Source: Squalus acanthias (lineage: Eukaryota). From it: 64,000 nt of DNA. How positions within the stretch are numbered: the stretch's first letter is position 1; every line of letters starts with the position of its first letter. Position numbers and translations under genes: made by a program. This document shows positions 1 through 64,000 of this stretch, piece by piece. The notes under the pieces were generated by a model, which was given only the letters and a program-made list of their open reading frames with translations, was not told where the DNA came from and searched no databases. The stretch is from contig CM059431.1 in NCBI GenBank assembly GCA_030390025.1, positions 155,870,001-155,934,000 of the forward strand, given 5' to 3'.

Positions 1-1180
1 TGCTATGATCATTCTTCCCAAGGGAATCCTTCACTTCGAGATCATTAAGTAATCCAGCCTCGTTACAAATTGCCAGATATAAATAATCTTCCCCTGGTTG
101 GTTCCACAATATATTGTTCAAAGTAACCATCCCATATACACTCTAAGAACTACTCATCAAGTCTACTTTGCCAAATTGATTTGTCCAAACAATATGAAGA
201 TTAAAATCTCCCATGATTAGAGCCGTAATTTTCTTACAAGCCTCTATTAATTCTTGATTTATTCTCTGTCCTACCGTGTCGCTACTGTTTGGGGGACTGA
301 AGACAAATCCCACCGATGACTTTTTACTCTTATTCTTTCTTATCTCCAAACAAATTGATTCTACATCTTGATCGTCTACGCCAATATAAGTTCACATAAC
401 TGGACTGATCTCATCCCTTATTAACAGAGCTGCACCACCTCCATTTGCTTTCTGTCTATCCTTACAAAATGCAAATATCTCATAATATTCAGTTCCCAGC
501 CTTGGTCAACTTGCAACCACATCTCAGTAATGGCCATCAGATCATACCCATATATGTTTTTGTGCTGTCAACTCATCTATCTTGTTACGAATGCTGCATA
601 CGTTCAGGTATAGAGCTTTTTATATCGTCTTTTTACCATTTTCCCTACTCTGACCACTCTTTCTGATGCACTCTTATGTGTATACGTTCTGTCTCTTCCT
701 GTCACACTTTGTTTATCATTACCACTATCGCTACCCAGCACTTTTGCATTCTCATTTAACGTTATCTTTTTTAATTTCCACTCAGCGTATCCCTCCCCCG
801 CACTATTTAGCTTAATGCCCTATCTACAGCCCAAGTTATTCGATTCGCCAGGACACTGGTTCCAGCCTGGTTCGAATGAAGCCCGCCCCGACTGAACAGC
901 TCCCTCTGATCCTAATGCTGTTGCCAGTGCCGCAGGAATCGAAACCCATTTCTCCCACACCAAACTTTCAGCCACTCGTTCATCTCTCTGATCTTATTTA
1001 ACCTATGCCAATTTCCACGTGGCTCAGGTAGTAATGCGGAGATTATTACCTTTGTGTTCTGCTTTTTAATATAGCCCCTAGCTGCTCAAACTCCCTCAGC
1101 AGAACCTCTTTCTTTGTCCTACATAGGTTATTGTTACCTACATGACCACGACAACTTAATCTTTCCCTTCCCACTTTGAA
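1..1180 (-). mobile_element. Decayed CR1-type LINE fragment (3' part of ORF1 esterase plus ORF2 endonuclease)
   Basis: ORF 143..349(-) reads ...VGFVFSPPNSSDTVGQRINQELIEACKK..IMGDFNLH, the APE endonuclease YRPP/GDFN region. 830-1175 matches the ORF1 esterase part of the other CR1 copies here. Many stops. Confidence 0.85.
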
Positions 1181-1795
1181 AAATATACTTAGATATCTCT
1201 TGGACTGCATCAAAACAATTCAAAATAAGAAGAGGGAACGTCAAATAATTAATAATCATTATGAATATACTGCCTGACTGACTTTCTTCCTGTCTCGCTG
1301 TTTGCCTGTCTGTCGATCAATCTATCTTTTATCTATAAAGAGACCTGTCTATATGATTACCCTATTTATGGATTGGTTAAACTGTACTCTGGTGTAATGG
1401 AATACACGGCAGTTTACTGTATGCAGTCGATGTATTATCATAAGCACACTGCAGGGTGAAGGCTTAATGCACAATCAGTGAAATTACCGACAATGTCCTA
1501 GAAATGGGCACGGGGAGGGGATGCAGTTTTGACATCGTGAGATTAATTGGAACGTGGTTAAGTGAATGTGCAGCCCCTTTTACATCTCTTCTGATTTTCA
1601 TTTCCACTGGCTACTTTCGCTGGTACTTTCAATTCGCTCTCGCCCATTTTACAACATAACAATAAGCCAAAATTACCGCCTGGAATGATCCCTGCGCCAA
1701 ACAGGGTAGGCCTGACCCCCACCCGAGATTGAGGTATACAGCATTGAAATGAAATAGTTGTGATTATATCAGTTCAACAAAAAGAGTAAACTCAC

Positions 1796-2347
1796 CGGAC
1801 GTGTATATTCTTTTGTCATACCCGTTCGCTCCTTTCGCTTGCAGCCGTGGATGTCGAGGTGCATTCAATGAATGTGTGTGGCTCATCCTGTAAGTATTCA
1901 TGCTGAACAGATTTTCCGCAGGAGCATTTTCCTCTTCGTTACGATGAAATATTTCAGATTTAATACTGACAGGTCTATGCGTTATAGATGTATTCGTATG
2001 AGATTCGGTCCCAGTGGGAGCACTTTGTTCCAATTTTTTTGTGAGATAGTTATCCGTGTCTCCAGCTGTCGCGGTAATGCTATCAGTTACTGCAGAGATA
2101 TTCGTCACTTCGTCCTTTTCTTTATGACTCACATTCTTTGTAAATAAAGTGATTTTCTCTGCAACGAATCCTTTTTGAATGACAATCGCTTCTTCGTCTG
2201 GTTGCTTGTGACAATCTTCACTGACATCATCGGGCTTGGTGTTTACATCGTCCAGTTGGTCACAATGATCAATGGGTCCGAGCGAATCTTTTTTCACCCG
2301 GAAGTTCTCTTTCGGATTTTCTGCTATGATGTCTCCACACGGAGAAA
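1796..2347 (-). CDS. Internal coding exon (552 nt, phase 1-1) of the host gene; low-complexity T/S/D/E/K-rich linker
   Basis: Acceptor ttcttttacaaaaaaaAG| at 2349-2348 and donor CCG|GTGAGT at 1795. The frame is open for 184 codons (VSPCGDIIAENPKENFRVKKD...YDKRIYTS). Phase matches the phase-1 donor of exon 10710-10875. Not repeat-like. Confidence 0.7.
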
Positions 2348-2574
2348 CTTTTTTTTGTAAAAGAAATATTCAGATATTCAGCAATAATATGGGTAGACCT
2401 CATCTTAATATCTGTAAGTGTGCCAGACACATTTTAATAAATATTGCAAGGACTTCACACGTTCTATATTTTTGCTATCCTTGTTCAGTTCCAGTATTGA
2501 TTTTGCTAATTCTTACTACATTCAGGTCAAGAGGAAGAAGGATTAATTGTAGAATTACCCGTGCCACGTGAAAA

Positions 2575-2990
2575 TGACGGCAGCAGTATTTTTAGTCTTT
2601 CACAGGATGTGGACGTCGCTGGCAAAGCCAACATTTATCGCCCATCAATAATTGCCCTTGAGAAGCTAGTGATGAGCCACCTTCTTGAACCGCAGAGTGC
2701 ACTTAAGAATCAACCGCATTGCTGTTTGTCTGGAATCACATATCGGCCAGACGGGGTAAGGACGGCTGATTTCCCTCCCTAAAGGACATTTGTGAACCAC
2801 ATGCGTTTTTACGTCAATACGGTAGTTTCATGGTTACCATTACTGACACTAGCTTTCTGTTCCAGATTTATTGAATTAACTGAATTTAAATTTCCCAGCT
2901 GCCGTGATGGGATTTGAACGCATCGTCCCTGAATTATTAATCCTGACCTCTGGATTACTAGTCCAGTAATATAATCACTATGCTACCGTA
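2575..2990 (-). mobile_element. tRNA-headed SINE: head plus 3' tail of the LINE family at 46248-49475
   Basis: Minus strand has an A box (TAGCATAGTGA), a B box (GTTCAAATCC) and core GGTTCACAAATGTCCTTTAGGGAGGGAAATC. The tail GCGGTTCAAGAAGGTGGCTCA...CTCAAGGGCAATTATTGATGGGCGATAAATG matches the LINE ends at 17920-18010 and 49410-49475. Confidence 0.9.
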
Positions 2991-2999
2991 AACCATATT

Positions 3000-3990
3000 A
3001 AACATTTCATTGCGTGGTTAAAGCTTAGGTTCAGGGAATCGGGGTTTCAGTTCTTTAAACAATGGGACACCGTTCCAAGGGGCAGGATAATTGGGGGTGG
3101 GGTGGTTTTACAGAACTGCTGGGCTCCAAAAAAATTATCATAGACGCAGGATAAATAGAATGGAGGGAAAATATTTCAACTAGATGCAGGGATCGTTGTG
3201 GTAGGTGTCAGATAATCACCATAGCGATTACAGCAAATCTTCAGTTACGTCAGTGAAAAAAAAATAACGTTTAATAACAATAATTCCAACGTTTGGAGAA
3301 AAATACTGTCAATGTTAATAACGTAAATGCGGGACATAAAAAATAAAGCTTTGCTTGGATTAATGAAAAGTATGTGACAGATACGATCTGTGACCTGGAG
3401 CTTCATTTTAGAGGTTGAGAGATTGCACATGATCATCCTCACACAAACATGATGGAATGATTCAAATCTATCGATTAAATACCTGGAACAATATGTTTTT
3501 TAGAAGAGGTGGTTTCGAGAGAATAGGGGGTCTTGTGGCAGATTATATATTGAGGTGCAAGTGACAAAGGTATTAAAAATGAAAGGGCAGACGCAGATTC
3601 ACTTTAGGTAGTATTAATAGATAGGTACAGAGGCAGCCATTACTGTGTGTAGCGTATAGACCATCAGGAAGGTCTGAAAACTTTATTCTGGAACAGTCGA
3701 TGAATTAAGGAAGGCGACTAGTAAGCAACCAACTATCGTAATTAGCGAAAAAACTTACCAGGAATTAAATGTGACAATAATGTATCGACTGGTGAGACAT
3801 GGAAGGGCTTCCTATGGTTAATGACTCAGTGTGTAAAAGAGGCAGTAATGTGAAGAAACCTTCTGGATTGCATTACGTGTAGTAGCTACGATCCAATCTC
3901 CAACACAAAGGTCGATGATAATTTAAGTACCTGTATTCATAATGTTATCTCATGTTGCATAATATCAATTTGGGAGGTTACTAAAATCCG
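3000..3990 (+). mobile_element. Very old CR1-like LINE remnant (ORF1 end/endonuclease)
   Basis: Faint motifs only: 'ggggtttcagttctttaaacaatggg' (ORF1 GF.F..W) and 'gcgtatagaccatca' (YRP). No open frame. Confidence 0.5.
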
Positions 3991-4246
3991 CCCAAAATTC
4001 CCAGATTTTTAGTAGATGAAATGCAAGCCCTTGAGAATTTCTTTCAGAATCGGGGTAGCAGATTTCAATAAGACTGGGTGAGCAGAGGAATAATATAGTT
4101 CCTTCAAGAAGCGATCCTACATGCTGTAGAACAATGTGTATCCATGCAAAGCAATGGTAACTGTTTAAAGGCACTACTGTTTGTTTGATCGGGACTACTC
4201 TTCGTTTATAACTCGATATTCAAGTCACATTTCACGCCTTTAAACA

Positions 4247-4421
4247 GAGGAGTTAATTTTAACTTTTGCTGATAGTTGTAAACGGGCGATATGGGATCGT
4301 TCGTCCGTTAAGCACCTCATCCGGTTTTAGTTTCCGATAAGGAAATCCGGTAGAGTTGCGTATCGCGGGCCTATCAGATATTGCCCATTTTACAATAATT
4401 CAAAGTGCTAAAATCACCCTC
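4247..4421. repeat. Palindromic MITE-like element (~175 bp)
   Basis: Left arm gaggagttaattttaacttttg..tgtaaacgggcgatat is an imperfect reverse complement of right arm atattgcccattttaca..aaagtgctaaaatcaccctc. Confidence 0.7.
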
Positions 4422-5559
4422 ATCAGATCAATATGAACAGGAAGAAATAGAAGGAGCAGCAGGACATTTAATTTATATCTTTCTGTCAGGTTCTTTGGAA
4501 GTGTTCTATTTTCCTGTGCCTCCGTGTCCTGTTGTTTCTTTCGTACAGTTTCAAAATCAAACTCTGGTTAAACTGGTTATTTTACCATGTTAGCAATGTA
4601 GGGAAAATAGGAAGTATAACGTTTATTGCGATAATTGAGGGAGTGGCAGATTGACTCGAGCGTTCATGTCATGTACACATCATTGATCAAAGTGTACCTT
4701 GATAATGAAGACCTTATCTTGGTTTCACTGAAGTAAATTCCTGAGCTGTCTGAACGAGGGCGGCACATAATTACTTGCTGTTTGCAACAAAATGCATAAT
4801 AGAGATGGTAGTTGTTTTATTTGCCTGTTACAAATAAGTACTACAAATGGCCCAGGAAAGGAAAAGAAGCAGTGGTACGAACAACGAAAGAAATGCAAGA
4901 GGAGTCTAGTTGTGTTACTTGGAACTGAAACATGCTCCTCTCAAGGTCTCTATCTGGACAACATTTGGGAGCGGGGTTCTATTATCACCTTCGGTATTTG
5001 GACCTTGATTTCAAAGGACTGAGTGATTCCCATTAGTCCCATTATTACTCACTTCCGTTCAACAACTGCAATCAGATGCTTTCGTGGCGGCAGTGCGATA
5101 GAACACTTGATGTCGAATTGGCCGCCTACTATACAACCTGCTTGATTTTCTATTCCATCGGGAAGCCAGTTCAATATCAATTGTTTTACGACATCGGCGA
5201 AAGTTGAAATTACCTGCACTGCGTTCTCTGAATGATTAAACTCATTTCGTTTGCTTCAATCAAACAGCGCAGACAGTAGGTTTACTGAGTTATGGACGGG
5301 TTGTCATGAGCCTTGACTCACTGGGTTGGGACTAGATTTGCCTGATTTTAATCTAGACATATGGTGAGGGGTGATTATCAAATTCTCGCTTTCTTGTTTT
5401 GAATTTATTACAATTATCCGACCCTATATCATCCCAATAAAATCAAGTTATTTGCCAAATACCAAGGCATGATGAGCTGTACAATGAAGATATGTGTGCT
5501 TTTAACTAATATTCACTATATAGCCACGATAACTCATCGTAATCTCTCTATAGAACCAC

Positions 5560-6330
5560 TGTATCAAAGAATGATACAGCACAGAAGGATGGCATTCCGC
5601 CCACCGTGCTTTTAACGGCTCCTTGAAAGAGCTCTCCAATTGGTCCCACTCCCCCGCTCTTCCCTCTTAATTTTGCAATTTTCTTCCCTTCAAATATTTG
5701 TCAAACTCCTTTTACAAAGTTCACTTTTGTATATTCTTCCAGCAATTTTTCAGGCAGTGAATTCCAGATCATAACAAGTGGCTGCATATTTCTACCTTCA
5801 TATCACCTCTGGTTGTTTTACCAATTAACTTAAATCTGTGCCCTCTGATTAGGGATCCCTCTGCCACTGTAATCAGTGCCTCCATATTTACTCTATCAAA
5901 CCTCTGCATGAACTTTTAACACCTTCATCAAAATTTGCCTTAACCTTCTCTGCTCTCAGGACAACAACCACATTTTCCCTCGTCTCGCCACATAACTGAT
6001 ATCATTCTAGTAAAGCTCCTCCTAATTTGTGGTGCCCAGAATTGGACACAATTTTCCAACTGGGGCATAACCAATGTTTAATAAAGGTTTAGCATAACTT
6101 CCTAGCTTTGGTACCCTATGCCTCTTTATAAAGCCAAGGATCCTTATGCCTTTTTTTTTTAGCAACCTTCTCAACTTGTCTTGCCATACGAACATACGAA
6201 TTAGAATCTGATTACTCCACATTCCCGCCTCTCCTCGATAACTTTTCAACCCCTTGCTTATCAAGAATCTATCTAGCTCTGCCTTAAAAATATTCAAAGA
6301 CTCTGCTTCCACCGCCCTCTGAGGAAGAGA
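5560..6330 (-). mobile_element. Two adjacent CR1 3' fragments
   Basis: Minus translation LPQRAVEAESLNIFKAELDRFLISKG and ILGFI; CR1 3'UTR signature near 5570-5620. Confidence 0.85.
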
Positions 6331-6917
6331 GGGACCACGCACAAAGATAAAGAGGTCACATTGACTGAGTGTTTTTTTCACTTTTCAGTCAAACTCCTCA
6401 ATGAGCGGATCTGCGTTTTCAGAATGATGGGAACAGTTCTGTTAAGAAGGGCCTGAATGACTTCCCACAACTTATAGGCACCGCATCACCAATGCCGTCT
6501 ATCTCCACTGTTGCTCGGACTTACTAATGCCATGCGTGCAATGATTAGTGTCTGCAACCAACCACCTGTCACAGTAATACAAAACATTTACTGGGATCAT
6601 ATGAGGCCAGACTCCTTTGTTTTCCAACCCCTCAGCATCTGGCCAATGAGAAGTTTACACTTGAATGTAATAAAAAGGGGATTGTGCACTCGAGTATAAT
6701 AATCCGTCTTTTAACATGTAAACAGGCACGCGAGCATAAACCCACAGAAATCAAGATCGACTCAGTCCGAGTGCCTCGCTACCGTGGTTCTTTATTAAAC
6801 ATAACTCATTACGTTAGATTCATCCGAATCCTTTATTGTAAACAGCAGGCAGCGCCAGGATCTAACCCAACAGTACTGGCAAGGTATCGCCAGTAATGAG
6901 GGATGTAGGCTTATTCG

Positions 6918-7385
6918 AAAGAAACAACTTCCGTTTATATAGCACCTTTCCCATCGCTGAGACACTCCAGAAGTGCTGCAGAGCTAATTAATTAATTTTG
7001 AAGTATAGTCAATGTTGAAATGTAGGGAGATGTGGCAGCCAATTTGCGCACAGCAAAGTTCTACAAAGAGTATTGAGAAAAGTGACCAGTTAATCTGCTT
7101 TGGTGGTATTGATCGATGGATGAATGCCTTGCTCTTATTTGAATATTGCCACATAATTTTTTACCTTCACCAGCACAGGCTCGTCTGACATCTGCTTTTG
7201 AAGTTACCATACAGAAGGTGTTCAGATGACACAGTAATACTGAGAGAAGGCACCTTTGACTCAGTAGTAGCACTATTGTGTCAGTCTGGATTATGTGCTC
7301 AAGTCCTGAAGTGGGACTTGAACCCACGACAGTCTGAACTCAGAGGGCAGAGCCAGTTAGCGTCACTTCGGATCAGTTGCTAGCA
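6918..7385 (-). mobile_element. DeuSINE/SacSINE1-like tRNA SINE with L2-type tail
   Basis: B box GGTTCAAGTCCC on the minus strand (~7313-7325). Central block 'ggcagccaatttgcgcacagcaa' is shared with 29820-30290 and 8770-8880. Tail complement 'caacttccgtttatatagcacc' is of L2 type. Family name from recall. Confidence 0.8.
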
Positions 7386-7499
7386 CCCTTGAATTGTCAA
7401 GTCTCGTGACTCATCTTCAGCTCCTTGGAGCTTTATCCTAGTGATTCTGTGTGGATGAAGAACAGAGAGCAGCTGTGGCTGAAAGCATCAGCCTAGTAT

Positions 7500-8172
7500 G
7501 CTCTTTGAACGAGCTGAGCTTCCGACCAACAACAAGAACGCCTGCTTCCACCTCCGTAGCATCGCCCGTCTACGCCTGCCTCAGCTCATCTGCTGCGGAA
7601 ACCCTCATACATGCCTTTGTTACCTCTGGACACGACTATTTCAATGCTCTCCTGGTCGGCCTCCCACCTTGCTCCGTGATCCTTAGCTTATCCGAAAATC
7701 TGCAGCAGGTATCCTAACTCGCACGAAGTCCTGTTCACCCATCATCCCTGTGCTTGCTGACCTACGTTAGTTCCTGGTCCAGCATCACATCGATTTCAAA
7801 ATTCCCACCCTTGTGTCAAATCCCTCCATGGCCTCGCCCCCGCTTCGTATCTATCCTCCTCCAGCCCTACAACCATCCGAGATCACTGTGCTCCTCCAAT
7901 TATGGCTTCTTGCACAACCCCGCTTTTTCATCAGTCCACTATTGGTGGCCGTGCCTTCAGCTGCTTGGGCCCTAAGCTCTGGAATTCCCTATTTCTCCTC
8001 CTTTAAGACGCTCCTTAAACCTGCCCGTTTGACCAAGTTTTTGATCACCTTTCTTAAATTTCCTTATGTGTTTCGGTGTCAATTTGTATTTGATAACGCC
8101 CCGTGAAGCGCCTTGGGATATTTAGTAATTTAAAGGCGCTATATAAATACAAGCTGTTGTTGTTGTTGTTAA
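7500..8172 (+). mobile_element. L2 LINE 3' fragment
   Basis: Translations FHLRSIARLR and LSSSAAETLIHAFVTSGHDYFNALLVGLP (L2 ORF2 C-terminus). Ends in ...ggcgctatataaatacaag(gtt)n. Confidence 0.9.
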
Positions 8173-8769
8173 AGTTACCATACTGAAGTGGATCAGATGT
8201 AACCAGTTGCCCTCTTAACCCACACGTCAGCCACCATTTATTTTGAAGAGGCATAGCTTTCTGTTCTTCTGGGAACAAGCCTTCCCGTTCGAATTCCCGC
8301 TTACATTACTGCTCCCAGGTTTGTTTAACCCCGCTGTTACATCCATTTTAGGTTTTGCCACAAACTTTGCATCATTCTGTAGATCAACAAGGGGTTTATG
8401 TTATGACGTTGATTTAGCAGATAGTCACAGGGTTTAACAATAGAACATAGTGCATGGTTCAATCATTATGTACACAGCACAGTGTGACACTGAGCCTTAC
8501 AGACCAGGAAGGTTAAATCCCTTGCCTGTGCTGATCTCAGCCAGGGCACTACATATAGCTTCAACACCCCTGGGCTAAGGGATGGGAAAAGCAGCAAATC
8601 ATTTAAAAAAGGGGTGGGGGAAGTCTGCCAACATTCAGCTCCCGATCACTACTCAGTGATTTCTGCTGAAATGCGTATGGGGTTGGGATCAGGTTGTGAT
8701 GGTCCTGATAGACAAACGGCCAGTGAATACTTACTAGGCTCGCACGGGACGATTGGTGAATTCGGCAAA

Positions 8770-8885
8770 CAGAAAGGAATTGCATTTATAAAGTGCCTTT
8801 CACGACCACAGGATGTCCGAAAGCACTTTACAGCCAATTTGTACATAGCAAGGTCCCACAAACAATAATGATTTAATCTGTTGGA
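8770..8885 (-). mobile_element. DeuSINE 3' fragment
   Basis: Matches the tail and core of 6918-7385 and 29820-30290 (ttgcatttata..gcctttca; aagcactttacagccaatttg..cagcaagg). Confidence 0.7.
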
Positions 8886-9163
8886 GTGGCCCTAAGAAAG
8901 TTCGGGGCGTCCTTTAATTTATTAATGTATTTTGATATTTGAGGACAGCGTGAGTTCACACTGCTAAAATAACAGGAAATATGTCCATAATAATTAAATC
9001 AGGTATATCTTTGTGTGCATGATCACTCATACTTCAATCTATACGACACAATTTAAAATTAATTGGTTGTGCAGGGCAACTAAGAAGATATTTTGCCGGC
9101 TCATTTTAGCCATAGCAGAAATGAATACCATCCATGACATGTTAGTTGTCCAATTCACTGCCA

Positions 9164-9513
9164 GTTAAATCAGTCACAGCACGAGGGCGCAACACAGGCG
9201 GAGTCGCATTGGCCTACTGTCAAAAGACAGTTCAAATGTCCGAAGGAAATTCAAAGCAGGTGGAGCATATAACTCCAGCAGATAGATACCGCCACTTTTG
9301 CATCTCGCGAAAATCTGATTTCACCCACCATGAATCTTCAGAGTAGAAATTAGTTTCGGGCGGTGGCAGAAAACGGGTGGTTTCATTCGGCCGCCTTTTG
9401 CACGTATCGCCTGATATTCAGTCAACTGAATGAAATTTGAGGCGCTGCGTATAACGGGCGGACGATCCGATACCGCCTGTTTTGCACCACCGCCCGACAC
9501 AAATTTACATCTC
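9164..9513. repeat. Two tandem palindromic MITE-like elements (9164-9326 and 9341-9513)
   Basis: Second copy: tcgggcggtggcagaaaacgggtgg pairs with ccgcctgttttgcaccaccgcccga, with central attcagt/actgaat. The first copy is a more degenerate version of the same layout. Confidence 0.8.
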
Positions 9514-10274
9514 GAATTCGATGATTACTTATAAAACAGCTTAATATCACAGATACCTGAATAATAATTTACAAGTTAGCCCACTATTGTAAGGCACAAA
9601 GAGATGAGTAGGTGACTCTGTTCTATATTCTGCAGTGTCAAGCTGTCAGCACGAAGTAAGCAAGCAGTGAATACTCTGTCTCCAATCAGTCAACGGTGCT
9701 ACCAAAATGGGCAACACATAAATAATCCGTGCCGTGCTCCCAATAACGGATAAAGGTTCATTGTTTTCGTTTTGTTCAACACAGTGCGATTCTTTCCAGT
9801 CTACTTTCTTAGAGAATTATCAAACCACATAAATTATCTACGTGAAACTTTCCATCTTACTTCTGTTTAATGAAAAATATATTTCCCTCTCATTTACCTG
9901 TAATTGATTGGCAGAATTACGCACCAGTTATTTGAGGAAGCATTTAGTAATTGGCATGAGGTCAGTAATAGTTTTGCCATCACACATGTTCTGTATGAAT
10001 TATGCTGATATTTGTGTGAAAGTGTGCACTCGGTAGATACAATAAATAATATTATTAGCGTCCATGAGATTATCGGTGATAAATCGATGTAACTGATGCA
10101 TCTAATTTCTGGCTTCCAAACATGGGTTGCGTTATTTTAAAGATAGAATGAAAGAGATCATTATAATTGATGGGAAGCTGCTCTCGATTTGGAGCTCAGT
10201 TTGTAACTTTGGTTATCTAATGACAGGAAGGATATGGTTACCCTCGATGGGTTACAGAGGCAAGCAACGAAAAT

Positions 10275-10430
10275 TCATTCTATCTATCTCTCTCTCTGTC
10301 TCTCTATCTCTCAGTCTGTCTGTCATCCGTCTATCTATCTATGTATTAATGAAATATCTGACTGTCTGTCAGTCTATCGATCTATCGATCTATCAAGCTA
10401 GCTATCCATTAAGCTAGCTATCTAGCATTT
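10275..10430. repeat. (TCTA)/(TCTG)/(TC) microsatellite-like tract
   Basis: Direct reading. Confidence 0.85.
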
Positions 10431-10709
10431 TGATAAATATTGACGTGATGAAACGCGCCATAAATTACAAGATCATTCTTTCAAATTGGATGAAGAGCGG
10501 TTTAATAGAACATGAAATGTTTAATCACCATGTACCTTCTAAATGATGCGGTAATTTTGACTGTTTTTGAATACAGGTTTTCTCATCTTTGCAACCTATT
10601 AGGAAATGTATGAATCCGATTTACCATCAACAGAATAGTCCACGCGGTATTTAGGAAAATAGATTTTAACATTTAATTGCAGTGCAATTGAACCAGTTAA
10701 TACCATTAC

Positions 10710-10875
10710 CTTGTATTTCTGTCAGTATTTCTCTCAGCTTTGGTGTCGTATGCTGCTTCTTCTCAAGTATTTCCCACACTTTATTTAGTGCTTTATTTCC
10801 GATTTGCATCACTTTATTGAAAAGGAATTTGGAAGCTTCGTTGCTCTTGTTTTTTTCCGTCAGTTCCCTGACATG
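10710..10875 (-). CDS. Coding exon (166 nt, phase 0-1): second half of a CARD-like death-fold domain of a probable NLR-family gene
   Basis: Acceptor tgcattgtatttccAG| at 10877-10876. Donor CAAG|GTAATG at 10709 (alternative in-phase donor at 10703). Peptide HVRELTEKNKSNEASKFLFNKVMQIGNKALNKVWEILEKKQHTTPKLREILTEIQ joins in frame to exon 21482-21648. Confidence 0.8.
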
Positions 10876-11779
10876 CTGGAAATACAATGCAGAAAGAATC
10901 AACCAAACAGCTTGAGGTGCACCATATCAAGTATACACAAAATGTGCAAGCCAAATATGTCCAGCACTGCTGTTTCACATGGAGACATTCCATTTCCGTA
11001 TGCCACGGCTGTTTATTTTACCAAATCAGCAAATGGTCGATACACCCTGCAGTTAAGTTATCATCAATTCATGAGGTATTTCAAGAGCCTTTTTATTGTC
11101 ATTTCAGATTTCCAGTGTTGGCATTTATTTGCTTCTCCTACTTATTTTTAGTTTAAATGATTTCAAACCATATCTACATCGATAGATCGAAAGACCGATA
11201 AACTGATAGGTGGGTAGGTGGGTAGGCCGATTTATCGATAGATCAATACATTGATAGAGCCATTCACTCTCCAAACTAATACAGAAAGTTTATTTGATGA
11301 TTTTGTAAACATCATTAGCGCTAGATATACACGAAACAAAACAACAAATTAATGGAATGAATATGCAATGCAACTTGAAAGTACTGTCATTCAAGGAAGA
11401 AGTTATTCAATACGAGAGGCAGCAGTGGACTGAAAGTAAGATTAGATTGAACCACTAATACAAAACAATAACAAAACAAAACAAGATAATTGCAAATTTA
11501 TCATCTTTACATCAAATTTAAAGGGAGACATTTGTATCGTTACTTTCTATTGTTTAACGCAGAGGCTTCACAGGACATGATTTGCCGCACGAGAAACAGG
11601 TGGAATCAGGTACAGACTACATTTTGAAAGCAAAGAAAACACATATTTTAAAAAGAGAATAGAATATTGGGGAAGGGCAGCACAACTGGATAGCACTCTC
11701 AGTGTGTCAGCGTAGGTTGCATGATTCAAATGGTCTCTTTCTGTGCTGTAACCAACGACTATCAGAAGAATCAGATTGG

Positions 11780-12172
11780 ATATCATTGAAGCATACAAAA
11801 TTATTACACGGCTTGATCTGGTGGATGCTGGGATAATTTTTTTGCTTGGCTGGGGAGTCTAGAACCAGGGGCCACAGCCTCAGGATAAAGGGTAGGCGAT
11901 TCAGGACTGAGATGAGAAGACATTTCTTCACACAGTGGGGGGTGAATCTTTGGAATTCTCTACCCCAGAGGGCTGTGGAGGCTCAGTCATTGGGTAAATT
12001 CAAAACAGAGGTCGATAGATGTCTGACTGCTAAGGGCATCAAGGGATATGGTGATAAGGCCGGTAAGTGGAATTGAGGCCGAAGATCAGCCATGATCTCA
12101 TTGAATGGCGGAGCAGGTTCGATGGGCCGAATGGCCTACTCCTGCTCCTATTTCTTATGAACCTATGTTCTT
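11780..12172 (+). mobile_element. CR1 3' fragment with 3'UTR
   Basis: ORF 11846..12076 reads GESRTRGHSLRIKGRRFRTEMRRHFFTQ..LWNSLP. Tail gatcagccatgatctcattgaatggcggagcagg...tcctatttcttatg. Confidence 0.95.
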
Positions 12173-12429
12173 AATATATAACTTTATGTCTTCACCAGAT
12201 TGGCAGTACATGGCAGAGCTGAAAAGCAGTCCGTACTAGAGCACATCCGCTTTTCATGTCATCAATTTCAATAGGATGACAATTGGGCAGTTTCCATAAT
12301 GGCCTTGTGGTCTGCCCGGTCAGATTAGCATGCAGTGAAGACGAAAATGTAAACTTACGACTTTTTCAAAGCCGATTCTTGCCAAATTATCTGAAACGAT
12401 CACTTGCGTAATAAAAACTTGAGTATAAA

Positions 12430-13490
12430 AATCAACAACTCACGTTTAAATAGAGCCTTTAACGGTATAAAACGTCCCAGGGAGCGTCAAAGGTGTGGTA
12501 TCAGAATCATTGGACAGCGAGCAACAGTCGATGTAAGAACAGGTGACCAAAGTTTGGTCAAACGGGTAGCTCTTCAGGAGCGCCTCAAAGGAGGGGAGAA
12601 AGTTGGAGAGGTGGAGAAAGTTAGGGAAGGAATTCCAGAGTTTAGGCTCAGGGCAGAGAATGCAATGAACGCAAATGATGGGCGATGGATTTGTTGATGG
12701 ACAAGGAAATAGAATTGGAGGAAAGCGGAGATCTCGGAAGGTTTAGAGCTCGAGGAGGTTGCCGACAGGTGGAGGAGAAGGAACTGAAAAAGAGAAGGAT
12801 TTGAACACGAGGAGGATAATTTTAAATTAACGGAGCATCAGCCATTGCACGTTAAAATGTAAAGAAGTGAACGGGAATCTTGCGAATTAGGATACGGGCA
12901 TAAGAGTTTGTGATAAGCAGAAGTTTACGGAAGCTGGAAGGTGGGAGGCCGTTCAGGACAGCATTGTAATTGTCAAGTCTGCGGGTAGCAGGGATACGGG
13001 TTCAAGCAGCTGTCGGGCTGAGGCGGGTCGAAAAAGACATATTACTGAGGTGGAAGCAGGTGGTTTTGGTAATGGAATGATTATGGGGTCGTAAGTTCAT
13101 CTCAGGGTCTAACAGGACAGCGAGGTTGCGAACAGTCTGGTTCAGCCTGAGACATTGGCCAGGGACAGAGACCGAGTCGGTGGCTGGGAAAAGGATTTTG
13201 TTGCGGGAAACTAAGGCAAAGGCTTCTGTTTTCCAAACATTTCATTGGTGGACCTTTATGCTCATCCAATGCTCGAAGTTGGACAAGAAGTGCAACAAAG
13301 CAAAGAGAGAGGTCGAGTGGATGGTTGAAATGAATGCCGTCAGCATACATGTGGGAACTGACATAAAGCTTTTGGAAGATATTAGCAAGAGAACAGAGGC
13401 AAGAGCGGACCTGGTTGGGGACAGAGCAGATGCAGTGAAAAAAAGAGAGGAGGAGAGTGGGGGAGAGCAAAAAAAAACGAGCAGCGACAT
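12430..13490 (-). mobile_element. L2 LINE fragment (RT C-terminus to 3' end), cut at its 5' side by a CR1
   Basis: Minus-strand HMYADG (YADD-like) in ORF 13102..13470. L2 tail complement 'acaactcacgtttaaatagagcc' at ~12435. Confidence 0.8.
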
Positions 13491-16400
13491 CACAGGAATG
13501 CAGGTAGTTGATTGGTTGTTGAATATTACAGTCTGGTTTAGTCTCTCAGCTCGCTAAGAAACTGTAAATTGTTATAACTTTACTTTATTAAATTAGTAAC
13601 TAAACTAGCTAAACTAATTAAGTAATAAAACTGAAATAATTGATGAAAAAATAATTAATGAACTAATCCAATAAATAAAGGTTACATACATATGGTAGAG
13701 TAGGTGGTGTGACGTAACTGCAGCATGTATGAGTTTGTGGAGATCAGCGAGTTCCCAAGCAATCACGTCTGCGGTAAATGTCTGCAGCTCGAGGAACATC
13801 GGCTCAGATTTTTTGAGCTAGTGTACGAAGTGCAGACATTAGGATGCATCAGGGAGGGGAAGAATTATCTGGACACTTTCCTCCAGGAGGCAAACACACC
13901 CCTTCGGTTCAGTAGTACTTTAGAATTCGTCAATGGTCAGGGACAGGATGGTGTGACTGCGAGTCAGGAATGTATGGGGACCCAGGATATAGTGATGGAG
14001 ATTCTCGGCCCTTGACTTTGACCAAAAGGTATGAGATAGTTGCTACCTGTGGGAATGAGAACAAGGACTGCAGGGTGGATGAGCAAACTGACCATGGCAC
14101 CATAATGCAGGAGGCCATTCAAGTGGGGGCAGTGAAAAGGAATGTGGTAGCGGTAGGGGACAGTATACTCATAGGGATTGATACTGTCTTCTGCAGCCAC
14201 GACCGGGATTATTAAAGGTAGTGTTGCCTGCCCGGTGTCACGTTAAAGGACGTGTGCTCGTGGAAAGAAAAGAACCTGGAGTGGGAACGGGAGCATCCAG
14301 TTTTCATAGTTCGTGTAGAAACCAACTGAGAGGAGAGAGAGAGGGGCTGCTGAGAGAGCTTGAGAAGTTAGGTTCGAAATTAAAACGCTGAACCTCACAA
14401 TAATAATCTCAGGATTGTTACCCGAGCAACACGCAAATTGGCACAGCGGAAAACAGATTAGAAGATTAAATGAGTGGCTCAAAGTGTGATGTAGGAGGCA
14501 AGGGTTTCAATTCATGGGGCGCTGGCACCAGTATTGGGGAATGAGGGAGCTGTTCCGTGGGGGCGGTCTCCACTTAAAACGGCTGGGACCACTGTCCTGG
14601 TGAATCGTATAACGGGGGTGGTAGATAGGGCTTTAAATTAATGAAGGAGGTGGATGCGGGTTTGGGAGGATTCAGGAAAGTGTAAAATAAAATGCATTAA
14701 GAGAAATATCATAGCGGTAGAGCAGAGTAGTGATCTGAGTGAAGATAAGCAGTGTGGGTCAGGAAGGGACAAAACGATTAATAAAGGTCATAGGGAATTA
14801 GTGGCGAAATGACATCAGGGAAAATTGAAAACACGTTTAAGTTAAAGGTAGCACATCTGAATGCGGAAGCATTCGCAATACAATAGATGCATTCAAAATG
14901 CAGATCGAAATAAAGTGGTTTGATTTAATAGCCATTCCTGAGATATGGTTGCAGAGTGCCAAGTTTGGAACTAAATAATTGAATTTTAGAAGAGACAGGC
15001 AGAATGGAAAAGGAGGAAGGGTAGCCCTGATATTAAAGGAGGGATTAAAGGCAGGAAGGAAAAAGGATCTTGGCTAGGAAGAAACAAAATATAGAATCAG
15101 TTTGGGTGGAGCATAGAAAAAACAAGATGCAGAAAAAATAGTGGGAATAGTCAATAGCCACCTAACAGTGATTGTAGTGTCGGGCAGAATATAAATCAGG
15201 AAATTAGAGGTAAGTGTAACAAGGGCAATAAAGTAATCATTAGGGACATTAATTTTCATATAGATTGAGTAAACCAATTTAGCAAAAAAAGTGCAGAGGA
15301 AGAGTTCATGGAATGCATTCAAAATAGTTTATAGATGAGTATGTCAAGGAACCTAGGAGGGAATTGCATATTTTAGTTCTACTACTGTGCAATGTGACAA
15401 GGTTAATTAATAACCTTGTTTTAATGGAACCTCTGGGGAGCAGTGATTAAAATATGATAGAATTTTAGGTTCAGTTGAGAGTGATTACTTTATGTTGAGT
15501 TTGAGAGTGATTATTTAACAATATAGGTTCCCGAACCTGAACAAAGAATGCACAGAATGTACTCTGGGTGCGGGACTTCAATGTCCATCACCAAGAGTGG
15601 CTCGGTAGCACCACTACTGACTGAGCTGGCCGAGTCCTGAAAGGAATAACTGCCAGTCTGGGCCTGCGACAGGTGGTGAGAGAACCAACACGAGGGAAAA
15701 AGCTACTTGACCTCGTCCTCACCAGTCTACCTGTCGCAGATGCATCTGCCCATGACAGTATTGATAGCAGTGATCACCGCACAGACATTGTGGAGACGAA
15801 ATCCCGTCTTCACACTGAGGACACCCTCCATCGTGTTCTGTGGCACTACCACCGTGAAAATGGGATAGATTCAGAACAGATCTAGCAGCACAAATCTGGG
15901 CTTCCATGAGACGCTGTGGGCAATCAGCAGCAGCAGAATTGTGTTGCACCGTAATCTGTAACCTCATGGTCCGGCAGATCCCTCACTCTACCATTACTAT
16001 CAAGCCAGGGGACCAATCGTGGTTCAATAAGGAGTGTAGAAGAACACGCCTGGAGCAGCACCAGACGTAACTAAAAATGAGGTGCCAACCTGTGGAAGAT
16101 GCAACACAGGATTACATGCGTGCTAAAAAGCGGAACCAGCATGCTATAGACAGGGCTAAGTGATCCTACAATCAACGGATCAGATTAAAGCTCTGCCGTC
16201 CTGCCACCTCCAGTCGTGAATGGTGGTGAACCATTAAACAACTAACGGGAGGAAGAGGCTCCATGAATATCCCCATCCTCAATGATGGTGGAGCCCAGCA
16301 CGTGAGTGCAAAATGCAAGCTGAAGCGTTTGCAATCATCGTTATCCAAAATGCGGAGTGGATGATCCATATCGGCCTCCTCCCGAGGTCCCCACCACCAC

Positions 16401-19080
16401 AGAAGCCAGTCTTCAGCCAATTTGATTCTCTCCACGTGATATCAAAAAACGGCTCAGCGCATTGGATACAGCAAATGTTATTGGCCCTGACAACATCCCG
16501 GCTATCGTGCTGAAGACTTGCGCTCCAGAACGAGCCGCGCATGTAGCAGAGCTGTTCCAGTACAGCTACAACACTGGCGTCTATCCGACAATGTGGAAAA
16601 CTGGCCAAGTATGTCCTGTCCACACAAAGCAGGACAAATCCAATCCTGCAAATTACTGCCCGATCAGTCCACTCTTAATCATCAGCAAAGTGATGGAAGG
16701 TGTAATCGACATTGCTATCAAGCAGCACCTACTCACCTATAACCTGCTCACTGATGCCAAATTTGCGTTCTGCCAAGACCACTCTGCTGCCGACCTCATT
16801 ACAGTCTTGGTCCAAAAATGGACAAAGGAGCGGAATTCCAATTGTGAGGTGAGAGTGACTGCCCTTGACATAAAGGCATCATGTGACCGAGTGTGGCATG
16901 AAGGAGCAAGCTAAAACCGAAGTCAATGGGAATCAGGGGTAAACTCTCCACTGGCTGGAGTCATACCTAGGACAAAGGAAGATGGTTGTGGTAATTGAAG
17001 GTCAATCATCACAGCCCCAGGACATCGCTGCAGGAGTTCCTCAGGGCAGTGTCCTAGGCCCACCCATCTTCAGCTGCTTCACAATAGACCTTCCCTCCAA
17101 CATAAGATCAGAAATGGAGATGTTCGATGTTTACTTCACATTGTTCAGTGCCATTCGCAACTCCTCAGATAATGAAGCAGTCCATGCCCGCATGCAACAA
17201 GACCTGGACGACGTTCAAGATTGGGCTGATATGTGGCAGATAACATTCGCGCCACAGAAGTGCCAGGCAATGTCTATCTCCAACAAGCGAGAATCTAACC
17301 ACCGCCCGTTGACAATCAATGGAATTACCGTCGCCGAAACCCCCACCATCAGCATCCTGGGGGGTCACCATTGATCAGAAACTTAACTGCATCAGCCACA
17401 TAAATAAGGTGGCAAAAAGAGCAGGTCAGAGGCTGGGTATTCTGCGGCGAGTGTCTCACCTCCTGACTCCCCAAAGCCTTTCTACCATTTACAAGGCACA
17501 AGTAGGCTGTGTGATGGAATACTCTCCACTTGCCTGGATGAGTGCAGCTTTAACAACACTCAAGAAGCTTGACACCATTCAGGACAAAGCAGCCCGTTTG
17601 AATGGTACTCCATCTACCACGTTAAATATTCACTACCACCATCACCGGCGTACCGTGGTTGCAGTGTGTACCATCTACAAGATGCACTGCAGGAACTCGC
17701 AACGCTTCTTCGGCAGCACTTCCCAAACCCGCGAACTCTTCCACCTAGAAATCCAAGGGCAGCAGGCGCATGGGACCACGAGAACCTCCAAGTTCCCCTC
17801 CAAGTGACACACCATAATGACTAAGACGTGTATCGCCGATCCTTCATCGTCGCTGGCTCAAGTTCCTTGAACCCTCTACATAACAGCACTGTGGGAGTAC
17901 CGTCAGCACACGGGCTGCAGATTTTCAAGAATGCGGCTCAGCACCAGCTGCTGAAGGGCAATTAGGGATGGGCAATAAAAGCTGGCCTTGCCACCGACGT
18001 CCGCATCCCATAAACATATAAAAAAATTCGCAGTTATGAGAGGCGAGTTGGCTACGGTAGTTTGGGTAACTAGAATTAAAAAAATGAAATCAGGAAAGCA
18101 GCGGGAAATATTTAGAAAAAGGAATTCAGAATCCATAGTGAATTTATATTACTTAAGAAATTAAATCAACACGGGAAAAATGGTTCAACCTTGGCTAAAA
18201 AGAGAAATTTAAGATAGTATTAGATTAAAGGAAGAGGCTTATAATGTTGGAAAAAAGTGTTGTAAGCCTAATGATTGGGAGGGTTTAGAATTCAGCAAAG
18301 TAGGCACAACAAATTGCTAAAGAAAGTGAGAATAGAATATGTGAGTGAACTAGAAAGAGACATAACATACACTGTACAAGCTTCTATCAGTATGTGAAAA
18401 GGCAAAGATTAGCGAACGTAAACGTGGATCCCTTACAGGCTGAGACAGGAGAAATTATAAAGGGAAATAAGGTAATGGAAGGTAAATTCAACAAATACAT
18501 TGTGTTTGCCTGCATGGAAGAAGATGCAAAAAACCTCCTGGAATAGTGGAGAACCAAAAGTCTAGCGAAAATGAAGAACTGAATGAAATTAGTATCAGTT
18601 AAAAATAGTACTGGAGAAATTAATGGGACTGAAAGTTGATAAATCCCGTGGAACTAATGGGCACATCCTAGGGTTTTAAAAAGAGGTATCTGCGGAGAAA
18701 ATGCATGCATTGGTTGTCATCATCCAAAATTCACAAGTTTAGAAGGGTTCCCGTGGGTTGGAAGGTAGCAAGTGCAACCCCACTATTTAAGACAGGAGGG
18801 AATGAAAAAATGGAGAACTACAGTCCAGTTAGCCTGACATCAGTCACATGGAAAATGCTAGAATCTGTTATTAAGGACGTTTTAACAGGACACTTATAAA
18901 AATAATAATAGGATTGGGCAGAGTTAGCACGAATTTATGAAAGGGAAATCGTGTTTGAGAATCATGTTGGAGTTTTTTGAGGTGGTAATTAGCCGAATAA
19001 ATAAGGGGGAAGCAGTTGGTACTGTGTAGTTGGATTTTGGGAAGTCAATTCGTTAAGGTGTCAGACAAGAGGTAAGTAAA
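13490..19080 (+). mobile_element. Decayed near-full-length CR1 (5'UTR, ORF1 zinc-finger/SGNH esterase, ORF2), split by the LINE at 15549-18025
   Basis: ORF1 HVCGKCLQLEE and AVGDSILIG; endonuclease 14850-15540. ORF2 resumes after 18025 (NLNK|..MRGELA; WKVASATPLFK..NYSPVSLTS). Confidence 0.9.
15549..18025 (+). mobile_element. 5'-truncated copy of the tRNA-headed LINE family (endonuclease end, RT, 3' tail), nested in CR1
   Basis: ORFs 16462..16914 (GPDNIPAIVLKTCAPE..NYCPIS..ALDIKASCDRVWH), 16982..17374 (GVPQGSVLGP) and 17319..17807. Collinear with 47065-49475. Ends aagggcaattagggatgggcaataaaagctggccttgcc..catccca plus A-rich tail. Confidence 0.95.
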
Positions 19081-19084
19081 CTTT

Positions 19085-20480
19085 ATGGCTTTATGAAGGG
19101 GAAGTCATGTCTGACAAATTTGCTTGAGTTCTTTGAGGACATAACGTACAGGGTGGAAAAAGGGGAACCAGTGGACGTAGTGTATTTAGACTTCCAGAAG
19201 GCATTCGACAAGGTGCCACACAAACGATTATTGCTGAAGATAAAAAAAATCACTGGATTGGGGGTAACATTCTGGCATGGGTGGAGGATTGGTTATCTAA
19301 CAGGAAGCAGAGAGTTGGGATAAATGGTTCATTCTCGGACTGGCAACCAGTAGCCAGTGGTGTTCTGCAGGGATCGGTGCTGTGTCCCCAAATCTTTACA
19401 ATCTATATTAACGATTTGGAGGAGGGGACCGAGTGTAACATATCAAAGTTTGCAGATGATACAAAGATGGGAGGGAAAGTAGAAAGTGAGGAGGACATAA
19501 AAACCTACAAGGGGTATATAGACAGGCTGGGTGAGTGGGCGGAGATTTGGCAGATGCAATACAATATTGGAAAATGTGAGGTTATGTACTTTGGCAGGGA
19601 AAATCAGAGAGCAAGTTATTATCTTAATGGCGAGAAACTGGAAAGTACTGCAGTACAAAGGCATCTGGGGGTCCTAGTGCAAGAAAATCAAAAAGTTAGT
19701 ATGCAGGTGCAGCAGGTGATCAAGAAGTCCAACGTAATGTTGGCTTTTATTACTAGGGGGATAGATTATAAAAACAGGGAGGTATTGCTGCAGTTATATA
19801 AGGTATAGGTGAGACCGCACCTGGAATACTGCGTACAGTTTTGGTGTCCATACTTAAGAAAATACATACTTGCTCTCGAGGCAGTACAAAGAAGGTTCAC
19901 TCGGTTAATCCCGGGGATGAGGGGGTGGACATATGAGAGGAGGTTGAGTAGATTGGGACTCTACTCATTGGAGTTCAGAAGAATGAGAGGCGATCTTATT
20001 GAAACATATAAGATTGTGAACGGGCTTGATCGGGTGGATGCGGTAAGGATGTTCCCAAGGATGGGTGAAACTAGAACTAGGGGGTATAATCTTAGAATAA
20101 GGAGCTGCTCTTTCAAAACTGAGATGAGGAGAAACTTCTTCACTCAGAGGATAGTGGGTCTCTGTTATTTGCTGCCCCAGGAAGCTGTGGAAGCTACATC
20201 ATTAAATACATTTAAAACAGAAAAAGAAATTTTCCTAGAGGTAAAGGAATTAGGGGTTACGGTGAGCGGGCAGGAAATTGGACATGAGGCTGAGCTCGGA
20301 TCGGTCAGGTCACTGTGGGTGGCGGAGTGGGCCCAGGGGCTGAGTGGCCGGGTCCTGCTCCTACTTCTTGTGTTCTTTAGATTTGAGGTTAGGATCAGAT
20401 CAGCCATGATCTTATTGAATGGCGGAGCAGGCAGAGGGGCCGTTTGGCCTACTCCTCCTCCTATTTCTTATGTTCTTATA
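19085..20480 (+). mobile_element. Younger 5'-truncated CR1 (RT plus 3'UTR with duplicated terminal module)
   Basis: KGKSCLTNLLEFFE, VYLDFQKAFDKVPH, SKFADDTK and RPHLEYCVQFW. Two successive 3' stem-loop modules at ~20283-20378 and ~20385-20480. Confidence 0.95.
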
Positions 20481-20484
20481 TTCT

Positions 20485-20830
20485 TATTATCTCTCTACTC
20501 CCTCCTCTCTTCTCTCTCCTATCTCTCCCGTCTCTCTCCCCCCCTCTCTCTCTCCCACTTCCTCTTTCGCTCCCTCCTCTTGCTCCTCCTTATCTCTCTC
20601 TCCCGCTGTCTCTTCCTCTCCCACTACTGTCTCCCCCACCTCTCTCTCTCCCTCCTCTCTGTTCCCTTCGACACGACTCTACCTCTCTGATTCCCACACT
20701 CTCTCCCTTTCTCGGATTTCCTCTCTCTCTCTCCCCCCCCCCCCCCTTTGTTTTCGTCTCTCTCCCGCCCTTCCTATATCCTCTCTCTCTTGCCTTTTTA
20801 TCCTCTCTTCCCCCCCTCTTCCACCTTCGG
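20485..20830. repeat. CT-rich low-complexity/microsatellite tract
   Basis: Almost pure pyrimidine on the + strand; it explains the Leu/Ser/Pro ORFs in the track. Confidence 0.95.
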
Positions 20831-20949
20831 ATGCAGTGACGTTCTAAGACGGAGCTAATAACTGTGGCGGACTGACGGCCGCCAATTCTAGGTATTGTGC
20901 ATGCGTGGGTCCGGGATACTGCGCGCATATACAGAACAGATGCCCGTGC

Positions 20950-21352
20950 AGATAATCATTCCGATTTCAAAAGCCTCATTCTCGTGCTTTAAGCGCCCCA
21001 TATCTTTGACACTCACTTTCTCTATAAACGTCTGCAAGGCTACAATCATCCGAGAAATCTACCTTTCTGAATCACTGAACTCTTGTGCATTCCCCTTCCT
21101 TGGCATCGCCATTGGCTGTCGTGCATTCAGAGTCTGGTCTATAAACTCTGGAATTACCTACCTAAACTTCCCCGCCTCTGTGACAATATCTACTCCTTTC
21201 AGACTCTGATTCAAACCTAGCTCTTTGGCCAATCGATTGATCGCCTGTCCTAATGCTTTTTGGCTCGGTGTCAATATGTTTGTGGATTACATTCCTGTGT
21301 AGCGTCTTGGGACGTTCAAGGCGTTATATAAATGAAAGTTGTTGTTGTTGTT
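20950..21352 (+). mobile_element. Old L2 3' end
   Basis: ctctggaatt.. motif and tail ggcgttatataaatgaaa(gtt)n, as at 8140-8170. Confidence 0.75.
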
Positions 21353-21481
21353 CGGTAACGAATTGATTTCAGTGGATCACAACATCCCGGAACTAATTTA
21401 CAATGACGCTTAGATTTTGAATTTTGCTTCACGTTTCACTTTGAAATCGTGAAATGACGCAATTCTTGGTATCTAATGTAC

Positions 21482-21648
21482 CTGATATTCACGGTCATCA
21501 ATTATGCGTGCAATCAGTAACTCCTTGCCAAAACTTTCAACACAATCTTTAATTGCGTCTTCCAATCCCCGTTGGTAGAAATGTATGATTCCACGGAGTT
21601 GTAAGTCACTCAAACGTTCCAGTAATGCCTTGAATTTAGCCCCGGCGT
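21482..21648 (-). CDS. Coding exon (167 nt, phase 1-0): first half of a CARD-like domain of a probable NLR-family gene
   Basis: Strong acceptor tgctcctttctcgttcctccatcgactttAG| (21650-21649) and donor CAG|GTACAT (21481). Peptide (D)AGAKFKALLERLSDLQLRGIIHFYQRGLEDAIKDCVESFGKELLIARIIDDREYQ. The spliced IIDDREYQHVR resembles the CARD helix-3 motif (compare ASC VLTDEQYQAVR). Confidence 0.8.
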
Positions 21649-22439
21649 CTAAAGTCGATGGAGGAACGAGAAAGGAGCACATCGCTTAAAATAATGCCAT
21701 ATCAATTATTCCTGCAGTTCCGTAATTGGGTAAAATTTCAGAGATTAATTTTTAATTCCTGGGTTACTCTGTGGTGGTGAACTTTCTCAGTTTTGAAACC
21801 CAGGCCAACACCTAAGGAAGATATTTGAAAAAGTTGAAGATCAGAGAAACTAATTCATGTCTACCCATGCCACCACCAACCCCCCCACCAAAAAAAAAAC
21901 TCGTTCACTATCTGGCTGCGTTAGGAATATTAAACAGAAATACTCAGAATCGATATGATCACGTATATATCAATACATTTCATTGGTAACAACATGGTGA
22001 GTATGAAAGAATTCAGGAGTGTAGGAGTTGGATGGATTGCCCTGTACAGATTCTGAGATATATTATCCAGAATGTCGCAATTCTCGTGATCAGTTCTTTT
22101 GTCTATAAGTAAAATATTTACCGAAATTTTAGTGATCGTTTCGGCAAGGGACCAGTGTGGTCTGCACAGCATGGTCTTAAAACGTGTGCACTTAAACAGA
22201 GTGTGAAATTTGGGAATTTGTAGAATGTAGAAGTCTATAGTAAGTACTGGGTGATTGCTAGCTTTAAAAAAAATGAAATTACTTGAACATTTTAAATTTA
22301 ACGTGCAACTTTATAAACTGCAAAATAAGCTGCAGTCAAAAGAAACTACTTGTCAGTGGCACTTAAAAGTCAATAAGCAACAAGTATTTTTTTCTGAACA
22401 GTTGCTAATTATTCTGAGCAGGAAGCTGTGTCAGCACAT

Positions 22440-23348
22440 GTAACTTGGGTGTGGCTCCAAATAGTATAAAAGTAACCAGTATCTCTTGACGCACAGAGTG
22501 GACTGCGCAACGTTGGCTGAAACAGAGTACACTTAAATAGAGTTAGTGTTGGGAATTTGGACAGATTGGAAATGCGGAGCAGAAGTGGAAGCAGTGGCTC
22601 CTTCTTGTCTTCAATAATTGTACTGGTTTGCGCTACAGGAAAATATTTAATTTCATCTAGATGTAAGTTAAACTAGATATATCAATTAGTTAATAAATAA
22701 ACTAAGTGAATGAAATATATACATTTTAATTCATCAAATAAATAAAAAAATGTTATATGTGGATGGCAGTGCAGGTGGTGTGCCGCACCTGCAGCATATG
22801 GGAGTTTGTGGCGACCATCGTGATCTGGGACGACCACGTCTGTAGAAAGAATGCATCTCCAGGAAATTCAGCTTAGTGTTGTTGAGCTGGACTCCGAGGT
22901 GCAGATATTATGGGGCATCAGAGAGGGGGAGAGTTACATGGACACTTTGACCCAGGATCAATCACACCCCTAACATTAGGTAGTGGTACAGATCTGATTA
23001 GAGAGCCGGGAAAGGAGTTGTATGACTGTGACTCAAGCAGGTAAGGGGTCGTCAGATGTAATGTTGGAGGAGCCTCGGCGTTTGGAACATGTACGAGATT
23101 CTTGCTGCCTGTCTGCATGAGGACAATGTCTGCAGGGTGGATCAGTAAACTGATCATAGCTCAGGAGGTCAGTCAAGTGGTGAGAGTGAAAAGGAATGTT
23201 TTACTGGCAGGGGACAGTATGGTCAGGAGGATAGATACTGTTCTCTCCAGCCGCAACTGGGAGTATTGAGCTGTGTTGACTGCCTGGTTTGAGGGTGAAG
23301 GGAGTGAAGGGTATGGGAATGGGAAGGCAAAGAAATAGTTGTCGTGGT
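22440..23348 (+). mobile_element. CR1 5'UTR plus ORF1 fragment, abutting the pseudo-exon
   Basis: C..C.M/IWE...HVC zinc-finger-like codons (tgccgcacctgcagcatatgggag) and 'gcaggggacagtatggtcagg' (GDS). Homologous to 13690-14330 and 52050-53020. Confidence 0.8.
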
Positions 23349-23759
23349 CTCGTTAGGATATTTCTGTCTCGTTGCAGGCAGGACTGCTTTTTGTAGATGT
23401 TTTGGTGTGAGATTTGGTCTCGCTGGAAACTCTTTGTTCTATTTCTTTCTTAATAACTTTCTCCTTGCCACAAGATGTTGCGGTGCTCCTGTTAGTTCCT
23501 GTAACGCTATGATGCATGCTGTAGTTTTCTTTCGGACTCTAATTGTTCGTGAAAACAACGCAAAAATGTCTACCTTTGCCTTCTAGTGTGTTATGCTTTC
23601 GGTCACCTGATGCTTTCCGCCGAGGTTCACTGATATCGGACATAGTTAAATCGCCCAGTTCATTCCAACTACGAGAGCGCCAGTTCCCTGCTTTGAGCTT
23701 TGTTCATTTCCGGGATCCGACTTTCGGATTCCCAGCAGTGAAGTCAACACAAGATGAAG
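23349..23759 (-). pseudogene. Degenerate paralogue of the 552-nt linker exon (pseudo-exon)
   Basis: SSCVDFTAGNPK..VFTNN*SPKE..KKEIEQRVSSETKSHTKTS aligns by eye with SPCGDIIAENPK..LFTKNVSHKE..KKLEQSAPTGTESHTNTS. Stops at 23706-23704 and 23541-23539; the acceptor AG is changed to AA. Confidence 0.7.
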
Positions 23760-24099
23760 TTTATTTCTCTAAACGAAAGATGCAGATACTCAACATCAAT
23801 ATTGGTAGATCTGATGTTACTGAATTTTACCAGTAAGAGATTTACAGTTTAAGAGATTTACACGTTCCATATTTTACTATCCTTATTATGATACGGTATT
23901 GACAGCGCTCACAAAGTTTATCCTCAAAAACAATCATAAATAATAATTCGTCAAACTATTTTGACATATAAATCATTTTGAATGCAAAAAGCGGGTAGAA
24001 ATCGAAGGCCACTGATCGTTTGTATAATATATTTCGTTATGTAATTGTTTAAATCGCACGTTATTTTCTCCAATATCCCTGAACGTATTATCTCCTCAC

Positions 24100-25170
24100 A
24101 GATCTCTACCCACCTTTACTTAAACATTTTGCTGATCCTTTCAATCAAGTTTCTGCCCCTCCAATAGCCCTAAAACGGTTCAAACCGCAACCCACCTTCC
24201 GTTCAAATAGTAATTAATGCCTTTGTCACGTCCAGAGATCATTACTACAATGCTACAGTCACCACCATTAACCTGCAGAAAAGTTAATTCATCCAAAACT
24301 CTACTGCTCGTATCTTAACACAACCAAGCTCTCGATTGCCCAATACCGAGTCTTCATTAACCTACACTGGCTCCGAGTCTTCCAGTATCTCAAGATCAAA
24401 TGTATCTTCCTTGTGTTTAAATGCGTCCATAACATAAGAACATAAGAACATAAGAAATAGGAGCAGGAGTAGACCAATCGGCCCCTCGAGCCTGCTCCGA
24501 CATTCAATGAGATCATGGCTGATCTGATCCAACCTCAACTCTAAAGAACACAAGAAGCAGGAGCAGGACCAGGCCACTCGGCCCCTGGGCCCGCTCCGCC
24601 ACCCACAGGGCCTTGACTGATCCGAACTCAAACTCATGTCCAATTTCCAGCCCGCTCCCCGTAACCCCTGATTCCATTTACTTCTTGGAAACGGTCTATT
24701 TCTGTTTTAAATTTATTTAATGAAGTAGCTTCCACAGCTTACTTGGGTAGCAAATTCCACAGACCCACTCCCCACCACCAATCGCTATCTCTGCAATAAA
24801 CTGTAACACAATTTACCCCATAATACTCTCCATTCCGCTGAATCAGCCCTCATGTAAACACTCAGTTCCATCGCCCCACCATGCATTGTTTAATTATTTA
24901 AACCGCGTTCTATTCTCTTCATGATCCTAGAAACTGGCTGTGTCTTGAGCTGCGTAGGTGACCCTCTCTGGAATCGTTTCCCCTACTACACCTCCCTATT
25001 CTCCTTTCTGTCATTTCTTAAATCCACCTCTTTGGTCAATCTTTTGGCCACCCGCAGAAATAGCTCCTTTAACTTGGCATTCTAATTTACCGATCATTCC
25101 GTCAAATGCCGTCAACATTTTTCTGTGTTAAAAGATCTATGTCGATATATGATTGCACTATGTTGTTCAT
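24100..25170 (+). mobile_element. Old L2 fragment interrupted by a minus-strand CR1 3' end (24428-24770)
   Basis: L2: 'gcctttgtcacgtccagagatcattactacaatgc' (AFVTSR.DY.N) and ctacactggctcc (LHWL). CR1 insert: (cataagaa)n plus double 3' module, reverse complement of ~20150-20480. Confidence 0.85.
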
Positions 25171-25904
25171 TTGTGTTATAAGAGACGTGAAGTAACATCT
25201 TCGAGACAACAGAGCCATAAAAAGGTTAAAATATTGTAAAACATGAGATGGAAGAAGCAATTGGCAAATAATCGCTTAAAATGAATAGTAATATGGAGAT
25301 CAAATTAATCAGAAATTGGTGGTGCACAGAAATAATATTTATTACAAATGCTGGGCCCCCGTAGTCTGCATCTCTTCAGCAGACCTACGAGCTGATGTGG
25401 CCCTCCGGTTAACAATTACCTTTGCATCCCATGAAACTACCATTAGCTGGTGTTCAATTCTGCTCAGTCAATCTTCGCAGTGCACTTCATTCAAACTTAT
25501 CATCTAGTCACACGGGATGCAAATTTCGATACTGGGTGCTTGCAGTCTAAGAGCTTGTGACCATCTATTGTCATCAGGATGTTACCGTCAGATTGTCTCG
25601 CACCGGTGATGGAGTCTTCTAATTAATCTAGTTAACGAAATAGGTTCAAGTGTTAGGATATAGTTGCGAAGTAAGTGCTAAAAGGTAAGTGGTCTCTCAA
25701 TGTTACAGAAGTTTATATCGTTCATAAGGTCCGTGAGTGCACGACTGAAAGTAATAGGAAGAGAACAGGAAGATAAACAGTCACTACAATCGGCTGTGCC
25801 AAGCGCCTGGATTCAGCATTTCCGAGTGGCCAGCAGTGACTAGTGGGGTACCGCAGGGATCGGTCCTTGGACCCCAGCTATTTACAATATACATTAATGT
25901 ATAT

Positions 25905-27752
25905 TTTATAGATATGTGAAGAGAAAAAAATTAGTGAAATCAAGTGTAGGTCCCTTGCAGTCAGAAGCGGGGCAAGTTATAATGGGGAACAAAGAAATGG
26001 CAGCCCAATTAAATTCATATTTTGGTTCTGTCTTCACAAAGGAGGACACAAATAACCTCCCAGAGATGTTGGAGAACATACGGTCTGATGAAAGGGAGGA
26101 ACTGAAAGAAATCAGTATTTGCAGGGAAATGGTGTTAGGGAAATTGACGGTATTGAAGGCCGATATATCCCCAGTGCCAGATAATCTACATCCTAGGGTA
26201 CATAAGGAAGTGGCCCTAGAAATAGTAGATGCATTTTTGATCATCTTCCAACATTCGATGGAATCTGGAACTGTACCCATGGATTGGAGGGTAGCTAATG
26301 TTACCCCACTATTCAAAAAGGGTGGTAGAGAGAAAGCGGGGAATTACAGACCGGTAAGCCTGACATCGGTAGTGGGGTAAATGCTAGAGTCCATTATAAA
26401 GGATGTAATAGCTGAGCATTTGAAACACAGTGACAGGATCGGACAAAGTCAACATGGATTTACAAAAGGTAAATCGTGCTTGACTAATCTACTGGAATTT
26501 TTTGAGGATGTAACTGGGAAAATAGATAAGGGAGAACCAGTAGATGTGGTGTATTTGGACTTTCAAATGGCTTTCGATAAGGTCCCGCATAAGAGATTAG
26601 CGTGTAAAGTTAAGGCACATGGGATTGGGGGCAAGGTATTGACTTGGATAGAGAACTGGTTCGCGGACAGAAAGCAGAGAGTAGGAATTAATGGGTCTTT
26701 TTCCGAGTGGCAAGCAGTGACTAGAGGGGTACCGCAGGGATCGATCCTTGGACCCCAGCTATTCACAATATACATTAATGATCTAGATAAGGGAATTAAA
26801 TGTAATATCTCCAAGTTTGCAGATGACACAAAGCTGGGTGGGAGTATGTGCAGCGAGGAGGATAGCGAGAAACTCCAGGATGATCTGGACAGGTTGGGTG
26901 AGTGGGCAGAAGCGTGGCAGATGCAATATAACGTGGATAAGTGCGAGGTTATCCACTTTGGTGTCAAAAACAGAAAGGCAGACTATTATCTGAATGGCAA
27001 TAGATTGGGAGAAGGGGAAGGGCAACGAGACCTGGGTGTCCTTGTGCACCAGTCGCTGAAAGTAAGCATGCAGGTGCAGCAGGCGGTGAAGAAGCCAAAA
27101 GGATGTTGGCCTTCATAGCGAAAGGGTTTGAGTATAGGAACAGGGATGTCCTGCTGCAGTTGTACAGGGCCTTGGTGAGACCACACCTTGAGTACTGTGT
27201 GCAGTTTTGGTCGCCTTATCTGAGGAAGGATGTTCTTTCCATGGAAGGAGTTCAGCGAAGATTCACAAGGCTGATACCTGGGATGGCAGGAATGACATAT
27301 GAGGAGAGATTGGGTCGATTGGGCTTATACTCACTGGAGTATAGAAGAATGAGAGGGGATCTCATCGAAACATATAAAATTCTGACAGGTCTGGACAAAC
27401 TAGATGCAGGAAGAATGTTCCCGATGGTCGGAGAGTCCAGAACCAGGGGTCATAATCTACGGATAACGGGTAAACCATTTAGGACAGAAATGAGGAAGAA
27501 TTTATTCATTCAGAGAGTGGTGAATCTGTGGAATTCTCTACCACAGAAGGTAGTTGAGGCGAAGTCATTAAATATATTCAAGGATGAGTTAGATATATTT
27601 CTTAAAGCTAAAGGTATCAAGGGATATGGGGAGAAGGCAGGTACAGGGTACTGAGTTTAGATGATCAGCCATGATCTCATCGAATGGCGGAGCAGGCTCG
27701 AGGGGCCGAATGGCCTACTCCTGCTCCTATCTTCTATGTTTCTGTGTTTCTA
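25905..27752 (+). mobile_element. 5'-truncated CR1 with nearly intact RT region
   Basis: ORFs 25916..26380, 26381..27118 (LDFQMAFDKVPH, GVPQGSILGP, FADDTK) and 27103..27654; one stop and one frameshift; complete 3'UTR. Confidence 0.97.
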
Positions 27753-27754
27753 TC

Positions 27755-28100
27755 CGCAATCATGCATCCCGCTACACTATCACGGCTATCTGGCGGTCTA
27801 TAAACAACTTCCATCAAATACTTGAAACCTTTTCCAGTCCTCACTTCGACAATATTGTTCCTGCTGCCTTCTCACCGGTACTGATATCCCATCCTTCCAG
27901 TGCTTTAATAGTGTGCCTTGTCAATATCGGTTCTTATCGTTTTTTCGAATTATCCTGTCCTTCTTAGAGATCTCATAACCTCAGTGATCGCCGCTACGTC
28001 ATGCCCTTTCTGCTGAATTTGCAAATCTAATTCATTGATTTATTTTTCATGCGACGGGCATCAGTGTACAGAACTTTTAATTGGGCTTTACACGCTGTCC
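27755..28100 (-). mobile_element. Old CR1 endonuclease remnant
   Basis: Minus strand LYTDARRMKNKINELDLQIQQKGHDVAAITE ... VVYRPPDS. Confidence 0.7.
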
Positions 28101-28473
28101 GGGCATCATGTACTGATTTTTTAACACATGTTTTAACTTATCACACTTCCTTTTTATCTCTTCTGTTGTATTTTGATTAGATATTGTGTTTTTCTTTCCC
28201 ATTTTTCCTCAAACTGAAGTATTTATCACGATTGATGTCATGCACCTCGCTGTCATCCCTTTTTTAAATTGCAGGCATTTTAATTTTTCTTTCTGTCTTA
28301 GACTTTCCCTCCTTTTATTGATGTATATTTATTTCTGCAGCCCTATGTAACCTTTCAGCTAGGATCTTGGTTCTAATCCAGAATAATGACGCCGATCTCA
28401 TTAGTTTGCTGTTCCAGTAGTTCGATGAAATGGAACCTCACTTTCCTAGCAAATAATTTACCCACATATTAAT

Positions 28474-29229
28474 GGGCCAGGAATTCCGTTTGCAGCCCTC
28501 CCGCGGGCGGAGGCCAGCGATTCGGAAAAATCTGAGCCTGGACCTCTGGGCTTCCGAGAGGCGCAGAATTCCGTTGCTGTGCCTCTTCAATCTGCCGGTG
28601 TGCAGGGCACGCGTATCACAGGGGCGCAGCCAGTTCGCAGCGTCCCTGGGATCACGTGGGCCATGGGGAGCCAATCAGAGCAGGGAATCTCCATTCATAG
28701 ATTTGACATGGAGACCTGTCAAATCTGCGAATAGAGATCAGCCCCAAAACGTAAGTAAAACTTCAATACATTTTTTTTTAAATCACTTTTTTAAAATGAC
28801 TATAGATTCCAGAAATTAACAATTTCAAACAAAAATTTAAATTTTGAAAAAAATAATTAAAGTTTTTATCGGGGCTAAAAATAAACTTACCTTTCTTTAA
28901 AGTATTTTAAAATGATAAATCAGTAGAAATTTTTATTTTGTTACTTTCTTAAACAATTAACCCGCTAAAAGCAGGCCTTGCGCCTGCTTTTCTAGGCGCA
29001 GCTGTTCCCGACTTACCTGGACAAAAGTCAATGGGGCAAAAACCGGACATCTCTAACGTACGCGCTGCCGATCCGGCGCATGCGTTTGTTCAGTCAAGCC
29101 CTTTCTGCAGAGAACGGAAGTGCCGGTTCCCAACGCATGCGCAGTGCATGCTTTAAACCCGCACTTCCTTTGGCCTGCCGGCTGAGTTCACAGCGCGGAC
29201 ACACCCGTAGGGAACCTTATTACTCGGCC
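28474..29229. mobile_element. Non-autonomous DNA-transposon-like element (GC-rich arms, AT-rich centre)
   Basis: Collinear with 50788-51378; shares gcgtccctgggatcacgt..gccatgggga.ccaatca and aaacccg.cacttcc. Begins GGGCC. Confidence 0.7.
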
Positions 29230-29819
29230 ATTCACGTTTCTAATTTGTTTGTCCCTATGCCAATTTCACGTGCCTGGAGTAAAAATCCGGATATTATTAT
29301 CCTTAGTGTTCCTGCTTTTCAATTTAATGCCTATCTGCTGATACTAATTCAGCAGAACCTACTCCCTGTTCGTTCCTACGACATTCGCTAAACATAGACA
29401 ACGAAAACTGGATTTCCCCCTTTCCAATTTTCTTTCCAGCAACTTCGAGATATAATTAGGATAATTGGGCAGACCAAATTATGGCTAAGGCTTTAATGTC
29501 GGGAATCAAGAGTTTAAACTCTTCAAACAATGGGACACAATGGGAAACATGGGATACTGTGCGGAACCTATACGAGCTGCAGAGCGGGTCTAGCAACCAG
29601 GGTAGATAGAATGGAGAGGGATATTTTAACTGAATGTGAAGTAAGATACAATAGGTGAAAGAGAGCAACCATAGCGGTTGGAGTAAACTTTAGCATGTGC
29701 TCCTGAAAAAATAAACCATTATGATTAATAAGACTAATTCAAATGAAGGTAGAAAAACAAAGTAAAAATGTTAACAATGTATAGGGGAAAGGTGAAAGCC
29801 AATTGAGCTTTAGAACGTA

Positions 29820-30290
29820 AGAAAGACTTGCAATTAAAATGCGCCTTTCATGTCCGCAACGACGTCCCAAAGCGCTTTACAGCCAATGAATTACATTTGA
29901 AGTGTAGTCACTGCTGTACTGCAGGAAGCACGGCAGCCAATTTGCGCACAGCAAGCTTCCACATCCAGCAATGTGATAAGGACCAGATAATCTTTTTTTT
30001 GTTATTTTGACTGATGGATAAATATTGGTCAGTGCACCAGGGATAACTCACCTGCTCTTCTTTGAAATAGTGCCATGGGATCTTTTACATCCACCTGAGA
30101 GAGCCGAATGGGCCTCGGTTTAATGTCTCATTCGAAATTTTTCACCTCGAACAGTGCAACACTCCCTCAGCACTGCACTGCCGTGTTGGCATAGGTTTTG
30201 TCTCCAAGTCTCCGCAGTGGGGCTTAAACGCACAACGTTCTGCCTCGGATGCGAGACTTCTACCCACTGTGCCAATGCTGAAACATAAAC
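29820..30290 (-). mobile_element. DeuSINE/SacSINE1-like SINE, full length
   Basis: Same family as 6918-7385; conserved core 'aatagtgccatgggatcttttacatccacctgagag'. Confidence 0.85.
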
Positions 30291-30294
30291 TGGT

Positions 30295-30836
30295 AGGCAA
30301 GGCCTCTCTGACCTCTCTGACCTCTCTGAAATCTCCGTCTCGGCCTCTTACAATGTTCCAACGAAGCTCGACGTACGTTAGAGGAACTGCAGCTCATCTT
30401 TCGATTAGGCCCTTTAAAGCCTTCTGGACTCGCCATCGAGTTCAACAATTCCAGACGATAACCTCGGCCCCAATTTGTTTGCTCTCACATGCCATTGCCA
30501 TTTACATTTCATCTAGAGCCATATTTTGTTTCTTAACTTGTCGTATTGCCATCCCCTTTGGCCTTGCACCATCATTCCTTTTGTATCTTAATCTCTCCTG
30601 CCTTAATTACTATCACAGGCCTTCCATGTTGTTCTTTCCTCCCCTCCCCCCTTTCGCTGCCCCAACAATTGCTTACAAACTGTTACATATCCAACTTTTT
30701 CCAATTCTGAAGAAAGGCCGTCGACCTGAAATTATTAACTCTGCCTCTCTCTACAGATGCTGCCTGACTTGCTGAATATTTCCAGCATTTTCTCTTTTTA
30801 GTTCAGATTTCCAGCATCTGCAGTATTTTGCTTTTA
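30295..30836 (+). mobile_element. Penelope-like element 3' fragment (GIY-YIG C-terminus plus pseudo-LTR)
   Basis: Translation EARRTLEELQLIFRLGPLKPSGLAIEF, typical of a PLE C-terminus. Followed by CTGAAGA..GAAA and 'acagatgctgcctgacttgctga..tttccagca'. Confidence 0.75.
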
Positions 30837-31019
30837 AAAAAAACACTAGTTAGACCACAGATAGAGTACTGCGTACAGTTCTGTTCAACACATTACAGGA
30901 AATATGTGTTATCACGAGAGAGGGTACAGAGGAGATTTACGAGTATGTTAGCCAGGGCTGAAGAAACTTTAACTATGACGAAACATTTAATGGGCTGGAG
31001 CCATTTTATTTATTTTTTT

Positions 31020-31430
31020 AATACATTCTTTGAATGTGAGCATCCCTGGCATTTGTTACCCATCCCTAATTTCACTTAACTGAATGGTTTGCTAGGACAT
31101 TTCAGAGGGCTGTTAAGTGTCAACGATATTGCTGTGTTTCTGGAGTCACAGCAGCTCCCACATCCAGCAAAGTGATAAGGACCACATTTCGGCCAGACCG
31201 GGTAAGAACGGCAGATTCCCTTCCCTAAAGGACATTAGTGAACCAGCTGGATTTTTACAACAATCCAATAGTCCATGGTCACTATTCTTCATACTAGCTT
31301 TTTTTCATGATTTACTAAAATAACTGAATTTAAAATTACCCAGCTGCTGTGGTGGGATTTGAACTCATGTCTCCAGATCATTAGTCCAGGTCCCTGGATT
31401 CACTAGTCTAATAACATAAGCTCTATGCCC
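31020..31430 (-). mobile_element. tRNA-headed SINE (head joined directly to the LINE tail), nested in a CR1 3' fragment (30840-31830, +)
   Basis: B box GAGTTCAAATCCC. Core GGTTCACTAATGTCCTTTAGGGAAGGGAATCTGCCG. Junction ..CCATTCAGTT|AAGTGAAATTAGGGATGGG. Confidence 0.9.
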
Positions 31431-32249
31431 ACTTAATGAAACAGTGGTGTATGAGGGGAGACTGATTTGAGGTGTGTAGATTTATGAGGGGCCTAGATAT
31501 AGTGGATAGGAAGGATCAATTTTCCGTCGGAGAGAGGTCGATAACCGGGGGCATAGTTTTAAAGTAATTGGCAGAAAGATTCGAGGGGAGTTGAGGAGAT
31601 CGTTTTTCCCCCAGAGGGTAGTGGGGCTTTGGAACTCACTGCCTGAAAGGATGGCAGAGACAGTAATACTCATCGCATTTAAAAAGGCACTTGGATATGC
31701 CCTTGAAGTGTCAGAAACTGCAAGGCTATGGACCAACAACTGAAAAGTGCGATTAGGCTGAATAGCTCTGTTTCGATCGGCAAAGGACGACGGGCCGAAT
31801 GGCCTCCTAATGAGCCATATCTTTCTAAGATATTATGAAACATCTTGCGTTTCATTAGGTGTAAGACGCACGATGAAATTTCCAACACAAAGGCGGGTGA
31901 CGTTTTAGGAATTGTTGGTCATAATTTAAATTTGACATTGCAACGATTGGAGAGGTTAAAATCACAAACAAAATTATGAAATTTTAAGGAAAACAACTTT
32001 ATGCGCTGGACACGTTTTGTCAGATTTGGCTTGGCAGGTATGAACAGGCCATGTGAGGGAAGGTACTATAGTATTGATTATCGGAATAGGAAGGACCAAC
32101 GTGTAATCTAGCACAAACAAAATACAATTTATTCAGCAACAATTACATTAAAAAATGGCCAACGTTTCCTGGTGATCTAAAGGTTAGCATTCGGCGATCT
32201 CACCGCCGCAACTCGAGTTCGATAAACTATCAGGATTTTTTTTATTTGA

Positions 32250-33880
32250 CCTAATAACAGGGAGAAGTTATGAGTGTAGTGGGGTTGATGTTGTGTATAT
32301 AGACTTTGAAAAAGTACCACATAATAGACGTTCAAAAGGCGTTTGACATATGATCGCATAATAGACAACTTAGCAAAATTGAAGAACATGGGATTGAAGT
32401 AGCAGTGGCAGATGTGCTATCATGTTGCTAACCAACAAAGAGCAGAGAGTAGCGGTAAAATATTCTTTTTCAGACTGGAGGGAAGTATACAGAGGCGTGC
32501 CCTAAGAGTCGGCATAGGACCACTGCTCTTTTTGATATAAATATAGTAATGAGCTGGACTTAGGTATGAAGGGCATCACTTTACAGTTTGCAGATGACAC
32601 AAAATTCGGCAATGTCATCAAAAGAGAGAAGGATCTGAGAATAACAATGATGAATTTCGTTGGGATAAAAAGACAATAGAAAGGGGAACAGTGTAGATGA
32701 AGTAAGGGAAGTCCCAGTTGCCAGATTGGTATTTTGAAGTGCGACAAAGATATGGGGGTGACATTCGACTTTTACGGGACGCAGAAGAGGCGCAATGACA
32801 TGGAGAAAGGGAAATCGCGAGATGTGTTTAAAATAGTATTGTGAATAAGCCATTCAACCACGCTAGCCTTCACCGACATTCAATTAGTTCATGTCTGATG
32901 TGGATATCATCTCCATTTTGCTCTCCCTGGTGCCGTTTTCATAATCTTTAATACCCTTACCTAACAAACACCTGACAATCCATGTATTTACATTTGCAAT
33001 GACATTTCCAGATTTTAACAAACCTCTGCATCAAGAAGCAGTTCCTGGAATAATGCTGATCTACCTACCTATAACTTTAAGGTTCTGCCCCCATCTTCTG
33101 GACTCCTTCACCAGAGTAAATAGTTTATGTTAAGTTATAAAATCAACTTCTTTTATCATCTTACAAACCTCAGTTGGATCACCATTTACTCTTCTAAAGG
33201 CAAAGGAGAAAAAGCTAGTCCATGCAATCGGTCATCATAAATTAAACTTTTAGCCCCGGTATCAATCTGGTTAATTTGCGCTGCATTCCCTCCAAGGCCA
33301 TTATGATCTTTAGAGATGTGGTTCCCAGCACTGACCACAACAACTTAAAAAGGGTCCAGGCAGAGCTCTGTACAGCTGTAACATAACATCCAATCCTTTG
33401 TATTCCAGACCTCTTGAGACAAAGGCTAACATTCCATTAGCCTTTCAAATTATTGTTTTAATATCTGGCCACTAGCTTTAAGTTATCTCTGTATTTCAAC
33501 CCCTCAATCTCTCTGTTCATCCACAGTTCCTAGATTCTCGCAATGCAGAAAAAATTATGATCTACCTTCTTAGGTCCAAAGTGGATGACCTCACTTTTCC
33601 AAACATAACTCCATCTGACAGTTTTACACATAGAGCGCAGATTCAAGGAAGTTATGCTGCAGCTTTCTCTATCAAAGTTTGGCCTCAGGTGTAGTATTGA
33701 GTTCAATTATGGGCGCAATGCTTGAGGACTGCTGTTAAGGCCTTGAGGAGAGCGCAGAGGAGAGTCACTATAATGGTACCAGGGTTCCGGAACTTAAATT
33801 GCGTGGGGAGAATGTAGAAACTGCGATTAGATCGGAGAAGTTGAAGAGAAGATTTAATAAAACCGTTCAAAATAATGAAT
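32250..33880. mobile_element. Mosaic of old CR1 RT fragments on both strands
   Basis: + strand FADDTK at ~32588; - strand CR1 ORF2 C-terminus 32900-33620; + strand fragment 33630-33880 continuing at 35160-35490. Confidence 0.75.
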
Positions 33881-33882
33881 GA

Positions 33883-35142
33883 AACATAGACATAGAAACA
33901 TAGAAGATAGGAGCAGGAGTAGGCCATTCGGCCCCTCGAGACTGCTCCGCCATTTAATGAGATCATGGCTGATCATCCAAATTCAGTAGCTTGTCCCTGC
34001 TTTCTCCCCATATCCCTTGATCCCTTTAGCCTTAAGAAATATATCTAACTACTTCTTGAATATATTTAATGAATTGGCCTCAACTGCCTCTGTGGTAGAG
34101 AATTCCACAGGTTCACCACTCTCTGTATGAAGTAATTCCTTCTCATCTCTGTCCTAAATAGCTTACACGTTATCTTTAGACTGTGACCCCTGGTTCTGGA
34201 CTCCCCCGCCAACGGGAACATCGTTCCTGCGTCTAGTCTGTCTAGTCCTGTTAGAATTTTATAAGTTTCAATGAGATCCCCTCTCATTCTTCTAAACTCC
34301 AGCGAATATAAGCCCAATCGAACCAATCTCTCATTCATACGTCATTCCTGCCATCACAGGTATCAGTCAGGTGAATCTTCGCTGCACTCCCTCCATGGCA
34401 AGAACATCCTTCCTCAGATAAGGCGACCAAAACTGCACACAATACTCAAGGTGTGGTCTCACCAAGGCCCTGTACAACTGCAGCAAGACATCGTTGCTCC
34501 TGTACTCGAACCCTCTCGCTATGAAAGCCAACATACCATTTGCCTTCTTAACCGCCTACTTACCTGCATGCTTACCTTCAGCGACTGGTGCACAAGGACA
34601 CCCAGGTCTCATTGTACTATCCCTTCTCCCAATCTATTGCCATTCAGACAATAATCTGCCTTCCTATTTTTGCCACCAAAGTGGATAAACTCGCATTTAT
34701 CCACATTACACTGCATCTTCCATGCATGTGCTCAATCAACCAAACTGACCAAATCATACTGGAGTTTCTCGGCATCCTTCTCACAGCACACACGCTCACC
34801 CAGCTTTGTGTTGTCTGCAAACTTGGAGATATTACATCTCGTTTCCTCGTCTAGATCATTAATATTTATTGTGAATAGCTGATGTCCTAGGACCGATCCC
34901 TGCGGTACTCCACTAGTCAATCCTGCCACTCGGAAAAAGACCCGTTTATTCCAGCTATTTGCTTACTGTCTGCCAACCAGTTCTCTATCCAAGTCAGTAC
35001 CTTACTCCCAATCCCATGTGCTTTAAATTTACAAGCAAATCTCTTATGCGGGACCTGATCGAAAGACTTCTGGAAGTCCAAATACACCACATCCACTGCT
35101 TCTCTCTTATCTATTCTACCAGTTACATCCTCAAAAAATTCT
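33883..35142 (-). mobile_element. 5'-truncated CR1, same subfamily as 25905-27752, in inverted orientation
   Basis: EFFEDVTGRIDK, GVPQGSVLG, FADNTK and LYSLEFRRMRGDLIETYK; tail (gaaacata)n on the + strand. Confidence 0.95.
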
Positions 35143-36072
35143 TTCTTTTTGAAACAATAATTTAGTAGAATCTGTTTCAACTGGCAGCAGGGTCTGTAAC
35201 CAAAGGAAACACATGTAATGTAGTTGGCAACAGAGCCAGCAGTGAGATGAGGAGATTTATTTTAGGCATTGAAATATTCTGATCTGGCATGTAGTGTCTC
35301 AAAGGGTGGTGGAAGAAGATTTAATAGCTACTTTTATAAGGGTATCGGATAAAAACTTGAAGGAGAGAATATTTCAGGGCTATAAGGAAAGTGCTGAAGA
35401 TTGGGACTAAATGGAATGTTCTTTCAAACAACCGACACTGGCACGATGAGTCAAATGGCCTCCTTATGTATGATTCTATGATATCGAACTCTAATGCATT
35501 ATTCATAAGCCTGTTATAAACGACAAACAGACTTGAAAACTATTTACAGCAACAGATATTTAGCATGTGGGATTGCTTTTAGAAGTTTTATTCTGGTAAA
35601 TTACTCAACTGTCAGTAAGTTATTTTCTGGAAAATAAATCTTTTATTACCTGATCCATTATTGTTAGGTCAACGGATTTTGCGGTCAGAATAACAGTGAG
35701 ACTATCAGCGCTCTCCATTATTATGAATTACTTCGGATGCCAAGCTCCAGAGTCTGCTCATGCGCAGTTAAATGACAACACAAGCTTCGCTACACCGGTA
35801 TCTCGCTGATTGATTCGATATTAAAACACATAAATGGTATTTACCCACCAGTTACCCTGTAATCACGCCAGAAAATTGGCCTTTTTCATTAATGTGCAAG
35901 TGATTTTTTTAACAGAGTAGTAAGTCTTAATTGCTACCAATCAATATCTCGGGCACAAAAGGGTGATGTCGCCTTCCTTCAGATTTTAATTATAGTTGTT
36001 GATTTATAAAAAAAGGAAGTTAATATGTTTTCTGTTTCTTTCATCTATTTCTTGTAATCCGAACTTTATTTC

Positions 36073-39000
36073 TATAGAGTCATACAGTTAGATAGCACAG
36101 AAAGAGGCCCTTCGGCCCATCATGTCCGCGCCGGTAATCAAGCCCTGTCTATTCTAATCCCATTATCCAGCAATTGGCCGTAGCCTTGTATGCTATGGCA
36201 TTTCAAGTGCCCATGCTTCTTGAATGCGGTGAGGGTTCCTGCCTCTACCACCCTTTCAGGCAGTGAGTTCCAGATTCCAATCCCCCTCTGCGTGATAATG
36301 GTTTTCCACAATTCCCCTCAAAAGCTCCTGCCCCTTACCTTGAAACTATGTCCTGTGGTTATTGACCTCTCTACTAAGGGGAAAAGTTCCTTTCTATCTA
36401 CCCTATCCATGAACCTGATAATTTTGTACACCTCAATCAGGTCCCCACTTAGCCTTCCCTGCTCTAGGGAAAGCAACCCCAGCCTGTCCAGTCTCCCTTC
36501 GCAGCTGAAGCGCTCCAGCTCAGGTAACATCCTGGTGAATCTCCTCTGCACTCTGTCCAATGCAATCACATCCTTCCTATAGTGTGGCGACCAGAACTGC
36601 ACACAGTGTTCCAGCTGTTGGCTAAATAGCGTTGTGTACAGCTTCATCATAACGACCTTGCTCTTATATTCTATGGCTCGGCTAATGAAGGCAAGTATCA
36701 CATATGCCTTTTTAACCACCTTATCTACCTGTCCTGCTGCCTTCTGGGATCTATATGCATGCACACCAAGGCCCCTCTGATCTCTGTTCTTCCTAGGGTC
36801 CTACCATTCATTGTGGATTACCTTGCCTTGTTAGTCCTCCCAAAATGCATCACCTCACACTTTTCAGGGTTAAATTCCATTTGCCACTGTTCTGCCCATC
36901 TAAGCATCCCGTCGATATCGGCCTGTAACCTGAGGCTATTTAACACTCCACCAATTTTCGTGTCATCTGCGAACTTACTGATCATACCTCTTACATTCAT
37001 ATCTAAATCAGTAATGTACACTACAAACAGTAAGGGACCCAGCACCGCTCCTTGCGTTACCACACTGGACACAGGGTTCCAGTCACAAAAACAACCTTCA
37101 ACGATCACCCTCTGCCTCCTGCCACGAAGCCAATTTTGAATCCAATGTGTCAAATGTCCCTGGATCCCATCGACTCTTACCTTGTTCATCAGTCTCCCAT
37201 GTGGGACTTTGTCAAAAGCCTTACAGAAGTCCATGTAGACTGCACCAACTGCACTACTCTCATCCACACATCTAGTCAACCCCTCGATAAATTCAATCAA
37301 TTTGGTCATACTGATCACCCCCTGACAAAGCCATGCTGACTATCCATGATTAATTCCTGCCTCTCCAAGTGGAGACTAATTCTGTCCATCAGAAATGTTT
37401 CCAATAATTTCCCTATCACTGAATTTAGGGTCACTGGCCTATAATTCCCTATTTTTTTCCTTACTACCCTTCTTGAACAATCGTGTTCTCCAGTCCTCTG
37501 GCACCTCCCCTGTGGCCAGAGAAGTTCTGAAAATTTGTGTCAGAGCCCCTGTAATCTCCTCCCTTGCCTCACACAGAAGCCTGGGATACATCCCGTCATG
37601 GCCTTGGGTTTATTCACTTTTAAGCCGGCTAAAACCGCGAGTACGCTCCCTCACAATACAATTTTTTTCAAGTATATCTCAATCCAGCTGCCTGATTTCT
37701 ATGCCTACATCGTCCATCTCCATAGTGAACACAATTGCCAAATTTTCATTTAAAACCTCACCTATATCTTCCGGCACTTGCCTTTAATATTCTCATCAAA
37801 CACCTTGGGATTTTCCTTCATTTTGCCCGCCAGTGTTTTTTCATGCCCCCTCTTCGCTCTCCTAATTTTTTTTTAAGTACCCCCCTGCACTTTCTATAAT
37901 CCTCTAGGGCTTCCACTGTTTTTAGTCCTTTGTATCTGCCAACAGCCTGCCGTTTTTTCCTTATCCATTCTTGTATATCCGCTGACATGCAAGGTTCACT
38001 GGAATTGTTGGTCCCACCCTTGACCTTTAAGGGAACATGTTGGCGTTGTACTCTCACTAGTTTCTTTCTGAAAGACTCCCACTGCTCTAATGTGGATTTT
38101 CCTACAAGTTCCTGATCCCAGTCCACTTTGGCCAGATCCTGCCTTATCATGTTAAAATCGGCCTTCCCCCAAATTTAGAAACTCTATTTCCGCTCCATCT
38201 TTGTCCTTTTCGATGACTACCTTAAATCTCAGCGAATTATGGTCAGTTTCACCAAAATGCTCTCCTACTGACACTTCTACCATTTTCCCGGCTACATTCC
38301 CAAGAATTAGGTCAATAACCGCCCACTCTCTTGTAGGACTTTCTACATGCTGGCTCAAAAAGTTCTCCTGGATGCATTTTAATAATTCTGCGCCTTCTAA
38401 GCCTTTCACACTCTCACTATCATAGTTAATATTGAGGACGTTGAAATCCCCTACTCTTATTACCCTATTATTTCTACACATCTCTGAGATTTGCCGACAT
38501 ATATTTTGCTCCATCTCCCCCTGACTGTTTGCGGGCCTATAGTACACTCCCAGCAAAGTGCTTGCCACCTTTTTGTTTTTATGTTCTACCCATATGCCCT
38601 CATTAGAGGAACCTGCTAAGATATCATCCCTCCTTAAAGCAGTAATGGACTACTTGATTAATATTGCGGCACCCCCTCCTCTTTTACACCCCCCTCTGTC
38701 TCGCCTGAAGATTCTATACCCCGGAATATTGAGCTGCCAGTCCTGCCCCTCCTTCAGCCATGTCTCTATGACAGCAACAATATCATACTCTCTTGTGTTC
38801 ATCAACACCTTCAATTCATCTGCCTTCCAGGCTGACTTGCCATTTCCTCTATGTTTGGCCGTGCATGACCCGCTACTATAGCTCCAACCGTATCCCATCC
38901 CCCTGCCAAGTCAGTTTAAACACCTCCCCCCCCGACCACCCCAACAGTACTAGTACACCTCCTCGCAGTGATATTGGTCCCGTTCCGTTTCCGTTGCAAC

Positions 39001-40510
39001 CCGTCCGACTTGTACCGGTCCCACCATCCCCAGAAGCAGAGCCAGTGAACCAGGAAACTAAAGGCCTCCCTCCTGCAGCAACTCTTTAGCCACGCATTCA
39101 CCTGCTCTATCCTCCTATTCCTATACTCACTAGCACGTGTCATCGGGAGTAATCCAGAGATTACAACCTTTGAGGTCCTGCTTTTTAATCTGCTGCGTAG
39201 ATCCCTACATTCTTGTTGCAGGACCTCATCCCTCTTTCTACCAATGTCGTTGGTACCAATGTGAACCACGACCTCTGAAGTTTGCCCTCCCGCTTCAGAA
39301 TGCCCTGCAGCCGTTCAGTGACATCCTTGACTCTGGTACCAGGGAAGCAACATACCATCCTGGAGTCATGTCTGCGGCCACATAAACGTCTATCTGTTCC
39401 CCTTACGATAGAATCCCCTATCACTACTGCTCTCCCACTCTTTTTCCTCCACTCCTGTGCAGCTGAGCCACTCGTAGTGCCACGTGCTTGACTTTTGCTG
39501 CATTGCCCTGAGAAAACATCACCCCCATCAGTTTCCGAAACACAAAATCTGTTGGAGAGGGAGATAGACCCAGGGGACCCCTGCACTACCTTCCAATTCT
39601 TTTTCTCTGTCTGGCGGTCACCCATTTCCTGTCTGCCTGTGCAGTCTTTACCTGCAGTGTGACCACCTCGTTAAACGTGCTATCCACGAAGATCTCAGCG
39701 TTGCGGATGCTCCACAGTGACTCCAGCCGCAGCTCCAGCTCCGAAACGCGGTTTTCTACTAGCTGTACCTGGAGACTCTTCCTGCACATGTGTTCGCCCT
39801 GGACGCCTAAAGTGTTCCTGACTGCCCACATAGCACAAGAGGTGCACTCCACCAGCCGAGCTGCCCTGCCATGTCCTACCCTTAGTTTTCTCCCTTTACT
39901 TCCTTTAAATTAATGAATATTAAATACACCAGCCACCTTACTTCCCTTTAAGCACTACTTACTCTAAACTAGAGACCTTACTTTGCCTTTAACGACAGGA
40001 CTGTAGAAATACTCACCAGGTCCTACTTACCAATCAGCTCCTTCTCTGGCTGTGACATCACTTTAGCTGTTTCGCAGTTGTTGTTGTTTGACTGCTCCTG
40101 CTCTCGTACTCTTTCTTTGGTGTTAGTAAGAACCAATACCTACAGGGGGAAAAGTTGGGAAAAACAAAGGCGAAGCAAGGGAGCTACTCCTTCCACTCCT
40201 CACCTAGCTCCCTGACTCACTCAACTCGCAGCACTCTGTTTAAACTGAACTCAGTGCAAAATCGCACTTCAAAACCTGTTTTTATAGGACCTGAAACAAT
40301 GGAGCTTGCTGTTTTCTGCTACAGGAGAACCAATCTAATTTCCCTAATTAACTGCCGTCAGCTGCTCTGAATTATAGGCCTTGTATATCCCTTTATAACC
40401 ATGCTTAAAGCTGGAAAATTTAGATTTTAAACAGTAAACAGTAACAGTAAATGTGAAACAAACAACAGTTTTAGCAAACAGTTAAGCATTCTGTTTAAAC
40501 CGCACCCAGT
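36073..40510 (-). mobile_element. Full-length (~4.4 kb) CR1 LINE with 9-bp target-site duplication; ORFs disrupted
   Basis: TSD CTTTATTTC at 36064-36072 and 40511-40519. 5'UTR ~39880-40510. ORF1 MECTSCAMW..VIGDSIVRG..HIGTNDIG..DGL (zinc finger plus SGNH esterase). ORF2 YDIVAVIETW, YYRP, GDFN, FADDTK. Confidence 0.95.
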
Positions 40511-40886
40511 CTTTATTTCGGTTTCTGTACATGGTTTTAGATTGAATTAAATGTTTTAATTCATGATTCTAATTTAGACTCTGGGTGCCTCAGTAAGGAT
40601 CCATCAATCTGATTATTTCAGGAGAAATTGATTTACTTGCCCTGTTCACACAGGTCCCAGATACAAGGACGCCTATTTTAAATGGATTTCCAATTGCCGC
40701 AAAACGCAGAACAAAAACCGACTAAACGTTTGTGGGAAGTTGTAAGCATAATGAATGACGAGCGCCGTTCATTCTCTAGCGACCGCATAATCCTCCCCAA
40801 TTATCTTTGTACTACTACACAAATAAGTGATGATTTCGCGACATTAAAACACCATAATTGTGCTCAAAAATAATGCGAGTCCTTAC

Positions 40887-40922
40887 CTTTGTTCTTCGTT
40901 GCTGTTTCTAGTCCCAGAGTAT
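40887..40922 (-). CDS. Candidate 36-nt micro-exon (phase 1-1) of the host gene
   Basis: Acceptor ctaatttattAG| and strong donor AAAG|GTAAGG. Reads (D)TLGLETATKNK(D) and splices in frame to exon 21482-21648. Confidence 0.5.
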
Positions 40923-42130
40923 CTAATAAATTAGTTTTATGGATTCGACAGGTTAATGAACACACCCTGGGTAAAGTTCAGTTACACATCACAGTCATAA
41001 ACACAACCTTCAATCCCGACCCGCCTGTTTTCTGGTGCAGATCTCTTTCTGAATCATACACTGTCTGAAACAGATTGAAAACTTCTGATTAATTACTGAT
41101 CCTTTACCCAATGGCATTAACCCTCTGTGTCTTAACAATCTCTAAATTTCGCCCCGCTCTTCCTTCTGTGGTTCAGAAGAATCCGCCAAGAAAACGGGTT
41201 CTGCAGCCATAATCAGTTCCTTGTCCTCAAATCGATTGATTACTCACCACAACACATCTTGAATATTCGAATGTGAAAGGGCACAAAGACCAAGGTACAA
41301 AGATCGATAATTAAAATCTCCAGCAAATAGTTTCCAGTTCATGAGTAATAGTTTGGGCCTTTATCAGAATGGTCCCACACATGAGTATCACGATCCAGGT
41401 TTCATGTACTTGTCCTAATCAGCAAATGTGTGGGTTAAATTAGTGACATTTCTGCTTTATCAGCCTGTTAACTTTTATTGTTGGTAATTTAATTTCACAT
41501 TTTAATTTAATCTTTCTTTTAACATTTTGGCAGCGGATTCATTTAAAGGTCAGGCTGAGCAAGTCAGAACATTAAAATAATTTCTAACATTTGAATTGAA
41601 TATGAATATTAAAAGTGGATGCTACTTTTTGCGCCTCATCTGTGTCTCATTCCCCTTCCTGCTTCTCTGTGCTGCCAATCCCAATCTATTTCTGGCTTCC
41701 CTGCTTCGTCTCTGAAAATTCTTCATTTTTCCTGTCCGCTTCACTCCCTGATTCTGTGCCTCACCTTTAATGTTTGCTTCCCTCCCTCACCGGTTCCATA
41801 TCTCTTTCTCCCCCGGTTTCCCTTCTCTTCAGCTCTATGTCTCATTCTTTCGTAATTTAACTTCCCCAGATGCATTTTAATTCCATCTGCTCCATCCCTG
41901 AATGCCCCCTGCATCTGTAAACGCCTCCACCTCTACAGTCTCCTCCACCATAAACTCTCTCCCTAATACATTATTCCTTCGCCAAACAGTTGCAATCAGA
42001 ACTTGACCCTTGCCCATCGTTTCCTCCTGTTCATCTTGATGCTGAAGAGTTCCTAAAATGCTTATAGGAGTACTTTATTGATCAGTATGTTTCGAGCCCA
42101 AATAGGAGCAAAGCAGTGCTGGATCTACTG

Positions 42131-45100
42131 GGTGCAGCCAGAGTCAATTCCACGGCACCGCGGGTGGCTCAGCTGCACAGTGGTGGGGTGGGGGTGAGAG
42201 GAAAAAGAGTGGAAGAGCAATAGTTGTAGGGGATTCGATAGTTAGGGGAGCAGACAGGCGTTTCTGCGGCCGCAGACATGACTCCAGGAATTTATGTTAC
42301 CTTCCATGTGCCTCGGTCAAGGATGTTACTCAGAGGCTGCAGGACACTCGGTGGGGGGAGGGTGAACAGCCAAAGGTCATTGTCCATACCATACAAACGA
42401 CATAGGCAGAAAGAGGGATGAGGTCCTGCAGGCAGTGCTTAGGGAGATTGGAGACAGATTAAAAAGCAGGACCTCAAAGGTAGTAATCTTCGGATTGTTC
42501 CCGCTGCCGCGTGCTAGTGAGTACAGGAATAGAACGATGGAGTCGATGAATGCGTGGCTGGAGAGATGGTGCAGGAGGGATGGCTTTAGATTCCTGAGGC
42601 ATTGGGAACATTTCTGGGGAAGGTGGGACCTGTACAAACCGGACGGCTTACACATTAGCAGAGCCGTGACCAATATTCTCGAGGGGAGGTTTGTCAGTGC
42701 TGTTGGGAAGGGTTTTACTTAACTTGGCAGGGGTAAAGGCACCAGCATATAGGAGTAGAAAAGAGAAATAAGGTGCATAAAAGAGTGAATATATTGGATA
42801 GTACTAGAGAAGATAGTACTAAAGGCGGTAGTAGTAACATATTAGATAGGAGCAGACTATGAATGACTTCGAAAAATTCAAAAAGGAGTTTAGAATACAT
42901 GTGCGTAAACGCACAAATTGTGGTGAATAATGTTGGTGAGCTACAAGCACACTTAACTGTATGACAATATAATGTGGCAATAATGGAAACGTGGCTCAAA
43001 AACGGTGAGGACTGGGCATTTAATATTCAAGGGTACAAGGTGTACAGAAAAGATAGGGAGGGGAAAACGGGAGGTGGAGTGGCAGTGCTGATTAAGGAAG
43101 ACACTGTATGTTTGGAAAGGGAGGATGTTCCTGAGGGGACAAGGACAGAATCCATTTGGTTACAGTTGAGGAGCAAAAAGTGTATGATCAAGATTTTGGG
43201 GTTTTCTTTCGGCCTCCAATTATTGAGAGGGAGGTAGACTAGCAAATCTGCAGGGAAATCGCTGAGATATGCAAGAGCTGTAGAGTGGTGATATTCGGGG
43301 ACTTTAATTTCCCAAATATCATTTGGGATAATGCTAGGGTAAAGGGAAAGAAGGTGAGAAATTATTGAAATACATCCACGAGAATTTCCTTGACCAATAT
43401 GTTCTTGGCACATTCAGGAAGGAGGCATTGCTGGATCTGGTGCTGGGGAATGAGGTGGGCCAGGTCGACCAAGTTTCTGTGGGAGAACAGTTGGGTATTA
43501 GTGATCATCGTATCATAAGATTTAGATTAGCAATGGAGAGGAGCAAGGAACAATCTAGAGTGGAACTTCTAAATTGGAATAGGGTTAAGTTCAATGGGAT
43601 GCGAAAGGATCAAGCCAGTGTAAAATGGTTCCAAAGACTGACAGGAAAAACTGTAACGTACAAATTGGTCATCTTTAAGAAGGAGATGTACCAAATACAG
43701 GCTAGGAACATTCCAACAAGAGGGAAGGGTAAGGGACCAAAGCAATGGCAACTTGGATGACGAGAGAGATAGAGAAGACGATGAAACAAAAAAAGAGGGT
43801 GTATGATGCATGTCAGGTGAATACTTCAAGGGAGAACCATACAATAAGTTCAGAGGGGGTGTGAAGATGAAAATAGAATTGGCAAAGAGAAAATATGAGA
43901 ATAGAATGGCGGTTAGCATAAAAGGGAACCCCAATATCTTCTACCGGCATGTAAACAGTAAGTGGGCAGTAAGAGGTGGTGTGGGGCCTATTTGAGACAA
44001 AGAAGGAAATATATCCTTAGAGGCGCAAGGCAGGGCTAGAATACTCCATGAGTACTTTGTATCGGAGCCTACTAAGGAGATGGATGTTAAAAAAGTTTCG
44101 GTATCAGTGGAAAAGGTAGAAGCAATGGAAGGAGTGAAAATTGATAGACAGGCTGTACTCGAAAGGCCGGGTATGCTTAGAGAGGTCAAGTCGCCAAGTC
44201 CAGATGGCTTGCATCCCGGCTGGCTAAGGGATTTGTGGGTGTAGATAGTGGAACGGCTTGCCTTAATTTTCAAATCTTCCCTAGAGGCGAGGGTGTTGCC
44301 TGAGTATTGTAAAGGTGCAAATGTCACACCATTGTTCAAGAAAGGCTGTAAAGACAATCCTAGTAACTACAGGCTGGTCAGTTTTTAACATCAGTGGTGG
44401 GTAAATATTTAGAAACAATAATAACGAAAAAAATTATCGGGGTTTTGGAAAGTTTTAATCTAATTAATGAGATAATGAAGATCGAGTTTGACTTATCTAA
44501 ATGAATTTTTTGATGAAGTAACAGAAATGATTGTTGAAGGGAATGTAATGGATATGATCTACATGGATTTTCGGAAGGCCTTTGACAAAGTACCACACAG
44601 CAGGCTGGATAACAAAATTGAGTTTCGTGGAATAGGTGGGTCAGTGGTAGCTTGGATAAGGAATTGGCTTTAAGACAGAAAACAGCGACATTTGGCAAAT
44701 GGTTGTTATTCAGACTGGAGCATGGTAGACAGTGGTGTTCACCGAGAGTCAGTGCTGGGGCCACTGCTTGTTTTATATATATATAAATGACATGAATATT
44801 GGAAAACAGAGTAGAATTTCTAAATTTTTCGATGACACCAAACTTGTGGGGTTGTCAAACCGTGATGACGATATCAATCGACTGCAACAGATCATAAAAA
44901 GGCTAGCAGAATGGGCAGACAAGTGGCAGATGGAATTTAATACAGAGAATTGAGAAGTGCTGCATTTTGTCAGAAGTAACAGGGAGAGACAATATACACT
45001 TAATAGCACTGTTTCAAAGAGTGTGCAGAGACAGAGGAACTTGGGAGTTAATGTGCATCGGTCCCTAAAGGTGGCAGCGATTATTGAAACAGTGGTTAAC

Positions 45101-45750
45101 AAAGCATTTGGGCGCTTGGGCTTCATAAATAAAGGTATTGAGTACAAAAGTAGAGAAGTAATGCTGAAGCTTTAAAAAGCGTTGGTTAGGACACAACTGT
45201 ACTATTGCGTCCAGTTCTGGTCCCCACACATTAGGAAGAATGTGAAGGCCCTTGGGAGGTTGCAGAGGACATATACCATACTGATTCCGGAGATGGGGAA
45301 TCTTAGCCAGAAGTACATGTTGGAAAAGCTGGATTTATTTTCATTAGAGCAAAGGAGGTTGGGGGTTGATTTGATATATGTGTACAAGATTAGGACGGGT
45401 TTGGATAGGCTATACGGGGAATGGCTGTTCCCAATAGTTGATGGTACAAGGACAATGGGACACAGATTTAAAGTTTTGGGCAAGAGATACAGGGGGAATG
45501 TGTGCGGTTTTTTTTTACACAGCGAGTGGTGATGACCTGGAATTCGCTGCCGATAGAAGTGGTGGAAGCGGAGACACTCAATGTTTTCAAGGGGAGACTT
45601 TATAGCCACTTGAGGGAAATAAACTTGCAGGCTCCGGGGATAGAGCGGGGGAATGGGACTGACTGGATTGCTCTACAGAGAGCAGGCACGCAATCGATGG
45701 GTTTAATAGCCTCCCTCTCTGCCGTTATAAATCTATGACAATATGACTCT
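42131..45750 (+). mobile_element. Near-full-length decayed CR1 (ORF1 esterase, ORF2, 3'UTR) inserted in an older CR1
   Basis: VVGDSIVRG; WDLYKPDGLH; AIMETWLK; FFDDTK; tail ctatgacaatatgact. Confidence 0.92.
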
Positions 45751-46247
45751 AGTTTCGGAGACTGTATTCGGGCACATGGAGTGTGTTTCTGTGGGCGAAC
45801 ATCTGGTTAATAGAGATCATAATATAATTAGGTTTAAAGATGTTATTGAAAGTGAAAAAATAAAATCAACGATGAAATCTCATTTCAGTGTTTTGAGAAT
45901 GGAAACAAAGATTGACCAATGAAACAGTAAATGAACAAAAACAGGCCTTCAACAAGGAGATAATTTGTCTATAACCAGGCAAGTTCCTAAAAGGAGGAAA
46001 GATGTGGCATCCAAAGCTAGATTTCCCTGGATGAAAAAGAAGTAGAGGTTAAAAGAAAAAAGAAAAAGGAGGTTTATAAAAACTTTCAGGAAAAAAATAC
46101 AATCGAAAACCAGACATAATAGATAATGCAGGGGAAAATTTAAACTGGATATAAGAAGGACAAAGACCGATTATGAGAAAATATCAGCAGGTAATATTAA
46201 AGGGAAACCAAACATCATTAAACATAAAAAGTAAAAGGAATGGTGGA

Positions 46248-49200
46248 TACAGTATCATAGTGGTTAAGTTACTGGACAATTAATCCAGGGGCCTGGATAA
46301 ATGATCCGGTGATATGGTTCAAAATCCCTCCATGGTAGCTGGTGAATTTACTTTCAGTTAATTAAAGACATCTGGAATAAAAAGCTATTATCAGTAATGG
46401 TAACCATGAAACTATCGATTGTCGTAAACTCCCATCTGGTTCACTAATGTCCTTTCGGGAAGGAAATCCGTCGTTCATACCTGGTTGAGCCTGTATGTGA
46501 CCCCAGACTCATTGCAATGTGATTGGCACTTAACTACCCTCTGAAATGGCCTAGCAAGCCACTCAGTTGTAACAAACCGCTACGAAGCAAAATAATAAAA
46601 ATGAAACCGGACAGACCACCCGGCATCGACCTCGGCACCGGCTATGGACACGACAACGGCACACCCAGCCCAATCAACACGGCAAATGCCTCCTCACCAA
46701 CATCTGTGAACTTGTGCCAAAATTGGGAGGGCTGTCCCACAGATTAGTCAAGCAACAACCTGACATAATCATTTTCACAGAATCATACCATTCAGCCAAT
46801 GTCCAAAACATCATCATCCCTGGGTATGACCTGTCCCACCAGCAGGACAGACCCACCAGGGGTGGCGCCACAGTGGTATACATTCGGGAAGGAGTAGCAC
46901 AGGGTGTCCTCAGCATTTACTCCGGAACCCATGAATTCTCATGGCTTCAGGTCAAGAATCGGCAAGGAAACCTCCTGCTGATTATCAACTACCGTCGTCC
47001 TCAGCTGATGAATCACTACTCCGCCATATTGAACACCACTTGGAAGAAGCAATAAGAGTTGCAGGGGCACAGAATGTACTCTGGGTGGAGGATTTAAATG
47101 TCCATCAACAAGCGTGGCTCGGTAGCAACACGACTGACCGAGCTGGCCGAGTCCTTAGGCCTCGCGAGGTGGTGAGAGAAACAACACGAGGGAAACACCT
47201 ACTTGACATCGTCCACGCCAATCTACCTGTCGCAGATGCATCTGTCAATGACAGTGTTGGAAGAAGTGAACACCGCAAAGCCATTGTTGAGACGAAGTCC
47301 CGTCTTCACACCGAGGGCACCTTCCATCGTGCTGTGTGGCACTACCACCGTGCTAATTGGGATAGATTCAGAACAGATCTTGCAGTTTAAAACCGGGCAT
47401 CCATGAGGTGGTGTGGGCCATCAGCACCAGCATAATTGAATTCCAACAGAATCTGTCACCTCATGTCCCGGCTTATCACTCACTCTATCATTACCATCAA
47501 GTCAGGGGACCAATACTGGTTCAATAAGGAGTGTAGAAGAGCATGCCAGGAGCAGCATCGGGAGTGCCTAAAAATGAGGTACCAAACTAGGGAAGCTGCA
47601 ACACAGGACTACACGCATGCTAAAAATCGGGAGCAGCATGCTATAGACAGGGTTAAGCGACCCCACAATCAGCGGATCAGATCAAAGCTCTGCAGTCCTA
47701 CCACATCCAGTCGTGAATGGTGGGGAACCATTAAACAACTAACGGGCGGAAGTAACTCCATTAATATCCCCATCCATAATGGTGGTTGATCCCAGCACGT
47801 GAGTGCAAAAGACAAGGCAGAAGCGTTTGCAATCATCTTCAGCCAGAAGTGCCGAGTGGATGATACATATCGGCCTCCTCCTGCCGTCCCCACAATCACA
47901 GAAACCAGTCTTCAGCCAATTCGATTCACTCCACGTGATATCAAGAAACGGCTGAGCGCACTGGATACAGCAAAGGTTATCGGCCCCGACAACATCCCGG
48001 CTATCGTGCTGAAGACTTGGGCTACAGAACTAGCTGTGACTCTAACCAAGCTTTTCCAGTACAGCTACAACACTGGCATCTATACGGCAATGTGGAAAGC
48101 TACCCAGGCATGTCCTTTCTAAAAAAAGCAGGACAAATCCAATCCGGCCAATTACCGCCCCAACTGTCTACTCTCAATTATCAGCAAAGTGATGGAAGGT
48201 GTCATCGACAGCGCTATCAAGCGGCACTTACTCACCAATAACCTGCACACGGGTGCCAAGTTTGGATTCGGCCATGACCACTCGGCTCCCGACCTCATTA
48301 CAGCCTTGGTCCGAACATGGACAAAAGGAGCTGAATTCCAGAGGAGAAGGGAGAGTGACTGCCCTGAGCAAAATTTAATCGAGTGTGGCATGAAGGAGCC
48401 CAAGTAAAACTGAAGTCAATGGGATTCAAGGGGAAACTCTCCCCTGGCTGGAGTCATACCTAGCACAAGGACGATGGTTGTGGTGATTGAAGGTCAATCA
48501 TCACATCCCCAGGATATCACTGCAGGAGTTCCTCAGGGCAGTGTCCTAGGCCCAAACATCTTCACATGCTTCATCAAAGACCTTCACTCCTAAATAAGGT
48601 CAGAAATGGGAATGTTTGCTGATGACTGCACAGAGTTCAGTGCCACTCTCAACTCCTCAGATAATGAAGCAGTCCAGGTCCGCAGGGAACAAGACTTGTA
48701 CGACTTTCAGGCTTCGGCTGATAAGTGGCAGGTAACATTCGCGCCACAGAAGTGTCAGGCAATGAATATCTCTAATAAGCGAGAGACCAACCACCGCCCC
48801 TTGATATTCAATGGCCTTACCATCACCGAATCCCTCACCATCAACATCCTGGGTGTCGCCATTAACCAGAAACTTAACTGGAACAGCCACATAAATACTG
48901 TGACAACAAGACCAGGTCAGATGCTGGGTATTCTGCGGCGAGTGTCTCACCTCCTGACTCCCAAAAACCTTTCCACAATCTACAAGGCACACGTAAGGCG
49001 TGTGATGGAATACTCCCCACTTTCCTGGATGAGTGCAGCTCCAACAGCACTCAAGGCGATCGACACCCTCCAGGACAGAGAAGCCAGCTTGATTGGCAAC
49101 CTATCTAACACCTTAAATATTCACTCCCTCCACCACCGGCGTACCATGGCTGCAGTGTGTACCATCTACAAGATGCACAGGTGGAACTCGCCAAGGCTTC

Positions 49201-49475
49201 TTCGGCAGCACCTCTCAAACCCGCGATCTCTTCCACCTAGAAGGACAAGGGCAGCAGACGCATGGGAACACCACCACCTCCACGTTCACCTCCAAGTCAC
49301 ACAGCATCCTGACTTAGAAGTATATCGCCGATCCTTCTTGGTCGCTGGGACAAAATCCTGGAACTCCCCACCTAACAGCACTGTGGGAGTACCATCACCA
49401 CACGGACTGCAGCGGTTTAAGAACGCAGCTCAAAACCATCTTCTCAAGGGCAATTAGGAATGGGCAATACATGTT
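46248..49475 (+). mobile_element. Near-full-length tRNA-headed, ORF1-less LINE (single APE-endonuclease plus RT ORF, CR1-group-like), disrupted
   Basis: A-box-like TATCATAGTGG (46253-46263) and B-box-like GTTCAAAATCC (46317-46327), then SINE core to ~46570. Then LLTNI..VPKL..PDIIIFTES..GG..VY..YR..DLN..TRG..LD, RT (GPDNIP, GVPQGSVLGP, MFADD) and tail ctcaagggcaattaggaatgggcaat. Confidence 0.92.
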
Positions 49476-50787
49476 CAGAAGTCATGCCTGAGTGACTGAA
49501 TGAGTACTTTACACCTGTCTTTACAAAAGAATAGAATAACGTTAATGGTGGTTTAGAGAGCGGGGAGCAAACGTTGTAGATAGTATAAAAGTAGACATAA
49601 AGCATTTGCTAAAGAGGTTGGCATCACTTAAAGTCAATAAGTCAACCGATCCACTTGGGATACATCCCAGCATGCTGAGGGAAGCTAAGATGGAGACAGC
49701 AAAATATCTATCTACAATCTTCGTATTGTAGATGTACCAGAGTACTGTAGGGTCGCAAATCTTAAACCCCAATTAAAAAGGGGAGAAGGATAAACCTGAT
49801 TACTTGATAATCAGTCCTACGTCAGTGGTGGAAAATTTGCTAGAGAGCATTGTCAAAGACAACATTACTTATCACTTGGAGAAGTGCTCGTTACTTAGGA
49901 CAGCCAGCCGAATTTATTCAAGGCAAATCGTGTCCGATTAACCTGATTGAGTTTCTCATCAAGTAACAGACGCAGTTGATTAAATAACTGCCGTAAATAT
50001 TGTACGTATGGATGCATTTGATAAACTACCACTTAACACAATTATTCGGGAAATAGAAGCATGTAGTATTAAAGGGACGGTGCTAACTTTGGTACACAAC
50101 TGGTTAGTGAATAGGAGCAGAGCATTGATATTATACAATGAGTTTACGACTGGAGAAAAGTATTCAGTGGGGTCCCCCAGGGGTCGCTAATAGGAAAATT
50201 GTTTATCTTGTTACATGTAAATGACCTGGACTTGTGTACAGGGAGTACCATTTCGAAGTTTGCAGGCGATAGAAAGCTTGGCAACATAGTAAATAGTGAG
50301 CATGATAATAGCAGCGTTCAAGAGGACATAGAAATTCTGGTGAAATGGAAGGAATCATGTTGAATGAAATTTAATGCGGAGAAATGTGAAACAATGTACT
50401 TTGGAAGAACAACATGGACATTATATCTAGGGGATACAAGAATACTGGGAATTGGGTTGCTTATTCATAAATGTTTGAATGTGGAAGTGTAAGTTGAGAA
50501 GGTGGCTAAGAAAGCGTATGGGATACTTGGGTTTGTAAACAAAGGCATCGAATACAAAAAACAAGGAAATCATGCTAAACCTTTACAAATATCAGGTTTG
50601 CCCTCAGCAGGATTATTGTTTAAAAAATATGTGCACCACACTTCAGGAAGGATGTCAAAGTACTGGAGGGTGTACAGAGGAGGTTTACCAAGATTGTACC
50701 AAGGACGAGGGAGCACAGTTATATGGAAAGATTGGGGATGTGGAGATTGATCTCCTAAGAGTAGAGACAAATAAGGGGAAACATACT

Positions 50788-51378
50788 GGGCCTGAATTTC
50801 CGATCGGGGGCTTAATGCGGGCTATGCCTCCAATCGGAAAAAATTTGCAAACTTATCTGCTGGCTCCGTAGATCTCGAGACTTCCGATCATGTGCATCTG
50901 CTCTACGAAATACGCAGAGGCCCAGGTATCCCAGGGGCGCATGCGTTCGCAAGCGTCCCTGGGATCACGTCTGCCATGGGGAACCAATCAAGGAAGCGAA
51001 CTGTCAAAACTATGAATGTGGATCACTTAAAATTAAAACGACATAAAATTAAACATTTTAAACCATAATTTAATTTTTTGAAAAAAAAATGATTGAAGAT
51101 TTTAAGGGGGCTAAAAAAAGTATTTTTAATACCATTTTTTAGCAGGCATAAGATTTTTAAAGGCTTTCAGCAGGTGGAAGTTGTGCAGAAGGCAAAAATC
51201 TCTGCCCGAGGAGGCTCTTCTCCCGGACATCCAAGCGATCTTTCAAGAGGTTTCTTGAAAGATCGCAAGTACCGGGTTTTAGCGCAAGCGTTTCACATGC
51301 CTAAACCCGGCACTTCCGTGGCCCCGATGGGTTCGTACAAACATAATACGCACCTATAGAGATCGCTAAATAATGCCC
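50788..51378. mobile_element. Non-autonomous DNA-transposon-like element with GGGC...GCCC termini, nested in CR1
   Basis: Imperfect TIR gggcctgaatttccgatc / gatcgctaaataatgccc. Same family as 28474-29229. The host CR1 sequence resumes after it. Confidence 0.75.
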
Positions 51379-51849
51379 AATAGATTAATTCAAAATTATG
51401 AGGGCTTTTTATGGAGCAAGTAGTGAGAAACGGTTTCCTCTGACAAGTTGGTAGGTAACCAGAGGTCATAGATTTAGACATAAAGTAATTGTCAAAATAA
51501 CTTCAAACAGAGGTTTATTAAGATTTAGTATGCACTCCCTAAAACGGTGGTGGAATCAGTTTCCATAGCAACTTCAAGCAGGCAATTGGACATGAAATTT
51601 AAGAGGACTAATTTGCAGGGTTGTTGGGAAAAGGCTGAGGTGTGGGACTAAATTGGACAGCTTTTTCAAGAAACCGGCACAGGCGTGATGGGCCGAATGG
51701 CCTTCTTCTGTGGTGTAAGATTCAATGATCCTAATCTAAGCTACGTGCCCAACATCCCCACATCCATTACCCCACTTGTTCTAAATCGGATTGGCCCTCT
51801 TTTATCCTTTATACCTGCCCCATGCTTAATTATCTTCTCTCCTTTGCAG

Positions 51850-53020
51850 TGCTTCTAAACAGAGTGTTCGAATTCGGAATTTGAAGAGAATGCAAATCCG
51901 GAGGAGAGCAGGTGGCAGGTAAATATTTAATTTCATCTACTTAGAATTAAAACTAGATCCAGTAATTAGTTAAAAAAATATATATTCTAATTCAATTAAA
52001 TAATTCAATTTTAATTAACTAAATAAATAAAACAGGGTTATATAGCAATGACAGTGCAGGTGGTGTGCCACACCTACTGCATGTGGTATTATATGGAGAG
52101 TGTCGCGATCCTGGATCAACACGACTGCAGTAAGTGTCTGCAACTCGAGGAACTTCATCTTTGAGTTGTTGAGCTTGAGTCCGAGGGGCAAACATTGCGG
52201 GGCTTCAGGGAGTCGTTGATTTATCTGGAAATTTTGATCCAGGAGTCTGTCATACCCCTTACTTTAGGTAGTGATAAAGGTCTATTTCTTGATCAGGGAT
52301 AGGACGGCGTGACTGCATCTCAGGCAGGTAAGGGGATCCCAGGTTCAATGCTGGAGGAGTCTCAGCCTTTGCCTTTGTCCGATAGGTATGAGATACTTGC
52401 TGCCTTTGTGGATGAGGGCCAAGTCTGCAGGATTGATGAGCGAACTGACCACGGCACCGTGTTACCTGAGGTCGTTTAGGTGGTGGTGGGGGGGATGGGG
52501 GTGAAAAGTAATGTAGTTTGGGTAGGATCCAGTGTAGTCAGGCGGATAGGTACTGTTCTATGCAGCCGAGACCGGTAGATCTGTAGAATATGTTGTCTGG
52601 CCGGTGCCTGTGCTAAGGATATCTCCTGCTGGCTGGAGAAGAAATTTGAGTGGAGGGGGAGGATTAAGTGATCATGGCCCACGTAGGAATGATCGACATA
52701 TGTAGAACCAGGAGTGAGGTTTTGTTGAGAGAGTTTGAAGAGCCAGGGCCCAAATTTAAATGCAGAACATCAAAATTAATAATCTCTAGATTTTTACCTG
52801 AGCCACGAGGAAACTGACATAGTGGCAAGCAGATCAGATAGTTAGGTGCGTGGCTCAAAGAGTGATGTGGCAGAAAGGGGTTTCGATTCATGGGGCTCTG
52901 ATACTGGTCAAAGAGGGAGCTGTTCTGTTGGCATTGTCGCCATTGAACCAAGGCTGGGACCAGTGCCCTGGCGAATCGAATAATTAGGACTGTAGATAGG
53001 GCTTTAAATTAAAAAGGGGG
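51850..53020 (+). mobile_element. CR1 5'UTR plus ORF1 fragment
   Basis: Homologous to 22540-23348 and 13560-14640 (HDCSKCLQLEEL; HVG.ID). Confidence 0.85.
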
Positions 53021-53024
53021 GGGG

Positions 53025-54814
53025 GACATAAGAACAGAAGAAATAGGAGCAGGAGTAGGCCAATTGGCCCCTCGAGCCTGCTCCGCCGTTCAATAAGATC
53101 ATGGCTGATCTGATCCTAACCGCCAATCTACTATCACAGAACCATCTCCAGAAGCTAACTGAATTGGACACAAGAAATAAGAGCAGGATCAGGCTACACG
53201 GCCCCTGGGCCCGCTACGCTACCCACAGGGCCATGACCGATCCGAACCTAGACTCATGTCCAAATTCTTCCCGCTCCCCGTAACCCTTAATTCAATTTAC
53301 TTCTAGGAAACTGCCTATTTCTGTTTTAAATTTATGTAATGATGTAGCTTCTACAGCTTATTGGGGCAGCATATTCCATGGACCTACCACCCTCTGAGTG
53401 AAGTAGTTCCTTCTCATCTCAGTTTTGAAAGAGCAGAGCCTTATTCTAAGACTATGCCCCCTAGTTCTAGTTTCACCCATCATCGGGAACATCCTCCCCG
53501 CATCCACCCGATCCAAACCCTTCACAATCTTATATGTTTCAATAAGATCGCCTCTCATTCTTCTGAACTCCAATGAGTAGAGTCCCAAACTGCCCAACCT
53601 CTCCTCATATGTCCATCCCCTCATCCCCGGGATTAACCGAGTGAACCTTCTTTGTAAAGACTCGAGAGCAAGTATGTATTTTCTTAAGTATGAACACCAA
53701 AACTGAGTGCAGTATTCCCGGTGCGGTCTCACCAATACCTTGTACAACTGAAGCAATACCTCCCTATTTTTATATTCTACCCCTTAGCAATGAAAGCCAA
53801 CATTCCATTGGCCTTCTAAATTACTTGCTGCACCTGCATACTAACCTTTTGAGTTTCGTGCACCAGGACCCCCAGATCCCTTTGTACTTCAGTACTTTCC
53901 AGTTTCTTGCCATTTAGATAATAACTTGCTCTACTATTTTTCCTGCCAAAGTGCATAACCTCACACTTTCCAGTATTGTATTCCATCTGCCAAATCTCTG
54001 CCCCCTTACTTAGCCTGTCTATGTCCCCTTGCAGATTTTTTATGTCCTCCTCACTCACTACTTTCCCTCCCATCTTAGTATCATCTGCAAACTTTGATAT
54101 GTTACACTCGGTCCCCTCCTCGAAATCGTTAATATAGATTGTAAAGAGTTGGGGACCTAGCGCAGACCCCTGCGGAACACCACTAGTTACTGATTGCCAG
54201 TCTGAGAATGAACCATTTATCCCAACTCTCTGTTTTCTGTTAGATAGCCAATCGTCTATCCATGCCAGAATATTACCCCCAATCCCGTGTTTTTTTATTT
54301 TAAGCAATAATCTTTTGTGTGGCACCTTGTCAAATGCCTTTTGGAAATCTAAATACACCACTGCCACTGGTTCCCCTGTATCCACACTGTGTGTTACTTC
54401 CTCAAAAAACTCCGGCAAATTTGTCAAACATGACTTCCCCTTCATAAAACCATGCTGACTTTCTCCTATTAAATTATGATTATCCAAATGTCCCGTTACT
54501 GTCTTCTTAATAATGGACTCCAAAATTTTACCTACCACAGATGTTAGGCTAACCGGTCTATAGTTTGCAGCCTTCTGTCTACTGCCCTTTTTAAATAAGG
54601 GTGTTACATTAGCAGTTTTCCAGTCTGTCGGGATCTTTGCTGAGTCCAGGGGGATTTGGAAAATTATTACCAATGCATCCACAATCCCTACTGCCACTTC
54701 CCTCAAGACCCTAGGATGTAAGCCATCAGTTCCAGGTGATTTATCCGCCTTGAGTCCCATTATTTTACCGAGTACCACTTCCTTAGTGATTTTGATCGTG
54801 TTTAGCTCCTCCCC
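53025..54814 (-). mobile_element. Young 5'-truncated CR1 with an uninterrupted RT domain and duplicated 3' module
   Basis: ORF 53816..54955 is open over KSPGTDGLHP..LDFQKAFDKVPH..GVPQGSALGP..FADDTK. ORF 53358..53756 gives the C-terminus. Same subfamily as 19085-20480. Confidence 0.97.
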
Positions 54815-54930
54815 CGCATGCCCGATAGGAGACTCCCAAAACAAGCGCTCTACTCGGAGCTCCGACACGGCAAGACAGACCAAGGTGGGCAGAAGAAACG
54901 ATTTAAGGACACCCACAAAGCCTCCTTTAC
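54815..54930 (+). mobile_element. Short RTE-clade LINE fragment
   Basis: + strand RMPDRRLPKQALYSELRHGKTDQGGQKKRFKDTHKASF, the characteristic RTE ORF C-terminal motif. Confidence 0.8.
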
Positions 54931-55507
54931 CAATATATACCACCCTTACTGACATTGATTCTGCCTGTCCTTGTTTTTTTTAACAAATCCCACATCTTTT
55001 CAATTTCCCTTTGCAGTTTCCTCTGGTATAAATAAGTAACTGTAATCCACATTTTCGCACCATCTGCAAATTCCGGTAATGATATATAATCAAGTTAGTA
55101 ATAGATTAGAATAGTGGCCGCAGAACTGAATCATGCGGGGCAGCACCACTACTTTCAACAACTTGTATGCAGAACAAAACTTGGACGTTGACGGTTACTT
55201 CAATGCAATTTTCAAGTAACTTCCAGATGATGTATCCAATAAGTAATAATACACCAATATATCGTTTTAGGATATATATATATATATATAGAACACATAC
55301 ATATATGAGATCCGGTGCCCCACAAGATCAAGCAGTCCAACAGCTCCTCGACCCACACTTTGCAGTCAGTCACTAGTCTAACGTTAATTTGCAGAAGTGA
55401 CTCATTTGTGAAAGGTATATCATGCCTGACAAATCCGATTAAAATTTTTTGAGGAGGTGACTAAATTAGTAGACAGGGGTACGTGAATGGATGTTATTTA
55501 TATGGAC

Positions 55508-58500
55508 ATAATAACATAAGAACATAAGAAATAGGAGCATGAGTAGGCTATTCGGCACTTCGAGCCTGCTCCACCATTCAATGAGATCATGGCTGATCAT
55601 CTGACTCAACTCCATTCACCGGCCCTATCGCCATATCCCTTGATGCCCTTACTAGTCAGAATCTATCGACTTCTGTTTCGAATATACACAATGACTGAAC
55701 CTCCACAGCCCTCTAGGGTAGTGAATTCCAAGGATTCACCACCCTCTGTGTGAAGAAATGTCTTCTCATCTCAGTCCTGGATGGCCTAAGCTTTCTCTTG
55801 AGTCTGTGGCCCCTGATTCTAAACTCCCCAGCTCATGGAAATATTCTCCCAAAATCCATCCTATCAAGCCCTGTAATAATTTTGTATGCTTCAATGAGAT
55901 CCCCTCTCATTCTTCTGAATTCAAAAGAATTCAGGCATAGTTTACTCAATCGCTTCTCATACGACTGTCCCGCCATCCCAGGAATCAAACTCATGAACCT
56001 TCGTTGCACTCCCTCTATGGCAAGTATCTCCTTCCTTAGGTAAGGAGACCTAAAGTGTACACAGAACTCCAGGTGTGGTTTCACAAAGGCCTTTATAATT
56101 GGAGTAAGACTTATTTACTCCTGTTCTCAAATCCTCTTGTAATGAAGGCCAGCATACCATTTGTTTTCCTAATGGCTTCTTGCACATGCACATTCACTTT
56201 CAGTGACTCATGCACAAGGACACCCAGAACCCTTTGAGCATCTGCATTCCCCAATCTTTCACCATTTAGGAAATACGCTGCCTTTCTGTTTTTTCAACCA
56301 AAGTGGATATCTACACATTTATGCACCTTATATTCCATCTGCCATGTTCTCGCCCACTCACTGAGCCAGTCGAAATCCCCTTGAAGCATCTTCACATCCT
56401 CTTCGCAGCTGCCGCTGCCACCTAGCTTTGTATCATCAGCACATTTTGAAACATTACATTTAGTCCCCTCTTCCAAATCAGTGATATAGATTGTGAATAG
56501 CTGGGGCCCAAGCACCGATCCTTGCTTTACCCCACTTGTTACAGCCTGCCATTCAGAAAAAGACCCGTTTATGCCAACTCTATGCTTTCTGTCTGTTAAC
56601 GAATTCTCAATCCATGCTGGTGTATTACCCCCAATTCCATGTGCCCTAATTTTGTTCACCAACCTCTTGTGTTGGAACTTATCGAAGGTCTTCTGAAAAT
56701 CTAGATACACCACAACTACTGTTTCCCCTAAGTCTACTCCAGTAATTACATCCTCAAAGAACCCAATTGGTATGTCAAACAGGATTTACCTTACATAAAT
56801 GCATGTTGACTCTGCCCAATCTTACTATTAGTTTCGAAGTGCCCAGTTATTGCATCCTTTATAATTGATTCCAGCATTTTACCATGGACAACTTTTCCCT
56901 TATACCCTTCTAGTTTCCTCTGTTTAGATTGAAGACCTTAGTTTCAGATTGGACTACATCACTCTCAAGTTAAAAGTAAAATTCAATCATATTATGTTCA
57001 CTTGTCCCTAAAGGCCCCTTTACCACAAGATTATTGATTAGCTCTTTCTAACTACACTGTACCAGATGCAGAATAGCCTGTTCCCTGGTTGGTTCCTCCA
57101 CATACAGATAGAGGAAAACATCTCGCATGCATTCCAATAATTCGTCCTCCACACCATTAGTGGTAATTTGATATGCACAGTCAAAATGTAGATTAAAGTC
57201 ACTCATGATTACCGTATTGTCCATGTTACATGCACTTCTAATATCTTGATTGATACTGTGCCCTACATTACCATTAATGTTTGGTGGCCTATACACAACT
57301 CCCACCATTTTTTTCCGCCATTTGCTATTTCTTAGCTCCACCCAAATTGATTCCAGTTCTACTTCACGATCTGCCAAGCCAAGATCTTTTATCTCTACCG
57401 TACCTATATCGTCCCTTATCACAGCGCAACGCCACCTCCTTTTCCTTTTTTTTGTCCTTCCTAAATGTTGAGTACCCTGGACCATTCAGTTCCCAGCTTT
57501 GGTTACCCTGCAAGCATGTCTCTGTAATGGCAATTACATCATACCCATTTACTTCTATTAGTGCCATTAATTTATCCACCTTTTTGTGAATGCTACGAGC
57601 CTTTAGATACAGTGCCTTCAACTTTGCCTGTTAAATATGTTTCTGCAATTTGAACCTCTTTACTGTTGGCCTTTGTATCTGTTCCCTATTGTTTTGCTGA
57701 CTACTTTTCTAACTTTCACTTCCAGCTTTGTTTCTCTCCATTCTGGGCCCAGACTTAGGTTCCCAGCCCCCTGAAAAATGAGCTTAAATCCTTCCCAACA
57801 GCACTAGCAAACCCCCCTGAGAGGATGTTGGTCCCGCTTCTGCCGAGGTTTAAACCGACCAGCTTGTACACGTCCCACCTTCCCCAGAATCGGATCCAAA
57901 GCCTCAGGAATTTAAATGCCTCCCTCCTACACCATCTCGCCAGCCACGCATTCATCTAATCTATACTCCTATTTATGCTCTCGCTAGCACGTGTCACTGG
58001 GCGTAATCCTGAGATTACTAACTTTGAGATCCTGCTTTTTAATTTATTTTCTAGCTCCCTATATTCTGCTTGCAGGACCTCGTCCCTCTTTCTACCTATG
58101 TCGTTGGTACCGATATGGACCACGACCTCTGGCTGTTCATTCTCCCCCTTCAGAATGTCCGGCAGTGACATCCTTGACCTGTCCTGGAGTAACGTCTGCG
58201 GCCACAGAAACGTCTATCTGTTCCCCTTACGAGAGTATCCCCTATCACTATTGCTCTCCCACACTTTTTCCTCCCCTCCTGTGCAGCTGAGCCACTCGTT
58301 GTGCCACGGACTTGCCTCTTGCTGCATTCCCCTGAGAAACCATCTCCCCAAGCAATATCCAAAACGGAAAATCTTTTGGAGAGGGAGATGGACCCAGGTG
58401 ACTCCTGCACTACCTTCCGAGTTATTTTACTCTGTCTGGCGGTCACCCATTCATTCTCTGTCTGCCTATGCCCTCTTTACCTGTGTTGTGACCACCTCGT
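55508..58500 (-). mobile_element. Internally deleted CR1 (ORF1, EN, RT, 3'UTR) nested in the RT of a + strand CR1 (55400-55507 and 58500-59650)
   Basis: Host reads DVIYMD|FQKEFDKFPH across the insert. Insert has IGDTLVRG, HIGTNDIG, YDVIAITET and CADDTK; EN-RT junction deleted near 56880. Confidence 0.9.
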
Positions 58501-59649
58501 TATACTTCCAGAAGGAATTTGATAAATTCCCACATAAGAGACTGTTAACCAAAATAGAAGCCCACGGAATTGAGGACAAATTATTGACCTGATCATGAAA
58601 TTAGCTGACCAGCAGGAGACACGCAGTAGGAATAATACGTAGGTACACACATTGGCAGGAGGTGACTAGTGGTACCGCGCAGCCTGAAATATTCACAGTA
58701 TTTATTAACAGTTAGATGATTGCATAGAATGTCATTTATCCAAATTTGGCGATGACGCTTCGTAGGCAGTGCAGATGAAAGCATAAAATTACAAAGGGAT
58801 ATCGACAGATTAAATGTCTGGGTAAAGCTGTGGCAAATCTATTTCAATGCACGCAAATATGAGCTCATCCACTTTGGACCTAAACAGGACAGAACAGGGC
58901 ACTTTCTAAATTGTGAAAATCTAAAAACAGTGGATGTCCACAGAGAATTAGCGGTCCAGGTACATAGATTATTAAAATGTCATGAACAGGTAAAGAAAAT
59001 AATCAAAAAGACGAATGGAATGCTGACATTTACATGTAGAGGACTATAATACAAGGGGGTTAGAAGTTATGCTGCAGCTGTACAAAACGCTGGTTAGACC
59101 ACACCTGGAGTACTGTGAGAAGTTCTAGGCACCAAACCTCAGGAAGGATATATTGGCCTTGGAGGGAGTGCAGCGTAGGTTTACCAGAATGATTCCCGGT
59201 CACCAAGGGTTAAGTTGAAAGGAGAGAATACACAAATTAAGTTGGTATTCCTGAGAATTTAGAAGTTTAAGGGGTGATCTGAGCGAAATTTTCAAGATAT
59301 TAAGGGGAACAAACACGGTAGATAGAGATAAACTATTTCCGCTGGTTGGGGATTCTTGGACTAGGGGGGCATATTGTAAAAATAGAGCCAGATGTTTCTG
59401 GAGTGAATTTAGGAAACACTTCTACACACAAAGGCTGGTAGAAGTTTGGAACTCTCTCCCGGAAACGGCAAGTGATGCTACATCAATTGTTAATTTAAAG
59501 TTTGAGATTGATAGCATTTAATTATGCAAATATATTAAGTGATATGGGCAGAAGGCGAGTATATGAATTAGGTTGCAGGTCAGCCATGATCTCATTGAAT
59601 TTCGGAACAGGCTCGAGGTGTTCAATGGCCTAGTCCTGATCCAATGCTT

Positions 59650-60372
59650 CTAAGAGGTTTGACTCTGTGCCAATTCGCGCGTGGCTCAGGTAAAAATTTG
59701 CTTTTTAATTTGTACCCTAGCTCCTCCAACCTTCTCAGCAGAACGTCATCCCCAATTCTGCCTGTTTCGTTGGTTCCGATTTAAAACATTACAATTGGAA
59801 CCTCCCCGTCCTGCTCCAAATTCTTCTCCAGTCGTGAGGAGATGTCCTTAATCCTGGCACCGGGCAAACAACAGAGCCTTCTGCACTGCTGGGCATGGCT
59901 GCAGAGAGCAGGATCTCTCCCATGAATTCTACTAGCCCCTACAACTACCACATTGATTTTCGCTCCCTCCCCCTGCACTGTAAGGCCTCCTGTACCACGA
60001 TACCTTGGTCAATTTGCCCATCTTGCCGTGCAATATTTAATCTCATCCACACCGGTACCTGTTGAACAAGGACAAAAGCTCAGGCTCCTTCACCACTGCA
60101 TCTGAGTTCCCCTTACCTGCCTGACTCGCAAGCACATCCTCCTGTAAGATCTAATAACCAAATGTGAACCACTACCTAACCTAAGGGCTGTGGCTTTCTA
60201 TTGGTCTAAGTGCCATCTCCCCCTGCCTGGCACATAACAATGTCTGCACCTCAGACTCCAGCTCAACAACTCTAAACCGACATTTCTCGAGTGACAGAAT
60301 CTTACTGCAGATGTGGTTGTCCAAGTTCACGCTGCCCTCCACAAAATCCCACATGCTGCAGATAAACACGGC
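59650..60372 (-). mobile_element. CR1 ORF1 fragment
   Basis: ICSMWDF..HICSK; CCLPGARIKDISSRLEKNLE. Confidence 0.8.
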
Positions 60373-61043
60373 CAGCAGCATACTATAGACAGAGCTAAGT
60401 GATGCTAAACCAATGGATCAGATCAAATCTCTGCAGCTCTGCAGCATTCAATTGTGAATGGTGGTGGATATGTAAACAACTTACGGGAGGAGGAGGCTTC
60501 GGCAACTTGCCCATCCTAAATGATGGCGGACGGTAGCATGGTGGTTACGTTACTGGACTAGCAATTCAGAGGCCTGGACTATTGATGATCCAGAGTATAG
60601 GTAGTTCATATCCCAACAGGGGAGCAGTGGAATTTAAATGCAGTTAATTTAATAAATCTGGAATTAAAAAGCTAGTATCAGTAATGGTGAACAAGTAACT
60701 ACCGGATTGTCGTAGCAACCCACCTGGCTCACTAATGTCCTTTATGGGAGGTAATCTGCCGTCTGGCCAATATGTGATTCGAGAAAGAGAACAAGAGTTA
60801 ACGTTTCGTCCGAGCTGGAAAACGTTAGAAATATAATAGCTTTTAAGCAAGTATAGAGGCAGGGAAAGGTTTATCCGGAAAAGCCCTCCCCACTGACATT
60901 TGGGGACTTGTGCCAAAATTGGGAGAGCTGTCCCACAGACTAGTCAAGCAAGAACCCTGTCATAATCATAATCACAGAATCATACCTTTCAGGCAACGCC
61001 CCAGATTACTCCAGCACGATCCCTGGGTAGGTCCTGTCCCACC
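60373..61043 (+). mobile_element. Rearranged pieces of the tRNA-headed LINE: internal fragment (60373-60528), head (60529-60780), Penelope-derived patch (~60781-60870), endonuclease start (60875-61043)
   Basis: A box TAGCATGGTGG and B-box-like GTTCATATCC. Then LPTDIWGLVPKLGELSHRLVKQ matching 46690-46850. Confidence 0.85.
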
Positions 61044-63980
61044 GCTAGTACCTCCTCCCTCTCAATACTAATTTGTTCAAGTATAGCACAATCCCCCTGC
61101 CTGATTTCTATGCCTACACCGTCCTTCTCCATAGTGAACACAGATGCAGAATATTCATTTAAAACCTCACCTACATCTTCCGGCTCTACGCACATCTTGC
61201 CACTTTGGTCCCTAAAGGGCCAGTCCCTTTCCCTGGTTATCCTCTTGCCCTTAATATACTTATAAAACACCTTGGGATTTTACTTTATTTTGCACAGCAA
61301 TGATTTTTTCATGCCCCCTCTTCGCTCTCATAATTTATTTTTTAAGTACCCCCCTGCACTTTCTATACTCCTCTAGGGCTTCCACTGTTTTTAGTCCTTT
61401 GTATCTGCCATAAGCCTACCTTCTTTTTTTGATCCATTCTTGTATATCCCTTGACATCCAGGGTTCCCTGTGTTTGTTGGTCCCTCCCTTCACCTTTATG
61501 GGAACATGTTGGCGTTGTACTCTCTCTTTTTTCTTTCTGAAAGACTCACACTGCTCTGATGAGGCTTTACCTACAAGTAGCAAATCCCAGTCCACTTTGG
61601 CCAGATCCTGCCTTATCATATTAAAATCGGCCTTCCCCCAATTTAGAAACATAATTTCCGGTACATCTTTGTCCTTTTCCATGACCACCTTATATCTCAA
61701 CGAATTATGGTCACTGTCACCAAAATGCTCTCCTACTGACAATTCTACCACTTGCCCGGTTACATTCACTAGAATTCGGTCCCACTCTCTTGTAGGACTT
61801 TCTACATGCTGACTCAAAAAGCTCTGCTGGATTCACTTTAAGAATTCCGCACCTTCTAAGCCGTTCACACTCTGACTATCCCAGTTAATATTGGGGAATT
61901 TGAAATCCCCTACTATTATTACCATATTATTTCTACACTTCTTTGAGATTTTCCTACATATCTGTTCCTCTATCTCCCCCTGACTGTTTGAGTCATATAG
62001 AATACTCGCGGGAAAGTGTTTGCCCCCATTTTGTTTTTAAGTTCTACCCATATGGCCTCATTAGAGTAAACTGCTAAGATATCATCCTTCCTTACAGCAG
62101 CAATTGACTCCATGATTAATATTGCGATACCCCCTCCTCTTTTACACCCCCTCTGTCTCGCCTGAAGATTCTATACCCCGGAATATTGAGCTGCAAGTCC
62201 TGCCCCTCCCTCAACCATGTCTCTGTGATAGCAACAATATCATACTCCCATGTGTTCATCAACACCTTTAATTCATCTCCCATACTCACAAGACTCCATG
62301 CATTAAAATAAATGCCATCCAGCCTTGCCATACTCTCTTGTGCCGTTACATATTTGCTCTGCCTTCCAGGCTGACTTGTTTTTCCTCTGTATTTGGTTGT
62401 GCATCAACCCCTACTATAGATCCACTCTTTATTCCCATCCTCCTGCCAAGTCAGTTTAAGCACCCCCCAAAATACTAGCAAACGATCTCGCAAGAATGAT
62501 GGTCCAGTTCCGGTTCAGTTGCAACGCGTCTGACTTGTACAGGTCCCACCTTCCCCAGAAGCAGATCCAGTGATTCAGGAAACTAAAGCCCTCCCTCCTT
62601 CACCAACTCTTCAGCCATGCATTTCTATGCTCTATCCTCCTATTCCTATACTCGCTAGAAAGTGGCACCGGAGTGAACCAGAGATTCAAACTTTGAGGTC
62701 CTGCTTTTTAATCTGCTACCTAGCTCCCTAAATTATTGTTGCAGGACCTCATCCCTCTTTCTACCTATGTCGTTGATACCAATGTGAACCACGACCTATG
62801 ACTGTTCGCCCTCCCCCTTCAGAATGCCCTGCAGCCATTCAGTGACATCCATGACCTTGGCACCAGTGAAGCAACATACCATCCTGGAGTCGAGTCTGTG
62901 GCCACAGAAACGTCTATCTGTTCCCCTTACGATAGATTACCCTATCACTATTGCTTTCCCACTCTTTTTCCTCCCCTCCTGTGCAGCTGAGCCACTCGTA
63001 GTGCCACGGACTTGGCTCCTGCTGCTGTCCCCAGAGAAACCATCTCCCCCAGCAGTATCCAAAATTGAAAATCTGTTGGAAAGGGAGTTGGACCCAGGGG
63101 ACTCCTGCACTACCTTCCTAGGTCTTTTACTCTGTCTGGCGATCACCGATTTACTGTCTGCCTGTGCATTCTTTACCTGCGATGTGACCACCTCGTTAAA
63201 CGTGCTATCTACGAAGATCTCAGCTTCGCGGATCCTCACAGTGACTCCAGCCGCAGCTCCAGCTTCGAAACGCGGATTTCGAGTAGCTGCAGCCGGAGAC
63301 ACTTCCTGCAGAAATGATCGCCCTGAACACCTAAAGTGTCCCTGACTTCCCACACAGCACAGGAGGAGCTCACCACGGTGCTGAGCTGCCCTGCCATGTC
63401 ATACCCTTAATTTACTCACATTACTTCCTTTAAATTGAAGAATATTAAATACACTAGGGTCCTTACGTCCCTTTAAACACTACTTACTCTAAACTAGAGT
63501 CCTTCTTTCACTTTAACGACTGGACTGTAGAAATACTCATTATGGTCCTACTTACCAATCAGCTCCTTCCCTGGTTGTGACGTCACTTTTGCGGTTTCGC
63601 AGTTGTTGTATGACGACTCCGGCTCGGACTCTTTCCTTGTTGTAAAGTAAGAACCACTTCCTAACGGGTGAAAAATTAGGTAAAACTAAGGCTAAGCAAT
63701 GGAGCTCCTCCTTCCACTCCTCACCTAACTCGCTGACTCACCCAACTCACAGCACTCTGTTTAAACCGCACTTAGTGCAAACTCGAACTTCAAAGCCTTT
63801 TTTTATAGGTCCTGAAACAAAGGAGACTTGCTGAGCCCAGCTGCAGGAGAACCAGTTTAATCTCGTTTCCCAAATTAACTGCCTTCAGCTGTTCTGAAAT
63901 GTAGGCCTTGTATAGCCCTTTATAACCTTGCTTAAAGCTGGGAAATTTAGATTTTAAACAGTAAACAGTAACAGTAAATA
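61044..63980 (-). mobile_element. CR1, same subfamily as 36073-40510 (5'UTR, ORF1, endonuclease; RT missing)
   Basis: Collinear with 37660-40450, including the 5'UTR (acagtaaacagtaacagtaaat). Confidence 0.95.
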
Positions 63981-64000
63981 GGACAGCCCTCTCAATCCCA

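Follow-up and report, generated by a model that had tools for sequence, protein, structure and literature searches.

Short Pol III terminators are missing from the coding strand of a tRNA-headed LINE family in Squalus acanthias

The genome of Squalus acanthias contains an abundant LINE family in which a tRNA-like head, carrying A and B boxes, stands on a coding element of 3.3 kb, and the coding strand of this element is free of the shortest working Pol III terminators. Comparisons among copies and with other LINEs suggest that this is likely because source copies were transcribed by Pol III end to end from the A and B boxes. That the copied RNA of the family originates from Pol III and is translated in cis is, on balance, the probable reading.

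In the usual view, LINEs depend on Pol II, and SINEs are passengers that Pol III transcribes and that code for no protein. If this reading is true, a self-sufficient element combining a Pol III promoter with a selected coding strand would break the division of polymerases between the two classes; a Pol III RNA would serve as mRNA in nature, and a LINE could give rise to a SINE directly, by deletion. The scarcity of runs of four T (T4) had been noticed in a preliminary description of the window, the 64,000-nucleotide stretch of DNA analysed here. We add controls showing that the terminator set and a test on shared variants, and not the absence of T4, hold the signal.

Architecture of the family and its copies

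Copies were collected by searching the family's own genome with the junction of head and ORF, which gave 7198 first-look candidates, 40 of them scored and 39 fetched; a second junction query and a protein query each contributed 20 more (79 in total). The majority sequence of 3305 bases was built from 23 of the first 39 fetched copies and the two copies of the window, both of which belong to the family (25 aligned). It opens with a tRNA-like head bearing A and B boxes and continues through a Deu-type body and a single frame of 973 codons to a short tail and an A run. The label of the body (Deu, as in SacSINE1) is our presumption.

Copy A of the window (forward strand) opens with the tRNA-like head at 46245–46340, with base 5 of the majority sequence at 46249. 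Judged by the familiar type-2 patterns of A and B boxes, its A-box-like motif (46253–46263) is decayed, while that of the majority sequence fits, and its B-box-like motif (46316–46327) carries one extra A. The Deu-type body (46440–46572) ends the 329-base leader and is followed by a broken copy of the endonuclease-reverse transcriptase frame (46573–49454) and by the start of the 3' tail (49455–49473); ~40 terminal bases are missing, as is the A tail. Copy B (15550–18028, forward strand) is 5'-truncated, starting from majority base 831, and has the full tail, a short A run and 91.5% identity to the majority sequence. The reverse strand holds a decayed fragment of head and body (31078–31428) and a short SINE form (2605–2989), in which head and body (majority 5–300) are joined to the tail (3206–3294) without the ORF; contigs hold joints like this one at several breakpoints. 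An older copy with a decayed head and the ORF start lies at 60530–61044 on the forward strand. It was considered as a second tRNA-headed LINE family, and hence an independent replicate, and was traced back to the family studied here. The window belongs to a segmentally duplicated region, with paralogues (46245–49475 and 60640–61043 in the window; loci L011 and L012) that have common flanks and 88–95% identity within 153.9–159.4 Mb of G000:C7.

That the LINE is headed by a tRNA-like sequence, as first proposed from the window, was borne out by finding the head, with its A and B boxes and a fixed start, on the 3.3-kb coding element. The start lies at base 1 in 28 of the 59 junction-selected copies and within the first 18 bases in 38 of them, and 4 of the 20 protein-selected copies also start at base 1; this position sits 8 bases 5' of the A box. 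No alternative common 5' end appeared among the 79 upstream flanks, where only the two segmental paralogues share flank sequence. ARAGORN made no call on the head at its default setting and a weak call at a 50% threshold, and Rfam tRNA gave no match to it. The A and B boxes diverge among copies by 4.7% and 2.9%, compared with 2.8–5.7% across the leader; extra conservation of the boxes was rejected, as it is not clearly above that of the rest of the leader.

Endonuclease and reverse transcriptase share the single frame (Pfam PF14529, PF03372 and PF00078 on sister copies). ORF1 is absent: the 329-base leader contains no long frame, unlike two-ORF members with their upstream ORF1. Single-ORF members of the APE-type LINEs (CR1/L2 group) exist (PMC3894237, available text). 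Like LINEs of this type, the family has 5'-truncated, dispersed copies with a fixed 3' tail and no clear target-site duplications. It shares with SINE2 elements an A/B-box head at the 5' end, as seen from the motifs and the fixed start, but is not short and non-coding, having 3305 bases with a selected ORF. Pieces of its protein match, at 65–88% identity, proteins whose names refer to four genera of sharks and rays, and a protein tree groups the family with unnamed relatives, the best matches being 40–43% identical.

Selection on the frame and the start of translation

After the two segmental paralogues were dropped and CpG changes excluded, 158 of the 328 ORF variants found in at least 3 of 77 copies are synonymous (48%), compared with 458 of 1847 private variants (25%; P about 1e-16). 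The frame is thus under purifying selection in amplified lineages, as an autonomous element requires, and this selection on shared variants implies that the amplified source copies needed their protein. Among 47 protein matches, none was a copy free of stops.

The same result bears on a possible division of labour, in which Pol III supplies the template RNA and the protein is translated from capped read-through transcripts that Pol II makes more rarely. This would account for the purge of terminators without translation of an uncapped RNA, and the tail, as the short SINE form shows, is usable in trans. However, purifying selection in amplified lineages fits a cis preference and the frame would have no ATG whichever transcript carried it, and of the explanations considered we hold this one to be the least probable.

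The leader contains eight ATGs and the main frame has none before the endonuclease. Such an arrangement fits poorly with cap-dependent scanning (PMC3894237, available text), which counts against a conventional Pol II transcript. Six of the eight leader ATGs of the majority sequence (region ~46395–46550 of copy A) share the reading frame of the main ORF, with stops between them and the ORF, and one of these six opens a frame of ~35 codons inside the Deu-type body, possibly by chance. An ATG in the +1 frame near the ORF start was rejected as the true start, having been lost in several older copies. An Arg/Thr-rich N-terminal extension (window ~46580–46700) resembles the Met-initiated extensions of the relatives P0097 and P0100, and an in-frame ACG near the matching position is a candidate non-AUG start. 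Where older copies have deletions in this extension, the lengths are mostly divisible by three, but the stretch is repetitive. Folding of the leader was uninformative (z = -2.0, with 5 of 100 shuffles as good).

T4 runs in the family and in co-resident LINEs

The preliminary description placed two T4 runs in 46248–49475 and one in 15549–18025, with no T5, and these positions are exact: 46772–46775 and 48052–48055 are private to copy A and 17922 is private to copy B. All three are missing at the matching site of another copy, and the suspicion that the consensus has no T4 proved correct, the majority sequence holding none in 3305 bases. The 79 copies (219,942 bases) carry 36 scattered T4 runs, at most two per 10-base bin, as expected of post-insertion damage. 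Single copies are not below chance in dinucleotide shuffles (2 observed and 3.4 expected, P = 0.29; 1 and 1.9, P = 0.41). For the majority sequence, in shuffles that keep codon usage, as had been proposed, zero T4 compares with 1.9 expected in the ORF (P = 0.11) and with 2.8 over the whole element (P = 0.04). The absence of T4 alone proves little, and the T4 statistic is underpowered.

Two further contrasts drawn originally are accurate as counts and are explained largely by composition. A4+ runs are indeed frequent on the same strand (17 and 13) but equal the composition expectation (16.9 and 11.9). Likewise, the young two-ORF CR1 copy at 25905–27752 (forward strand) has the five T4–T6 runs reported, but the difference is mostly one of composition (T 0.24 and 0.21; CR1 5 observed and 4.8–5.1 expected).

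Control sequences from the same genome were made from 14 of 20 CR1 copies, 20 RTE copies and 20 L2 copies. T4 runs in the main frame, observed and expected, number 6 and 9.6 in CR1, 1 and 3.4 in RTE, and 5 and 7.3 in L2. A T4 depletion special to the tRNA-headed family in comparison with co-resident LINEs was thus not upheld, all four families tested lying 1.2–1.6 SD below expectation. Nor did usage at Phe codons support it: TTC:TTT is 15:3, no different from the ratio at other NNY pairs (P = 0.12) or in RTE (26:8, P = 0.73). The RTE family (T 0.17) has only one T run in its 3.7 kb; this run, a T5 located at the stop codon and 5' of the tail, is kept in 11 of the 11 copies covering the site. 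No tRNA head was seen on the RTE family, its 5' end being known from two copies. This family (L270–L289) is young and single-ORF, with ~98% identity and no T4 in the 3.6 kb before the T5, and serves as a composition-matched control.

These results give some ground for explaining the missing terminators by base composition together with Pol II transcription. T is only 0.19 in the ORF, where the T4 test gives the P value above; RTE, with its one T run, and the other three families are all under the T4 expectation; an AATAAA lies ~40 bases before the 3' end of the family; CR1 is significantly depleted of terminators as well; and the protein clade of the family is Phe-poor (both below). We nevertheless consider this explanation unlikely, given its poor fit to eight upstream ATGs with no in-frame ATG and to the comparisons that follow.

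Terminator set, T clusters and shared variants

The shortest terminators that work in mammalian cells are TTTT and TVTTT (PMC8466645, available text). With these mammalian-cell rules applied to a shark, the family has zero against 5.3 expected over the whole element (P = 0.0016) and zero against 3.5 in the ORF (P = 0.014), while its antisense strand has 17 against 18 expected. Observed and expected numbers in the controls are 4 and 5.8 in RTE, 14 and 14.0 in L2, and 5 and 6.8 in L190, the only relative of the same clade with DNA. CR1 (11 and 17.5, P = 0.006) is mildly depleted too, so terminator depletion is not exclusive to the tRNA-headed family.

A broader statistic, chosen after five window sizes had been tried, counts stretches of six bases with at least four T. 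The family has 5 against 14.6 expected (2 of 10,000 shuffles; ratio 0.34), and clusters of A, C and G are normal. Among 125 other LINE frames, the usable ones of 160 public LINE loci and mostly distant and AT-rich, the observed/expected ratio is 0.99 +/- 0.06 with a minimum of 0.73; none of these frames has zero T4 and two have one. CR1 has 32 T clusters against 40.3 expected. RTE, L2 and L190 show no depletion of T clusters or TVTTT, although RTE and L190 match the family in composition, and this is difficult to reconcile with a compositional cause. One distant LINE frame (L250:3929–5977, T 0.29) has a single T4 against 8.4 expected, with normal T clusters; it is 5'-truncated.

Variation among copies provides a separate test. 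Of the 939 rare non-CpG variants that change a base to T, 39 create a terminator, compared with 1 of 155 shared ones; stratified by codon effect, the shared class has 1 against 5.95 expected (P = 0.018). Mirror tests gave 15 against 13.3 for A and 5 against 3.8 for G, while C was also low (2 against 5.65, P = 0.08). The test was not significant when applied to T clusters (P = 0.31). Composition does not predict this deficit of terminator-creating changes among shared variants.

Selection on T clusters could also be real but have another cause in a Pol II transcript, such as pressure against pyrimidine-tract splice acceptors, against U-rich elements that mediate decay or binding, or from innate sensing of U-rich RNA. 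In keeping with this, the strongest signal comes from T-dense 6-mers and not just from the canonical T4, the TA dinucleotide is depleted too (92 against 112 expected), and CR1 has a weaker version of the pattern. But a pressure of this kind should hit RTE and L2 of the same genome, neither of which is depleted, and the TA depletion is common to RTE (76 against 92). General avoidance of UU was rejected, since runs of exactly two T are normal (64 against 66). We regard these causes as improbable, and more so than composition.

The original proposal of selection for full-length Pol III transcription therefore stands in part. The signal lies in the terminator set and the test on shared variants, joined by the T-dense 6-mers, and selection against terminators has moderate support; T4 alone does not reveal it, and transcription by Pol III is what we infer from it.

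Proposed mechanism

If the copied RNA is made by Pol III, transcription would start at the first base of the element, directed by the internal A and B boxes, and would read through 3.3 kb to stop in a T run of the flank. The resulting RNA, probably uncapped, would be translated independently of a cap and from a non-AUG start, and the protein would copy it by target-primed reverse transcription from the tail that the element has in common with the short SINE form. A mutation creating a terminator would cut the RNA before this tail, and a copy bearing it would leave few descendants. None of the contigs listed as carrying the family is recorded as RNA.

A more far-reaching and tentative reading of the same sequences is that the element is a natural protein-coding Pol III gene, with a 3.3-kb Pol III RNA that dispenses with cap and AUG, a Deu-type leader acting as ribosome entry site, and shark Deu-SINEs descended from it by repeated internal deletion. 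We think this possible, with the odds somewhat against it; if it were true, the long-unexplained conservation of the Deu domain would gain a testable cause.

Comparison with known systems

Among the closest known systems are the Deu-SINEs SacSINE1 and LmeSINE1. In cartilaginous fishes these likewise have a tRNA-related head and a Deu-type body, and their tail is one that a partner LINE also carries (L2-2_CM or CR1-4_DR-like; PMC5499810 and PMC3747384, available text). The short form at 2605–2989 has this layout and is putatively SacSINE1. These SINEs are non-autonomous, are shorter than 500 bp and have only the tail in common with a LINE (for SacSINE1, with L2-2_CM; PMC5499810, available text), whereas in the family studied here head and body stand on a 3.3-kb coding element.

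Bipartite SINEs derived from RTE and Vingi elements, and Bov-tA, likewise join the 5' part of a LINE to its 3' part via internal deletion (PMC5786205, available text). In that account, however, deletion precedes the gain of the tRNA head and the LINE is regarded as transcribed by Pol II, whereas the present LINE is already headed and is neither RTE nor Vingi. RTE-1_DAn and elements related to it are LINEs with tRNA-like sequence (PMC5786205, available text); they may be a precedent for a tRNA-bearing LINE, but belong to the RTE clade, unlike this family. Full-text searches listed no paper that describes an autonomous tRNA-headed LINE in sharks, and the family may already be catalogued in Repbase, Dfam or subscription papers.

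R2 elements are co-transcribed by Pol I in the rDNA; they are site-specific, use a restriction-like nuclease, and have an uncapped RNA with non-canonical initiation. They resemble the present family in being non-LTR elements with a single ORF whose RNA is not a Pol II product, which for the present family is our proposal. In contrast, the present element encodes an AP endonuclease and occurs dispersed, and its Pol III promoter would be its own.

Relatives and other tRNA-like heads

A clade of 27 proteins around the family (P0097–P0121 and related) is Phe-poor, and many members lie on contigs of 3.1–3.8 kb, which suggests more single-ORF elements. In the relative L190, T is 0.20 and the ORF contains only one T4; the 5' end of L190 lies off its contig. 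The Phe-poor clade and the low T of L190 imply that low T predates the head or is independent of it. Low Phe was rejected as a special feature of the family: at 1.85% it is the lowest in comparison with 114 homologues, but it is only 1.3 SD low after adjustment for composition, and it is clade-wide. No convincing A/B-box pair was found on relatives in 44 metagenome upstream regions or 15 selected loci, many of these contigs being without a 5' end; a first metagenome scan and a viral scan found nothing. For other tRNA-like heads present in the flanks, the parts read contained nothing to suggest a joined ORF.

The window also contains, at ~6900–7380 (reverse strand), another tRNA-headed SINE, ~480 bases long and with an L2-type tail. 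This SINE is presumably LF-SINE-like and occurs as well at L186:321–780 and from L014:135 onwards. In L186 it is inserted into a head of the family studied here. Among the loci L190–L269, many bacterial and archaeal genome bins contain eukaryote-type LINE contigs, which are probably host contamination.

Follow-up and report, generated by a model that had tools for sequence, protein, structure and literature searches.

A LINE of the shark Squalus acanthias with a fixed tRNA-Thr-derived head, and the short forms derived from it

The window, a stretch of 64,000 nt from the Squalus acanthias genome (contig CM059431.1, positions 155,870,001 to 155,934,000), harbors at 46245-49473 (+) a decayed copy of a 3.3-kb LINE that is 90% identical to the majority sequence of its family. 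The copy begins with a tRNA-Thr(AGT)-derived head (46245-46336), which contains a tandem duplicate of the anticodon arm, an A box (46253-46263) and a B box (about 46316-46328). It continues with a body or 5' leader of ~235 nt (46337-46569) that belongs to no Rfam family, is not Deu and terminates in a predicted hairpin with a 7-nt loop (46541-46566). The short segment that follows (46570-46584) holds an in-frame stop (46570), a GCT (46579) and an ACG (46582). A single EN-RT reading frame extends from about 46573 to 49457 and counts 973 codons from stop to stop in the family majority; in the window copy, which is inserted within a CR1 ORF2, it is interrupted by stops and frameshifts. The APE-type endonuclease domain (46684-47283, end approximate; PF14529 and PF03372 in copies L053 and L057) and the reverse transcriptase (RT) domain (approximately 48135-48860; PF00078 in L053 and L065) were mapped onto the window from sister copies, where both exceed the Pfam cut-offs; three fragments of the window copy, too short or off-domain, matched no Pfam family. 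The 3' tail (49412-49473, AATAAA at 49466) is common to the LINE and its short forms; in the window copy, the final ~38 nt of the family are missing, and with them the rest of a tail hairpin, as is the A-tail. Head, frame and tail were thus located as an earlier note on this DNA had described them. That note had also seen no room for an ORF1, and indeed only 114 nt separate the in-frame stop from the start of the endonuclease motif at 46684, while ordinary CR1 carries an ORF1, as it had stated (a GDSL-esterase ORF1 fragment lies at 38919-39314 (-), upstream of its endonuclease). An APE endonuclease followed by RT in one frame, a common 3' end, variable 5' truncation and the lack of LTRs define the family as a LINE.

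The window contains further members of the family. A 5'-truncated copy of the same LINE lies at 15550-17977 (+). A second head-bearing copy, given as 60529-61043 in the earlier note and adduced there as support, is rearranged (60530-61044 (+)): head and body (family nt 5-264) and the endonuclease start (nt 441-604) are present, but nt 265-440, including the junction, are missing and an unrelated repeat occupies their place. Since the junction itself is missing, this copy lends weak support, and the real support is found genome-wide. At 60374-60530 of the window and at locus L128, family members are inserted into fragments of their own family. The window region and its flanks are segmentally duplicated at about 91% identity on the same contig, 0.4 and 0.9 Mb away (L032, L036).

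The tRNA-like part of the head comprises ~92 nt, of which nt 2 to 92 can be aligned over the full length of a tRNA-Thr(AGT) gene of the genome. The alignment score is 58.6 against 35 +/- 4 for shuffled sequences, a comparison somewhat favorable to the head because tRNA-Thr was chosen for its anticodon loop. The Rfam tRNA model reaches 22.6 bits (E 0.23) on copy L043, below its cut-off of 29, and does not match the window copy. The A and B boxes are near consensus in both young and old subfamilies. With such a head, the element has the promoter architecture of tRNA-derived SINEs (SINE2), which are short and non-coding; the ~400-nt deletion forms described below agree with them in both respects, the 3.3-kb LINE with its 973-codon frame in its head only. 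An identity of head and body with SacSINE1/Deu is ruled out by published sequences (SacSINE1 head and Deu alignment in the supplements of PMC7245038 and PMC5786205). SacSINE1 and the Deu-SINEs, with L2-2_CM as partner, are described as likewise tRNA-headed shark retroposons of about 400-460 nt (Luchetti, 2017; PMC5499810), but nt 2-78 of the published SacSINE1 match another abundant SINE of the genome and not the LINE head, and this other SINE has no significant match to the LINE (best E 0.71). The Deu core motif is absent from the LINE and occurs 18 times elsewhere among the loci examined. The other tRNA SINE is seen in the window at 29811-30281 (-), also at 6918-7346 and 8780-8838, and in 12 of 20 random segments. 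Inspection by eye and two motifs show a resemblance of its head to the published SacSINE1 and of its body to the Deu domain. Neither head nor body matched any of 80 metagenome loci of relatives (best E 0.92), and a first metagenome scan found none either; relaxed tRNA calls in these relatives are scattered and were judged noise.

Genome-wide, the combination of head and coding frame proved to be constant. A 281-nt junction query on the 3.7-Gb genome yielded 5,858 candidates, and all 40 of them that were scored span the junction. Alignment of 25 colinear sister copies (from 39 other loci) with the window copy produced the consensus that the earlier note had proposed to build: a majority of 3,305 nt with the head and one 973-codon frame, to which the sister copies are 96-97% identical. 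The head-ORF junction is identical in 25 of 25 sister copies, which were chosen by it and hence are not independent. The exact junction pattern has 2,344 matches, against 0 for the reversed control; short forms contribute to this count and make up 8 of the 20 loci that were chosen for their variant spacers. The 5' end was also determined in an unbiased set selected by endonuclease DNA only, in which 30 loci were reduced to 26 independent copies after removal of the window copy, its two segmental duplicates and one further duplicate. Of the 26, 14 reach back to the first head bases, 11 of them extending to nt 1-6 and the other 3 carrying internal deletions; the remaining 12 are 5'-truncated inside head, body or linker, and no other common 5' end occurs among them. 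In a mixed, partly junction-selected set, 38 of 76 loci with an endonuclease start end at most 12 nt from family nt 1. A longer 5' end was considered and rejected: the sequence upstream of five copies is an unrelated antisense SINE, located at varying distances and present in 12 of 20 random segments. The family itself is present in 10 of 20 arbitrary 10-kb segments and covers 8,057 of the 200,000 sampled bases (~4%).

According to the earlier note, its reading would fall if most long copies had another 5' end and the junction varied between copies; neither is the case in the 26 independent copies and the 2,344 matches. Its proposal to count copies within one pair of target-site duplications (TSDs) cannot work because the family makes none: TSDs were scored in 1 of 56 copies and in 7 of 269 mismatched controls, and none exceeds the control. 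Chance or repeated SINE-LINE chimeras, arising from SINE insertions or template switches in front of truncated LINEs, have a precedent in template-switch chimeras such as U6-L1 (Kojima, 2015; PMC4494074). Here they are highly improbable, being refuted by the invariant junction, one and the same in thousands of copies of several subfamilies; besides, no head-less full-length form was found, and the opening codons of the LINE frame are present in short forms.

The reading frame bears the marks of selection. Changes common to at least three of eight older copies comprise 40 synonymous, 27 non-synonymous and 1 stop (41 of 68 at third positions), while private changes of the eight copies comprise 194 synonymous, 470 non-synonymous and 27 stop (n=691). 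As common changes are mostly synonymous and private ones mostly not, the head-bearing source elements kept a working ORF. Judged by these substitutions, the LINE ORF was under purifying selection, as is expected of an autonomous LINE. Given the invariant junction, the lack of an alternative 5' end and purifying selection on the ORF, the element is an autonomous retroposon with a fixed tRNA-type head, and the central claim of the earlier note holds.

With respect to its RT, the LINE stands apart from true CR1. In a quick tree of 63 RT regions, the CR1 of the same genome groups with a bird protein (at 96), and the LINE is placed near amphioxus and brittle-star proteins (at 88). These and unnamed RT relatives are about 40% identical to it; among solved structures, only L1 and R2 were matched (E 1e-14 to 1e-5). 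The LINE does not belong to the CR1 clade proper, as its RT does not group with vertebrate CR1 in this tree; it also has no room for an ORF1 with esterase or zinc finger, and it ends in an oligo(A) rather than a microsatellite tail. Many relatives are single frames of ~935-950 aa on contigs of 3.1-4 kb, so the single ORF is probably ancestral to the clade, and the missing ORF1 is probably a clade trait rather than special to the shark LINE. The absence of ORF1 on which the earlier note had remarked is thereby confirmed, yet it is less special than implied there. The Arg-rich N-terminal stretch of the LINE protein is similar to that of relative P0014. One of the top RT matches, the lepidopteran protein P0013, lies with the LINE outside the true-CR1 branch and is not its sister in the quick tree; CR1-Zenon is a lead for the clade name. 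For whale shark repeats, the label 'CR1-Zenon like LINE' is in use (bioRxiv 10.1101/443036).

The LINE is accompanied by short forms that qualify as SINEs. In the commonest one examined, nt 1-300 are joined to nt 3206-3305, the two parts being 96% and 98% identical to the LINE, and this joint has 220 exact matches. Further joints lead from about nt 342 to 3173 (several copies), from 341 to 3195 or 3207, from 322 to 3238 and from 306 to 3222, which brings the number of joints to at least five. In the window, one short form (2605-2989 (-)) joins family nt 5-300 to nt 3206-3294; an older one with another joint (31078-31428 (-)) contains the body to nt 325 followed by a diverged tail and is split by an insertion. 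Several short forms retain the first codons of the LINE frame, and therefore the direction is from LINE to SINE: by their sequence, the matching SINEs of the genome are internal deletions of the LINE, on which the LINE enzyme clearly acts in trans. The earlier note had left open whether the LINE captured a SINE head or gave rise to it; as regards these SINEs, it is the LINE that gave rise to them. In published cases, the head was added to an already deleted LINE (PMC5786205, PMC4494074), and the order here is the reverse, with the head first and the deletion second.

A tRNA-type promoter raises the question of the polymerase. Pol III is described to terminate at T-runs of the sense strand (PMC9599045), and the sense strand of the 3,305-nt majority contains no run of four or more T (T4+), nor any interrupted run (TVT3, T3VT or 5 of 6 T). 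At an overall T frequency of 0.196, the probability of T falls to 0.139 after T (p 1e-4) and to 0.078 after TT (p 0.002). No comparable deficit is seen for A, G or the opposite strand; C-runs are somewhat depleted as well (C after CC at 0.75 of expectation, p 0.003). Under a codon null that keeps the protein constant, T3+ runs number 5 where 17.3 are expected, and 0 of 3,000 draws were as low. For comparison, 8 T4+ runs occur along the 3,185 nt of the CR1 majority built from the same genome, which shows a mild T3 deficit under the same codon null (33 versus 42.7, p 0.006); individual copies carry 0.14 T4+ runs per kb in the LINE (26 copies) versus 3.2 per kb in CR1 (30 copies). All 47 relatives with frames of at least 500 aa (of 80 loci) have at least 2.3 runs per kb and a weaker TT/TTT deficit or none. 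These controls comprise a single family of the same genome and 47 relatives from other organisms, the relatives all being T-richer (at least 0.22). Taken by itself and conditioned on the low T and TT, the absence of T4 is weak evidence: p is 0.019 by base shuffle, 0.2 under the dinucleotide null, and 0.11 and 0.08 under two codon nulls. Among the changes of older copies, 0 of 68 common and 25 of 691 private ones create a TTT, a difference in the predicted direction that is not significant. The control is a young CR1 family, seen in the window at 53500-57500 (-); its 39 best-matching other copies show 97% identity over 401 nt, and its tail consists of short tandem repeats.

We take the T-run pattern to be the probable result of selection that keeps Pol III terminators out of a coding RNA. 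On sequence grounds, the copied RNA is quite probably made by Pol III, and it appears rather likelier than otherwise that the same RNA also serves as the message. The tails contribute little to this question. LINE tails have the form T(n)A(m), with n+m near 9-10 (3' ends of L034-L069 and L101-L129); T-runs of up to 8 replace A, oftener in long copies than in short forms, and T4+ is present in 7 of 38 scorable LINE tails. As T-runs lengthen at the expense of the A-tail after insertion, they are not diagnostic as terminators. The AATAAA situated 45 nt upstream of the A-tail is compatible with Pol II as well, and is one argument for regarding the element as a Pol II LINE that captured its head once, the head being a relic or start-site marker, the body an internal Pol II promoter, and the T-avoidance a product of base composition or of the avoidance of U-rich splicing and decay signals. 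According to Kojima (2018; PMC5786205), every studied LINE uses Pol II; a capped RNA is also easier to translate, and the T4 absence is not significant under the dinucleotide and codon nulls. Such a Pol II origin is nevertheless unlikely. It is at odds with A and B boxes kept near consensus in young and old subfamilies, with starts falling at tRNA position 1 and with the lack of comparable T-avoidance in the CR1 control and the 47 relatives; moreover, ribosomes on a capped RNA would scan past eight upstream AUGs, none of them in frame.

The first methionine of the reading frame is residue 286, and no in-frame AUG occurs before the endonuclease. The ACG (family nt 339) is the sole in-frame near-cognate codon between the stop and the endonuclease, and of 10 older copies, selected for an intact ACG motif, 8 preserve the frame from it into the endonuclease despite linker indels. 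An upstream ORF with a -1 frameshift was rejected: the AUG at 46601, a feature of the young subfamily, opens 48 codons in another frame, but 9 of 10 older copies lack it, and no slippery heptamer could be made out. The hairpin just upstream of the start region is predicted with high probability, and its 7-nt loop is like a tRNA anticodon loop; the loop triplet (AGC) is the complement of the in-frame GCT that precedes the ACG. In a set of 80 copies, the only variation at one stem position is a wobble pair, the loop triplet and the GCT show no more than background variation, and no compensatory change between the two was seen, only invariance. Dicistrovirus intergenic IRESs initiate without AUG and contain three pseudoknots. 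The element has the hairpin only, no Rfam IRES family was hit up to E 5 on L043, and no ribozyme or IRES family of Rfam matches the element, so it does not class with the IRESs of this type; initiation by a tRNA-mimic hairpin, an analogy drawn post hoc, is accordingly a doubtful proposal. A long-range pairing between body and start region (family nt 179-183 with 338-342; window about 46422 and 46581) is predicted with a probability somewhat above even; in some of the older copies it spans as many as 8 bp.

An RNA without a cap serves poorly as a message. This difficulty would be circumvented if labor were split, i.e. if Pol III made the copied RNA and the protein came from Pol II read-through of copies in host transcription units and acted on the 3' hairpin in trans. 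Such a scheme would account for the promoter, the T-run avoidance and the fixed 5' end without translation of an uncapped RNA, and the enzyme does work in trans on short forms. We consider such a division improbable, slightly more so than a Pol II origin, as selection on the ORF in copied lineages is simpler if the copied RNA is the translated RNA, and the missing in-frame AUG stays unexplained.

The explanation that we favor, and hold to be moderately probable, is an autonomous single-ORF LINE with a fixed tRNA-Thr-derived head that is transcribed by Pol III over 3.3 kb and translated independently of AUG; polymerase and mode of translation are what we infer from the sequence. TFIIIC would bind the internal boxes and Pol III would start at nt 1, so that each full-length copy would take its promoter along. 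The RNA would meet no internal terminator and end at a T-run at or beyond the tail. Uncapped, it would be translated cap-independently from a start at or beside the ACG, with the body as ribosome-recruiting leader. The EN-RT protein would bind the 3' hairpin of its own RNA, and insertion would proceed, without TSDs, by target-primed reverse transcription, a process established for LINEs generally. Deletions that spare promoter and tail would repeatedly yield ready-made SINEs. The fullest version of this scheme has about an even chance of being correct: a self-sufficient SINE-headed LINE that captured a tRNA-Thr promoter, uses Pol III, purged its terminators, is translated without cap or AUG, possibly by means of a tRNA-mimic leader, and acts as a SINE factory across sharks.

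Several known systems share parts of this architecture. CR1-Zenon of Lepidoptera, with its internally deleted partner Persaeus (PMC6740152), is a LINE that likewise yields short forms of 5' and 3' parts again and again, and it has a poly(A) tail; according to that paper, both elements lack tRNA homology and a Pol III promoter. Bov-tA, derived from Bov-B, and SINE2-1_ACar, derived from Vingi-2_ACar, consist as here of a tRNA head and the 5' and 3' parts of a LINE (PMC4494074, PMC5786205), but in these accounts the head was added after the deletion to a non-coding element, whereas here the coding LINE carries the head and one deletion yields the SINE. The T+ SINEs (B2, Can) give Pol III transcripts that are polyadenylated via AATAAA (PMC9599045). 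They share with the LINE a tRNA head, an AATAAA near the end and a T-run of 1-8 before a short A-tail, and differ in being short, non-coding and mammalian. HE1 and HER1 of sharks (PMC3747384) are likewise a tRNA SINE and a LINE partner with a common tail; HE1 is a V-SINE and is set apart by its description rather than by sequence, and the LINE here ends in oligo(A), the CR1 control in a short tandem repeat.

The titles, abstracts and passages of the literature consulted describe no coding LINE whose 5' end is a fixed tRNA head. The family may be deposited in Repbase, Dfam or SINEBase, e.g. under a LINE label like the 'CR1-Zenon like' of the whale shark. The architecture is real and, against the literature consulted, new for a LINE; it would be categorically new if Pol III transcription were confirmed. 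It would then form a natural exception, filling about 4% of a vertebrate genome, to the working line drawn between coding LINEs made by Pol II and non-coding SINEs made by Pol III. It also offers a direct, one-step route to SINEs and explains body and tail of these SINEs from one LINE. Should Pol III transcription hold, the element would provide a naturally occurring long Pol III message whose translation depends on neither cap nor AUG, useful in compact, self-contained cassettes for expression or gene writing.

Traces of the family extend to other organisms. In contigs of uncertain kind, assembled in four runs from four other organisms, all 30 element bins are covered at 80% likeness and several deletion joints occur; among the contig pieces listed from these organisms, none spans the whole element. 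Protein fragments 70-82% identical to the LINE frame are found in the sharks Heptranchias perlo and Heterodontus francisci. At two loci (L080, 2037-3154; L136, 9035-9677), an inverted segment lies beside a forward one, as in twin-primed insertions. Two shark gene models (P0003, storkhead-box 1-like; P0179, aldo-keto reductase-like) contain pieces of the LINE frame, representing either exonisation or an annotation artefact.
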